A stretch of DNA of 64,000 bases from Squalus acanthias. Lineage: Eukaryota. Made by a program: the position numbers and the translations under genes. Position 1 is the stretch's first letter; the number at the start of each line of letters is the position of its first letter. Below are positions 1 to 64,000 of the stretch, piece after piece. The stretch is from positions 93,374,001-93,438,000 of the forward strand of contig CM059432.1 in the NCBI GenBank assembly GCA_030390025.1. Direction: 5' to 3'. The notes beneath the pieces are model-generated. The model was given only the letters and a program-made list of their open reading frames with translations, was not told the origin of the DNA and made no database searches.

Positions 1-177
1 TGCATATTTAAGTTGATCCAATGCTGCTTCCACGCAACTGCCAGGGAGGCCTAAAAACAGCAAGGACCAATATGGTGGCGGCCATGCCGCTGGTGCAGAT
101 TGGACACAAGACCTCGCGGCCAGAAGTATACGTTGCGCCCATTTTACACCCGGAAAACGTATACCAACTTCTACCCC
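1..177. mobile_element. Right end of a Harbinger-type MITE, cut by the window edge
   Basis: Ends in AACTTCTACCCC (revcomp GGGGTAGAAGTT), resembling the termini of other Harbinger-type elements here. The left end is not visible. Confidence 0.45.
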
Positions 178-540
178 AATATAACTAATGCCTCCATCAT
201 CGTTGGTCCAAAACAAAGAACATAAATCCTCTGTTTTTCACCCAGTCATCTTGGGAGAACTGTTCCAGCTATTGTCAGACTGAAGTTCAGCAGTAATCTG
301 AAAATTACACCACGTTCCAAATAGTAAGTCTAAAGTGCTACTCTTTTAAGGTGTCCAAACTGAGAATGTGTGTGTCACATCACTGTTTAGGTTTTATACT
401 ATGTATAGGAAAAACTTTGAATTGTCACTATAATATGATCTCTAAATGCAGTCATCCAGCAATCCAGTTTGTTTGAAAAAAGTGAATGTTATTTAAACCA
501 GTAGCTTTTCTGATGCTCGCTGAGCTTGTGCAGTATGTTT

Positions 541-980
541 TGTTTAATTCATTCATGGGATGTGGGCATCGCTGGCAAGGCCAGCATTTATTGCCCATCC
601 CCAGTTGCCCTTGAGAAGGTGGTGGCGCCTTCTTGAACTGCTGCAGTCCATGTGTTGATACTTTGTAGCAGTTTTTTTTGGTACAATGGAGTGGCTTGCT
701 AGGCCAATTCAGAGGGCAGTTAAGGGTCAACCACATTGCTGTGGGTCTGGAGTCACATACAAGAAAGACTGGGTAAGGACAACAGAGTTCCTTCCCTAAA
801 GGACATTAGTGAACCAGATGGGTGTTTATGACAATCCAGTAGATTCATGGTCACCATTATTGATACTAGCTTTTTATTCCAGATTTATTTTAATTAATCC
901 ATCGTGGGATTTGAACTCATGTCTCCGGATCATTAGTCCAGGCCTCTAGGATTACTAGTCCAGTAACCATTCCCCATAGG
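541..980 (-). mobile_element. tRNA-headed SINE with LINE-derived body and tail
   Basis: Minus strand has a tRNA-like head with B-box GAGTTCAAATCC. Body matches 59220-59400 and tail matches 62215-62300. Second copy at 11838-12212. Confidence 0.75.
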
Positions 981-1217
981 CACAACCATACTCATCTCTT
1001 CATAATAGCTTTATTACATTAAGGAATGTTATACCACAATGCAGTATAACAGATGGGGTTGTATAAACAACTGGGAAATATAATATTTACACAATCCACC
1101 TTTTCTTCACATTTAACAAGGAGTATGGCGATAGCAAAACAAATACGTTGTGAAATAAAAACAGAAAATGTTGGAAATACTCAGCAGGTCAGACAGCATC
1201 TGTAGAGAGAGAAACAG

Positions 1218-1254
1218 AGTTAACGTTTCAGGTCGATGACCTTTCGTCAGAACT
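1218..1254 (-). ncRNA. Minimal type I hammerhead ribozyme motif in Penelope terminal repeat
   Basis: Revcomp reads AGTT-CTGACGA-A-AGGTC(ATC)GACCT-GAAAC-GTT-AACT: core boxes CUGANGA and GAAA, stem II, stem I AGTT/AACT, palindromic ACGT stem III. Confidence 0.75.
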
Positions 1255-1907
1255 GGAAAAAGCTGGAGATGTAACAGTTTTTTAAGCAAGTGTAGGGGCA
1301 GGGAAAGGGGGGAGGGGAGGAAAGAACAAAAGGGAAGGTCTGTGATAGGATGGAAGGCAGGAGAGATTAAGAGACAAAAGGGATATAGGCATCAACGATA
1401 TAGGTAAAAAACGGGATGAGGTCCTAAAAGCAGAATATAGGGAGTTAGGAGGTAAATTAAAAAAGAGGACCTCAAAGGTAGTAATCTCAGGATTGCTACC
1501 AGTGCCACGTGCTAGTCAGAGTAGAAATAGGAGGATATTTCAAATGAATACGTGGCTAGAGGAATGGTGCAAGGGGGAGGGATTCAAATTCCTTGGACAT
1601 TGGAACTGGTTCTGGGGGAGGTGGGACCAGTACAAACGGGACGGTCTGCACCTGGGCAGGGCCGGGACCGATGTCCTAGGGGGAGTGTTTGCTAGTGCTG
1701 TTGGGGAGGGTTTAAACTAAAGTGGCAGGGGGTTGGGAACCTGAGCAGGGAGACAGAGGAAAGGGAAATAAGGATAAAAGCTAAAGACAGGAAGGAGAAA
1801 AACAAAAGTAGAAGGCAAAGAACTCAACGGTTTAAATCAAACATGGTCACAGTAAATAATAATTCATATAGGTCTGAGAGCGTTAAAAAAACAAGCCTGA
1901 AGGCTTT

Positions 1908-2800
1908 GGGGTAAAAATTCACTTGGTTGCGCCACCCGTTAGCGCCTTAAGAGGGCGCTAATGGGGCGCAAAGCCGCTAACGCCCGGGCGCAGCGATGTT
2001 TGCGCCGCTCGAGAACTTAACTTGAGATTGTGCGGCGGCGCTAAAACTTACCGCTGCGACCACCTGCGCGCGCAGATTGTGACGTCATTCCATGGTGCAA
2101 CGCCCTTGGGGCGCCCCGTAGCGGAAATTGAGTGGCGCCCCCTGCCTTACCGCCTGGCGCTTCCAACGACCAGAAGACTGGAACGCTATCAATCGCTGTG
2201 GGGCTGGGGGGGGCGCTACTTAAAGGGGGCCTCTTCTTGTCTTTTATTGTTGGTGGCATTTTTGAACTACGCATTCTGAGAGAGAGAGGGAGAGACTTCT
2301 GGAGAGATTCAACGTTGTGTGAAGGAGTTTTGGGTACTGAGCAGCACTTTGCAGGTTCATTTTGATTTGCCATTCCTTGTATCGATTTAGCAGAGACCGT
2401 GGGAGCTGCACTCTGAGCTCTTTGCCTGGTGCTCTCCATTGTTCTTTCCAGCACATTTGATGTGCAAGTCTCTCCAGGCCGAGATTCAAGGCAGCAATGA
2501 ACAGGATGTGGATGGAAAGCAAGATTAACCATCCCCTTTAAGAACTGGCCCGTGCCATTGTGTGTGTGTTCCATTGCTGACTGACATTACATGAGCTTCG
2601 CCAGCGCTCCGAGTTAGCGCCTCACTGCTCGGCCTTTGCGCCTTAAGAGAGGTGTGCAGCGCCTGATTTAGCGCTCCACTCACCTCCCGGGGCGGTAAAA
2701 GTGAAGTTTCCCGTCAGTGCCGATAATTAGCGCCAGGCGCTAATATTTGCGTCTGGACGATATTTGCGCCCCAAATGGGGCGCGACCTAATTTCTACCCC
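1908..2800 (-). mobile_element. Non-autonomous internal-deletion derivative of the Harbinger family at 19926-24102
   Basis: TIR GGGGTAAAAATT/GGGGTAGAAATT and TTT TSD (1905-1907, 2801-2803). Both ends are collinear with the autonomous copy in opposite orientation. Removing it restores CR1 KALCLNARS. Confidence 0.9.
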
Positions 2801-5597
2801 TTTGTGTCTTAATGCAAGGAGCATTCAGAACAAGGTAGATGAATTAGCTGCGCAAATAGAGGTAAATGAATACGATTTGATTGGGATTACAGAAACATGG
2901 CTCCAGGGTGGCCAAGGCTGGGAACTCAACATCCAGGGTTATTCAATATTTAGGAAAGATAGGCAAAAAAGAAAGGGAGGTGGGGTAGCATTGCTGGTTA
3001 AAGAGGGGATTAACACAATTGAAAGGAAGGATATTAGCTCTGATGATGCGGAATCTGTATGGGTAGAACTGAGAAATAACAAGGGGCAGAAAACGTTAGT
3101 GGGAGTGGTATATAGACCTCCAAACAGTAATTTGGAGGTTGGGGACGGCATTAAAAGGGAAATTAGAGAAGCATGCAGTAAGGGCACAGCAGTCATCATG
3201 GGTGACTTTAATTTACATATAGATTGGGCTAACCAAATTAGTAAAAATACTGTGGAGGAGGAATTCCTAGAATGTTTACGAGATGGTTTTCTGGAACAAT
3301 ATGTCGAGGAACCAACCAGAGATCAGGCCATCTTAGACTGGGTATTATGCAACGAGAAAGGATTAATTAGCAATCTTGTTGTACGAGGCCCCTTGGGTCA
3401 AAGTGATCATAATATGATAGAATTCTTCATTAGGATGGAGAGTGAAGTAGTTGAATCAGAGACTAGGGTCCTGAATTTAAATAAAGGAAACTACGATGGT
3501 ATGAGGCGCGAATTGGGTAGGATTGATTGGGGAATGTCACTCAAGGGGTTGACGGTGGATAGGCAATGGCAAACATTCAAAGACTGCATGGATGAACTAC
3601 AGAATTTGTACATCCCAGTGTGGCATAAGAATAAAACAAAAAGGGTGACTCAACCGTGGCTAACAAGGGAAATTAGGGATAGCATAAGATCCAAGGAGAG
3701 GGCATATAAATTGGCCAGAAAAAGCGGTAGCCCTGAGGATTGGGAGCAGTTTAGGATTCAACAAAGGAGGACAAAGGGATTAATTAAGAAGGGGAAAATA
3801 GAATATGAAAGTAAGCTTGCTGGGAACATAAAAACTGACTGTAAGAGCTTTTATAGATATGTGAAGAGAAAAAGATTAGTGAAATCAAGTGTAGGTCCCT
3901 TGCAGTCAGAAGCGGGGGAAGTTATAATGGGGAACAAAGAAATGGCAGCCCAATTAAATGCATATTTTGGTTCTGTCTTCACAAAGGAGGACACAAATAA
4001 CCTCCCAGAGATGTTGATGAACATACGGTCTGATGAAAGGGAGGAACTGAAAGAAATCAGTATTTGCAGGGAAATGGTGTTAGGGAAATTGACGGTATTG
4101 AAGGCCGATAAATCCCCAGGGCCTGATAATCTACATCCTAGGGTACTTAAGGAAGTGGCCCTAGAAATAGTAGATGCATTGCTGATCATCTTCCAACATT
4201 CGATGGAATCTGGAACTGTACCCATGGATTGGAGGGTAGCTAATGTTACCCCACTATTCAAAAAGGGTGGTAGAGAGAAAGCGGGGAATTACAGACCAAG
4301 CCTGACATCGGTAGTGGGGAAAATGCTAGAGTCCATTATAAAGGATGTAATAGCTGAGCATTTGAAAAACAGTGACAGGATCGGACAAAGTCAACATGGA
4401 TTTACAAAAGGTAAATCGTGCTTGACTAATCTACTGGAATTTTTTGAGGATGTAACTGGGAAAATAGATAAGGGAGAACCAGTAGATGTGGTGTATTTGG
4501 ACTTTCAAAAGGCTTTCGATAAGGTCTCGCATAAGAGATTAGCGGGTAAAGTTAAGGCACATGGGATTGGGGGCAAGGTATTGACTTGGATAGAGAACTA
4601 GTTGGCGGACAGAAAGCAGAGAGTAGGAATTAATGGGTCTTTTTCCAAGTGGCAAGCAGTGACTAGTGGGGTACCGCAGGGATCGGTCCTTGGACCCCAG
4701 CTATTCACAATATACATTAATGATCTAGATAAGGGAATTAAATGTAATATCTCCAAGTTTGCAGATGACACAAAGCTGGGTGGGAGTGTGTGCAGCGAGG
4801 AGGATAGCGAGAAACTCCAGGATGATCTGGACAGGTTGGGTGAGTGGGCAGAAGCGTGGCAGATGCAATATAACGTGGATAAGTGCGAGGTTATCCACTT
4901 TGGTGTCAAAAACAGAAAGGCAGACTATTATCTGAATGGCAATAGATTGGGAGAAGGGGAAGTGCAACGAGACCTGGGTGTCCTTGTGCACCAGTCGCTG
5001 AAAGTAAGCATGCAGGTGCAGCAGGCGGTGAAGAAGGCAAATGGTATGTTGGCCTTCATAGCGAAAGGGTTTGAGTATAGGAACAGGGATGTCCTGCTGC
5101 AGTTGTACAGGGCCTTGGTGAGACCACACCTTGAGTACTGTGTGCAGTTTTGGTCGCCTTATCTGAGGAAGGATGTTCTTGCCATGGAAGGAGTTCAGCG
5201 AAGATTCACAAGGCTGATACCTGGGATGGCAGGAATGACATATGAGGAGAGATTGGGTCAATTGGGCTTATACTCACTGGAGTATAGAAGAATGAGAGGG
5301 GATCTCATCGAAACATATAAAATTCTGACAGGTCTGGACAAACTAGATGCAGGAAGAATGTTCCCGATGGTCGGAGAGTCCAGAAACAGGGGTCATAATC
5401 TACGGATAACGGGTAAACCATTTAGGACAGAAATGAGGAAGAATTTCTTCACCCAGAGAGTGGTGAACCTGTGGAATTCTCTACCACAGAAGGTAGTTGA
5501 GGCGAAGTCATTAAATATATTCAAGGATGAGTTAGATATATTTCTTAAAGCTAAAGGTATCAAGGGATATGGGGAGAAGGCAGGTACAGGGTACTGA
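2775..5597 (+). pseudogene. CR1 ORF2 (AP endonuclease + reverse transcriptase), one in-frame stop
   Basis: Motifs GITETW, GDFN, SDH, QGSVLGP, FADD. ORFs 2775-4601 and 4602-5597 share a frame and are separated by TAG where IENWLAD (TGG) is expected. Confidence 0.9.
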
Positions 5598-7798
5598 GTT
5601 TAGATGATCAGCCATGATCTCATCGAATGGCGGAGCAGGCTCGAGGGGCCGAATGGCCTACTCCTGCTCCTATCTTCTATGTTTCTATGGATGACGGTGC
5701 AAGGCAAAAGGAGATGGTAATGGGACAAGTTAAGAAACAAAAGATGACTCTAGATGAAGTGTAAATGGCAATGGCAGAATGATCGACAGCTGCCATGTGA
5801 GAGAGAAAAATAAAATGAAAAAAAGAGATGGGGCAGAGGTTATGATCTGAAATTGTTGAACTCAATGTTGAGTCCAGAAGGATGTAAAGTGCCTAATCAA
5901 AAGATGAGCTGCTGTTCCTCAAGATTATGTTGAGCTTCATTGGAACAGTGTAAGAGGCCGAGGATGGAGAGGTCAGAGTGGGAGTGGAGCAGAGAATTAA
6001 AGTGACTGGCGACCAGAAGCTCGGGGTCACCCTGCCCCTACACTTGCTTAAAAACCTGTTCTATCTCCAACTTTTTCCATTTCCGATGAAGGGTCATCGA
6101 CCTGAAACGTTAACTCTGTTTCTCTCTCCATAGATGCTGCCTGACCTGCTGAGTATTTCCAGCATTTTCTGTTTTTATTTCAGATTTCCAGCATCCGCAG
6201 TATTTTGCTTTTGTAAATACGTTGTTAATGTGAGAGACATAATACAGACTGTATAGTACAGATATTGTGGTTATTCAAGCTTATCCAAGTGCTCTCTCCT
6301 GCCACATGTATTTTGCCAAAAAGAAAATAATGAAAGCATTTGTAAGTGTTATTTTACAGCTAGTAATCAAACAGCAGAGTAATACTAAGGGGTACTGTCT
6401 CAATCTGAGCCTACCAGCATGGGAGTAAACAAGGAGAAAAGCTGCCTGTCTTAAATTTTTGACTCAACTGGCTTAGGCCCACCCTCTTGGAATGCCAGGG
6501 TGTCAGGAGGAATGCCAGGGTGTCAGGAGGCTCTATGTGCTTTGCTGCATTGGCATCCCTGTTACGCTGCTATGGTGCTGGTGCCTACCCCAATATGGTA
6601 ATGACCTCGTACCGAGGATTTGGGTCAGGGTCATGGCAGGATCAAGACAGTGGGCGAATGTTTCCACCCTACTAGCTATAACTTAGTTTGAACAGACATC
6701 CTGCACACAAATAGGAAGTGAAATATAACCTCATGATTTGCAAAATAAAAATAAAAAGCCTTAGTAAGTAGAATTAGGTCACAGTAATTCTGATCCTAAG
6801 GTCTATTCAGAATGATTGACTGGGCAGGAAGTAAGAGTCTCTTGGAATTTCTGTTAAAATAAAAATCTCCTATAAAGATGAAGGGTGGTCAAATGGCACA
6901 ATAACAAATTGCACCATGCATCAGAAGGAGTTAAGTTTGTGGCCTTCATTTTTTACCTGGTGAGTTTTAATGCAGTTCTAGGCAGTCTGAGAAGCACTAA
7001 GTGGAGATAAAGTGGCTCCATTTAAAGAAGGAAGAAACATCAGAGAAGTGTCAACTCTCACATTTCACAAAGTGTTTCCTTTAAATTACTATAAATAACT
7101 ATAATGTAATTCAAATGAGGTGGTCCTGTCAAGCAATGATAGGTTCATTCTGGTCTCTGGTCTCATTTAGGTGAAACATCAACCAGAAAGAGAGAGCAGG
7201 AAACAAGTGCTTATTAAACCTGTGCACATTCTAGTAACTAAGTCAAGAGCAGCACTTTAAAAGCCATGAGAACAGGGCACGGTTTTTCAGTTCAGAAATG
7301 GAACAAGGTTGGGAGAGAGTGGAATAGTTCTTTAAAGCTATCTCTACATTTCAAAATTGATATTTGCACCAAATTCAGCAATCTCTCTCTGGTCATTTTC
7401 ATGCAATCACTTTCCATCAGCAGTGAGCATGCAACCTAAATTTGTGGGCAGCACAGCATGCTGTTTGATAAGAGAGATAGGTGTAAAGGGTTATATGTTC
7501 TCCTGCTACCCGTGGGCATCTAAAATCCCAAAATATTGGCCACAGTCCTTAAAATGACAGCTGGGGTGGAATTCAGTGCAGTTAAATCAGCTGTGATTCC
7601 AGAAGTTGTAGCTATCATGATACAAACTCTTATCAGATACTTTTTCTTGGTGCCCAATGCAATATCCCCCCTCCATAAACAACCTCTTGCTTTCTATGAA
7701 CCAAAGCATCTCTGAGCATGCAGTTGCTGTAACCAAACTAAAGTGGCTACAATACTGACACAGCTACAAAATCCCATAAAGAAAAATTAAAATTTTGT

Positions 7799-8786
7799 AC
7801 AAAAGCAAAATACTGCGGATGCTGGAAATCTGAAATAAAAACAGAAAATGCTGGAAATACTCAGCAGGTCAGGCAGCATCTGTGGAGAGAGAAACTGGAG
7901 TTAACGTTTCTGGTCGATGTCAGATTCTGATAAAAGGTCATCGACCAGAAACATTGGGCCAGAAATTCGGCTCCCTGGCTTCCCGCGGGTGCAAGGATCG
8001 CGCACCTACCTACCGCGCCTGCCGTTGACCTCTGGGCCCACGGGGACTTCGGGTCCTGGGCCTCCTGCAGCTGCCAGCGCGCAGTGCTTGTGTATCCCAG
8101 GGGCGTAGTTAGTGCGATGCGTCCCCTGGGATCACGTGGGCCATGGAGAGCCAATGGCAGCAGACCATCTTTCATTCATAGATTTGACAGGAAGATCTGT
8201 CAAATCTATGAATACAGATCGGCCCCAAAACATCCCTAAAACTGCAAATATTTTTTTTTAAAACATCACATTTTTAAAATAACTATAAATTACATTAATT
8301 AACTATTTTAAACAAAAATTTAAATTTTTTAAAAATTAATAAAATTTTTTAACAGGGCTAAAACTAAACTTGCCTTTCTTTAAAGTCATTAAAAAAGATA
8401 AATCTGTGAAAAAAATGTTTACATTTTAATAAAATCAACACTTACCTTGTTAAAAGAAGGTCTTGCGCATCCTTTTTAAAAGTGTATCTTCTCCGTGCTT
8501 ACCTTCACGGAGGAACCTGTAAAAAAATCCGAAGTGCGAGGTGAACGCGCTGGCCCTCCGGCGTGCGTGTTCGACCTCTGAACCCCTTTCCTCAGGGGAA
8601 CGGAAGTGCCGGTTTCCCGCGCATGTGCAGTGCATGCAAGAAACCGGCACTTTCGTTCCGTCCACGGGTGAGTACACAGTGCGTACTCACCCGACAACAG
8701 CCGAATTTCTGCCCCAGTAACTCTGTTTCTCTCTCCACAAAGGCTGCCTGACCTGCTGAGGATTTCCAGCATTTTCTGTTTCTATT
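7799..8786. mobile_element. Head-to-head inverted Penelope terminal-repeat fragments with a MITE inserted
   Basis: 7799-7920 is the minus-orientation terminal repeat. 7925-7955 plus 8716-8786 is the plus-orientation copy with a degenerate hammerhead. Confidence 0.7.
7956..8715 (+). mobile_element. Harbinger-type MITE, hairpin family copy 1
   Basis: 17-bp TIR GGGCCAGAAATTCGGCT/GGGGCAGAAATTCGGCT, imperfect 3-bp TSD (ATT/AGT), homologous to 28049-28811 and 49444-50187. Confidence 0.85.
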
Positions 8787-9149
8787 AAAACAGAGTCTTT
8801 GATGATTTAAAGCAAGACAGAGCTCAATCCATCACAGCAGGTACCCATAAATGCTCCTTGGATCCCGATTACAGTGGACGGCACAGTCAATACTGGGGGA
8901 GGGCACATGGGGAATACCCCTGGTTACTGAAATAATACCCCTGGGTACTGAAATATACCAATCAGTGGGAGACCTCATCCAGTGTTGAATAAAGTTGAGT
9001 ACGATCAGTGGCACAACTGTCAACAGAAAAAGGAGCTCCACCAAATGAATCTGGAACGAACAGGCAACCAACATTACACATCCATGAATGTCCATAGATG
9101 GTGTCATGGTTGTGACCCGGGCGCTCAGTTGCTGTGTGTGTTGTGTGCT

Positions 9150-9150
<1 letters not shown>

Positions 9151-9189
<39 letters not shown>
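9151..9189. repeat. (GT)n microsatellite
   Basis: Read directly from the sequence. Confidence 0.95.
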
Positions 9190-9190
<1 letters not shown>

Positions 9191-9989
9191 CTACAGACTC
9201 GTGGATCTCAGCACTGGCTCCTGCAACTCATGTAAGTTTTAACATGTTTTAGTTCGTTAATTAAACGTTGATACCTTCCTTAAACACATGGCTTCGACTA
9301 CTCTCTAAAGATGTAGCGACACAATGGTGTGCCCTGACTCCCTTTGGAGAATTATTATAAAGAAAACACATGGGCTATGAGGGAAGAGGTCTCTCCATTT
9401 GCATCCTGCATGGGAAAGAAGTAGCTCATCCCAGTAGAAACAAATGTCATTGTAGTCCTTTCGCCAGGAAGAAAGGGCTTGTACTATTTAGTGAAGCTCC
9501 CCTAGCTGATGCTTTCTTTTGCTCATAATGTTTAAATAGTAGGAGATTGTTAATGAGCAGAAAATTGTGTCTGTGTAACCTAGACATCTGGATAATCCAC
9601 AAGTGATCTCTGAAGCCAATCTGAGAGTTCAAGATTCAATTAAGGTTCAAACTGGCATTGTTTTTGGCATCATGTGAAAAAACCCCTGAACCTTCAAGTG
9701 GTTGAAGATGTTCTGGGCATTGAAGGTATATGGCTGTTCTGACATTAGTGAGTGGGAATTGTGGCTGAATAAACATTGTTCTGAAGGAATATGTGCTGAG
9801 TCACCACTACTATACTCAAACCTCAGACTGTTAGGAATATTCCCATAGGGAAAGGATGCAGGCAATATATGTACAACAGATTTTAGCATTTAGGGATGGA
9901 ATTTAAAGTTCCGAGAGAAGGCTGGTTATACAGCCAGCCCACAGATAATGGCCTGGATTCCAGTTGCAAAACAAGTATAGGGTATTCGA

Positions 9990-11210
9990 AATAACAACAG
10001 AAAACGCTGGAAAAACTCAGCAGGCCAGGCAGCATCCGTGGAGAGAGAAACAGGTCGAAGACCTTTCGTCAGAACTGGTAAAAAGCAGGAAATGAAATAG
10101 ATTTAAAGCAAGGATAAAGCTGGGAAAAGGGGGAGGGGATGAAAGAACAAAAGGAGAGATTAAGAGACATTGAGAGACATTAAGAGATAATCAAGGCAAG
10201 AGGAGGTGTTAATGTGACAGGTTGAGGCTAAATGAAGTGTGAAATGCACTGGCAGAATGAAGGACAGCTGCCAGCTCTGGGAGGAAAAAAAAAGTGGGGG
10301 GGGGCCAAACAAAAGGGTGGATGAAAAAATATAAATGTGATTGGGGCCGAGGTTATGATCTAAAATTGTTGAACTCTATGTTGAGTCCAGAAGGCTGTAG
10401 GGTGCCTAAACGAAAGATGAGGTGCTGTTCCTCGAGCTTACGCTGCGCTTCCGTGGAACAGTGTAATAGGCCGAGGACGGTGAGGTCAGAGTGGGAGTGG
10501 AGCGGTGAATTAAAGTGACAGGCGACCGGGAGCTCGGGGTCCCCCTTACGGACTGAACGGAGGTGTTCCGCAAAGCGGTCACCCAATCTGCGTTTGGTCT
10601 CCCCAATGTAGAGGAGGCCACATCGTGAGCAGCGAATATAGTATACTAAATTGCAGGAAGTACAAGTAAATCGCTGTTTCACCTGGAAGGGGTGTTTGGG
10701 CCCTGGACAGTGGGAAGGAAGGAGGTAAAAGGGCAGGTGTTGCATCTCCTACGCTTGCACGGGAAGGTGCCGGGCGAAGGGGAAGGCGTGCTAGGGGTGG
10801 TAGAGGAGTGGACTAGGGTGTCGCGGAGGGAGCGGTCCCTGCGGAATGCTGAAAGGGGAGGTGAGGGGAAGATGTGTTTGGTGGTGGGATCACGCTGGAG
10901 GTGGCGGAAATGGCGGAGGATGATCTGTTGAATGTGGAGGCTGGTGGGGTGAAAGGTGAGGACAAGGAGAACTCTATCGTAGTTCCGGGAGGGAGGGGCA
11001 GGGGTGAGGGCAGAAGTGCGGGAGATAGAACGGACACGGTCGAGGGCCGTGTCAACCACAGTAGAGGGGAATCCTTGGTTGAGGAAAAAGGAAGACATGT
11101 CGCAAGCACTGGTATGGAAGGTGGCATCGTCAGAGCAGATGCGGCGGAGACGGAGAAACTGGGAGAATGGAATAGAGTCCTTACAGGAGGCGGGGTGGGA
11201 GGAAGTGTAG
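9990..11210 (-). mobile_element. Penelope-like element 3' fragment with GIY-YIG endonuclease
   Basis: ORF 10353-10745: CTSCNLVYYIRCSRCGLLYIGETKRRLGDRFAEHLRS...GLN. Upstream RT-linker frame 10679-11098 is frameshifted. Terminal repeat at about 9990-10080. Confidence 0.88.
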
Positions 11211-11609
11211 TGTATAGGGTATTGTTTGCTGGTGTGTTGCTTTGTGTGTGGAAACAGGGGTTCTTAGGATCCTTCTCTAAACTTTAAACCAATTTTAGCC
11301 CATGGCTCCATTTCTTCATATGTTTGGTGATGATGTGTAGTCTGCCATCATGAGCAGCAAATTTGCTTCTATAAACAGCAACCAAAATAATCTTTTTCTC
11401 TTAAAACACACAAAAGAAAAAAAGAGCAAGTTGCCTTGAAGCAGTTACATCTCCTGTGGGCTGAACACAACTCACTGAGCTTGTTCAGCCACTTTCTCTC
11501 CTCAAAGTACAAAAGACACGGGCCATATTTTCTTCTGTTTCATAATTATACCAAAAAGGTAGATGCAAGTAAAAAATGTGTAATGCCAGGAGAAATTGCT
11601 TCACACTAT

Positions 11610-12680
11610 GGCCGGAATTTTGGAGGTGGGTTCACTGTCAAAATCACAAAGATTGACAGCGGGTCAGTATCCCGCTGTAAAACCTGTCAGTTTCCCAAGT
11701 GTCGGGTCTGTCATCCCTGAACAGACCCGACACCAAGTGGCGGGTCAGCCAATTTAGATACTTAAAAGCTTGTTAAGTGCTATTTTCCATTTTACCAGGT
11801 TTTTAATGAGGTTCCCAGTATCGCGTCAGGCAAGTATTTTTTTTAAATTTATTTACAGGATGTGGGCGTTGCAGGCAAGGCCAGCATTTATTGCCCATCC
11901 CTAATTGCCCTTGAGAAGGTGGCGGTGAGCCACCTTATACAACTGAGAGGCTTGCTAGGCCATTTCAGAGGGCAATTAAGAGTCAACCCCAGAGTCACAT
12001 ATAGGACATTAGTGAACCAGATGGGTTTTTACGACAATCCAATAGTTTCATGGTCACCATTACTGATACTAGCTTTTTATTCCAGATTTATTTAATTAAC
12101 TGAATTGAAATTCTCCAGCTGCCGTGGTGGGATTTGAACTCATGTCTCCAGATCATTAGTCCAGGCCTCTGGATTACTAGTCTGGTACCCTAACCACTGT
12201 GCTACCGTACCCCATCGTGTTCTCAATGTCTCTCCATTGCTGTGAATAGGTGACAGCTGCAAAAGTGGTATAAAACCTACTATTACACAGCTGTTCACTT
12301 CCCAATCTTAGAAGCTGGAGCCTTCATGATTTGGAACCCACTTTTGAGCTTTATGCAGCTTGGAAGTGTTTGAAGTAAACTCTCTATCCACTGTCACCTC
12401 CTTAGAGCAACCTCTCTCCCCACTGACAGATCACTTCTGTCATCTCAGCTTCAGCTGCCATCTATTCCAGCAGCATCGGTGCCCTTAAAAAAAATCTCAC
12501 CTTGGTCCTCAGAATCCCACCACGATCAGCCCCAACACCAACATCACCAGGCACACCAGCAGCACCAACCTTCTCCGCAATCACCTGATGCTGCACAGGA
12601 CACAGGGTATCAACACCCAACCACATTGCTGCCCGGGTTGAGACAGGAGTGACTAGCGCAGTCCTAGCTATGTCTGCCTT
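11610..12680 (+). mobile_element. Degenerate Harbinger-derived element fragment, same family as 34889-36716, interrupted by a SINE
   Basis: Starts GGCCGGAATTTT. 11640-11770 and 12380-12640 align by eye with 34940-35100 and 35330-35610. Confidence 0.6.
11838..12212 (-). mobile_element. tRNA-headed SINE, second copy
   Basis: Revcomp head GGTAGCACAGTGGTTAGG...GAGTTCAAATCCCACCAC (A and B boxes), with the same body and tail as 541-980. Confidence 0.8.
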
Positions 12681-12836
12681 ATCGTGGGATATGTGGAACA
12701 TTCTTTGTTCCAGTCCTACTCAGGTCCCCTCCCTCACCTCTTTTTCCAGTACATTGATGACTGTATCTGTGCCGTTTCCTGCTCTCGCCCCGAATTGCAA
12801 AATTTAATCAACTTTGCTTCCAATTTCCATTCTTCC

Positions 12837-14443
12837 TGTAAAATTCGCAATTATCGCGATTCGAAATAACGAGATAAAGCAGATTCGTTTCATCAGTTTT
12901 ATTTCAACGAAATGCTGTCATGATTAAACAGGACACAGAAGCCTGTAAAATGGCCGCCGAGCATCGTGGCAGAAGCTTCCAGAATTTTCAGTGGGCAGAC
13001 AAGATGGCGTTCGAATAAACATTTCAGTATAAGATTGGTTAATACGCAGCAAACACTGATAAAGACAGGATGCAACCTGTCTGCATTCGACACAATGGCA
13101 AAGATATAAGTGCTGGAATCATTTTCCATGCACAAGTAAGGGCCATTGTAATGGGCAATCGAAGGCCCATCCAGATACGTCAATACGCAAATTCCCCACG
13201 GCTCTACAATGAGAGAGCCATTCTCGGGTGCTTACACAAGTATTCGGAGGCCCCCAAAACCCCGCCAGGGAGGCTCCTAGCCGGTTCGACAATGGGGAAA
13301 ATATTAACGGATAGTTGGCCAGTTTAAGGTGCTACCGAAACCCATTAAAGGAAAGAATCGCCCCATGCTGGGAGTTTTGTACACCAGTATTACACAAAGG
13401 ACAAACATCAAGATTTGGGCGGGAGATAAGGGAACACAGCACTATAACTATAGTGAACAAACGTCCATCGCGCTCTTATTCCTCTGATCCTCCCGGGGCT
13501 TATTCGTTTGAACTGACTCTTGACGCGGGCTGAACTTTTATTCTCCTATGTTGGGTGGAGCTCAATTTGGAACGAGTCGCCTCGACGAAGGCCAGTGACC
13601 GGGTGCACCATCCCGAGGGTCGGTAAACGGTGTTCTGGACCCGAAGGCCCGAAGAGACGAGACGAGACGAGAAGAGAAAAAGAAGAATCCACGTGCCGCC
13701 GCGGTCAGTAAACCCCGACCGTGCCCGAAAATATATAGACCATTTTTGAACTCTACAGGTTACTGCATGAACTGGTCAAAGACTCTTCTTTGAATTCTAC
13801 CGGCAAACGGTGTCGGACACAGGAAGACTCTTCTTCGAACCGGGCCCGAGCACTGTCGAGTTCTTCATGACAACGGGGAGCCCAGCCTGCTTGCAGCAGC
13901 AGCGAAAGTAAACAAGTGGGTTACAGAGACCCCTCAAAACACGTGACAGTCAGGCGCTGCAGCGAAACGAACCGAGTGCCTCGTTTAAAATTCTCCGAAG
14001 TATCACGAGTGGTGAGCATGTTTCCCGATCCTACAAATCTAGATTAGTGTAGGTATTGATAGGGGAGGGTGGTTTTTATTAAGGATAAATATAATGTGTT
14101 CCCCTTTTTACGATGTGCCGTGCGTTCCTCATTACCCTAGACCAAGTTTTATGAATGTATGTATACTTGTACTGTCATTAATTTGTGCCTATCACATGTA
14201 CTTCATGATTTTGGACGTTATGCAATAAAGATTTCCATTTCGTACTATTCAACCGGGTCTATTTGAGTTTTCTCTGCATTACTGCTCTCGCACCTAAGTC
14301 CAGTGTTAGAACCGTAAGGGCGAGTGGGTCGAACCACTCACAGGTGCTTATTGCAACAAGGCTGGCCGGAGACCAGAGCAAGCAATAGTATTAGGCAACG
14401 AAGGCCTAACCCCGCACAAGCACCCTGAACCGAACCCCTTACA
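12837..14443 (+). mobile_element. Solo LTR (about 1.6 kb) of an LTR retrotransposon or endogenous retrovirus
   Basis: TGTAA...TTACA termini, 4-bp TSD TTCC (12833-12836, 14444-14447), AATAAA near 14224, CpG-rich, no recognisable coding domain. Confidence 0.8.
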
Positions 14444-15651
14444 TTCCCTCATCTTCACATGATCCATCTCCGACTCTTCCATTCCCTTCCTCGACTTCTC
14501 TGTCTCCATTTCTGGGGATAGTCTATCGACCAATATCGACTGTAAGCCCACTGACTCCCACAGCTACCTTGACTACGCTTCCTCCCACCCCGCTTCCTAT
14601 AAGGACTTTCTTTCATTCTCCCAGTTTCTCCATCTCCGTCGTATCTGTTCCGACGATGCCACCTTCCAACCCAGTGCTTTCGATATGTCCTGCTTTTCCA
14701 CATCCGAGGATTCCCCTCCACTGTGGTCGACAGGGCCGTCGACCGTGTCCGTTCCATTTCCCGCAGTTCTGCTCTCACCTCTTCCCCTCCCCCTCCCTCC
14801 CAGAACCACGATAGGTTTCCCCTTGCCCTCACCTTCCACCTCACCAACCTCCACATTCAACGGATCATCGCTGTCATTTCCCCACCTCCAGCATGATCGC
14901 ACCACCAAACACATCTTCCCCTCCCCTCCCCTTTCAGCAATCCGAAGAGACCGCTCCCTCCGCGACACGCTGGTCCACTCCTCTATCACCCCCAACACCC
15001 ACTCCCCTTCCCACAGCACCTTCCCGTGTAAACATAGGAGATGCAACACCTGCCCTTTTACCTCCTCCCTTCCCTCCTTCCAGGTGAAACAGTGATTTAC
15101 TTGTACTTCTTTCAATTTAGTAGACTGTATTCGCTGCTCACGATGTGGTCTCCTCTACTGGGTGGACCAAACGCAGATAGGTGACCGCTTTGCAGAACAC
15201 CTCCGTTCAATACGCAAGCGTGACCCCGAGCTTACGGTCACCTGTCATTTTAATTCTCCGCCCCACTCCCACTCTGACATCGGCCTCCTGTACTGTTCCA
15301 ATGAAGCTCAACGGAAGTTTGAGGAACAACACTTCATCTTTCTATTAGGCACTTTACAGCTTTCTGGACTCAACATTGAGTTCAACAATTTCAGATCATA
15401 ACCTCGGACCCCATTTTTTCGGACAGCAGCTGGTGCTGATGATTCTGATATTCCCATTTACACCTGCTCTAGACCCATCTTTTGTTTCTTGTCCCATTAC
15501 CATCTCCTTTCACCTTGCACCATCATCCCTTGTCATTTAATCTCTCCTGCCTTCCACCCTATCACAGGCCTTCCCTTTTGTTCTTTCCTCCTTTCCCCCT
15601 TTTCCCTGCCCCTACACTTGCTTCAAAACTATTACAACTTTAACCTTTTCC

Positions 15652-15688
15652 AGTTCTGACGAAAGGTCATCGACCTGAAACGTTAACT
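15652..15688 (+). ncRNA. Minimal type I hammerhead ribozyme motif
   Basis: AGTTCTGACGAAAGGTCATCGACCTGAAACGTTAACT, identical to the revcomp of 1218-1254. Confidence 0.75.
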
Positions 15689-15834
15689 CTGTTTCTCTCT
15701 CCATAGATGCTGCTTGACCTGCTGAGTATTTCCGGCATTTTCTGTTTTTATTTTAGGAGTAAACTTTGTTTCTAAAGTAGAATTAAAAAATATGTATTAT
15801 TAAAGAAAGATAAACTATTACTCATGTCCATAAA

Positions 15835-16478
15835 GAAAGAATTGCATTTATATAGCGCCTTTCATGACTTCAGGACATCCCAAATTGCTTTACAGCAATA
15901 AAGTAATTTTGCATGCTGTTTTTCATGCTGTATGATTTTGCCATTCCCATTTGCAACATTTTATCTTTCCTGCCTCTTACCTAAGCACAGTATGTTCCTT
16001 CAATTCCTTCCTCCCCTCCTAAACCCCCCCCCCCTGTCTCTGCACCTGCTTAATATGTTACATCTCCAGCTTTTTCCAGTTCTGATGAAGGGTCCCAGAC
16101 TATTGAAGTAATTTTGAAGTGTAGTCACTGTTGTACCGTAGGAAACACAACAGCTTATTTTCACAGAGCAAGGCCCTACAAACTGCAATGTGATAATCTG
16201 TTTTAGTGATGCTGGTTGAGGGATAAGTATTGGCCATAATTCCCTGGGAGAACTCCCCTGCTCTTCTTCGAATAGTCCCATGGGATCTTTTGCATCCACC
16301 TGAGGGGGCAGACGGGGTCTTCTTTTAAGTCTCATTTAAGAGACAGCACCTCCAACAGTGCAGCACTCTTTCAGTACTGGAGTATCAGCCTAGATTTTGT
16401 GTTCAAGTTGCTGGAGTGGCCTTGAACCCACAACCTTCTGACTGAGGCGAGTGCTACCAACTGCGCCATGGCTGACAC
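15835..16478 (-). mobile_element. tRNA-derived SINE with Deu-domain-like core (SacSINE1/AmnSINE1-like) and L2-type tail
   Basis: Revcomp shows a tRNA-like head (GGCGCAGTTGGTAGC...GGGTTCAAG), core GATCCCATGG...GAAGAGCAGGGGAGTTCTCCC and tail GGCGCTATATAAATGCAA. About 15910-16100 is an unrelated insert. Family name is from memory. Confidence 0.65.
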
Positions 16479-16529
16479 AAATGAAATAGGATTGCTGGTG
16501 TGAATATGTTTTACTTAGATTAGATTAGC

Positions 16530-18265
16530 TTTTCAGACTGGGAGGTGGTTTGCAGTGTTGTTCCCCAAGGGTCAGTTTTGGATCCATGACCTTTTGCAAT
16601 TTTCATAAACGACCTAGATTCGGGTGTAGGGAGCAGCATTATAAAGTTTGCAGATGATACGTAACTTGGCAAAGTAGTAGATCATGATGAGAACAGTTAT
16701 AGGCTTCAGACTGACAGAGACAGGATGGTGAAATGGGCAGAAGCATGGCAAATGGAGTCCAATGCGGAGAAGTGTGAAGTGATGCACTTTGGGAGGACTA
16801 ATATGGAAAGACAGTATACTATAAATGGCACTTTTTTGAAAATTGTAGATGAGCAGAGACACCTTGGTGTCCATATAGATAAATCCTTAAAGGTGGCAGG
16901 GCAAGTTGATAAGGTGGTCAAAAAAGAGACTTGGGGGTCCAGGTACATAGATCATTAAAATGTTATGAACAGGTACAGAAAATAATCAAAAAGGCTAATG
17001 GAATGCTGGCCTTTATATCTAGAGGACTAGAATACAAGGGGGTAGAAGTTATGCTGCAGCTATACAAAGCCCTGGTTAGACCACACCTGGAGTACTGTGA
17101 GCAGTTCTGGACACCACACCTTAGGAAGGATATATTGGCCTTGGAGGGAGTGCAGCGTAGGTTTACCAGAATGATACCCGGACTTCAAGGGTTAAGTTAC
17201 GAGGAGAGATTACACAAAGTAGGGTTGTATTTCCTGGAATTTAGAAGGTTAAGGGGTGATATAATCGAAGTTTTCAAGATATTAAGGGGAACTGATAGTG
17301 TAGATAGAGAGAAACTATTTCCGCTCGTTGGGGATTCTAGGACTAGGGGGCATAGTCTAAAAATTAGAGCCAGACCTTTTAGGAGTGAAGTTAGGAAACA
17401 CTTCTACACACAAAGGGTGGTAGTAGTTTGGAACTCTCTCCCGCAAACGACAATTGATGCTAGATCAATTGTTAATTTTAAATCGGAGATTGATAGATTT
17501 CTGTTAACCAAAGGCATTAAGGGATATGGGGCAAAGGTGGGTATATGGAGTTAGGTCGCCATGATCTCATTGAATGGCGGAACAGGCTTGAGGGGCTAAA
17601 TGGCCTACTCCTGTTCCAATGTTCCATGTTTCCTATGTTCCTATATGGGTTACTTAGTTTTACAAATAGAGGAATAGAATATAAAAGCAAAGAGATAGTA
17701 CTAGAACTTTATAAATCACTGGTTAGGCCTCAGCTGGAGTATTGTAGACAATTCTGGGCATCACATTACAGGAAAGATTTAAAGGCATTAGAAAGGGTAC
17801 AGAGGAGGTTTACCAGGATGTTACCAGGGATGACGTGCTTTAGTTATGAGGAGAGGTTGGAAAAGTTAGGACTGTTCTCCTTGGAACAGAGAAGGTTAAG
17901 AGGCAACCTAATAGAGGTTTTCAAGATGATGAGAGGTTTTGATAGAGTCAATAGGGACAAAATATTCCCTCTGGCGAGTGGTCATAGATTCAAAATCATT
18001 GGAAAACGATCTAGAAGGGAGATTAATTTTTTCAGAGAATTTTTTCACTCAGAGCTGTCGGGATCTGGAATGCTCTACTTGAAAAAGTGGTGGAAGCTGA
18101 TTCCATAAATAATTTTAAAACAGAGTTGGATAGGTTCTTGAGGATGAGGAACTTATAGGATTACGGACACAAGGCGGGGATGTGGGACTAAGCACGACTG
18201 CTCTTTCAAATAGCCAGCACAGGTACGATGGGCCGAATGGCCTCCTTCTGTGCTGTAAGTTTCTA
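16530..18265 (+). mobile_element. Two nested CR1 3' fragments (inner about 16927-17645)
   Basis: Outer RT reading KVVKK...YGLLSF is split by a second CR1 3' end with its own (CCTATGTT)-type tail. Confidence 0.85.
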
Positions 18266-18402
18266 TGAAAAAACTGTCATCTTTTCCCCTCTGATTATTT
18301 GAAAAAACATATAGACGTTACACCTATATGACAGATTACAGAATAAAAAAATACATAAACTGGAAGACTACAAACATCATACGAATGTAGAATGCCAAGA
18401 AA

Positions 18403-18712
18403 GAACATAAGAACATAAGAAATAGGAGCAGGAGTAGGCCAATTGGCCCCTCGAGCCTGCTCCGCCATTCAATAAGATCATGGCTGATCTGATCCTAACC
18501 GCCAATCTACTATCACAGAACCATCTCCTGAACCTAACAGAATTGGACACACGAAATAGGAGCAGGATCAGGCTACACGGCCCCTGGGCCTGCTACGCTA
18601 CCCACAGGGCCATGACCGATCCGAACCTAGACTCATGTCCAAATTCCTGCCCGCTCCCCGTAACCCTTAATTCCCTTTACTTCTAGGAAACTGTCTATTT
18701 CTGTTTTAAATT
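18403..18712 (-). mobile_element. CR1 3' end, subfamily with duplicated 3' UTR module
   Basis: Near-identical to 34187-34490, with two AAATAGGAGCA(G/T)GA modules. Confidence 0.85.
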
Positions 18713-20285
18713 TTAAAGCTCTGTTTATATATTAGAATGATACTGGTAGAATAAAATTGATAAAGCATAGCACACCTGCAGTATTAGACAAGTATTTAAT
18801 TTTTTCCTCAAATAAAATGTATCATTGAGAATATTTGAATCAGTAATATATATATATATATATATATAATATAATATATATATATTTTATAAAGGTAAGA
18901 GGTATTAAATAAGAATATTCTTGTCTTAAGCATATTTACAATATGTCAGCTCCTCCCTAAAACGTTAATATCTTTAAGAATTTTTAAAAAAGAAACCATA
19001 ATTTATAATTTTTGGTTACAAGTAGGAATAACATATTTATTCTATTTGAATGATTATATAGTGACTCTGTATCATTGTAAAATATAATTTGATAAACTGG
19101 ATACAAAACTGATTCTTGTGGGTTTTTTCAAAAAACTGTATTGTTCAAACTAAATTGTTAGGATGCTGTTTTAGTTTATTATATTACCAAATGAATTAAA
19201 AAAAATGAAAAATACAAGGTTTAAAGGGATTTCCCATCTGTGATGATTTTTTATTTTGCTTTTTTAAACATTTCATATTATGTCAAACCATTTGGTCTAA
19301 TTTTTCTTCTCAGACTTAAGATTAGAGTTCTGTTCAAGGAGGCAAAGGGTATATAACTGGGATGGTGGTAGGTATATGACTGGGAGCTGGTAATAAGCCT
19401 TATTATCGGAGATATCAAAAAGAGAGTTCTCCAAAAAAGGTAATTTAAAGACAGAAATATAACAACATAATGAAGTTTGGGGAAGAGGGACATTATGGGA
19501 CTGAGATGGGCTGTTCACACCTGGGAAAAGAAGAACAGCACAAAGCTGGGAGAGAATTTTTTTTTAATTCTCAGGTATAATGCCCCCCTTGGCTAACTAA
19601 GGAAGTAAAGGATGGTATCAAAGTGAAAACAAAAGCATACAATGTTGCGAAGAATAGTGAAAGGCCAGAGGATTGGGAAATTTTTAAAAAACAGCAAAGG
19701 ACAACTAAAAAAATGATAAAGAGAGAGAAGATAGCTTATGAGAGTAAGCTAGCATGAAATATAAATATAAAAAAGCTTCTACAGGTATATAAAAAGGAAG
19801 AGAGTAGCTAAAGTAAACGTTGGCCCCCTAGAGGATGAGTCTGGGGAATTAATAATGGGAAACAGGGAAATGGCAGAGACTTTAAACAAATATTTTGCAT
19901 CGGTCTTCACAGTAGAAGACACTAAGGGGGAAAAATTCAGTCGCGCCCCATTTGGGGCGCAAATATCGTCCGGGCGCAAAAATTAGCGCCTGGCGCTAAT
20001 TATCGCCACTGACTGGAAACTTCACTTTTAACGCCCCGGGAGGTGATTGGAGCGCTAAATCAGGCGCTGCACACCTGTCTTAAGGCGCAAAGGCCGAGGA
20101 GTGAGGCGCTAACTCAGAGAGTGAGCGCAGCGCAGGTGCTGCCAGTTAGCGAGGGAACACAGACACACTGGCGCCGGCCAGTTCTTAAAGGGGGGGGGGG
20201 CGATCTTGCTCCCCAGCCACACCCTGCTCATTGCAGCCTTGAATCTCGGCCTGGAGAGACCTGTGAATCCATTTTCCAGCCAAGG

Positions 20286-22129
20286 ATGGAGAGGGTGAGA
20301 GAACGAGCTGAGCGCTTCACCGAGCGGGCCTTGGATGCTCTGGTTGGCGCGGTGGAGCGCCGAAGAGCAATACTGTACCCAGAGAGTGGCAGGAGGCCTT
20401 TGCCGCGCGACTACAGAAGAGTGTGGAGGGAGGTGGCTCAGCGCGTCTCCTCCAGGAGCATGGTGCCCAGGACCCATGTCCAATGCCGGAAAAAGTTCAC
20501 CGACCTCACTCGGGTCATCAGGGTGAGTGGCTTTTTTGCAATACCTCTCCATCCCTCCATCTCAACCTCACTCTATGGCCAGAGGGTCTTAAAACCACAA
20601 TTAACAACATTCATCCAACACCTATGGCCCTTTCATGAAGCACACACACACATTCCATACTTTGCATACAGTAAGGGCTATTCACCTATGGGAGGCACAT
20701 CAGGCAAGACCATGGCTGTATACAGTAAGGGCTATTCACCTATGGGAGGCACATCAGGCAAGACCATGGCTGTATACAGTAAGGGCTATTCACCTATGGG
20801 AGGCACATCAGGCAAGACCATGGCTGTATATTTACTCAGACGCCGTCCTTTTTCTTGCAGGCCAAGCTGGTGCATAATAGGAGACAGCAGCAACGGACAG
20901 GTGGAGGGCGGCCTCAGCTGCAACCCCTCAGCGATCTTGAGGAGCGCGTCCACAGGATTGTGGCAAGCCGGGTGATCGGTCCCGTCACCACTGGAGACGC
21001 TGACCCCGTTCTGGACAGCAATGGTAAGGTCATCACCTTTTTGTCCTCTGTCCTTCCACTTGTCCCTCACAACACCAGCCTTTGACACTTTCAATCCAAC
21101 TTACTAACTCGCTGCACTTATTCCTCCCTTACTGCCACCCTGTCCTCACGCTAAAGCCACTCTTGTACCTCCCTGCTTTCAGATGGTGATTCACCAGCTG
21201 AGGAGACGGGCCCTGAAGCTGCCAGTGGGAGTGAAGCTGCAACCGAGGAGGAAGAGGAAGCCGGAGCATCAGTGCCACCCTCTCCCGAGGAAGCCCATGC
21301 CGACACTGGGAACACGCCTTCCCTGGAGGGGAGCAGGGGGGAAGGGTCTGATGAGGGTGAAGCTCCAGGACCCAGCGGGCTGCAGCAACGCGATGGGGGT
21401 AGGGAAGCTCGGGGGCCTTCTCCCCGGAGGGAGAGTATGCCAGCGAGTCCTGCTGCACTGGACGCAGAGGAGGAGCGGCTGATCGCAGAAATGAACACCC
21501 AGGCGGTGGGCATGCACACTGAGCTCATGGCTGCAGTGGGTAGGGTGCCCGAATGCATTGAAGCACTGGCAAGGAGTGTGGAGCACTTCGCTGCAGCGCA
21601 GGCGGATGCGACACTGAAGCTCAGTGCTGCAATTCAATCTCAGACTGCTCTCATGCAGACTCAGATTGAGGCCACGCGAGCACTGTCTGCTGCCATCCTT
21701 GCTGGTTCGTTCACATTTCCCCGGGGCTCTCACCGCGCCGCAGCAGGCCAGCAATCTGTGCTCCAGCAGATTGCTCCGGATGCTGAGGTGCTGCCCCGTG
21801 GGAGTGCCAGTGTGCCGGTCGAGCAGGGAGTTGCTGTCCTCGCTCAAGATGACAGCATTCCTGCTGCCACCACTGTCACTTCTCCACTGCAGTTGCCACC
21901 GCCTGTAGGACAGACTGCTGCCGCCCATGCAGAGTTGGTGCAGTCTGCAGCCGGGCCCTCCAGGCCCAGAACTGGTCGAGGCCGTCCCTCAAGGGCATCT
22001 GCATTGTCAGGGCCTGACAGTCAGCAGCCTTCCACCAGCCTTGCTGCAGCCACTGAGGTCCCATTGCGGAGGAGCAGTAGGGTAAGAAGGGGGGAAGGGC
22101 GCACGGTAAGGAGTTCACCCTCGATGTAG
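20286..22129 (+). CDS. Harbinger Myb/SANT-like DNA-binding protein; predicted exons 20286-20522, 20861-21023, 21183-22129 (448 aa)
   Basis: RF...L..LV...W.EVA.RVS...RT..QCRKKF.DL Myb/SANT-like motif, then TGGG. Donors GTGAGT (20523) and GTAAGG (21024), acceptors TTTCTTGCAG and CTGCTTTCAG. Phases 0 and 1 join into one 1347-nt open frame. Confidence 0.88.
20667..20830. repeat. Three exact 54-bp tandem units in intron 1 of the Myb-like gene
   Basis: TACAGTAAGGGCTATTCACCTATGGGAGGCACATCAGGCAAGACCATGGCTGTA at 20667, 20721 and 20775. Confidence 0.95.
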
Positions 22130-22512
22130 GAGGTGTGACAAAATGCTGGTCATTTTTTTATTAAAGGCCGAGGTTCGTGGTCAAACTTTTGTTGAGTGTT
22201 TTGCACATGATCTCCAGGTTGTGAGAACCAGTTATGGTAATGACTGTTTATTTGTGTTTATTTGTATGAGTTTGTCATGAAGAAATGACACACACAGAGT
22301 TTGTAAAATAAATAAGTTTTGGTACTCAAAATATACATGTTTGGTGTTCGGAATCATTGGTGCCTTGGCCGGCTTAGGGGTTGCGTGTTGGGTTCATTCA
22401 TGCTGTTCTCAATGGCAGAAGCCATTTCCACAGCAGGGGCCTAGAAGCGGCTTGCTATCAGCCGCTGATGGACGGCCCTTGCAGTTTCACCATTGTGGGC
22501 CGCCCTCACGCC

Positions 22513-23592
22513 TTAGTGCTGCTGCTGATCATCCTCCTCCTCCTCTTCCTCCTCCTCCTCTGGTGGTGCTCCAAGGCCTGGTGGCATTGGCTGGGTCCTG
22601 AGGATTGCCATGTTATGCAGCATGCAGCACACAACTACGATGTTGGAAACTCGCTCAGGCGAGTACTGCAGGGCTCCTCCAGAATGGTCGAGACAGCGGA
22701 ACCGTTGCTTGAGCACGCCAATTGTGTGCTCCACGATGTTCCTGGTAGCTTGATGGCTCTCGTTGTACCGCAGCTCAGCAGGGGTGTTGGGCGTACGGAG
22801 CGGTGTCATCAGCCAGGTGCTCAGTGGATACCCCTTGTCCCCAAGAAGCCAACCAACTGGCTGATGCGGTGCCTCGAAAAGTTCTGCCACAGTAGTCTGG
22901 CGCAGGATGAAAGCATCGTGGCAGCTGCCAGGATAGTGGGCATTGACAGCGAGTATCAGCTGTCTGTGGTCACAGACCAACTGAACATTCAAGGAATGGA
23001 ACCCCTTTCTGTTCCGGAAATCCTCGGCATTCTCATGCGGAGCACGCAAAGCCACATGCGTGCAGTCAATGGCGCCCTGCACCATGGGGAAGCCCGCTAT
23101 CCTCGCAAAGCCCAGAGTGCGTTTTTGCTGCTTGTCTGGGGTCATGGGGAAAGAGATGAACTCTCGTCTCCTTTTAAAGAGGGCATTTGTGACCTTCCGG
23201 ATGCAGCAATGCACCGCTAACTGGGAGATATTGGCGATGTCCCCAACAGCAGATTGAAATGAGCCAGTAGCATAAAAGTTCAGAGCCACTGTGACCTTCA
23301 CTGCCACCGACAGAGACGTCCTGGAACTCAGTTGAGGCTGCAGATCTGGCTGCAGCAGGTGGCAGAGCTCAGTGACCACCTCCTTGCTGAAGCGCAGCCT
23401 TCGCAGACACTGCTCCTCAGACATATGAATGTAGGAGAGCTGTTCACGATATACCCTGGGAGGGTAAGCTCTCCTGTAGAGACGCCTGTTGGCCCTCCTC
23501 CGTCTGGCCATCATTGCCACTCTCTCTCTGCGTCTCTGTCTCCTCCGATTCAGCTGGCGCAGGACGACGTCCCCCATCAGTGCAGCCCCCAT
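22513..23592 (-). CDS. Harbinger DDE transposase (HARBI1-family), 359 aa from first ATG
   Basis: Uninterrupted ORF with LRF, VALNFYATG, GAIDCTH, NRKGFHSLNVQ, PGSCHD, LLGDKGY and RNIVEHTIGVLKQRFRCL motifs, plus an acidic tail. Confidence 0.95.
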   Translation of the reverse strand: MGAALMGDVVLRQLNRRRQRRRERVAMMARRRRANRRLYRRAYPPRVYREQLSYIHMSEEQCLRRLRFSKEVVTELCHLLQPDLQPQLSSRTSLSVAVKVTVALNFYATGSFQSAVGDIANISQLAVHCCIRKVTNALFKRRREFISFPMTPDKQQKRTLGFARIAGFPMVQGAIDCTHVALRAPHENAEDFRNRKGFHSLNVQLVCDHRQLILAVNAHYPGSCHDAFILRQTTVAELFEAPHQPVGWLLGDKGYPLSTWLMTPLRTPNTPAELRYNESHQATRNIVEHTIGVLKQRFRCLDHSGGALQYSPERVSNIVVVCCMLHNMAILRTQPMPPGLGAPPEEEEEEEEEDDQQQH

Positions 23593-25970
23593 ATCTCTTA
23601 GCAAGCAAAGTTATGAAGGCCAGAAACCAAAGTACCAGCGAAGTTAGGATGAGTAGCCAAAACTACCTCACACAGCGTTGACTCAATGCAGAAGTCTCTC
23701 TTTCTCTCTCTCCGAATCTCTCTCTCTCTCTCAGAACGAGTGGTGCAAAAATGTCCACCACAGAGAAAGACAGGAAGAGGCCCCCTTTAAATAGCGCCCC
23801 CCCCAGCCCCACAGCGATTGATAGCGTTCCACTCTACCGATCGTTGGATGCGCCAGGCGGTAAGGATGGGGGCGCCACTGAAATTCTGCTCCGGGGCGCC
23901 ACAAGGGCATTGCACTCTCGTATGACGTCACAATCTGCGCGCGCAGGAGATCGCGGCGATAAAGTTTAGCGCCGCCGCAAAATGTCTAGTTAAGTTCGCG
24001 AGCGGTGCAAACATTGCTGTGCCCAGGCGCTAGCTGCTTTGCGCCCCATTAGCGCCCTCTTAAGGCGCTAACGGGAGGCGCAACCAACTGAATTTTTCCC
24101 CCTAAAAGCATCCCAATAATGGATAATCAAGGGGCTATTGGGGTGGGGGGGGGGGGGAACTTAAAACAATCACTATCACTAGAGAGAAAGTACTAGGCAA
24201 ACTAATGGGACTAAAGGTGGACAAGTCCCCTGGACCCGATGGCCTGCATCCTAGAGTCTTAAAAGAGGTGGCTGCAGAGATAGTGGATGCATTGGTTGTA
24301 ATCTACCAAAATTCCCTGGATTCTGGAGAGGTCCCAGCGGACTGGAAAACCGCAAATGTAACGGCCCTGTTTAAGAAAGGAGGGAGACAGAAAGCAGGCA
24401 ACTATCGACCAGTTAGCCTAACATCTGTCATTGGGAAAATGCTGGAGTCCATCATGAAGGAAGTGGTAGCAGGACATTTAGAAAATCATAATAGTCAAGC
24501 AGAGTCAGCATGGTTTTATGAAAGGGAAATCATATTTGACAAATTTGCTGGAATTCTTTGAGGATGTAATGAGCAGGGTGGATAAAGGGGAACCAGTAGA
24601 TGTCGTGTATTTGGATTTCCAGAAGGCATTCGATAAGGTGCCACATAAAAGGTTACTACACAAGATAAGAGCTCACGGGGTTGGGGGTAATATATTAGCA
24701 TGGATAGAGGATTGGCTAACTAACAGAAAACAGAGAGTTGGGATAAATGGGTCAATTTCAGGTTGGCAAATTGTAACTAGTGGGGGGCTGCAGGGATCAG
24801 TGCTAGGGCCTCAACTATTTACAATCTATATTAATGACTTGGATGAAGGGACTGAGTGTAATATAACCAAATTTGCTGATGATACAAAGATAGGTGGGAA
24901 GGCAAATTGTGTGGAGGACGCAAAGAATCTCCAAAGGGATATAGATAGGCTAAGTGAGTGGGCAAAATTCTGGCAGATGGAGTTTAATGTGGGAAAATGC
25001 CAGGATATCCACTTTGGTAGGAAAAATAAAAAAGCAAATTATTATTTAAATGGGGAGAGATTACAAATGCTGAAGTACAGAGGGATCCTTGCACATGAAT
25101 CACAAAATGTTAGCATGCAGGTACAACAAGTAATTAGGAAGGCAAATGGAATGTTGGCCTTTAATGCAAAGGGAATGGAGTATAAAAGTAGGGAAGTCCT
25201 ATTACAACTGTACAGGGCGTTGGTGAGACCACACCTAGAGTACTGCATACAGTTTTGGTCTCCTTATTTAAGGAAGGATATACTTGCATTGGAGGCAGTT
25301 CAGAGAAGGTTCACTAGGTTGATTCCGGAGATGAAGGGGTTGTCTTATGAAGAAAGGTTGAGCAGTTTGGGCCTATACTCATTGAAGTTTAGAAGAATGA
25401 GAGGGGATCTTATTGAAACATATAAGATTCTGAAGGGGCTTGACACAGTAGATGCAGAGAGGATGTTAATAATTCCCTCGTGGGGGAATCTAGAACTAGG
25501 GGACATAATTTCAGAATAAGGGGGCACCCTTTTAAATCAGAAATGAGGAGGAATTTCTTCTCTGAGGGTCGTGAATCTCTGGAATTCTCTTCCTCAGGGA
25601 GCTGTGGAAGCTGGGTCATTGAATATATTCAAGGTGGAGATAGACGGATTTTTCAAAGGTAAGGGAGTCAAGGGTTATGGGGAGCGGGCAGGGAAGTAGA
25701 GCTGAGGCCAAGATCAGATCAGCCTACATCTTATGATCTTGGTATAGCAAGAGTTGGACTAATTCTCAAATGCCACAATATAACATTGGCAGAGTTATGC
25801 CATTTTTCAGTAGGAGGAATAACTTGGCGATGCACACAAAGTAAGTTAGGGTGATGGCAAATATGACTCCCAGGAATTTTTATTCCAGAGAGATCATCTT
25901 GACATGAATTAAAAGCAAACTTCACAGGGCTATAATATTAAAACAGAAACAAATCACATTAAAATACAAC

Positions 25971-26410
25971 GGGGGAAAAATTTGGTTGATTTGCGCCCTA
26001 AGAGGGCTAATGGGGCACAAAGCAACTAGCGCCTGGGCGCGGCGCGACTAACGCCGCCCGCAAAATTTAGTGGGAGGTTAGCGGCGGTGGTAAGTGTTAG
26101 CGCCCCGCGCGGCCGGCAATGACGTCATCGCCATGCGCAGCACCCTGGCCTCGATCTTCGGTAGCGCCCCGGCCGCGATCTTCGGTAGCGCCCCCTGACT
26201 TACCACCGGACGCTATGTCCGACGGGGTCAGGGGGGCGTACCTACGGCCAGGGCGGCGCAAATTAAAGGGAAGGTGCCGGGTGGCCATTTTCATTGCTGG
26301 CCGCCTGCCAGCATCTACCCGCTTTGCCGTCCCCGGCCTTCTGTGAAGCCCCCCCACCCCCCGCAGAGTATCGGCTGCGCTCCGTGAGCCCGGCACTTCT
26401 CTTTTGCCAG
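25971..26410. mobile_element. Truncated Harbinger-type MITE related to 63374-63953
   Basis: Starts GGGGGAAAAATTTGGTTGATTTGCG with TTAGCGCC-type subterminal motifs. No second terminus found. Confidence 0.7.
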
Positions 26411-26974
26411 CATTCCGATCCCTGGTATGAACAAACTAGTAATGCCGAAATAGAATTTAATGCATTAGAGCTTGTTGTTCATTTTGTAAGTGACATCTAC
26501 TATGACAGCACTGGCTTAAATCTGGGGTAACGACAATAATTTTTCTAAAGTTATTCTGAAACATTGGTTAAGGGAGGAGAGGGGAGAGGAGTTACTAACT
26601 GAGAATTGATTCTTAAATATTCCAGAAATATTAAAAGATGTTAAGATTTTTAACAATAGTACTGTTCTTTTTAACATTTAAATCTTAGGTTTCCTGAATC
26701 CTCATAAGTGTAAAACTCTTGGAAAATATATTCATTTTGCAATTTATCTAATCAATTCTCTAATTCATCTGGTGCTTCTTTCCTTCACCCATATCTCTGG
26801 TTCTGTTAGACTAAGAGCCCATCACATCTGTTATTGTGACTGTTTCCAATTCACAAGCTCACTGCTATTTGAGGAGTGGGCCCTGCAGATATAGGGTTGG
26901 GATTATAGGAGGAGGCAAGGAATGGGGAAGCAGGAGACATGGCCCATTCCACAAAATCTGTACCCTCACCACTA

Positions 26975-27356
26975 CATAAGAACATAAGAAATAGGAGCAG
27001 GAGTAGGCCATTCGGCCCTTCGAGCCCATTCAATGAGATCATGGCTGATCTTCTGCCTCAACTCCATTCACCGGCCCTATCACCATATCCCTTCATGCCC
27101 TTACTAGTCAGATATCTATCGACTTCTGTTTTGAATATACCCAATGACTGAGCCTCCACAGCCCTCTGGAGTAGAGAATTCCAAAGATTCACCACCCTCT
27201 GTGTGAAGAAATTTCTTCTCATCTCAGTCATGAATGGCCTACCCTTTATCCCGAGGCTGTGGCCCCTGGTTCTAGACTCCCCAGCCAAGGGAAACATTCT
27301 CCCAGCATTCACCCTATCAAGCCCTGTAATAATTTTGTATGCTTCAATGAGATCCA
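26975..27356 (-). mobile_element. CR1 3' fragment
   Basis: ORF 27058-27357 (DLIEAYKII...GMKGYG) plus CR1 3' UTR and tail. Confidence 0.9.
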
Positions 27357-28048
27357 TCTCCTTCGCTTGTCATTGTCTCAGGCTGAACCAGACTGAACAT
27401 CCTCAGTATACTGTTAAACTTTGAATTAAGCTTCCAATTCTATATCCTCTCTATGACAAAGCTCGCTGCCAACTCTGTAAAATTGGCCACCTCTGCTACT
27501 ACCCCAGCCCATCAGCTACTGAATCCCTCATACCTATCTTTGTTACCTCCAGTCTCAGTTACTCCAATTCTCTCCTGACCAGCCGCTACAGAGTGTAACA
27601 AATGACATTTATTTTAACATTTTGAATTTAACTTAGAATTTTAAAAACTGTAAAATAAACGGTAGTTAACAGAAACTGCCTGCCAGTGGCAGTTAACTGT
27701 CAATCAGCTGTAAGTGTTACTCTGAATAGGCGCTAATTACTGTGAGCAGGAAACTGAGTCAACACTTGCAACTTGGGTGTGGCTCAAAGGTGTATACAAG
27801 TAAACAGTATCTGCTGACACACTGAGTGTCTTAAATGGAGTGCACTTACACAGAGTGTGAAAGTTGGGAATTTGGAGAGAGTGGGAAGGAGGTGCTGCTT
27901 TTGCCTCAAATACTTGTAGTGGTTTGTGTTACAGGTAAATATTTAATTTAATCTACCTATAACTTAAACTAGATCTCATAATTAGTTAAAAGGTTATATA
28001 GGGATGGCAGCGCAGGTGGTGTGCCACAACTGCAGCATGAGAGATATT

Positions 28049-28811
28049 GGCCCAGAAATTAAACAGTGAGGGTTCCCGCGGGGGTAAGGAATCCCCGCGA
28101 TATCGCACTCCGCGCCTACCTTTTTGCTCCGGGCCCACACGAACTTTAGTTTGAAAGGCTCTCTCTCTTGGAACCGTGCAGTGCTTGCGTGACCCAGAGA
28201 CGCAATTAGTTCGTGCGAGCTCTGGGACCACGTGATTCAGTTAGAGCCAATGGCAGCACACCATCTTTCATTCATAGTTTTGACAGGAAGACCTGTCAAA
28301 GCTATGAATACTACACCCCCCCAAAAGAACAGCTAAACCTCAATTAAATTTTAAAAAAAGCCATCACATTAATAAAATAAGTATAGTTAAATAAATTAAC
28401 CACTTTAAACAAAAAATTTAATTTTTGAAAAAATTTAAAATCTTTTTAAAAGTTATAAAAATAAACTTACCTTTCTTTAAAGTCTCTAAAAAAGATAAAC
28501 CTGTTGAGAAAAATTTAAAATAACACTTAATTAACTACTTACCTTGTTAAAAGGGGGTCCTACGCCTGCTTTCTTTATGTGTAAAATCTTCACCACTTAC
28601 CTGCGCGTTCAAAGCTGAAAAAATAACTAAGTGCACTGCGTGCGCACAGCCTGTAGCGCGCACGCGGTTCACTTAGGAACCGCCCCCTTTCAATTCACGA
28701 AGTGCCGGTCTCCCGCGCATGCGCAGTGCATGCAGGAAACCGGCAATTCGGGATCTAATACGCGAGAGTACACAGTGCGTACTCTCGCGTATTAGGTTTA
28801 ATTTTCGGGCC
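28049..28811 (+). mobile_element. Harbinger-type MITE, hairpin family copy 2
   Basis: TIR GGCCCAGAAATTAAAC/GGCCCGAAAATTAAAC and ATT TSD on both sides. Confidence 0.9.
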
Positions 28812-31800
28812 ATTGTGGAGAGCATCGCGATCCTGGACGACCACGTTTGCAGTAAGTGTCTGCATCTCGAGGAACTTCAGCTCAGAGTTGTTGAGCTGGA
28901 GTCTGAGGTGCAGACATTGTGGGGCATCAGGGAACGGAGAGTTTTCTGGACACTTTGATCCAGGAGGCAGTCACACCCCTTAGGTTAGGTAGTGGTACAG
29001 GTCTGGTTAGTGGTCAGGGACAGGAGGGTGTGACTGCAACTCAGGTAGGTAAGGGGACCCCAGGTGCTGTGCTGGAGGAGCCTCAGCCTTTGCCCTTATC
29101 CAACAGGTACAAGGTTTGTGCTGCCTGTTTGGATGAGGGCAAAGTCTGCAGGGTGGATGAGCAAACTGACCAAGGCACCATGGTACAGGATACCATTCAA
29201 ATGGAGAGAGTGAAAAGGAATGTTGTAGTGGTAGGGGACAGTATAGTCAGGGGGGATAGATACTGTTCTCTGCAGCTGCGACCGAGAGTTCCAAAGGCTG
29301 TGTTGCCTGCCTGGTGCCAGGGTTAAGGATATATCCTCATGACTGGAGAAGAATTTGGAGTGGGAGGGGGAGGATCCAGTTGTCGTGGTCCATATAGGAA
29401 CTAACGACATATTTAGAACTAGGAATGAGATTATGCTAAAAGAGTTTGAAAAGCTAGGGTCCAAATTAAAATGCAAAATCTCAAAGGTAATAATCTCAGG
29501 ATTGTTACCTGAGCCACATGCAAATTGGCATAGGGACAAGCAGGTCAGGGAGTTAAATGCATCTCACAAAGAGTGGTGTGGGAGGAAGCGGGTACTGACA
29601 CCAGTACGAGCTGTTCCATTGGGACGGGCTTCACTTAAACTGGACTGGGACCAGTGTCCTGGAGAATTGAATAACTGGGGCTGTAGATGGGGCTTTAAGC
29701 TTAAAAGTGGGGTGGGGGCAGGGGTCAGATGAGGGGAAATTTAGAAATGTAAAGAGAAAAGTCAAGGCAATGGAGCAGTGTAGTGATTTAGGTAATGGTA
29801 AGAGTGTTACAGGAAGGGACAGAGTTTAATGGTAATAGTGCATCAGCGAATAAGGTGAAAGCAGGGAATAATGTTAAAATGTTAAAATGAAAGGCTCTTT
29901 ATCTGAATGCATGAAGCATTCATAACAAGGTAAATTAATTAGTGATACAAATAGAGATAAATGGGTTTGATCGAAGAGCCATTACAGAGACGTGGCTGCA
30001 AGGTGACAAAGATTGGGAACTAAATATTCCAGGGTACTTGACGTTTAGAAAAGACAGGCAGAATGGAAAAGGAGGGGGGGCGGTAGCACTGATAATAAAG
30101 AATGATATAAGGCCAGTAGTAAGAAAGGATCTTAGCTGGGAAGATCAGGAAGTAGAATCAGTACGGGTGGAGATAAGAAATAACAAGAGGCAGAAAACAC
30201 TGGTGGGAGTAGTTTATAGGTCCCCTAACAGTAGCTATACCGTTGGACAGAGTATTAATCAAGAAATAATAGGAGCTTGTAACAAAGGTAATGCAATAAT
30301 CATGGGGGATTTTAATCTTCATCTAGACTGGGCAAATCAAATTGGCAAAGGTAGTCTGGAGGACAAATTCACAGAATGCATTCGAGACAGTTTCCTAGAA
30401 CAGTACAATGGAACCAACCAGGGATCAGGCTATTTTAGATCTTGTATTGTGTAATGAAACAGGGGTAATTAGTAATCTTATAATAAAGGATCCTCTGGGG
30501 AAGAGTGATCAGAATATGATCGAATTTCACATTGAGTTTCAGAGTGATATACTTAAATCTGAAACTAGAGTCTTAAACTTAAAATAAAGCGAAACACATA
30601 GGTTTGAGAGGCGAGCTGGCTAAGGTACATTAGGAAATTAGATTAAAAGGTATGACGGTAGATAAGCAGTGGCAAACATTTTAAGAAATAATCCAAAATT
30701 CTCAACAAATATACATTCCATTGAGAAATAAAAACTCCATGGGAAAAGTGATCCATCCATGGGCTAACTAAAGAAGGGAGCGGCAGTTGGAGTGGGGCAG
30801 CGTCGGGCAGATGGCGGTGGGGGCGCGCGGGACTGGAAACGGAACCGGGACGCAGCGCGAGGCCGGTTCACTGGTGTTGACGAGTGCTGAGCGGGCAGCG
30901 CGCACTCTGTGCAGCCGGTGGGTTCGGGCGCCTGTTCTCCCGGGGCCCTGTTAGGCAGTTGGTGGTGGTGGTGGGGTGGGAAAGAGAAAGAGAGAGAGAG
31001 GTTTGTTAGTGTGTGTGCATTTTAATTCAATTTAATTTAATTTTAGCGTATGCATTTCATAAAAAGCTGCATTTAATATAACTTTAGTGCACGCATCTCT
31101 GCCAAAAGTTGCATTTTAATATCATTTTAATATATTGTAATGGGGGAAGGGGAGCCGAGAATGTGGGGGTGTGAGGGAGAGCGGACCCAATGGAGGGAGA
31201 GAGGGGTTAATGGGAGTGAGTGTGTGTGCTAAGCCTATGCAGCAGAACCTGGTCTCCAATTGTCCTGGGTTTCCTTGCCATTGGACCAAGACCTTGCTCT
31301 GTCAAGTTCGTGTGGTAGCTGGTGTGCAACGGCCACCTCACGTTAAAAGAATTCACGCACAGGCATATTCCACCCTTTAAAATGAAGTTTGGGACCTGGA
31401 ACGTCAGGAAACTCATGGATAACCCCAACAGCGACAGACCTGAATGTTGTACTGCTATCATATCCCGGGAACTCAGACGCTGCGACATCAACATCGCCCT
31501 GAGCAAGACACGGTGGGCAGGAGAAGGCCAGCTCAAGGAACAAGGTGGCAGATGCACCTTCTTCTGGAAAGGCAAACCGGAAGAGGAACGCCGTCTCTAT
31601 GGGGTTGGCTTTGCCATCAAAAATGAGCTAGCTTGGCATCTTAGAGATTCCCCTTGTGGGATAAACGAACGCCTCATGATCCTTCGGCTCACTAACCCGG
31701 AATCAGTTTGCTACAGTTGTCAGTATGTACGCCCCAACCCTGGAAGCTACGGACGAGGCCAAAGAGGAATTCTACTCCAGCCTTCAGCAATCCCTGTCCC

Positions 31801-32837
31801 GAGTTCGAATGGGTGACAAGCTGATTCTCCTTGGCGATTTTAATGCCAGAGTTGGAAAGGACACAAACCTCTGGAGAGGTGTGATTGGCAGGGAAGGAGT
31901 AGGGAAAACCAACTCCAACGGAATCCTTCTCCTGACGAAATGCTTAGAACATGGTCTTGTCATAACCAACACCTTGTTTCGTCAGAGAGATAAGTACAAG
32001 GCCTCATGGCAACACCCTCGCTCCAGGCATTGGCATCTGTTGGACTACGTCATCACCGAGCGAGGGACCGCAAGGATGTTCGCATCACCCGCGCCATGAG
32101 CTGATGACTGCTGGACTGACCACCGCCTAATCCATTCCGTTATCTCCATCAGCCTAGTCTCAAAATGGCGACGGCAGCAGAAACGCTGCCACAGAAAAAT
32201 CAACGTTGAAAGACTCAAAGACCCTGCAGAGAAAGCTCCATTCAGTTAATGCCTCACAGCTAACCTGACGACTCCCAATGAACCGGAGCCGCAGAGTCTC
32301 CATAGTGCCTGGTCTGCCCTTAAGTCTACCATAATTAGCACCTGCAAAGAGACTCTTGGTTACTCGATCAGAAAATATCAAGACTGGTTTGATGAGAACG
32401 ACCAGGAGACCCAGGAGCTGATGAGAACGACCAGGAGACCCAGGAGCTAATAAATCGGAAACGTAAGGCGTTCTTGAATTGGAAACATCATCACAACTTG
32501 AGGGAAAGACGACAGATTTACAGACAACTAAAGGCCGAGGTCCAACAAAAAACTCGTGACCTAAAGAATAGATGGTGGGTGGAAAGAGCGCAGGAGATCT
32601 AGCAACTAGCCGACAACCATGACGTGCGTGTATTCTTTAACACAGTCAGGACCATCTACGGCCCAAGCACCCAAGGACCTTTCCCGCTGAGAGCTAAGAT
32701 CAGTGAGGTGCTCATCAAAGACAGAGGCAGTCAGTGCCCGCTGGAAGGAGCACTTCGAAGATCTCCTCAATCAAGACTCCGTCTTCGACGTGAGTGTCCT
32801 TGACTCCATCCCACAGCGTGCTGTCCGCCACTATCTC

Positions 32838-34013
32838 ATAGAAACATAGAAGATAGGAGCAGGAGTAGGCCATTCGGCCCCTCGAGCCTGCTCCGCCATT
32901 CAATGCGATCATGGCTGATCATCCAAATTCAGTACCCTGTCCCTGCTTTCTCCCCATATCCCTTGATCCCCTTAGCCTTAAGAAATATATCTAACTCCTT
33001 CTTGAATATATTTAATGAATTGGACTCAACTGTCTTCTGTGGTAGAGAATTCCACAGGTTCACCAATCTCTGGGTGAAGAAATTCCTCCTCATCTCAGTC
33101 CTAAATGGCTTACCCCTTATCTTTAGACTGTGAGCCCTGGTTCTGGACTCCCCCGCCATCGGGAACATCCTTCCTGCATCTAGTCTGTCTAGTCCTGTTA
33201 GAATTTTATAAGTTTCAATGAGATCCCCTCTCATTCTTCTAAACTCTAGCGAATACAAGCCAAATCGACCCAATCTCTCTTCATACGTCATTCCTGCCAG
33301 CCCAGGTATCAGTCTGGTGAATCTTTGCTGCACTCCCTCCATGGCAAGAACATCCTTCCTCAGATAAGGCGACCAAAACTGCACACAATACTCAAGGTGT
33401 GGTCTCACCAAGGCCCTGTACAACTGCAGCAAGACATCCTTGCTCCCGTACTCTAATCCTCTCGCTATGAAGGCCAGCATACCATTTGCCTTCTTAACCG
33501 CCTGCTGTACCTGCATGATTACCTTCAGCGACTGGTGCACAAGGACACCCAGGTCTCGTTGCACTTCCTCTTTTCCCAATCTATTGCCATTCAGATAATC
33601 TACCTTCCTGTTTTTGCCACCAAAGTGGATAACCTCGCATTTATCCACATTATACTGCATCTGCCATGCATCTGCCCAATCACCCAACCTGTCCAAATCA
33701 TACTGGAGTTTCTCTGCATCCTCCTCACAGCACACATGCCCACCCAGCTTTGTGTCGTCTGCAAACTTGGAGATATTACATCTAGTTCCCTCGTCTAGAT
33801 CATTAATATATATTGTGAATAACTGGGGTCCTAGCACCGATCCCTGCGGTACCCCACTAGTCACTGCCTGCCACTCGGAAAAAGACCCGTTTATTCCCAC
33901 TCTTTGCTTCCTGTCTGCCAATCAGTTTTCTATCCAAGTCAGTACCTTACCCCCAATCCCATGTGCTTCAACTTTGCACGCTAATCTCTTATGTGGGACC
34001 TTATCGAAAGCCT
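32838..34013 (-). mobile_element. Young CR1 3' fragment, same subfamily as 1385-5688
   Basis: Open 330-aa RT C-terminus (32929-33921) very similar to 4602-5597. TSD TATCTC. Confidence 0.92.
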
Positions 34014-34186
34014 TATCTCGGCACAATCCCAGCCCGGCATGAGGTTGAAATGGCCATCCGACAGCTGAAAAACAACAAAGCTTCCGGAGCAGATGAAATC
34101 CCCGCCGAAGTACTAAAGCGTGGCAGAGAAGTACTCTTGGCGCAAATCCATGACATTATCTCCCTTATCTGGAAGGAGGAGAGCAT

Positions 34187-34862
34187 AAGAACATAAGAAA
34201 TAGGAGCAGGAGTAGGCCAATTGGCCCCTCGAGCCTGCTCCGCCATTCAATAAGATCATGGCTGATCTGATCCTAACCGCCAATCTACTATCACAGAACC
34301 ATCTCCTGAATCTAACAGAATTGGACACACGAAATAGGAGCATGATCAGGCTACACGGCCCCTGGGCCCGCTCCGCTACCCACAGGGCCATGACCGATCC
34401 GAACCTAGACTCATGTCCAAATTCCTGCCCGCTCCCCGTAACCCTTAATTCCCTTTACTTCTAGGAAACTGTCTATTTCTGTTTTAAATTTATGTAATGA
34501 TGTAGCTTCTACAGCTTTTTGGGGCAGCATATTCCATGGACCTACCACCCTCTGAGTGAAGTAGTTCCTTCTCATCTCAGTTTTGAAAGAGCAGCCCCTT
34601 ATTCTAAGACTATGCCCCCTAGTTCTAGTTTCACCCATCATTGGGAACATCCTCCCCGCATCCACCCGATCCAACCCCTTCACAATCTTATATGTTTCAA
34701 TAAGATCGCCTCTCATTCTTCTGAACTCCAATGAGTAGAGTCCCAATCTACCCAACCTCTCCTCATATGTCCATCCCCTCATCCCCGGGATTAACCGAGT
34801 GAACCTTCTTTGTACTGACTCGAGAGCAAGTATGTCTTTTCTTAAGTATGGACACCAAAACT
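34187..34862 (-). mobile_element. CR1 3' fragment with duplicated 3' UTR module
   Basis: Open RT C-terminal frame, TSD GCAT, near-identical to 18403-18712. Confidence 0.9.
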
Positions 34863-34888
34863 GCATGCCAGGGGATTTCAGAAACACC

Positions 34889-36716
34889 GGCCAGAATTTT
34901 GCCGGCGCTCAGAGGGTGGGTTTCGAGGTGGGTCCGCTATCAAAATAGCAAAGATTGACACCGGGTAGGAAACCCACCGTCATCCCACCTCCACGCAATT
35001 CTCCCAGGTGTCGGGTCTGTCAGTGGAGAACTGACCCGACACCAAGCAGTGGGGAAGACAATTGAGCTCATTAAATGGCTTGTTAACAGCCAATTTAATG
35101 CTATTTTGAGGCTACCTTGCAATTTTATGTCCTCCCCCATGGGTTACCTGCTGCTCGGGGAACACGCCAGCTCACCCTGGCGTGTTTTGAGTCTGCTCTG
35201 ATGTTTCTGATAAGTTGACAGCTGCAGAAGTGGTGTAAAGGATGCCATGTTGCAGATGGTCAGTTTCAGAGCGCAGAAAATGTTGGTTACTGCATTTGTA
35301 ATACAGATAGAGATTTCTTCAGCTTGCAAGTGTTTAGAGGCAACTGTATGTCCAGTGCCACCTCATTGGAACAACCTCTCTCACCATTGACAGATTGCTT
35401 CTGTCATCTCACCTGCAGCTGCCATCTATTCCAGCAACATCGGTGCCCTTGAAAAAAAAAATCAGACCTAGGTCCTCCGAATCCTTCCACGATCAGCCCA
35501 AACACCATCATCACCAGGCACACCAACAACATCACCAACCTTCTCTGCCATCACCTGATGCTGCACAGGACGCAGGGTATCAGCCCCTGACAACATTGCT
35601 GCCCGGGAGGCCAGCGATGGCATCACCATGGCCAGACTTACTTCACTTGACGCTGTAAACCCTGGCTTCCACATGATGCACCAGGTTAACACCATCCCAC
35701 ACCAGCACCATAAAGCACCCCTTTAATGTCCAAGCCATTCCATGCACACTCAGCACTATAGTTGGGGGGCGGGGAGGGGGGGGGGAGGAGAGTTATGTTT
35801 CAACATTCACTGGAACTCAGTAAGACACTTCTCAAGGTGTGCACAGATCTGTCCAATAAGGGATAGTGTTGAAAATATAGATTTCACTGTATGACAACAC
35901 ATTACCAGAAACTTCACATGAACATTGGCTAAACCTCTCAAGTACCTACCCTTGTGTGTTGTTAGTTGGTATTCTTGCAGTAGGATGAGGGTGGTATGCT
36001 TGCAGAAGGATGAGGGTAAGTGTGAGGGGTGGCTACTGAGATGGGGAAGTGATAATGTCGATAGAGGGGGTTGGGTGGAGGTGCAAGGTAAGTTGGTGTG
36101 AGTAAGGATGTACAGGAGAAGGGTATGGAAGGCAGAGTGATGGGGCTGTGTTGAGTGGCACAGCAGGGTGAGTTTGAGTGTGGCTTTGCAGTAACGTTTC
36201 GTGATCCACTGAGATCATTGAAAGGTTGGCGCCACTGCAGCCAGGGACCCCCGACGATATCCCTGCTTTTGCCCTCCTGTGCAATGTGCAAACAGGCTGC
36301 GTTGGTGTCCTGGGGAGGTGTCTTCCGCCCTTGGAAGGGAAGAGAACCTCCCTGTGTGCTGTGACTCCCTCCATAAGCATATGGAGGGAGTCATTGGAGA
36401 GCCTGGGCGCAAGCGTCCACCTTTGTGCAGTGCTCGTCAGTGGTTGTAGCACCTCAATGCTGTCAAACACTGACAGAACAACTGTCAAACTCAATGTGGT
36501 CCGTGGTCCCTTTAAGTAAACCGGCTGATGATGCGTCATCAAATGACGTCATTAGACCCGCTTCCTATTAATTGGCCAGGAACCCTGCAGGGCGGGCTTA
36601 ACAAGGCCAATCAATGGAAAATCCCTTTGACAGAGCGACTGCAGCTGGGAGCGGGATTGGAACCCGGAAACCAGCTCTCCCGCCACCATCCCGACACCGC
36701 TGAGAAAATGCAGCCC
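34889..36716. mobile_element. Degenerate non-autonomous Harbinger with Myb/SANT-like remnant
   Basis: Imperfect termini GGCCAGAATTTT/GGGCTGCATTTT. Minus-strand remnant APRLSNDSLHMLMEGVTAHREVLFP...WLQWRQPFNDL. Splits the RTE reading at MPGDFRN|..VTIFKKGD. Confidence 0.72.
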
Positions 36717-37357
36717 GTCGTATTCGTGACCATCTTCAAGAAAGGAGACAAGTCCGATTACAGATGTGTTTCCCTGTTGTCTGCCATAGGGAAAGTCATT
36801 ACAAGAATCCTCCTCAATTGTCTCCTCCCAGTGGCTGAAGAGCTCTTCCCAGAGTCACAATGCGGATTCCGCCCACTAAGAGGCACAATGGACATGATTT
36901 TCACTGTGTGACAAATCCAAGAAAAATGTATGGAGCAGCATCAACCTCTGTACACATGGCCTTTTTTGACCTCACAAAGGCCTTCGACTCTGTCAACCGA
37001 GAGGGATTATGGACTGTCCTTCTCAAGTTTGGCTGTCCTCAAAAATTCCTTCATCTGCTCCATGATGACATGCAAGCCGTGATCCTTACTAATGGATCCA
37101 TCAGATCCATCACAGACCCAATACAAGTGAAGACCGGGGTCAACCAAGGCTGTGTCATTGCACCAACGCTCTTCTCAATCTTTTTCGCTGCAGTACTTCA
37201 CCTCACCTCTAACAAGCTTCCCACCGGAGGGGAACTAATCTACAGGACGAACAGGAAATTGTTCAATCTCCGTTGCCTTCAGTCCAGAACCAAGATTGTC
37301 CCAACCTCTGTTATTGAATTACATTATCCAGATGATGCTTGTGTTTGCACACACTCA

Positions 37358-38183
37358 GGGCTCGATTTTCCAAGCCCCATGGAGGCGGGTTTGGAGGCGG
37401 GAGTGGTGGGAAAATTGCAGATTCGGGGGGCACGTACCCATCCCGCCTCCATGCCAATGTCCCAGGAGGCGGGTACCCGACCTGTGCTGGGAGCCGCCTT
37501 CCCGAGGCGGGAAGGGGATTAGTGCCAATTAACTGCCTGTTAACAGGTAGTTAACGGGCAGTTTTTTGGCTAATCCCTATTTTTAGCCCTGAAGTGTGGG
37601 CTGCCCGACGGCTCCAAACCACGCCAAGTTAGCAAGGTGGACCGTCGGTCTGCAGGGGTCAAGATGTCTGGTGTACAGGTGAGTGATGGGTGCATGAGTG
37701 CAGAGGTAAGTGCGTTTGGTGTGTGTATAAAGTGTTTTAATAAGTTTTACTTACCTTTTCTTTCTCCTCCAGGCTTCCTCCCTTCAGTTCTTGGGAGTCC
37801 CTCAGCTCACCAGCACAGAAAGCAGAATGGCCGCTGAACTGTCAAAAGCTGCAACCTCTGCTTTCTGGTCTGGAGAGCTCTCTAACTGAGTCTGAGTAGA
37901 AGGACTCAAGTTAGAAGACAGATTGTCAGTGTTTGTCAGCGTCACAGAGCTGTCAAACGCTGATATTTCATCTGTCAAAAGCTCTTGACAGATGAAATGT
38001 CAATCGCTAACGTCACCAGTATCCAGGTGTCCCTTAATTGGCCTGCTAAGCCCGCTGGGCGGGCTTAATAAGGTCAATCAAGGGAAAGTAGCGTGGGTTG
38101 GCCACAAATTGATGGAGGCGGGACTACAACCCAAAAAGTGGGAGTCCCGCCTCCATCACGTCCCCTTTGACAAAATCGAGCCC
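37358..38183. mobile_element. Harbinger-type MITE, distinct family
   Basis: Perfect 12-bp TIR GGGCTCGATTTT and TCA TSD. Removing it restores RTE VCTHS|ESELQ. Confidence 0.9.
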
Positions 38184-41100
38184 TCAGAGTCCGAACTCCA
38201 AACCATCGTTGACTCCTTCACTGAAGCGTACGAGAGACTGGGCTTTACACCAAACATCCGAAAGTTCTTTACCAACCTGCCCCGCCGCACAACACTGCCC
38301 CCCGACTGTCAAAATCCATGACGAGACCTTGGATAGTGTGGACCACTTTCCATACCTTGGGAGTCTTCTGTCAACAAGGGCGAACATCGATGTCGAAATC
38401 CAGCAGTGTGCCAGTGCAGTCTTCAGCCACCTGAGGAAAAGAGTGTTTGAAGACCAAGACCTCAAACCCGGCACCAAGCTCATGGTCTACAGAGCAGCAG
38501 TGATACCCGCCCTCCTGTATGCTTCAGAGACATGGACAATGTACAGTAGGCACCTCAAAGCACTGGAGAAGTATCACCAATGCTGCTTCCGCAAAATCCT
38601 GCAAGTCCATTGGCAGGATAGGCATACCAATGTTAGTGTTCTCTCTCAGGCCAACATCCCCAGCATTGAGGCATTGATCACACTCAATCAGCTCCGATGG
38701 ACGGGCCACATTATCCGCATGCCTGATACAAGACTCCCAAAACAAGCACTCTACTCCGAGCTCCGTCACGGCAAGCGATTTCCAGGAGGGCAGGGAAATC
38801 GCTTAAATGACGTTCTCAACGTCTCCTTGAAAAAATGTAACAGCCTCATCGCCTCTTGGGAATCCCTGGCCCAAGACCGCTCAAATTGGAGGAGAAGAAT
38901 TCGAGAAGGCGCCGAGCACTTTTGAGTTTCTTCGTCGGGAGCACGCGGAGGCCAAGTACAAACAGCGGAAGGAGCGTATCACAAACCAAGCACCCCACCC
39001 ACTCATCCCTTCAACCACTACCTGCCCCACCTGTGGCAGAGTCTGTAGATCCCGTATAGGACTCTTAGTCACCTTAGAACCCAAAATATTGAAGTGGAAG
39101 CAAGTCATCCTCTTCTCCAGGGGACTGCCTAAGAAGAAGTATTACATTAAAAGAGAGGTTTATAATGGAGAAAAATAGTAGTAGAAGACACAAAAGGCAT
39201 ACCAAAACTGGTGGGGAACCAAGTGGTTAATGAGATTGAGGAACTTAAAGTAATTAAGATCAGTAGAGAAAAAGTACTTGAGAAACTAATGGGACTAAAA
39301 GCTGACAAATCCCCTGGACCTGATGGCCTTTATCCCAGGGTTCTAAAAGAAGTTGCTGCAGAGATAGTGGATGCATTGGTTGTGATCTTCCAAAATTCCA
39401 TAGATTCTAGAACGGTCCCATGGTAGCAAATGTAACCCCGCTATTCAAGAAAGGAGGGAGAGAAAATAGGGAACTACAGGCCAGTTAGCCTGACATCATT
39501 CATCAGGAAAATGCTGGAATCCATTATTAAGGAAGTGGTAACAGGGCACTTAGAAAATCATAATATGATTAGACAGAGTCAACATGGTTTTATGAAAGGG
39601 AAATTGTGTTTAACAAATTTATTAGAGTTTTTTTGAGGATGTAACTAGCAGGGTAGATAAAGGAGAACCAGTGGATGTAGTATATTTGGATTTCCAAAAG
39701 GCAATGAGGTGCCACATAAAAGGTTGTTACACAAGATAAGGGCTCATGGGGTTGGGGTGATATATTAGCATGGATAGAGAATTGGTTAACGACAGAAAAG
39801 AGAGTAGGGATAAACGGGTCATTTTCCGGTTGGCAGGCTGTAACTAGTGGGGTGCTGCAAGAATCAGTGCTTGGGCCTCAGCTATATATAATCTATATTA
39901 ATGACTTAGATGAAGGGACCGAGTGTAATGATCCCAAGTTTGCTGACGATGCAAAGCTAGGTGGGAAAGTCAGCTGTGAGGAGGACGCAAAGAGCCTACA
40001 AAGGGATATCAACAGGTTAAGTGAGTGGACAATAAGTTGGCAGATGGAGTATAATGTGGGGAAATGTGAGGTTATTCACTTTGGTAGGAATAGAAAAACA
40101 GAATTTTTTTTACATGTTGAGAAACTATTAAATGTTGGCGTTCAGAGAGATTTAGCTGTCCTTGTACAGGAAACACAAAGTTAGCATGGAGGTGTAGCAA
40201 GCAATAAGGAAGGCAAATTGCATGTTAGCCTTTATTGCAAGGGGGTTGGAGTACAAGAGTAAGGAAGTCTTGCTACAATTTTACTTTGGTGAGACCACAT
40301 CTGGAGTACTGTGCACAGTTTTGGTCTCCTTATCTAAGGAAGGATATACTTGCCTTAGAGGCAGTGCAACAACTGTTCACTAGATTGAATCCTGGGATGA
40401 GAGGGTTGGCCTGATGAGGAGAAATTGAATAGATTGGGCCTATACCCTCTGGAGTTCAGAAGAATGAGAGGTGATCTCATTGAAACATACAAGATTCTGA
40501 GGGAAATTGACAGGGTAGATGCTGAGAAGTTGTTTCCCCTGGCTGGAGAGTCTAGAACTAGGGGGCATAGTTTCAGGATAAGTGGGTCTGCCATTAAAGA
40601 CCGAGACGAGGAGGAACTTCTTCACCCAAAGGGTTGTGAATCTTTGGAATTCTCTACCCCAAAGGGCTGTGGACACTGAATCGTTGAGTTTATTCAAGGC
40701 TGAGACATAGATTTTTGGACTCTATAGGTATCAAAGGATATGGGGATCGGGCGGAAAAGCGGAATTGAGATCAAAGATCAGCCATGATCTTTTTGAATGG
40801 CAGGGCAGGCTCGAGGGGCTGTATGGCCTACTTCTGCTCCTAATTCTTATGTATTTGTGTTCTCCCAATCTCCAAAAACGTTAGATTATTCAAAACTCCA
40901 TACCGACGTCACTGGCCTACATTGGCTCCCGAAGGTATTTTAGCCCTCAAAATGAGTATGGTCTTGGATTTTTGATGTCTTCATGGATCATTTTGTTTTT
41001 GGAGAAAGCTGGGTTCATGCTTCCTTTAGCCCTACCTTGTGATAGAACCAGGTGGACAATGAAAACGGCCAAGGATTCTTCCCTACCCATTCCTAAATAA

Positions 41101-42289
41101 GATTAGCTTTTTCAATTACTGTCTGGTAAGAGCAGCTTGCTTTGAAATTTAATAGAAATGCCAGCCAAAACATTTAGGAATGCAGCTAAGTACCCGGATA
41201 TCCGATTGATTGATGGCTCACAAAATAAAGCAGATTGAAAAATGTCACTTTCCTTTAATACACAAATATTCTCAAATAACCAATGTTACAAATTTGCTTG
41301 TTGTGCTTAAGGGTGCATTTATACTATAACTGTAGCATTGATGAAAAATGCATCCTGAATCTGAAGATAAGGACAGAGAAAATCAATGAGAATAGTTCCA
41401 GGACTGAGGCTTCTAAAATTAAGAGAAATTTCAGTATTAAGCTAATTCAGACAGTTGAACAGTTAAAGTCATGGGCCAGTTGGGATGATGGTGAGCTGGC
41501 AGCGTTCTCTGTCATTCCGCCTTTAAAATTGACCGCAACTTTGGGATTTGCTGCAAAGGCATGTTTAAAAATCCCAACAGTATTTAAAAATCTCAAAGGA
41601 ATACCACTGTGATTTGTAAATTGCCAAAGGACAGACAGTATCTGATTGCCAAAAAAAAAAACCATTCTGGAAAGCAGAACTTCCCAAATTTTGTAGATGT
41701 GCTGGTTCTCTCACTTGGCTAGAAACTGGCACCATTACCAGGCAGACCAGTAGCAGAACATTATAAAAATACAACACAAAATGCATTTACACACCTAAAA
41801 GAGCCTGTGCCCCAAGCATTAGCCAGCTCTTATTTCTACATTTATTAGAAAGTTAGAAATAACTTAAAGAATGTTTTGACACAGGCTGGAATAATGCTTA
41901 TGATATTTGGTTCTGCTATCTGAACTAACACCCAAAAAGAGAAAAAAAATCCATGGATAGGAAACAAATGTTTCCTACCAAGACACCATGGATCATATTT
42001 GTCAGTGTTTCATAATTTTAACGAGAAAGTAGATGCAAGTGGTGTAATTTTGTTAGATAGTGCTGACGGAGTGCCAGACCATGTTTAGCACTGTTCTAGA
42101 TCAAGAAACTTTAGCAACAAATGTGCACCAAGTCTTTTTTTTCTCTCTCATTAAAAAACAACTTGGAGGCTTGCATAGTCAAATAAAGAAATTAATATTC
42201 TACACCAGTTCAGACCACGCATCAGTGAACTAAAAGGAAAAGGAAAGTTTCAAAGCATCACCACTGCAGTGGTAGAGTGAACAGTATAA

Positions 42290-43068
42290 GCCTGTAAACT
42301 TCAGCTAATCCAAAACTCTGCTGCTCGTATCCTATCACACACCCAAGTCCTGCTCACCCATGAGGGGGAATTTTAACCCCCCATAACTAGCGGGAGAGGG
42401 GCGAGGGGGTAGATTAAAATTTCAAAAATCTGAAATCCGACCCCAGCCCACCTCGAATGCGCCCACTTCTGGTTTTAACTGGGTTGGGTTGGGGGGTGTG
42501 GGGGGGGATGGGTAACTAACCTGCTCGAGAGGCGGGTCAGTTACTTAAATATGTTAATGATCCTGCACGCCTCAAATTTTAACAGACTTTTAGATTTAAC
42601 AACTGTGGGCCGGGTTTCCCAGGGCTCGGGAAACCAGACAGCTGAAGGGAGGCGAGAACGGCCGGATCCAGCAGGTGAGTGCTTTTCCAGCACTGCTTGT
42701 GGGCCAGGAGGAGCAGGAGTGCTTCCCCTCGGCCCCCCAAGCAAACCTGCTATCTTCTCCACGATCCACCAACCCCCCGCCCCCAAAACTGCTATCTCCC
42801 CCACCCCCTGCAATCTCTCCCTTCCTCCCTCCGCTCCCCGGCTGCGGCCTTCCAGCTCGACAGCCATCCAGCCTCTCGATCTGGCTTCCTTGTTCTGGAA
42901 CTTTCTCCTTAAAACCCTCCTCAAAAACCATCTTTGACCAAACTTTTGGTCGCCCTCCTAATATCTCCTCCTTTGGCTTCACATCCATTTTTTGACTACG
43001 CCTCTCTGAAGCACTTTGGGATGTTTTTTGATGTTAAAGGTGCTATATAAATGCAAGTTGCTGTTGTT
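42290..43068 (+). mobile_element. L2-like 3' fragment containing a GC-rich MITE-like insert (about 42364-42860)
   Basis: QNSAARIL motif and tail AAGGTGCTATATAAATGCAAGTTG(CTG)(TTG)n. Insert starts GGGGGAATTTTAACC. Confidence 0.6.
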
Positions 43069-43559
43069 GTATGGTGGGGCTGTTTGTTCACATCACCTAA
43101 ATTAAATGCCGCTTATGCGGGAAAATGGAGGGAAAGAATGGCTGGAAAAAGGCAAGGAATAGGGCCACTGGGACTTGTGTCTCATTTAACTAGTGTCCAT
43201 ATTCAATGCAGAACAGCTGCAAATTGTGCACTTTTAGTTTTGGCAGCAGGAAATGTGCATGCATGGGAAAATATTTCACAGGGTGGCATTTAGGCTCTTA
43301 AGCTGGGTGACTATTTACTGTACATGTTGTTTGAAGAGTGGAGGGGATTGACCGATGACCGAGTTAGTGGATTTTAGCTGGGGCAATGGTGTAGTAACTA
43401 CACAGTTGGTCTCAATGTCCCTGGACCAGGGGAGGAAACAAAAATGAGCCAAGGTTCCTGCTCCTGACTGCCAGCCAGTGATCCTTCCTATAAAGTGCAC
43501 ATGTGTGGACTTCTCCCTCCTATTGTGAGCAAACTCCTCTTCCATAACCAGATAAAGGG

Positions 43560-44315
43560 GGATAAGGGAGAAGCAATATACACTTAATGGCACAGTTTTA
43601 AAGAGTGTGCAGGGACAGAGGGACCTGGGAGTTAATGTGCATAGGGGTCCCTGAAGGTGGCAGGACATACTGAGAGTGGTTAGCAAAGCATATGGGATCT
43701 TGGGTTTCATAAATAGAGGTATTGAGTACAAAAGTAGAGACGTTATGCTGAATCTTTATAAAGCACTGGTTAGGCCACAATTGGAGTATTGCTTCCAGTT
43801 CTGGTCACCACACTTTAGGAAGGATGCGAAGGCCCTTGAGAGGGTGCAGAGGAGATTTACCAGAATGGTTCCGGGGATGGAGGATCTTAGCTACAAGGAC
43901 AGGTTGGAAAAGCTGGCTTTGTTTCATTAGAGCAAAGGAGGTTGAGAGGTGATTTGATAGAGGTGTACAAGATTATGATAGGTTTGGATAGGCTAGACGG
44001 GGAAAGGCTGTTCCCACTAGTTGATGGTACAAGGACTAGGGGACACATTTTTAAGGTTTTGGGCAAGAGATACAGGGAGGATGTGAGGAAAAACCTTTTT
44101 ACGCAGCAAGTGGTGAGGACCTGGAACTCGCTGCTGACGGAAGTGGTGGAAGCGGACACACTCAATGTTTTCAAGGGGAGACTGGATAGGCACTTGAGGG
44201 AAATAAACTTGCAGGGCTACGGGGATAAAGTGGGGGAATGGGACTGGCTCGATTGCTCTGCAGAGAGCTGGCATGGACTCGCTGGGCCGAATGGCCTCCT
44301 TCTGTGCTGTTATGA
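43560..44315 (+). mobile_element. CR1 3' fragment
   Basis: ORFs 43676-43930 and 43942-44319 encode the CR1 RT C-terminus. Confidence 0.88.
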
Positions 44316-45679
44316 CTAACTGTGTAACTACTTTATGCTCCCACCTAACGTGTTGTCCCACAGACAATATCTAGCAGTGGCCATCTTCAGGAGTTTTGTA
44401 GCAAGAATCCCTTACTGATGTGTCATGGTACTTTTTGGCACTATGGGCAAAAGAACATTTTGGACTTGGCTGCGATCTTTAAACAGTTAGCTGTTTGACT
44501 TGAAATTGTTAGTTTTGTTAACTAATTGTGTTGTGTGCTATTTTACTTTCTTTACAGTACAGCAATGAAAGGTTTTGCAGTTACTTGAATGAAAATACCA
44601 CTTTTACAGGTTTCAAATGAGGATCAAAAGGATTTAATGTATACAATAAAAAAATCTAATCTAAACAGATTTTATCTTTATTTAACAATGTTGCCAATTA
44701 CCACAAATTTGCACATCAATACCCACACAGATATTTTTTACACAGAAACCATGGTAATGGACCAAATGCAGGACTAGGTAAATTAGGAAATAGTTACCAT
44801 GTGACACCAATTGATACCTGCTTGAATAAAAAGTTTTCATTAATCACAGAAGTAGTTTGACCAATCAGATTTTTATACTGAAGATCACGGCATGGTCCCA
44901 TTACTATAGTCATGTGACAACAAACACTATTATAGTAAATCATCAGACTTATGACGGCAGATCTAAACAGAGGTTCCAACACATATTAGCTGTATATTTA
45001 CATACCAGGGGAAGCCACGAGGAAGAAGGGTTACTACTTGGCAAATTTAGAAAATCGATATGATTAATTCTAAATCTATTCGTAACAGAGGATCAAATTT
45101 CACCAAAGTGAAGTACAGATTTTGTGATTAAGAGGTTCGGGATAAAGAGTAATGCCCAAAATATTTAAAGCTATAAACTTGTCTTTGTGAAAAAAGTGTG
45201 TCAATTTTTATTCACCAAAAAACATGATGTAAAACACATTGAAATAGGTCAAATCACTTGTATAGGGCATGACTGCAACACAAACGACGCATAACTCTTC
45301 TCCCGCCCCAGCGCGATAAAAGTTTGCCAAACACCTTTTCATCAAAACTATTCCCTTTTTACTAAATACACTTATTGAATTTGTTAAGCATTTAAAATAA
45401 AATACAGATTATTTTACAATAAGAAATGATTTAGAATAGAAATTTATCCATTAGTCTTCAGTAAAACCAGCTGTACGTAAATATCATATCTTGTAATTTA
45501 AAAAAGTACAAAAGATTTTTTAAAAGTGAATACAAAAGTTATTTAACTTCATGTAATGAGTACCATATTTTCTTATTATTAACACAAATAACAGAGGTTC
45601 ACAAATACTGCAATATAACAGGTGCAGTTGGTAAATAAGCTTATGGAATATGGAAGCTTGCATGTTCCACTCTGCTGTA

Positions 45680-46080
45680 GGACTCACTTGGCTTATCACT
45701 TCCTCAAAGAAGTCGAATAGATTGGTTATGCAGGATCTACCCCTTCTGAATTCATGCTGACTGCTGTTAACTTGATTGTACATATGATCCTTAAATTTAC
45801 TCCCGATAATCCAATATTTCACATGGTATCGAGTTGAGCCTAATGGGTCTGCAATTGCCTACCTCGGATTTGTCATCCTTCTTGAATATAGACTCTCTAT
45901 TAGCTTTTTTCCAATCTACTGCTAGTCCCCCCTCTCCTCCCACCACCAACCCCCTGTTTACAGTGATTCCTTTATAATCATCACCAGTACCTCAAAATCA
46001 TCTCCCGAGTCTCTCTCAGCACTCTGGGATAATTACCACCTATTCCTAGGAATTTGTTTTGAGCCCATTTAGCTAGTCTA
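45680..46080 (-). mobile_element. Old CR1 RT fragment
   Basis: SQHEFRRGRSCITNLFDFFEEV remnant. Confidence 0.6.
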
Positions 46081-46494
46081 GGACCTCATTTACAAAAAAG
46101 TCACTGATTTTACTTGGAATCTTTATACAATGTTCTGTTTGACAAAGAAATACTTCTGGATATGGCTCTATGATGCCTTTATTCTTCAGTATTCATCTAA
46201 AAAATACATTTGTAATTAAAAAGAAAGAAAAAGATTTGTTTAAAGTGCTATGCAATGGTTGCTTTTATTTGGAGCTGCAATGCTCACATGTTTAAGGTGA
46301 GACACTGAAATATGGACATTTCTTCATTTGGCCTCGGCTCTCAAAACCCTTTACTACTCACTACTTTTAGTTGACCGTGGAGGTGTGGGGGGTTGTTCCC
46401 GTCATATTTGAGGAAATAAAACATGGAATGATGAAAGGTCCTTTGACCCATCAAGTTTTACTTATCCTCTCGCTGCAGCAGCAGCAGCAGCAGT

Positions 46495-47180
46495 GAGAGG
46501 ATAAAGAGCAGCTCGAGAGTGGACCTGAATTAAAGCAGCGGCAGCAGCGAGAGGATAAAGAGCAGCCCGAGAGTGGACCTGAATTAAAGCAGCGGCAGCG
46601 GCGAGAGGATAAAGAGCAGCCCGAGAGTGGACCTGAATTAAAACAGCGGCAGCAGCGAGAGGATAAAGAGCGGCCCGAGAGTGGACCTGAATTAAAGCAG
46701 CGGCAGCAGCGAGAGGATAAAGAGCAGCTCGAGAGTGGACCTGAATTAAAACAGCGGCAGCAGCGAGAGGATAAAGAGCGGCCCGAGAGCGGACCTGAAT
46801 TAAAGCAGCGGCAGCGGCGAGAGGATAAAGAGCGTCCCGAGAGTGGACCTGAATTAAAGCAGCGGCAGCAGCGAGAGGATAAAGAGCAGCTCGAGAGTGG
46901 ACCTGAATTAAAGCAGCGACAGCGGCGAGATGATAAAGAGCGTCCCGAGAGTGGACCTGAATTAAAGCAGCAGCAGCGGCGAGAGGATAAAGAGCGTCCC
47001 GAGAGCGGACCTGAATTAAAGCAGCGGCGAGAGGATAAAGTGCAGCCCAAGTGTGGACCTGAATTAAAGCAGCGGCGAGAGGATAAAGTGCAGCCCAAGT
47101 GTGGACCTGAATTAAAGCAGCGGCGAGAGGATAAAGAGCAGCCCAAGTGTGGACCTGAATTAAAGCAGCGGCAGCAGCGA
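46495..47180. repeat. Minisatellite of about 13 units (54 and 48 bp) directly upstream of CR1 ORF1
   Basis: Unit GAGAGGATAAAGAGCAGCCCGAGAGTGGACCTGAATTAAAGCAGCGGCAGCAGC. Starts every 54 bp from 46495 to 46981, then at 47029, 47077 and 47125. Confidence 0.95.
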
Positions 47181-49443
47181 GGCTCCGATTCAAAAACAAC
47201 AAAAAAATTCAAGAGTGACGTCACAGGAGAGCAGGTAGGTGATTTGTTGCTGAGTATTCCAGCTTTTTTTTGCTCTCTAAGTTAGAGAAGGGGGTTAAAT
47301 TAAGAGCTGAGAAACTGTAACGTGCTAGTACATATTTAATTAATAACAAATTAATAACTTAAACGAGATAATATAATCAAACAATAAAACGAAAATATCA
47401 ATTGAATAATAGCTTTAACTAATTAATGAATAAATAAAACAAGGTTAGAGGTGGCAGGGCAGGCGGTGTGTCGTAACTGCAGCATGTGGAAGCTTGTGGC
47501 GAGCATCGCGATCCTGAGCAACCACATCTGCAGTGACTGCAACTCGAGGAACTTCGGCTCAGAGTTGTTGAGCTGGAGTACAAGGTGCAGACATTGCGAT
47601 GCAACAGGGAGGGCGAGAGTTACCTGGATACAGTCACACCCTTTAGGTTAAGTAGTACTTTCATCAGTGGTCAGGGGCAGGAGGATGTGACTGCGAGTCA
47701 GGCATGTAGTGATGGAGGAGCCTCAGCCCTTGACCTTGTCCAACAGGTACGAGGTACTTGCTACCTGTATGGATGAGGAAAAGGACTGCAGGGAGGATGG
47801 GCAAACTGGCCACGACACCGTGGTACAGGGGGCCATCCAAGTGGGGGGGAGAAGGATGGAATGTGGTAGTATTAGGGGACAGTATAGTCAGAGGGATAGA
47901 TACTGTTCTCTGCAGCCACAAGAGTCCCGAAGGCTGTGTTGCCTGCCCGGTGCCAGGGTTAAGGATATCTCCTCGCGGCTGGAGAAGAAATTGGAGTGGG
48001 AGGGGGAGGATCCAGTTGTCGTGGTCCATGTAGGAACCAACGACATAGGTAGAACGAAGAATGAAGTTCTGCTGAGGGAGTTTGATGAGCCAGAGTCTAA
48101 ATTCATAAGTAGAACCTCAAGGGTAATAATCTCTGGAGTACTAACTGAGCCACGTGCAAATTGGCATAGGGTCAAGCAGATCAGAGAGTTAAATGCGTGG
48201 CTCATAGAGTGGTGTGGGAAGAAGGGGTTTCAATTCATGGGGCACTGGCACCAGTACTGGGGAAAGAGGGAGCTGTTCCGTTGGGACGGGCTATACTTAA
48301 ACTGGGCTGGGACCAGCATCCTGGCGAATCGAATAACTAGGGCTGGAGATAGGGCTTGAAACTAAAAAAGGGAGGGGGGGGGGGGGTCAGGTGAGGGGAT
48401 ATTTAGAAATATGAAGAGAAAGGTCAAGGCAATAGAGAAGTGTAGCGATTTGGATAAAAATAAGCAGAGTGTGACAGGAAGGGACAGAGAGTTTAACAGT
48501 AGCAGTGCTGCAGAGAATAAGGTCAAAGCAGGGAATAATGGTAAAAAATTAAATTAAAGGCTCTTTATCTGATTGCATGAAGCATTCTTAACAAGATAGA
48601 CGAACTAGTGGCACAAATAGAGATAAATGGGTTTGATCTAATAGCCATTACAGAGACCTGGTTGCAAGGTGGCGAAGGTTGGGAACTAAATGTTCCAGGG
48701 TACTTGACGTTTTGAAAAGACAGGCAGAATGGAAAAGGAGGGTGAGTAGCCCTGATAATAAAGGATGACATAAGGACAGTAACGTGAAAGGATCTCGGCT
48801 TGGAAGATCAGGAAGTAGAATCAGTATGGGTGGAGATAAGGAATAACAAGGGACAGAAAACACTGGTGGGAGTAATATATAGGCCCCCTAACAGTAGCTA
48901 TACCGTTGGACAGACTATTAATCAAGAAATAGTAGAAGCTTGTAACGAAGGTAATGCAATAATCGTGGGGGACTTTAATCTTCATGTAGACTGGACAAAT
49001 CAAATTGGCAAAGGTAGTCTGGAGGACAAGTTCCTGGAATGCATTTGGGACAGTTTCCTAGAACAATGCGTCATGGAACCAACCAGGGAACAGACTATTT
49101 TAGATCTTGTATTGTGTAATGAGCCAGGGTTAATTAGAAATCTCATAGTAAAGGATCCTCTGGGGCAGAGAGATCATAATGTGATAGAATTTCACATTAA
49201 GTTTGAGAGTAACTTGCCTAGGTTCGAAACTTGAGCCTTAAACTTAAATAAAGCCAATTAAATAGGTATGAGGGGCGAGTTGGCTAAGGTAGATTGGAAA
49301 ATTAGATTAAAAGGTATGGCGGTAGATAAGCAGTGGATAGCATTTAAAGAAATATTTCATAATTCTCAACAAAAATACATTCCATTGAGAAACAAAAACT
49401 CCACAGGAAAAGTGATCCATCCTTGGCTAACTAAAGAAACATT

Positions 49444-50187
49444 GGCCCAGAAATTGATCTCGCTCTGTTCCCGCGGGGGTAAGCCTTTCCCGCGATGTCT
49501 CACCTCGCTTATGCTTTTTCTGATCCAGCTCGCACGAAATTGATGTTCCAGACATCAGCTGTGCTGGGCTTGCGTATCCCAGCGGCGTAGTTAATTCGTG
49601 CGAGCTGTGGGATCACGTGACTCAGTTAGAGCCAATGGCAGCACACCATCTTCCATTCATAAGTCTCACAGCATGGCTGAGAGACTTATGAATCTTACAC
49701 CCCCCCAAAATAACAGCTAAACCTCAATTAAATTTAAAAAAAAAACCATCACATTAATAAAATAAGTATAGTTAATTAAATTAACCATTTTAAATAAAAA
49801 ATTAAATTTTTGAAAAAATTTAAAATCTTTTAAAAAGTTATAAAAATAAACTTACCTGTCTTTAAAGTCTATAAAAAAGATATACCTGTAAAAAAAAATT
49901 CAAAAAAATACTTAATTCACTACTTACCTTCTTAAAAGCGGGTCTTACTCCTCCTTTTTACATTTCCAAAATCTTCAGTACTTACCTGCGCGTCCAAAGC
50001 ATGAAGTGCACAGCGTGCGCGCAGCCTGTAGCGCGCACGCGATGCACTCAGGCCCCGCCCCCTTTTCGGAAGAGCAATTGCCGGTTTTCAGCGCATGCGC
50101 AGGGCATGCAGAAAACCGGCAATTGGAGTGGGAATACGCGAGAGTATGCAGTGCGTACTCTCGCGTCCCGGGATCAATTTTCGGCCC
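49444..50187 (+). mobile_element. Harbinger-type MITE, hairpin family copy 3
   Basis: TIR GGCCCAGAAATTGATC/GGGCCGAAAATTGATC and ATT TSD on both sides. Confidence 0.9.
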
Positions 50188-53100
50188 ATTAGATTGAAAG
50201 AAGAAGAATAGTAGTAAGCCTGAGGATTGGGAGAGTTTCAGAAACCAGCAATGGATGACCAAAAATTTGATAAAAAGGGAAAAAATAGAATGAGAGAAAA
50301 CTAGTAAGAAAAACAAAAAGTTTGTAAGAGCTTCTACAAGTATGTAAAAAGCAAGAGAGTAGGTAAGTGTTGGTCCCTCAGAGGCTGGGACAGGAGAAAT
50401 TATTATGGAGATTAAGGAAATGGCAGAAATGTTAAACAAATACTTTGTATCTGTCTTCACAGTAGAAGACACAAAAAGCATACCAAAAATAGTGGGGAAC
50501 CAAGTGGTTAATGAGAGTGAGGAACTTAAAGTAATTAAGATCAGTGGAGAAAAAGTACTTGAGAAACTAATGGGACTAAAAGCTGAAAAATCCTCTGGAC
50601 CTGATGGACTACATCCTAGGATTCTAAAAGAAGTTGCTGCAGAGACAGTGGATGCATTGGTTGTGATCTTCCAAAATTCCATAAATTCTAGAATGGTCCC
50701 AGCGGATAGGAAGGTAACAAATGTAACCTCGCTATTCAAGAAAGGAGGAAGAGAAAACAGGGAACTACAGGCCAGTTAGCCTGACATCATTCATCAGGAA
50801 AATGCTGGAATCCATTATTAAGGAAGTGGTAACAGGGCACTTAGAAAATCATAATATGATTAGACAGAGTCAACATGGTTTTATGAAAGGGAAATTGTGT
50901 TTAACAAATTTATTAGAGTTTTTTGAGGATGTAACTAGCAGGGTAGATAAAGGAGAACCAGTGGATTTCCAAAACGCAATGAGGTGCCACATAAAAGGTT
51001 GTTACACAAGATAAGGGCTCATGGGGTTGGGGTGATATATTAGCATGGATAGAGGATTGGTTAACGACAGAAAAGAGAGTAGGGATAAACGGGTCATTTT
51101 CCGGTTGGCAGACTGTAACTAGTGGGGTGCTGCAAGGATCAGTGCTTGGGCCTCAGCTATATATTAATGACTTAGATGAAGGGACCGAGTGTAATGATTC
51201 CAAGTTTGCTGACGATACAAAGCTAGATGGGAAAGTAAGCGGTGAGGACACAAAGAGACTTCAAAGGGATATCAGCAGGTTAAGTGAGTGGGCAATAAGG
51301 TAGCAGATGGAGTATAATGTGGGGAAATGTGAGGTTATTCACTTTGATAGGAATAGAAAAACAGAATTTTTTTTAAATGTTGAGAAACTATTAAATGTTG
51401 GTGTTCAGAGAGATTTGGGTGTCCTCGTGCAAGAAACACAGAAAGCTAGCATGCAGGTACAGCAAGCAATAAGGAAGGCAAATGGCCTTTATTGCAAGGG
51501 GGTTGGCATATAAGAGTAAGGAAGTCTTGCTACAATTGTACAGGGCCTTGGTGAGACCACACCTGGAGTACGGTGTACAGTTTTGGTCTCCTTATCTAAG
51601 GAAGGATATACTTGCCTTGGAGGCAGTGCAACGAAGGTTCACTGGATTGATTCCTGGGATGAGAGGGCTGTCCTATGATGAGAGATTGTGTCGAATGGGC
51701 CTATACTCTCTGGAGTTTAGAAGAATGAGAGGTGATCTCATTGAAACATACAAGATTCTGAAGGGGATTGACAGGGTAGATGCTGAAAGTTTGTTTCCCC
51801 TGGCTGGAGTGTCTAGAACTAGGGGGCATAGTCTCAGGATAAGGGGTAGGCCATTTAAGGCCAAGATGAGGAGGGGTTTCTTCACTCTGAGGGCTGTGAA
51901 TCTTTGGAATTCTCTGCCCCAGAGGGCTGTGGATGCTGAGTCTTTGAGTATATTCAAGGCTGCGATAGATAGATTTTTGGACTCATGGGGAATCAAGGGA
52001 TATAGAGATTGGGCGGGAAAGTGGAGTTGAGGTCGATGATCAGCCATAATCTTATTGAATGGCGGAGCAGGCTCGAGGGGCCGTATGACCTACTCCTGCT
52101 CCTATTTCTTATGTTCTTATAACCTGCCCTGTTCTCGACTCTTCCCAATTTATTTAATCACTAAGGGAATGTTGACCACTGTTCCACTGCCGATCAGATT
52201 AATTTTTAAAATAAAAATTAACTGATAAATTGATTTAATTAAATCAAGTTATGAAAGTCTATCCTAATATTTTATATATTTCATACATTCTACTTTATAC
52301 ACTGCCAGCATTAGAATGTTTTAGATTGTTAGAACAAAGAACAGAATGAGAACAGGCCATCTAACATGTTCCTTCAACAGACCATGTACAATCTAATTTA
52401 TCATGGACTACCTAACTTGTGAAATTTCCTGAGGTAATGTCCTGTAAAATTCTCTTTAAGGTCCAAAGATAATTAAGCAGAACTCCAAACTATTAACTTT
52501 ATAATTTCCATTAACCTACTTGGTTGCTTATTTCCATGATCCCAGGAAATCTAGCAAGTATTGTTTTCCATGCAGTCTTTTAACTCCATCTGACCTTAGA
52601 TTACAACATTCAATCCTTGCTGGCTAATCTAATCTCCCGAGGGAAGGCACTGCAAAGTTCCTCCCAATTGCAAAGGTAATCAAATGAAACGGTAAAACAT
52701 CCATCTATACTTGCACTCCATTACTTGAGCCTGGCCAGACGTGGAAATGTGGTGAAGGTGATGATCCTAAAAAGGAGACTCTGGCTGAACAGTGATTTTT
52801 TTTTTAAGGAAAAAAAGTATTTTTGCTTGTAATATTTTTATTATGATTAGAAAAGGGTGTATTTTTCAGATAAATACAAAGGAGTAGGGTCACTGCTGGG
52901 CCTGACCTTGGAGTATCCTCTTTGCAATTAATTGTTCTGCAAACTTTGTTTTTAATGGTTACAGTAAAAAAGGAGCTCGAAACTTGGCAGGAAAGGTATT
53001 ATTAAATGCAATAACCTTCAAATTATGGAAACTTTTTCAGATGCCCAGATTGTTGTTGCACTCTCTTGTCTCACACTCTACAGAAGAAATACCTCAGGTT

Positions 53101-53514
53101 TTTTGATTCACTTATGTAAAGGGGCAGGAGATACAGCAGAGTAATGGAGGCATCTGTTAATTGTGAACTAGCACCCAACAGGTACAGCAAACTACACAAA
53201 AATGTGGTTCAAGATGGAAACCACATGTTCATAGTCAAACCAAGGCCTTAATTTGGAGGCTGTTGAAGATGGCTAACATGTGCCTAAGTCCGGGAACACA
53301 AAACCCTTATCTAACAAACTAGTTACTTGAAGAACTAATCTGGAGGAATTGTGCCAGATCTGACTTGAGAATGGCTGCAGATCAATGCTTAATTTAACTG
53401 CCTGCCGTGTTTGTCAATAGATCATGCCTGATTGTATATTTAGGCCTGAAAGAACTGTACTGCAAACCACATTACTCCAATGAGATTACATTAACTAATC
53501 CAGCTGGGTTTTTT

Positions 53515-54390
53515 TTGTATTCGTTCCTGGGATTTGGGCGTTGCTGGCAAAGCCAGCATTTATTGCCCATCCCTAATTGGCTTTGAGAAGGTGGTGGTGA
53601 GCCGCCTTCTTGAACCGCTGCTTGTGGTGAAGGTATTCCCACAGTGCTGTTAGGAAGGGAGTTCCAGGATTTGACCCAGCGACGATGAAGAACGGCGATA
53701 TTTTTCCAAGTTAGGATGCTTTGCAACTTGGAGGGGAACTTGCAGGTGATGGTATTCCCATTCGACTGCTGCCCTGGTCCTTCTGGGTGGTAGAGATCGT
53801 GGGTTTGGGAGGTACTGCCGAAGAAGCCTTGGCGAGTTGCTGCAGTGCATCTTGTAGATGGTACACACTGCAGCCACGGTGCACCGGTGGTGCAGGGAGT
53901 GAGTGTTTAAGGTGGTGAATGGAGTGCCAATCAAGCAGGCTGCTTTGTCCTGGATGGTGTCAAGCTTCTTAAGTGTTGTTGGAGCTGCACCCATCCAGGC
54001 AAGTGGAGAGAATTCCATCACATTGCTGACTTGTGCCTTGGAGATGGTGGAAAGTCTTTGAGGTGTTAGGAGGTGAGACACTCGCCGCAGAATACCCAGC
54101 CTCTGACCTACTCTTGTAGCCACAGTATTTATGTGGTTGGTCCAGTTAAGTTTCTGGTCAATGGTGACCCCCAGGATGTTGATGGTGGGGGATTCGGCGA
54201 TGGTAATGCCATTGAATGTCAAGGGGCGGTGATCAGACTCTCGCTTGTTGGAGATAATCATTGCCTGGCACTTGTGTGGCGTGAATGTTACCTGCCACTT
54301 ATCAGCCCAAGCCTGAATGTCGTCCAGGTCTTACTGCATTCGGGCATGGACTGCTTCATTATCTGAGGAGTTGCGAATGGAACTGAACAC
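53515..54390 (-). mobile_element. 3' fragment of the LINE family seen at 59217-62300
   Basis: ORF 53650-54261 matches 61460-62256 (INILGVTIDQKLNW, LHHR..VAAVCTIYKMHC). Confidence 0.88.
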
Positions 54391-54749
54391 TGTCTCTAAC
54401 ATCTCTAGGAGGCAGTGGTGAGCAGTTTTTGGAGGTGCTGTCCATTGAAGCTGATGTGTGTGATGACCGAGTTTCTTTCTAAATATTTCCATTGCATCAA
54501 CAACCAAAGAGCAGTTTTCCTTCAGATGAGTGATCCAACAGCTTAAATAGTAGCTCTTCAGCAAAGCCTGAAATTACTACAGAATTGGAGGAAGACTACA
54601 GGGATACAGAAGAGAATTTTGTTTGCTTTCCAGTCATTACACATGTTCTGTGTTGAATAAACTTGACCTGGAGTTTGTGCTTTTCTATTATTTGGGCTGC
54701 AAGTGCAGTCCTGCAGGTTCATTCCTGGTGCATGGATGGGTTGAGTTTT

Positions 54750-55150
54750 TTTAAATTCGTTTATGGGATGTGGGTGTCGCCGGCAAGGCCAGCATTTATT
54801 GCCCATCCCTAATTGCCCTCGAGAAGGTGGTGGTGAGCCATCTTCTTGAACTGCTGCAGTCTGTGTGGTGAAGGTACTCCCACAGTGCTATTAGGTAGGG
54901 AGTTCCAGGATTTTGACCCAGCGATGATGAAGGATCAGCGATATACTTCTAAGTCAGGATGGTGTGTGACTTGGAGGGGAACTTGGAGGTGGAGGTGTTC
55001 CCATGCGCCTGCTGCCCTTGTACTTCTAGGTGGAAGAGGTCGCGGGTTTGGGAGGTGATGCCGAAGAAGCCTCGGCGAGTTGCTGCAGTGCATCTTGTAG
55101 ATGGTACACACTGCAGCCACGGTGCACTGGTGGTGGAGGGAGTGAATGTT
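54750..55150 (-). mobile_element. Shorter 3' fragment of the same LINE family
   Basis: AAVCTIYKMHCSNSPRLLR plus the shared 3' tail. Confidence 0.85.
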
Positions 55151-56042
55151 TAGGTGGTGGATGGAGTGAAGGCATCTTGTCTAGAGGTTCACTTTCTAGC
55201 ACTTTACACATTCTTATGGTCGTCTTTTGGAAAGTAGAAACAAACTTTAAACTCAATGGAAGGCATCAAAATCCTTCATGATGGATTTCCTGTTAGAGTA
55301 ACAGCAAGATACTGGTACCAATAGGAGAAAACTAACTGAGGATCAGTTCATATAGTGCTTTAGTAGTGTGGAGTCTAAATGGTTCTCAAGTCTAAAACAG
55401 AAAAATCTCTTAAAGAGACGCAGTCACTGTGGTTGCACCCCGTCAAATGATGGACCCAATTCTAATTTATTTGGAGCATAAGCAAATAAGGAAAAAGTTA
55501 AGGTTTAGATGCTTATTGCTATGTGTATTCATTTTCTAATGATTTTTGTCCCACATAGCTATTTACTAAAGCACCTCCACCATAAGAGAAATGCTTTGTT
55601 TTACTGTGCACTCAGAATTCTTTAATTTATGACAATACACCCCATCTTTCTGTCCCCCAAATAAAATTAACTGACAAATATAAAAGTGCTGAGTTCACTC
55701 TACTGCATTCTGTAAAGAACACAGCTGCACTAATTGCAGGTACTTATTTCTGCAATTTAATCCCAGTTACTATGTGCATAAAAACAAGCCCACAGAAAAA
55801 AAATCACCAAGAAACTCCTCCTATTCATACACCCAGAAATCATTTCTCCCTCCTCAAAAGCCTGGTTCAACAGGGATAAATTACCTTTTCATTAATGCAC
55901 ATGAGCAGGAGCAGATGCAGTAAGGAAATATTTCCTCCTTACATTCTATTTACAAGGTACCTAGTATAAGAAATGCCAAGCAAATATTTTTAAAATAAAA
56001 GCCTAGAATGTGTGTCTCAGGAGGTGCTAAATCATCCCACAG

Positions 56043-56414
56043 TTAAACTTCAGGGTTATTCATGTTTTGTTTCTGTTGCAATTCACAGATGCTTTCGTAA
56101 TGGTTCTCTCCTTCTGCGCACAGGGATTGGTTTCCATTAGATTCAGTCTCCTGTTCTGGAGGTGCTTCTTTCAGAGCTCTGACAGGTTCATATCCTGGAT
56201 CAATGTCCTCCCCCACAGCATCTACAGATTCAATCTGACCTGTAACTCTGGGTTCTCTTTCATAGTCAGTTACAGATGCATATAGATGACTGGCTGTAGA
56301 CGGACGTCTTTGAGAGTTCACCTCATCAATGCTGGCATACCCACCTTCCTGCTCTGTGTCTGCTTGATACCATTGCTGTGCTGGTTTATTCACAGTGGAG
56401 TACATGGCTGCAAT
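56043..56414 (-). CDS. pag1: Last coding exon of PAG1/Cbp (Csk-binding transmembrane adaptor) or a close paralog
   Basis: Acceptor TTTCTTCCTAG then IAAMYSTVNKP...YASI...LYASV.D...DPGYEPV...ENHYESICELQQ. Motif order matches PAG1 as I recall it (ISAMYSSVNKP, YTSI, LYATV, PDYEAI, ENDYESISDLQQ). Confidence 0.82.
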   Translation of the reverse strand: MAAMYSTVNKPAQQWYQADTEQEGGYASIDEVNSQRRPSTASHLYASVTDYEREPRVTGQIESVDAVGEDIDPGYEPVRALKEAPPEQETESNGNQSLCAEGENHYESICELQQKQNMNNPEV

Positions 56415-58875
56415 CTAGGAAGAAACCATTATCCAACATTAGAATTCCAGATGGACAAAACGAGGCAAACCAAAAGATTTTTTTTTTAGTAGATTTTGGG
56501 CCCAATATGATAAGAGTTCAAAAATAACACTTTCCACTCCGTTGCTGACTAACCAAAAATAAATTTCACCAAACTCCAAAACAATACATAGTATTCTTCC
56601 ACTTGATTAGTACCATTGTATTGTAAAATTCGTAAGATCCATGTCGCAAAATGAGAGCGAGAGAAATTGGCTAAAGAGTGTTTAAAGAGTTCAGGCGTCA
56701 CATTATTTGGCGATATGAATGAATCAACTCAGCAATCTATAGGAAAACCAATGCAGACCTGACTCACTGAAGGTTTATTTTTCTGTAAATCCCCAGCTTA
56801 TCATGCACCTTATTTATACTCCTTTTTAAATCAGACTTTCCATTGCAACACAATGTTGCTCTATATGGTTGCTGTAGTAGTTTGGATCATGCGACAGTGG
56901 GTGAGTTCAATGTACAGCCAAATTAGGTGCTCACAAAGCACAAGGATTGAGCATGCAGTTATGAAAATTGTAGAATAAATTCTGAAAAAAAGAGAGATAA
57001 CTAAAGGAGCATTTGCCAATTGTAAGCATTTCACAAGAAAGATCTACTTTTTTCACTGAGATTATTTCAGTGAGCAACTGATAAATCTATGGAACAGGCT
57101 CCATAGGAGGATGGTGGAAGTAGAATGTGTTGATTCATACAAATGCAAATCAGATAGATTTATTTCAGAATATAACATTTTGGGATACAGTACATGATAA
57201 TTTGTGACATGACATATGGTTAAGTGTAGCATGCTTATTTGAGTATTCTTGGCAGTATTCATGTGGAACAACCAAGTTTTCAAAATAGGATTGGGGCTAC
57301 AGGTGTAATATGCTTTACTTAATTTTAAAAAGTTACATTGAAACTGACAGTTAGAATTACTGTAGGCTCCAAAATGCCAATAAATGTACCAAATCAAGTG
57401 TCAAAGTTCAGTGATCTGAGGGGGCATCCCCATAGAAAATAAATCTCATGTCTTCAGCACTCACATCCTATTTCAGTAATGTCTAGATCACCACTCCTGT
57501 TAACTGTGCTTCTGTGTACTGAAATTGAAGTAATGGAATATTGGGCATACTTGCAGATTAAGTTATAAGAAGTCTGTGACCCATGTGTCCCTCTGCATCT
57601 CAGTCCAACCCCTTGTCTTCATGTGCCATAAAGTCTATATTCAGTGCTTTTTTGAGCAGTTAGCTTGTTGGGGGGTGTCAGCTTTTTGCTAGATTTCTGG
57701 ATTTGCCTGTAAGCATTTGCCACATGGACTGTTTCAGTCAATGGCTGATAGCCAGCATCATGGCGGACTCATTTTAAAGTAGTGCCATCATATGCACGTT
57801 CATGTGCCATGTGATGGATCATGTGATTTGGGGAGACAAAAAGAGATGGATTCAGAATAATTAATGACAAACTATAGATTTTTAGTGTGTGTGTGATATA
57901 TTTCAATATACACTGATGCTTCCATGATGTGCCCTTTGACAGAGGATTGACATTATATGCTGCAAAGTTAAAGGATAGCATATATGTGATCACAACTGGT
58001 TGAATATACTTTTATTCTACTTTCGCAAGGTGTTCCTGCAAAATTATGATTTGGATAAATCAATGCCTGGGAACAAAAGTACAAATACTAACAGAAAGAG
58101 GATTAAGATTGTGTTTTTCTCCAGTTGTCAATCTGGAGCTGCTCTTTATTGTTTAATGTAGTGCTGGCTCAGACCTCAAATGCTGACTGTGCCGATGAAT
58201 GACCTGAAATGTTTGCTCCTGAAAGTGATGTCATATGACCATTGATCATATGGTTGTTAGCATCACAACAGACAGTTTCTGGATACCACATAAATGTACA
58301 GTATAGCAAATGAACTACAAAGGAGGGATAAAATGTAAAAATGTTAACTTGTGGATTTTAAGAAATTTCTTACTGTGTATGCTGTATTTAATGTGTATAC
58401 CTTATTACTATGTACATAACTTTTCATTTGAGATTCCTGCCATGTCAGGTTATGTCAAAACATGCAGGGTTAACGCTGTCCTAAAATGGCAACCAAAAAT
58501 GGCAGTTGATATGGAGACAAGTAGTTTTGGTAAAAGCAAAGGACGACAGACCCACAGTTCAAAGGAGTAATTCAAAGCTCTTCTCACCAACACCAGGGAA
58601 TGTGATAAAGTAACTACAACAGCCCAGTGGAGAGAGAGAGCTCTAAATAGCAGCTACTGGAAAAACTAGCCTTTAATTGCACATGCTTGTATATGCGAAT
58701 ATAAAAAAATTAATTTTTTAAGAATAACATAATACATAGACTATAGACCAGAAGGGAATTTAAAAGCATATACTTTGATAAAACGAACATGACATTTAAG
58801 ATGTAGGATACATGGCCTTGCCAGCGATGTCCACATCCCATAAATTAATAAATAAAATAGTGAAACATCACCCAC

Positions 58876-58926
58876 CTCAACCTGCGTCAATGATGGAGCT
58901 TCATCTTGAAACTTGTAGCTTTGTGC
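58876..58926 (-). CDS. pag1: Penultimate 51-nt coding exon of the PAG1-like gene
   Basis: TTGTTTTTCAG|AQSYKFQDEAPSLTQVE|GTGGGT, phase 0-0, in frame with the next exon. Resembles PAG1 SYKSREEDPTLTEEE. Confidence 0.78.
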
Positions 58927-59159
58927 CTGAAAAACAAGAGGCATTATTAAAAAAAAATCTAAAAATTCAATATAGGGTTTTGATAATTATTCTTTTAAAC
59001 TTACTACAATAACTAGATGGCAGAAACTAGGTTTAGAGTCATTTTAGATTTTTGTAATGTTGTCGATCTTTGAAAATGCATTTCTTGAACAGTATGTTAT
59101 AGCAGATCCGACTTCTGATAAAAGGAAACAATCAAAATCTCCAGAACGGAAGAGACCAC

Positions 59160-62100
59160 AAGGTAGATTTTAACTTGCTACATGGTTGTAAAACAGGCGC
59201 TGAGAATTGAAATCAATAGTATCAGTAATGGTAACCATTAAACTATCAGATTGTCGTAAAAACCCATCTGGTTCACTAATGTCCTTTAGGGAAGGAAATC
59301 TGCCGTCCTTACCTGGTCTGGCCTATATGTGACTCCAGACCCACAGCAATGTGGTTGAGTCTTAACTGCCCTCTGAAATGGCCTAGCAAGCCACTCAGTT
59401 GTAACAAACCGCTACAAAACAAAATAATAAGAATGAAACTGGACGGACCACCCGGCATCAACCTCGGCACCGGCTAAGGACACGGCAACGGCACACCCAG
59501 CCCAGTCAACCCTGCAAAGTTCTCCTCACCAACATCTAGGGACTTGTGCCAAAATTAGGAGACCTGTCCCACGGACTAGTCAAGCAACAGCCTGACAGTC
59601 ATACTCACAGAATCATACCTTTCAGCCAATGTCCCAAACTCCTCCATTATCATCCCTGGGTATGTCCTGTCCCACCGGCAGGACAGACCCACCAGGGGTG
59701 GCGGCACAGTGGTATACAGTTGGGAAGGAGTGGCCCTGAGAGTCCTCAACATTGACTCTGGACCCCATGAAGTCTCATGGCTTCAGGTCAAGCATTGGCA
59801 AGGAAACCTCCTGTTGATTACCACCTACCGCCCTCCCTCAGCTGATGAATCAGTACTCCGCCATGTTGAACACCACTTGGAAGATGCACTGAGAGTAGCA
59901 AGGGCACAGAATGTACTCTGGGTGGGGGACTTCAACGTCCATCACCAAGAGTGGCTCGGTAGCACCACTACTGTCCGAGTCCTGAAGGACATAACTGCCA
60001 GTCTGGGCCTGCGACAGGTGGTGAGAGAACCAACACGAGGGAGAAACCTACTTGAACTCGTCCTCGCCAATCTACCTGTCACAGATGCATCTGTCCATGG
60101 CAGTATTGGTAGCGGTGACCACTGCACAGTCATTGTGGAGACGAAGTCCCATCTTCACACTGAGGACACACTCCATCGAGTTGTGTGGCACTACCACGGT
60201 GCTAAATGGGATAGATTCAGCAGCTCAAAACTGGGCATCCATGAGGCGCTGTGGGCCATCAGCAGCAGCAGAATTGTATTCCATCACAATCTGTAACCTC
60301 ATGGCCCGGCACATCCCTCACTCAACCATTACCATCAAGCCAGGGGACCAACCCTGGTTCAATAAGGAGTGTAGAAGAGCATGCCAGGAGCAGCACCAGG
60401 CGTACCTAAAAATGAGGTGCCAACCTGGGGAAGCTGCAACACAGGACTACATGCATGCTAAAAAGCGGAAGCAGCATGCTATAGACAGGGCTAAGCGATC
60501 CCACAATCAACGGATCAGATCAAAGCTCTGCAGTCCTGCCACATCCAGTCGTGAATGGTGGTGGACCATTAAACAACTAACGGGAGGAGGAGGCTCCATG
60601 AATATCCCCATCCTCAATGATGGTGGAGCCTAGCACGAGTGCAAATGACAAGGCTGAAGCGTTTGCAACCATCTTCAGCCAGAAGTGCCGAGTGGATGAT
60701 CCATATCGGCCTCCTCCTGAGGTCCCCACCATCACAGAAGCCAGTCTTCAGCCAATTCGATTCACTCCACGTGATATCAAGAAATGGCTCAGCGCACTGG
60801 ATACAGCAAAGGCTATGGGCCCTGACAATATCCCGGCTATCGTGCTGAAGACTTGTGCTCCAGAACTAGCCGCACCTCTAGCCAAGCTGTTCCAGTACAG
60901 CTACAAAACTGGCATCTATCCGACAATGTGGAAAACTGCCCAGGTATCTCCTGTCCACAAAAAGCAGGACAAATCCAATCCGGCCAATTACCGCCCCATC
61001 AGTCTACTCTCAATCATCTGCAAAGTGATGGAAGGTGTCATCAACAGTGCTATCATGTGCCACTTACTCACCAATAACCTGCTCACTGATGCCTAGTTTG
61101 GGTTCCGCCAAGACCACTCTGCTCCCGACCTCATTACAGCCTTGGTCCAAACATGGATAAAAGAACTGAATTCCAGAGGTGAGGTGAGAGTGACTGCCCT
61201 TGACATCAAGGCAGCATTTGACTGAGTGTGGCATCAAGGAGCCCAAGTAAAACTGAAGTCAGTGGGAATCGGGGGGAATACTCTCCACTGGCTGGAATCA
61301 TACCTAGCACAAAGGAAATGGTTGTGGTGATTGAAGGTCAATCATCACAGCCCCAGGACATCGCTGCAGGAGATCCTCAGGGCAATGTCCTAGGCCCAAC
61401 CATCTTCAGCTGCTTCATTAATGACCTTCCCTCCAACATAAGGTCAGAAATGGGGATGTTTGCTGATGACTGCACAGTGTTCCAATGCCATTCACAACTC
61501 CTCAGATAATGAAGTAGTCCATGTCCGCATGCAACAAGACTTGGACGACGTTCAGTCTTGGGCTGATAAGTGGCAGGTAACATTCGCGCCACAGAAGTGC
61601 CAGGCAATGACTATCTCCAACAAGCAAGAGTCTAACCACCGCCCCTTGACATTCAATGGCATTACCATCACCGAATCCCCCACCATCAACATCCTGGGGG
61701 TCACCATTGACCAGAAACTTAACTGGACCAGCCACAAGAGCAGGTCAGAGGCTAGGTATTCTGTGGCGAGTGTCTCACCTCCTGACTCCCCAAAGCCTTT
61801 CTACCATCTACAAGGCACAAGTAAGGAGTGTGATGGAATAATCTCCACTTGCCTGGATGAGTGCAGCTCCAACAACACTCGAAGCTCAACACCATCCAAG
61901 ACAAAGCAGCCCGCTTGTGTGGCACCCCATCTACCACCTTAAACATTCATTCCCTCCACCACCGGCGTACCGTGGCTGCAGTGTGTACCATCTACAAGAT
62001 GCACTGCAGCAACTTGCCAAGGCTTCTTCAGCAGCACCTCCCAAACCCGCGACCTCTTCCATCTAGAAGGACAAGAGGAGCAGGCGCAAGGGAACACCAC

Positions 62101-62385
62101 CACCTCCAAGTTCCTCTCCGAGTCACACACCATCCTGGGTCGAAATCCTGGAACTCCCTAACAGCACTGTGGGAGTACCTTCACCACACGGACTGCAGCG
62201 GTTCAAGAAGGCGGCTCACCACCACCTTCTCAAGGGCAATTAGGGATGGGCAATAAATGCTGGCATTGCCAGTGACGCCCACCATCCCATAAATGAATTT
62301 TTCAAAAATGGCGCAAGTTCTGTAATGGTTTGGCCAATCCGCAATGATGGTTTTACACCTGAGCGACAAGTTAAAAATCTACCCC
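59160..62385. mobile_element. Short MITE-like shell split by the 3-kb LINE
   Basis: Left GGTAGATTTTAACTTG...TGTAAAAC and right GTTTTACA...CAAGTTAAAAATCTACCCC form an inverted pair. TSD is imperfect (CAC/CAT). Confidence 0.55.
59217..62300 (+). mobile_element. Single-ORF APE+RT LINE of the CR1/L2 group (possibly Zenon-like), degenerate, intronic and antisense to PAG1-like gene
   Basis: TYRPPS, VGDFNVHHQEWLGS, KAMGPDNIP, NYRPISLL, LDIKAAFD, QGNVLGP, FADD, with several stops and frameshifts. Sub-clade assignment is tentative. Confidence 0.85.
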
Positions 62386-63373
62386 CATCGGTCCAGAAAG
62401 TCCCACTTTGTCCAAACAGTTGTATCTGATTGCATGTTATTTTTCAAAATATTGTAATTGCCCGATTTTGCCATGAATAAATCTAAGCTACTTGCCTCAA
62501 CAACCTCTCATAGGCAAGTCTTAGTTCTCTACAACCTCAAGAGGTTTTTTTAATGGTTCTGATGAAATCTAGATGAATTTTGATAGTGTACTCAGGGAAA
62601 CAAGCAGAAAACCTTTCTGTTGAATCCACGGGATTCTGCTTGCATCTTCCAAGAAGTGGCAGACTATCACAACACCAGAATTCAATTTAGGCTTTAACTA
62701 CTTTATTAATTTACCAGAAGATGAACACACAGATAAATAAACAGTAGTAATAGTACAGTATATATTAGAAACAAGAGATGTAATAAATGGTTCAGAATAT
62801 CTATTCTAAACTATATTTTTATTATTGATTTTTATATATGCAGTTATTCTTTTCTTACATTCTTATCAACTGCTCTAATTAATCCCTTAGAAAGTTACAA
62901 ACTGGCTTGACACATTGATTTGAATAGCATAGGCTCATTAAATACCCCCCAAATACTTGCCATTGCTTTGAGAGTTTGAATAATTGTCAGCTAAATTGAA
63001 AAGGATCTATTCATCACACACATAACTGAACAGATCACAGTTGTATGTGTTTGAATTGTATGGCTTCGCTCCTCCCTGAAGCTATCTGCTTGGAGACCAG
63101 ACGGAACAGTCCTTGCAACATCTGCATCAATTTTGTTCGGTGATTTTTTTTTTAGCTGCTTATTTATTGTGACTGAATTAAAGGAATTTCTACAAAACTA
63201 AAATTAAACATGCTTCATTTTTGCCACTGGTATCTTAGGAAAATCTTTACAAAAGTGTAAGCATATCACATGTCTTCACTCAGACGGTTGTGAGTCTTTG
63301 GAATTCCCCAGCCCAAAGGGCTGTGGATGTTGAGTCTTTGAGTATATTCAAGGTGGAGATGGATAGATTTTTG

Positions 63374-63953
63374 GGGGGTTTTAGCGCCCCGAAAAAGTTA
63401 GCGCCCCCGCGGCCAATTTTCCCAGGTAGTGCCCCGAGGGGGAGGAGAGGCGCTACTGGAAGCGTCTCGCGTCCCTCTTGGGACGCTGTGAGCCAATATC
63501 GCGGCGCTGTGGCATGTCGCGCCGCGGTACTGCAGGCCTTCCTCCCCTTCTTAAAGGGGAGGGGCCTGGCGCAGCACAACCCGGGGCCCAGCTGGGCCCC
63601 CGGGGATTGGGAGTGCCGGCAAATGAGCCTGGCACTCAAGAGGTGTGCCGGGCTCACGGAGAGCAGCCGGCACCCCGCGGGAGGGCTTCACGGGGGCCGG
63701 GGACAGGTGCTGGCAGGCAGCCAGCAACAAAAATGGCCGCCCGCCACCTCCCCAATATTACAGCCGGGGCGCCGTGCACGGCGATGACATCATCGTCGGC
63801 GTTGCGGCACTAACGGTTAGCGCCGCCGCTAACCTCCCGCTGAATTTCACGGGAGGCGTTAGCGGCGCCACGCCCAAGCGCTAGCTGATTTGCGCCCCGT
63901 TAGTGCCCTCTTGGGGCGCTAATGGGGTCGCAAATCAACCGAATTTAGCCCCC
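63374..63953. mobile_element. Harbinger-type MITE inserted in a CR1 3' fragment (about 63270-64000)
   Basis: GGGGG...CCCCC termini, TTG TSD and TTAGCGCC motifs. Removing it restores GATAGATTTTTGGACTCTAGG. Confidence 0.82.
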
Positions 63954-64000
63954 TTGGACTCTAGGGGAATCAAGGGATATGGGGATCGGGCAGAAAAGTG

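Follow-up and report, generated by a model that had tools for sequence, protein, structure and literature searches.

In the window, i.e., the whole stretch of 64,000 nucleotides of Squalus acanthias DNA that was analysed, three copies (c1, c2 and c3; Table 1) of a MITE of 744–763 bp were found exactly where a preliminary description had placed three copies of about 750 bp, and their pairwise identities are 70% (c1/c2), 66% (c1/c3) and 81% (c2/c3). A BLAST comparison of the three copies with the 64-kb window revealed no further full or long partial copies, and exact-pattern scans revealed none in metagenome contigs (0 loci) or viral contigs (0). In the unphased public contigs of run X1, 24,067 contig pieces match the MITE, a figure that is not a copy number. 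None of the three copies contains an ORF of 150 aa; a stop-free minus-strand frame at 49975–50775 enters from the LINE flank and crosses the right end of c3.

Table 1. Positions of the MITE copies, their hairpins and sequence motifs, and of the autonomous Harbinger in the window
Feature	Position	Strand	Remarks
MITE copy c1	7956–8715	+	Flanks ATT (7953–7955) and AGT (8716–8718)
MITE copy c2	28049–28811	+	ATT/ATT TSD; host site a LINE-like repeat
MITE copy c3	49444–50187	+	ATT/ATT TSD; host site a CR1-like LINE
TIR pair, c1	7956–7972 (left), 8699–8715		16/17 paired; inner bases 13–15 CGG
TIR pair, c2	28049–28064 (left), 28796–28811		14/16 paired; inner bases 13–15 AAA
TIR pair, c3	49444–49459 (left), 50172–50187		13/16 paired; inner bases 13–15 GAT
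Hairpin D	c1 8091–8136; c2 28188–28232; c3 49573–49617		Both sides changed in 2/16 pairs
Hairpin A	c1 8174–8213; c2 28270–28309; c3 49655–49693		Both sides changed in 4/17 pairs
Hairpin E	c1 8531–8578; c2 28627–28676; c3 50003–50050		Both sides changed in 3/18 pairs
Hairpin B	c1 8597–8659 with longer outer stem; cores c1 8604–8652, c2 28703–28745, c3 50075–50125		Both sides changed in 4/22 pairs
Hairpin C	c1 8665–8693; c2 28755–28795; c3 50136–50166		Both sides changed in 2/12 shared pairs
AT-rich core, c2	28330–28560		Limits approximate; outside the counted helices
E-box (CACGTG) and CCAAT-box-like motifs	28229–28252	+	In 3/3 copies
E2F-like motif, c2	28073
NRF1-like motif, c2	28715
Putative 5' splice donors, c2	28465, 28537, 28595 (span 28465–28602)	-	ACTTACCT on the plus strand
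Putative splice donors, c3	49850, 49922, 49980	-
Putative splice donors, c1	about 8368 (GC variant), 8440, 8497	-
Autonomous Harbinger	19926–24102		DDE_Tnp_4 and Myb; PF13359 (E 4.9e-42), PF13873 (E 9.8e-09)

Ends, target site and classification

The imperfect TIRs of 16–17 bp start with GG in all three copies, and the TSD has a length of 3 bp, with ATT at each of the three left flanks. The unequal flanks of c1 are interpretable as an ATT target duplication that has since undergone a single change, and four joints among those listed from unphased public contigs fit an empty site of c2 carrying exactly one ATT. Judging from their ends, the three copies are a non-autonomous Harbinger-type MITE of the PHIS superfamily. 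The earlier assignment to Harbinger is supported by the 3-bp TSD with its empty sites and by TIRs resembling those of the transposase-coding Harbinger in the window, with which 9 of 12 TIR positions are identical; no internal similarity between the MITE and this autonomous element was found. A search of the window for host exons returned one weak candidate near 19314, plus the Myb exon at 20861–21023.

According to the available passages of Han et al. 2015 (PMC4482050), TIRs of the superfamily are mostly <60 bp and start with A or G, as is the case in each of the three copies; a TWA target site characterises the narrowly defined PIF/Harbinger group, and an ANT target site is assigned to the Pangu group, which has a Pangu-clade transposase and a second ORF without known motif. 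By target site alone, ATT fits the ANT of Pangu and fails the narrow TWA. However, since the TSDs of the neighbouring Harbinger family in the window differ (TAA in one copy, TTT in another), the TSD may be a weak group marker here. With Tourist-like MITEs and other non-autonomous PIF/Harbinger elements (mPing, Harbinger3N_DR), the shark MITE shares the short, non-coding body, the GG-start TIRs, the 3-bp TSD and the high copy number, but differs from them in its TSD (ATT, not TWA) and in its five local hairpins and TIR bases with compensatory changes on both sides of a pair. Secondary structures have already been predicted for Tourist and Stowaway (PMC5172404, available part). In the open-access literature, no account of a Harbinger MITE with covarying hairpins was found; the family may already have an entry in Repbase or Dfam. 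The available parts of PMC4168063, PMC8151067 and PMC9179366 hold nothing on arm matching.

The copies also carry motifs that we take to be an E-box, a CCAAT-box-like, an E2F-like and an NRF1-like motif, and these conserved motifs are possibly relics of a promoter. The sequence ACTTACCT on the plus strand presumably corresponds to a splice donor on the minus strand, an assignment based on the donor consensus.

Hairpins with covarying arms

Five hairpins (A to E) as well as the TIR pair are common to all three copies. Hairpins A, B and C, to which the preliminary description had been confined, are indeed present in each copy, in agreement with the coordinates given there, but the count of three has to be raised to five by D and E, and covarying TIR bases 13–15 have to be added. 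The five stems are unlike one another in arm sequence and lie asymmetrically about the element centre; the inner arm parts are invariant across copies, and the hairpin positions are fixed despite 19–34% divergence. Hairpin A has 17 perfect pairs in c1, one T.G in c2, and in c3 13 pairs followed by one A.A and further pairs. The outer stem of hairpin B has six consecutive Watson-Crick pairs past a G.T in c1 and is patchy in c2 and c3. Hairpin C has 17 perfect pairs in c2, 11 pairs in c1 and 11–12 in c3, the c2 stem thus having five extra perfect pairs when compared to c3 and six when compared to c1, with a dissimilar right flank. In hairpin D of c2 an A.A mismatch adjoins the changed pair, and hairpin E is the weakest helix (81.5% paired), for which a shifted register pairs better in c1. 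The TIR inner bases 13–15 covary between ends about 740 bp apart, and TIR positions 6–7 are mismatched in c2 and in c3. Folded as DNA, the six hairpin-bearing segments have z-scores of -3.5 to -8.3 (200 dinucleotide shuffles each), with no shuffle folding as well for five segments and two for the remaining one. Variable columns amount to 30% of 202 in the arms, which had been picked for being shared, vs 52% of 306 in the non-arm, non-core sequence, and to 29% in the AT-rich core vs 52% in other non-arm sequence.

Over the three copies, both sides have changed in 19 of the 101 pairs of the five hairpins and the TIR pair, and 92.4% of the 303 cells are paired; none of 500 shuffles reached 19 such changes, and only 1–6 were left when the partners were slid by 1–3 columns. 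Because the 101-pair structure had been derived from the same three sequences that were scored, a train/test design was used in which pairs were defined on one copy and scored on another. All six MITE comparisons, which are not independent and come from three phased copies only, gave p values of 0.0005–0.039, with 50 compensated pairs seen vs 17.8 expected (2.8-fold). Of the LINE controls, 0 of 24 had p < 0.05, with 49 compensated pairs vs 36.1 expected, and the null was hence overly lenient by a factor of about 1.4; for other Harbinger ends, which offer fewer pairs and less power, the figures were 0 of 20 and 8 vs 13.0. The earlier claim that the arms change in compensating pairs accordingly stands, and these data support the conclusion that stem pairing is preserved while the arm letters change. 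Chance or alignment effects, for which the low number of sequences (n = 3), the picking of the scored helices from these same sequences and the lenient null in the LINE controls might speak, are a highly improbable source of the double changes in view of the 2.8-fold excess with p < 0.05 in every MITE comparison, the loss of pairs upon sliding, and the like shares at which two partner pairs vary in independent contigs.

These shares come from unphased public contigs, with 40 of 170 variants listed. Among them, the partners 28278/28301 and 28287/28292 of hairpin A vary at like shares, while the pair 28699/28749 has unequal shares in run X1 (1.4% vs 10.9%), and 28673 T>C (50% in X1) breaks an aligned pair whose partner is unchanged in all of the variants listed. 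At three pair-breaking sites of c2 the majority letter of run X1 is the pairing one (28646, 72%; 28710, 99.6%; 28746, 70%). CpG decay accounts for only 4 of the 17 pair-breaking cells.

Possible causes of the covariation

If the stems were selected as RNA, they would act either in a transcript driven by promoter relics within the element (the leader of the genes of its parent, or an ncRNA) or as a source of small RNAs. The promoter-like motifs at both ends and the three putative minus-strand splice donors, conserved in all copies, would be in line with this, as would the presence of the MITE in two runs whose RNA origin is a guess (780 and 934 contig pieces, the contigs being strandless). None of the runs listed is recorded as RNA, a result that carries no information on expression. 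However, there is no wobble strand bias (G.T 16 vs A.C 13 cells, p 0.71, small n), both strands fold alike, with close RNA z-scores in five of six segments, and no match at gathering score was found for the window among 4227 families of Rfam 15 (0), so that functional RNA, one of the causes proposed earlier, receives no support. Moreover, double transversions, for which no path via G.U exists, make up nine of the 17 two-type pairs, the predicted donors begin none of the joints among 15 of 22 contig joints listed, and DNA transposons do not pass through an RNA intermediate. Selection as RNA is therefore distinctly unlikely. As to the remaining two-type pairs, the transition share of 8/17 does not differ significantly from the 61% of transition-type compensatory changes given for rRNA in the available part of PMC8794818 (one-sided p 0.18). 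Compared to a background of 35–40% and to 37–47% expected for two hits, it fits neither a one-step nor a two-step origin exclusively and was discarded as a discriminator, since it cannot separate the two.

Selection might instead act on pairing of the DNA, where cruciforms or single-stranded stems, together with extended TIR pairing, would aid excision, end synapsis or amplification by gap repair; the changes may originate from template switching and be retained by selection, such that continued multiplication would be limited to lineages in which pairing is kept or restored. Consistent with this are the majority letters that pair where single copies fail, the lower variability of arms and AT-rich core, the restriction of the excess to the MITE family as opposed to other Harbinger ends, the fixed hairpin positions, and mismatches whose strand neutrality suits a DNA structure. 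Yet a hairpin requirement for PIF/Harbinger transposition was not found in the available literature passages, in which the mechanism described is the binding of terminal and subterminal DNA by a Myb-like protein; the hairpins lack symmetry about the element centre, and the TIR core tolerates mismatches, which altogether makes this reading somewhat unlikely. Amplification of the MITE via a folded intermediate of single-stranded DNA, with the five hairpins and a stem joining the two TIRs end to end being formed there and either needed or recognised, is rather unlikely; if true, a nominally cut-and-paste element would be selected for DNA secondary structure over its whole length, ends 740 bp apart included. 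The palindromes might also be inverted binding sites for Myb-like proteins, transposase or host factors, whose half-sites would co-change on adapting to a new autonomous partner. A short palindromic Myb-binding motif was reportedly described by Sinzelle and colleagues in 2008. That the Myb-like protein of the superfamily binds element ends (according to the literature passages available), that the palindromes of the autonomous Harbinger are built of one repeated octamer (3–6 copies per segment), that the inner arm parts are invariant, and that one enzyme must accept both TIR ends would agree with such sites. But no GC-containing 7-mer or 8-mer occurs three times in all three MITE copies, the sole 8-mer found three times (c2, c3) being the splice-donor motif, and on this count the idea that the palindromes of this family are built from one repeated binding motif was rejected; as the five stems are unlike in sequence, and motif-built palindromes of other families do not covary, binding sites are a very unlikely cause.

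The reading we favour, with close to an even chance of being correct, is that arm matching is kept by template-switch arm copying at the DNA level in transposing lineages, and among the three causes proposed earlier it is likewise intra-strand arm correction that fits best. Because only three phased copies are at hand, we infer the copying step, its place, and a subordinate role of selection as a cause. A DDE transposase, together with its Myb-like partner, would mobilise the MITE in trans, and the MITE would become transiently single-stranded, either on the lagging strand or in gap repair following excision; stem folding or a template switch of the strand would then lead to one arm being rewritten from the other, whereby a new arm mutation would be erased or copied onto the partner arm. 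Lineages still transposing would hand double changes to all descendant copies, and therefore subfamilies would be set apart by compensated pairs, while the changes gathered by single resting copies would mostly be pair-breaking ones.

In favour of arm copying, the both-side changes are spread over five unlike hairpins and the TIR pair, show no strand preference, include the nine double transversions among the 17 two-type pairs, and are accompanied by copy-specific stem extensions (hairpin C in c2, hairpin B in c1) in otherwise variable flanks; the majority letter of run X1 pairs at the three pair-breaking c2 sites. The changes cluster in hairpin A and the TIR, and three copies cannot assign them to branches. 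Loop inversion is the strongest sign of template switching. None was seen on inspection of the loops of A, B and C in the three copies. In the available part of PMC8794818, loop inversions are rare in rRNA as well, and stem extension with multiple compensatory changes is given as a template-switch signature. Arm copying is opposed by stem mismatches that persist beside compensated pairs (TIR positions 6–7; the A.A of hairpin D in c2), and by TIR ends whose distance exceeds the tens of bases spanned by local template switches (PMC5453318). Neutral copying would not predict the lower variability of the arms either, and a general mutational process should also touch other Harbinger ends, so that the missing double-change excess in their palindromes (0/20, low power) counts against it, as do the unequal shares at 28699/28749 and the unpartnered 28673 T>C among the 40 of 170 variants listed.

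Relation to known systems and implications

Studies of template-switch mutation and quasi-palindrome correction (Loytynoja and Goldman 2017, PMC5453318; Monttinen and Loytynoja 2022, PMC8794818), in the parts available, likewise report compensatory changes and stem extension that do not require RNA selection. They deal with human-chimp mutation clusters and with microRNA and rRNA genes, in contrast to the shark MITE, where six stems of one mobile element are affected, the arms of one pair are separated by 740 bp, and no loop inversion was seen. For the Angel MITE, a fold-back replication model holds that the nascent strand, with its A-rich centre, folds back and primes its own synthesis (PMC5172404, available part); Angel is palindromic over its full length and the model explains amplification, whereas the shark MITE has short TIRs, separate local hairpins and arm matching.

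Covariation is normally taken as proof of functional RNA structure, and a very abundant DNA transposon in which six stems covary in a strand-neutral manner would be a clear-cut instance of the same signal arising from DNA. Many dated copies of the MITE would make it testable whether one copying step or mismatched intermediates are involved, and whether selection is needed. If pairing were necessary for mobility, a structural step would be added to the amplification of Harbinger MITEs, which would bear on the high copy numbers that MITEs reach.

Harbinger-related elements in the window

Self-similarity covers 47% of the window, the DNA of which is repeat-rich and of vertebrate type, with endonuclease and reverse transcriptase domains in its CR1-like LINE frames. 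The element under study is a non-autonomous PHIS/Harbinger-type MITE with imperfect TIRs of 16-17 bp in each of its three copies c1, c2 and c3 (pairwise identity: c1/c2 70%, c1/c3 66%, c2/c3 81%), and sequence comparison within the 64-kb window revealed no further copy.

Coordinates of elements in the window
Feature	Position	Strand	Remarks
MITE copy c1	7956-8715		orientation common to all three copies
MITE copy c2	28049-28811		orientation common to all three copies
MITE copy c3	49444-50187		orientation common to all three copies
Flanks scored for insertion-site pattern	left 7949-7955, 28042-28048, 49437-49443; right flanks		
Palindromic repeat enclosing c1	7797-7955 and 8719-8790		
Near-complete two-gene Harbinger	19926-24102		TAA duplication; Myb-like and DDE_Tnp_4 genes convergent, opposite strands
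Its Myb-like gene		+	PF13873; likely spliced; short tandem triplication near 20662-20830
Its DDE_Tnp_4 transposase frame	22513-23610	-	365 aa
Its internal-deletion derivative, inverted	1908-2800		ends 87% identical; TTT flanks
Relatives of the derivative	25971-26403 and about 63375-63955		
Another MITE-like element	37359-38185		hairpins 37965-37998, 38110-38158; splice-donor and acceptor-like cassette near 37680-37775; related right end at 36420-36716
Two related MITE-like left ends	11608-11800 and 34887-35110		73% identical; common hairpin 11699-11733 and 35007-35043
Tandem array	46374-47181		54-bp units, then 48-bp; several frames open
Unique stretch in LINE-like repeat	12818-14344 (approximate)		by eye, looks like LTR-type insertion
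Weak candidate host exon	19314-19440		pyrimidine tract; 24-codon open frame ending in stop

The 3-bp target duplication of the copies is ATT, the right-hand one of c1 being AGT, and the empty site of c2 is spanned by at least four public-contig joints, in which the letters suffice for exactly one ATT. The insertion-site pattern A-N-N-Y-[TSD]-R-N-N-T is fully matched by two of the three copies, c2 lacking the final T. Judged by target site and not by transposase, the element may belong to the Pangu group, whose ANT rule the ATT site fits, whereas it does not fit TWA (PMC4482050). The MITE TIR is similar to that of the neighbouring two-gene Harbinger; the two have no internal sequence in common.

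The family is very abundant, with 24,067 contig pieces (not copies) from one run matching c2, and with parts of the MITE, again not a measure of copy number, in 20 of the 22 runs listed, from several coded organisms. One contig of the sequencing run X1 links the right to the left MITE end (28812 -> 28048) with three letters in between, an arrangement that a tandem dimer or circle junction would give. Directly before c1 lies a hammerhead-like core motif with one mismatch to the consensus. Each copy has on its minus strand three sites of the splice-donor consensus, and motifs of E-box, CCAAT, E2F-like and NRF1-like type are conserved; together these may be remnants of two promoters of the parent element that faced inwards, and of a non-coding first exon. 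Among the public-contig joints listed, none is a splice joint from the three donors.

Covariation in six stems

The preliminary description had proposed three hairpins that keep their structure while their arms diverge. All three (A, B and C) are real and lie where it had placed them, but the count was too low, as hairpins D (near the left end) and E (before B) are also common to the copies, and RNAalifold additionally pairs the two MITE ends. Inner TIR bases 13-15 read CGG in c1, AAA in c2 and GAT in c3; each of these nine letters has its match at the opposite end some 740 bp away. Pairing is found in 92.4% of 303 cells (101 pairs, six stems, three copies), and 19 of the 101 pairs have changed on both sides (TIR 4, D 2, A 4, E 3, B 4, C 2), a number reached by none of 500 shuffles and falling to 1-6 when partners are slid by 1-3 columns.

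Because the counted structure was derived from the same three sequences on which it was scored, a train/test design was used, in which pairs were trained in one copy and scored in another against independent substitution. Here p < 0.05 was obtained in six of six comparisons, with 50 compensated pairs seen and 17.8 expected, and RNA parameters gave the same outcome (6/6). The corresponding figures were 0/24 for LINE controls (49 seen, 36.1 expected) and 0/20 for other Harbinger ends (8 seen, 13.0 expected; fewer pairs). Since the LINE controls show an excess the null is somewhat lenient, the MITE excess being twice as large. The maintenance of structure despite changing arm sequence is thus borne out. 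In the two MITE-like left ends, covariation was looked for and none was seen.

Variants in public contigs

Contigs of four runs were compared with c2 in unphased tables, and 11 of the 40 variant rows seen (of 170) lie in or adjoin a counted helix. Partner variants occur at similar shares in X1 at 28287 G>C (16%) and 28292 C>G (20%), and likewise at 28278 T>A (58%) and 28301 G>T (51%), while the pair 28699/28749 reaches 63% and 94% in run X19, compared with 1.4% and 10.9% in X1. Three pairs that are broken in c2 (at 28646, 28710 and 28746) are restored by the majority letter. The change 28673 T>C, at 50%, breaks an aligned pair and has no partner row among the 40 of 170; c1 carries its equivalent, and its hairpin E folds in a different register. 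The letter 28228 C is nearly private to c2 and has 28191 G as its partner, so that a single resting copy may have completed one of the 19 double changes; the adjoining mismatch was left unrepaired.

Origin of the matched arms

Arm-to-arm copying in DNA, which the preliminary description had raised as arm correction, is the best-fitting cause of the matched arms, albeit a tentative one. A nascent strand would fold and then extend along its own left flank, which would leave a copy-specific outer stem extension; such extensions are seen in hairpin C of c2 and hairpin B of c1, and their form fits that expected of a folded nascent strand, the geometry of which we infer. According to two published studies, compensatory changes as well as extended stems can arise by template switching with no need for selection (PMC5453318; PMC8794818), and for the Angel MITE fold-back synthesis has been proposed (PMC5172404). 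Against arm copying, however, stand the absence of loop inversions in the three copies, the mismatches remaining beside compensated pairs, the 740 bp to be spanned in the TIR case, the lower variability of arms than of spacers (30% vs 52%, a comparison affected by bias in the choice of the arms) and the lack of a similar signal at other Harbinger ends. Because of these same observations, selection acting on the structure of the DNA or the symmetry of the element's ends is still a serious, though less probable, explanation, and both processes can operate together. Variability in the AT-rich core (29% of 226 columns) is as low as in the arms.

That the stems are kept as RNA structure, another option raised previously, has found no positive support and seems improbable: in small tests, wobble-type mismatches were even between strands (16 vs 13), both strands folded about equally well and nine of 17 two-type pairs were double transversions, and an Rfam search gave no match. 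Myb-like binding at Harbinger ends is known (PMC2836001; bioRxiv 10.64898/2026.05.26.728016), yet it is quite unlikely that the palindromes are paired protein-binding sites, as the MITE stems are not built from a single motif. In this they are unlike the neighbouring autonomous Harbinger family, whose palindromes consist of one repeated octamer and lack covariation; one repeated octamer also builds those of the internal-deletion derivative and its relatives. Chance as the source of the double changes is the least credible explanation.

Predicted secondary structure in MITEs, the binding of Myb-like proteins to Harbinger ends and template switching are already known, whereas compensated hairpins and TIR bases in a Harbinger-type MITE are apparently undescribed, no report having been found in a search of the open-access literature. 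While we infer the mechanism from three phased copies, the covariation itself is a real, statistically supported feature of this MITE.

Follow-up and report, generated by a model that had tools for sequence, protein, structure and literature searches.

A full-length two-gene PIF/Harbinger copy with a prematurely terminated transposase frame in Squalus acanthias

The zebrafish element Harbinger3_DR is a reconstructed transposon with two genes, terminal inverted repeats (TIRs) and 3-bp target site duplications (TSDs) of the CWG type (cited in excerpts of PMC2836001 and PMC3016246). For the rice Ping/Pong/mPing system, excerpts of two reports describe that both proteins are required for transposition, that the TSD is TAA and that short derivatives are mobilised (PMC2836001, PMC10288884). 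Mutation of a C-terminal export signal raised the activity of Ping/Pong according to an excerpt of the former (PMC2836001). In the sea krait Laticauda colubrina, 269 apparently intact copies of Harbinger-Snek, for which horizontal transfer has been argued, have been counted (excerpt of PMC8437027). HARBI1, NAIF1 and MSANTD are domesticated and represent host genes (excerpt of PMC9392472). No Harbinger was found in the elephant shark (PMC9179366), and among the matches listed for literature on Harbinger and elasmobranch transposons no paper devoted to shark Harbingers was found. Shark Harbingers look abundant yet little described.

Positions 19926-24102 (4177 bp) of the window, i.e. the whole stretch of 64,000 nucleotides that was analysed, are occupied by a full-length element sitting inside a CR1 LINE. 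Its TIRs (19926-19941 on the forward and 24087-24102 on the reverse strand) are complementary at 16 of 16 bp (100%) and are shorter than the 25-50 bp usual for PIF/Harbinger elements (PMC9179366). TAA is present directly outside both TIRs (19923-19925 and 24103-24105, forward strand), on the left immediately preceded by AGACAC. Within a span of 10 kb, perfect inverted repeats of 16 bp that are flanked by the same 3 bp were encountered a single time in the window and never in any of five base-shuffled windows. Rejoined with a single TAA, the flanks were collinear with a second CR1 copy at 50331-50619 (75% identity). The perfect TIRs and intact TSD reported in a first-pass annotation of this DNA were confirmed. 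The 5' part of the host CR1 lies to the left of 19923 and the 3' part with the reverse transcriptase (RVT_1, E 1.1e-22) at 24106-25519 on the forward strand; the LINE is decayed and all its frames carry stops. Per kb, GCGC occurs 48 times in the first 250 bp of the element, 44 times in the final 250 bp and 3.7 times in the interior, and the GCGC-rich subterminal regions (19942-20175 and 23853-24086) likely contain putative sites bound by the Myb protein. TIRs, a 3-bp TSD, a transposase of the DDE_Tnp_4/HARBI1 type, a Myb/SANT gene and a dispersed multi-copy family are found together here. To judge from its sequence, the element is a full-length two-gene PIF/Harbinger transposon, in agreement with its original identification.

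A non-autonomous relative of 893 bp (1908-2800, reverse strand, TSD TTT/AAA) is also inserted in a CR1. Its two ends match those of the element (87% and 82% identical), and it likely belongs to the same family. With Harbinger3_DR, which could be compared by description only, the element shares the DDE transposase with a Myb-like partner, the TIRs and the 3-bp TSD. Furthermore, the left flank AGACAC, present both here and in the relative, agrees at 5 of 6 bases with the published target AAACACCWGGTCTTT over its left half. In contrast, the TSDs are TAA/AAA rather than CWG, the transposase is truncated, and a natural copy is compared with a consensus. The TAA TSD, the two proteins and the short non-autonomous derivatives are reminiscent of Ping/Pong/mPing, plant elements for which, in contrast to the shark element, natural activity has been proven. 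Like Harbinger-Snek, again compared by description only, it represents a high-copy two-gene vertebrate family in which full-length copies occur alongside single-gene variants and short non-autonomous ones, but the copy studied here is broken. A domesticated gene of the HARBI1/NAIF1/MSANTD kind, which would be a single-copy host gene free of TIRs and TSDs, was considered and rejected because TIRs, a TSD, many copies and very high repeat depth are present.

Contigs from 4 of 24 listed public runs were compared with the element (approximately 55% of run X3 was read); of 187 base differences and 219 joints, 40 and 15, respectively, are tabulated. The low-share runs X19 and X20 carry no weight as evidence. 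The data point to a very high-copy Harbinger family: summed depth in X3, which is not a copy number, ranged from about 1.5e5 to 1.2e6 within the element versus 6 to 13 at the flank 19000-19401, and contigs behind 24102 carry other flanks. This flank lacked coverage in X11 and X17, which proves nothing by itself. Of the 38 positions listed within the element, 25 have a base in this copy other than that of the family majority. Among them are changes to transposase residues 89, 157 and 159, at which homologs, too, most often carry the residue of the family. At least 6 substitutions are near-private, with a depth of at most 25 for the own allele versus 7e4-9e5 for the other base. At a shark mutation rate of 7e-10 per generation, determined in one species (PMC10587355), 6 changes in 4177 bp correspond to about 2 million generations or more. 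Because near-private changes affect transposase residues 89, 157 and 159, the copy has evidently long sat in place. Bases private to this copy include those at 21242, 21541 and 23124. An empty-site joint was not found among the 15 joints listed of 219.

The Myb/SANT-like gene is located on the forward strand. Exon 1 (20286-20522, 79 codons) encodes a trihelix DNA-binding domain (Pfam Myb_DNA-bind_5, PF13873, E 5.8e-10) and is followed by the GT..AG intron 1 (20523-20860), in which a 54-bp unit is repeated 3.1 times (20666-20830), exon 2 (20861-21023), the GT..AG intron 2 (21024-21182), and exon 3 through the stop (21183-22129). Joining of the three exons gives an open frame of 448 aa. Residues 1-335 of the predicted spliced product align with the shark Myb-like protein P0121 (37% identity, E 3e-64) without gaps at both junctions, and the alignment with P0010 is likewise gap-free over junction 1. 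A protein search with exon 3 yielded 1 protein (8000 candidates scored), while none of 470 candidates was obtained for exon 1 against longer proteins. In a reading by hand of loose contig ends, the ending at 22125 is S-M-stop in this copy versus a longer, basic S-K-G-K-K-stop in other copies. The frame of the Myb gene looks intact, and of the spliceable 448-aa gene proposed earlier the GT..AG introns, the open frame and the gap-free homolog alignment stood. Of the junctions suggested for RT-PCR, neither 20522/20861 nor 21023/21183 is among the 15 joints listed of 219 from the contigs of the four runs. Pieces of X17 pass both acceptors unspliced, X14 and X17 being RNA by guess only.

The transposase frame on the reverse strand (22516-23592; PF13359, E 4.7e-42) contains the catalytic residues D176, D252 and E288. 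It had been described as uninterrupted, but after 359 aa it runs into a premature in-frame TAA at codon 360 (22513-22515, reverse strand), 23 codons ahead of the likely original stop TAG (22443-22441) in the same frame. Because the 23 open codons of this orphaned C-terminus (22441-22512 including the stop, reverse strand) encode the conserved C-terminal motif of the family, A-R-x-x-(R/H)-x-x-L-I-x-x-x-F, the region 22444-22512 is transposase coding sequence severed by the premature stop. The closest database relatives come from sharks and rays and bear the label "putative nuclease HARBI1" (NCBI/UniRef, P0001-P0120). They share at most 71% identity, the same domain and the C-terminal motif, although none is near-identical and all three catalytic residues are found in only 22 of the 56 aligned. 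At least 8 residues over positions 371-383 are present in 47 of 56 aligned homologs, and the commonest tail residues are A371 (32), R372 (33), R375 (35), L378 (31), I379 (34), and F383 (37). A profile of the homolog tails scored 19 bits (E 1e-6) with the post-stop peptide, the runner-up among 16 six-frame peptides reaching 3.3 bits. From 135 new representatives at 50% identity, 80 extend to the xxLHN motif. Half of them (40) scored at least 5 bits with the tail profile, versus 1 of 80 shuffled. Splicing around the stop was rejected, as every GT site either falls inside the conserved CCMLHN segment or precedes it, and 6-7 of 15 bases are pyrimidines at the acceptors. A metagenome match to the 20-mer adjoining the stop was also dismissed: the single locus (73% GC) has the 20-mer alone in common and represents a chance match.

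In an AlphaFold model with X at the break, residues 365-382 form a helix (block pLDDT 95-96) behind a linker of low pLDDT (50-56). The catalytic core, modelled at a mean pLDDT of 89.8, was structurally aligned (VIA-align) to piggyBac (Z 10.3, rmsd 4.9, 231 residues aligned) and Tn5 (Z 9.3, rmsd 5.7, 245 residues aligned). These matches end at residues 338-341, and the last helix is without a solved counterpart among the matches listed, which is not evidence for a new fold. A PDB sequence search with the transposase gave no match at E up to 1, and a Foldseek search with the model none at E up to 0.001. In the literature no paper was found that tests the function of the C-terminal helix. From the observed stop and the motif behind it we infer that the nonsense codon led to loss of transposase function. 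It is unlikely that the copy is still autonomous, with a 359-aa transposase that keeps the catalytic fold and a lost helix that is dispensable or inhibitory like the export signal of Ping/Pong. Such a reading is compatible with the three catalytic residues, the well-modelled core, the piggyBac and Tn5 matches that stop before the lost helix, two otherwise open frames, and the higher activity of the export-signal mutants (PMC2836001, excerpt). Moreover, tails as short as that of this copy occur in 7 of the 80 representatives and in 3 of the 14 that have all three catalytic motifs. However, the motif is retained across very distant relatives and modelled as an ordered helix, the near-private changes at residues 89, 157 and 159 come in addition, and no spliced joint is among the 15 listed of 219.

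The stop adjoins a low-complexity (TCC)n tract (22532-22560). The interval 22513-22573 was left out of the X3 contig comparison as a repeat, and no listed piece spans 22515. An error of assembly or polishing at the TAA, with a true locus that encodes the full 383-aa transposase in an intact element, is nevertheless very unlikely. The stop is in frame, clean and free of indels, and the tract does not reach into it. Near-private bases are seen in X3 at flank-like low depth (6.7 at 21531 and 22 at 23326; flank 6-9), which suggests that the assembly is faithful to this copy. Even without the stop, the copy would be aged and its activity putative.

At five or so positions (20310, 21302, 21686, 22066 and 22641), the base of this copy is a minority in X3 with much the same depth throughout (about 1.4e4-2.1e4), which points to a minor subfamily. 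The stop might accordingly mark a subfamily, either of a master copy with a short transposase spread by a borrowed enzyme or of a Myb-only helper lineage. Multi-copy variants with only the Myb or only the transposase gene have been described in sea kraits (excerpt of PMC8437027) and such single-gene variants also in C. inopinata (PMC13668399). The orphaned motif has H at position 375 versus R in 35 of 49 homologs, which could be post-stop decay. But apart from this residue the orphaned motif is preserved together with its stop, as a recent single change would predict, and we regard a stop-bearing subfamily as very improbable.

The reading of a decaying PIF/Harbinger copy that has a C-terminally cut transposase and has lost its self-mobility is therefore preferred, and we consider it quite likely as a whole. 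A single full-length member of a very abundant family would have been inserted by cut-and-paste into a TAA of an older CR1 and would have decayed since. It is established for the superfamily, and would apply here, that the product of the spliced Myb/SANT gene attaches to the ends of the element and recruits the transposase to them as well as into the nucleus. The transposase, a DDE enzyme of RNase-H fold, would then excise the element and insert it where a 3-bp target has the preferred flank, resulting in duplication of the 3 bp. The nonsense codon strips the last 24 positions of the transposase including the conserved docked helix, while the copy might still supply Myb protein. Since the transposase is clipped but nothing is missing from the cis parts (TIRs, TSD and subterminal repeats) or from the Myb frame, the copy probably can be mobilised in trans by the transposase of another copy but most likely is unable to move itself or its MITEs. 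Hence, the proposal that it possibly mobilises some local MITEs retains the likely family link to 1908-2800 and most likely loses the mobiliser. The view of an intact, potentially active element is not supported given the missing conserved helix, the many departures from the family majority and the lack of splice joints among those listed. The notion that an intact vertebrate copy is exceptional was weakened as well by the Harbinger-Snek copies in L. colubrina.

As one further decaying copy of a known transposon type, the element is of limited importance. It provides a caution for annotation: an open frame may look normal in length, retain every catalytic residue and nevertheless be truncated, which the conserved tail of the homologs alone brings to light. 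If an intact polymorphic member exists elsewhere in the genome, it would represent a two-component transposon occurring naturally in a vertebrate and might serve as a tool.

Eight labelled organisms (A-H) have runs that contain the 31-letter words of the element at shares of 0.34-0.78. In organism F, pieces of about 99% identity including the introns were found at low depth and without the unique flank of this copy. Two large runs of the same organism (X23 and X24) contained next to none of the words, and horizontal transfer to organism F was dismissed as unreproduced in them; the signal may be due to contamination or mislabelling. Slow shark evolution alone can explain the sharing among relatives. 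We therefore find it very unlikely that the family is alive in sharks and recently crossed species, with a functional clipped transposase that is perhaps freed of an inhibitory helix. If true, this would mean a natural active vertebrate Harbinger and a regulatory role for the last helix.

The two genes share a 3' region (22130-22440) with poly(A)-like hexamers at 22160 and 22307 on the forward and at 22157, 22247 and 22257 on the reverse strand. The first-pass annotation had placed a tail-to-tail arrangement with such signals on both strands at 22130-22510; layout and hexamers were confirmed, but 22444-22512 is coding and not intergenic. Because every other run listed at this place (X14, X11 and X17) has contigs with a different base at 22250, within the hexamer at 22247, this hexamer is probably not ancestral.

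The element at 19926-24102 is 4177 bp long and bears perfect 16-bp inverted repeats at both ends, with TAA adjoining on each side. The window contains a single pairing of this kind, inverted repeats with matching flanks; five base-shuffled windows gave none. Each flank is one half of a decayed CR1-type LINE (RVT_1, E 1.1e-22). Rejoined with a single TAA, the flanks align collinearly to another CR1 copy at 50331-50619; hence, the element boundaries and the TAA duplication are exact. The subterminal regions are rich in GCGC (44-48 per kb vs 3.7 in the interior). The terminal repeats, the intact TAA duplication and the full-length Harbinger identity proposed in the first-pass annotation were borne out, and the element shows every testable defining feature of PIF/Harbinger. 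It is a further member of this already known type, and its nearest protein relatives among the matches listed are from sharks and rays, on which basis the genome is described as shark-like.

The transposase frame, starting at 23592 on the minus strand, encodes 359 aa with a DDE_Tnp_4 domain (E 4.7e-42) and carries D176, D252 and E288. In a first alignment the homologs, shark and ray proteins labelled 'putative nuclease HARBI1', extended past an acidic tract into an A-R-x-x-R-x-x-L-I-x-x-x-F motif, before which the protein of the element ends. Beyond the TAA at 22515-22513 the same frame remains open for 23 more codons, which encode this motif, and closes at a TAG at 22443-22441. Four tests support the view that the TAA is probably premature. 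With a profile of homolog tails the post-stop peptide scored 19 bits (E 1e-6), and the runner-up among 16 six-frame peptides 3.3 bits. Residues aligned to 371-383 were present in 47 of 56 homologs, hand-picked from 120 listed with preference for longer ones. Within the first of these tests, 38 of the 69 homologs reaching CxxLHN contain a stricter motif pattern and 6 have tails of at most 32 residues. An independent set of 135 representatives included 80 reaching an xxLHN motif, of which 40 scored at least 5 bits with the C-terminal profile, compared to 1 of 80 shuffled sequences, and 7 were short-tailed. Among the 14 representatives with all catalytic motifs, 6 passed the tail profile and 3 had short tails. 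Many of the homolog database entries presumably are predictions on decayed copies.

In the fourth test AlphaFold, run with an X at the break, predicted a helix at 365-382 (block pLDDT 95-96, preceding linker 50-56), which has the look of a helix docking back onto the core. Solved transposases align to the model only up to about residue 341, and a published test of the C-terminal helix was not found in the literature searched. No plausible splice skips the stop codon, and the family comparison in run reads left it out, skipped as a repeat. The transposase earlier described as uninterrupted thus appears to be clipped 23 codons before its conserved end, and the element, earlier described as apparently intact and potentially active, fails as an intact autonomous copy.

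The Myb/SANT gene on the plus strand consists of exons 20286-20522, 20861-21023 and 21183-22129 with GT..AG introns, encodes 448 aa and has its Myb/SANT domain in exon 1. Residues 1-335 of the spliced product align to P0121, a shark Myb-like protein, with 37% identity (E 3e-64) and without gaps at both junctions. Hence, homology supports the open gene model, whereas splicing itself is predicted: none of the 15 joints listed, out of 219 from run contigs, matched a predicted junction, in a comparison in which the RNA status of two 'RNA?' runs was guessed. Pieces from X17, a public sequencing run, continue unspliced across both acceptors. Other copies, read by hand from loose ends in X3 and X14, have a longer basic tail at 22125, ending in S-K-G-K-K-stop versus S-M-stop in this copy. 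Intron 1 contains a 54-bp unit repeated 3.1 times with 100% match (20666-20830).

In this superfamily the Myb protein is known to bind the terminal inverted repeats and the transposase and to carry the latter into the nucleus, and transposition requires both proteins (PMC2836001, PMC9179366). The 19926-24102 copy was probably made by this two-protein mechanism and is probably still usable as a substrate. It possibly is a source of Myb protein, and it would produce a clipped transposase. Intact vertebrate Harbinger copies have been published, with 269 reported in Laticauda colubrina (PMC8437027).

The listing of base differences covers 40 of 187, and 38 of the 40 fall within the element. At 25 of these 38 positions the majority of X3 depth disagrees with this copy, and at 15 more than 90% of it does. 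Among the differences listed, at least six bases are near-private, with this copy's base at a depth of at most 25 in X3, and three transposase positions (89, 157 and 159) have lost the family residue, which is also the commonest among homologs. At 7e-10 mutations per base per generation, a rate reported for a single shark species (PMC10587355), six private changes in 4177 bp would imply about 2 million generations, a lower bound given that the count comes from the differences listed. Therefore, low divergence in a shark does not equal a recent insertion.

The queried stretch was wholly or partly present in 20 of the 24 runs listed. In eight labelled organisms 0.34-0.78 of its 31-letter words were recovered; by our arithmetic and assuming complete coverage, 0.78 corresponds to a difference of about 0.8%. 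Summed X3 depth, which is not equivalent to copy number, was four to five orders of magnitude higher within the element than in the flank at 19000-19401; this fits a very abundant family. Organism F yielded pieces of about 99% identity at depth 18-56. The share was 0.49 in its runs X11 and X12, which are of equal size, versus 0.00 in X23 and X24. This contrast may reflect contamination, mislabelling or true presence/absence. Because the signal is absent from these two other large runs, we make no claim of transfer into organism F.

A non-autonomous relative of 893 bp (1908-2800, minus strand) is located inside a CR1 element with a TTT/AAA duplication. Because it is 82-87% identical to the element, its source would be an older or sister subfamily rather than the 19926-24102 copy. 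In both, the same element end is flanked by AGACAC, a sequence that agrees in 5 of 6 bases with the left half of the target described for Harbinger3_DR (PMC3016246). A second Harbinger-type MITE family is represented at ~63376-63953, with 73% identity to the right end of the element, apparently within a CR1 3' tail and with a TTG duplication (boundaries by eye). A one-ended or truncated member at 25971-~26403 is 73-79% identical to the copy at 63.6-63.9 kb and contains an internal 24-bp duplication (26139-26194). A similar TTAAAGGGG motif, possibly a core promoter element, is found upstream of both genes at 20184-20195 (plus strand) and 23793-23783 (minus strand), and recurs in the 1908-2800 relative and in the MITE near 63550. 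A 54-bp tandem array of 13.3 copies, shifting to 48-bp units, occupies 46480-47181 on the 5' side of a CR1-like element, with several reading frames open. The 300-bp repeats at 18402-18701 and 34180-34479 are 98% identical and younger than most repeats of the window.
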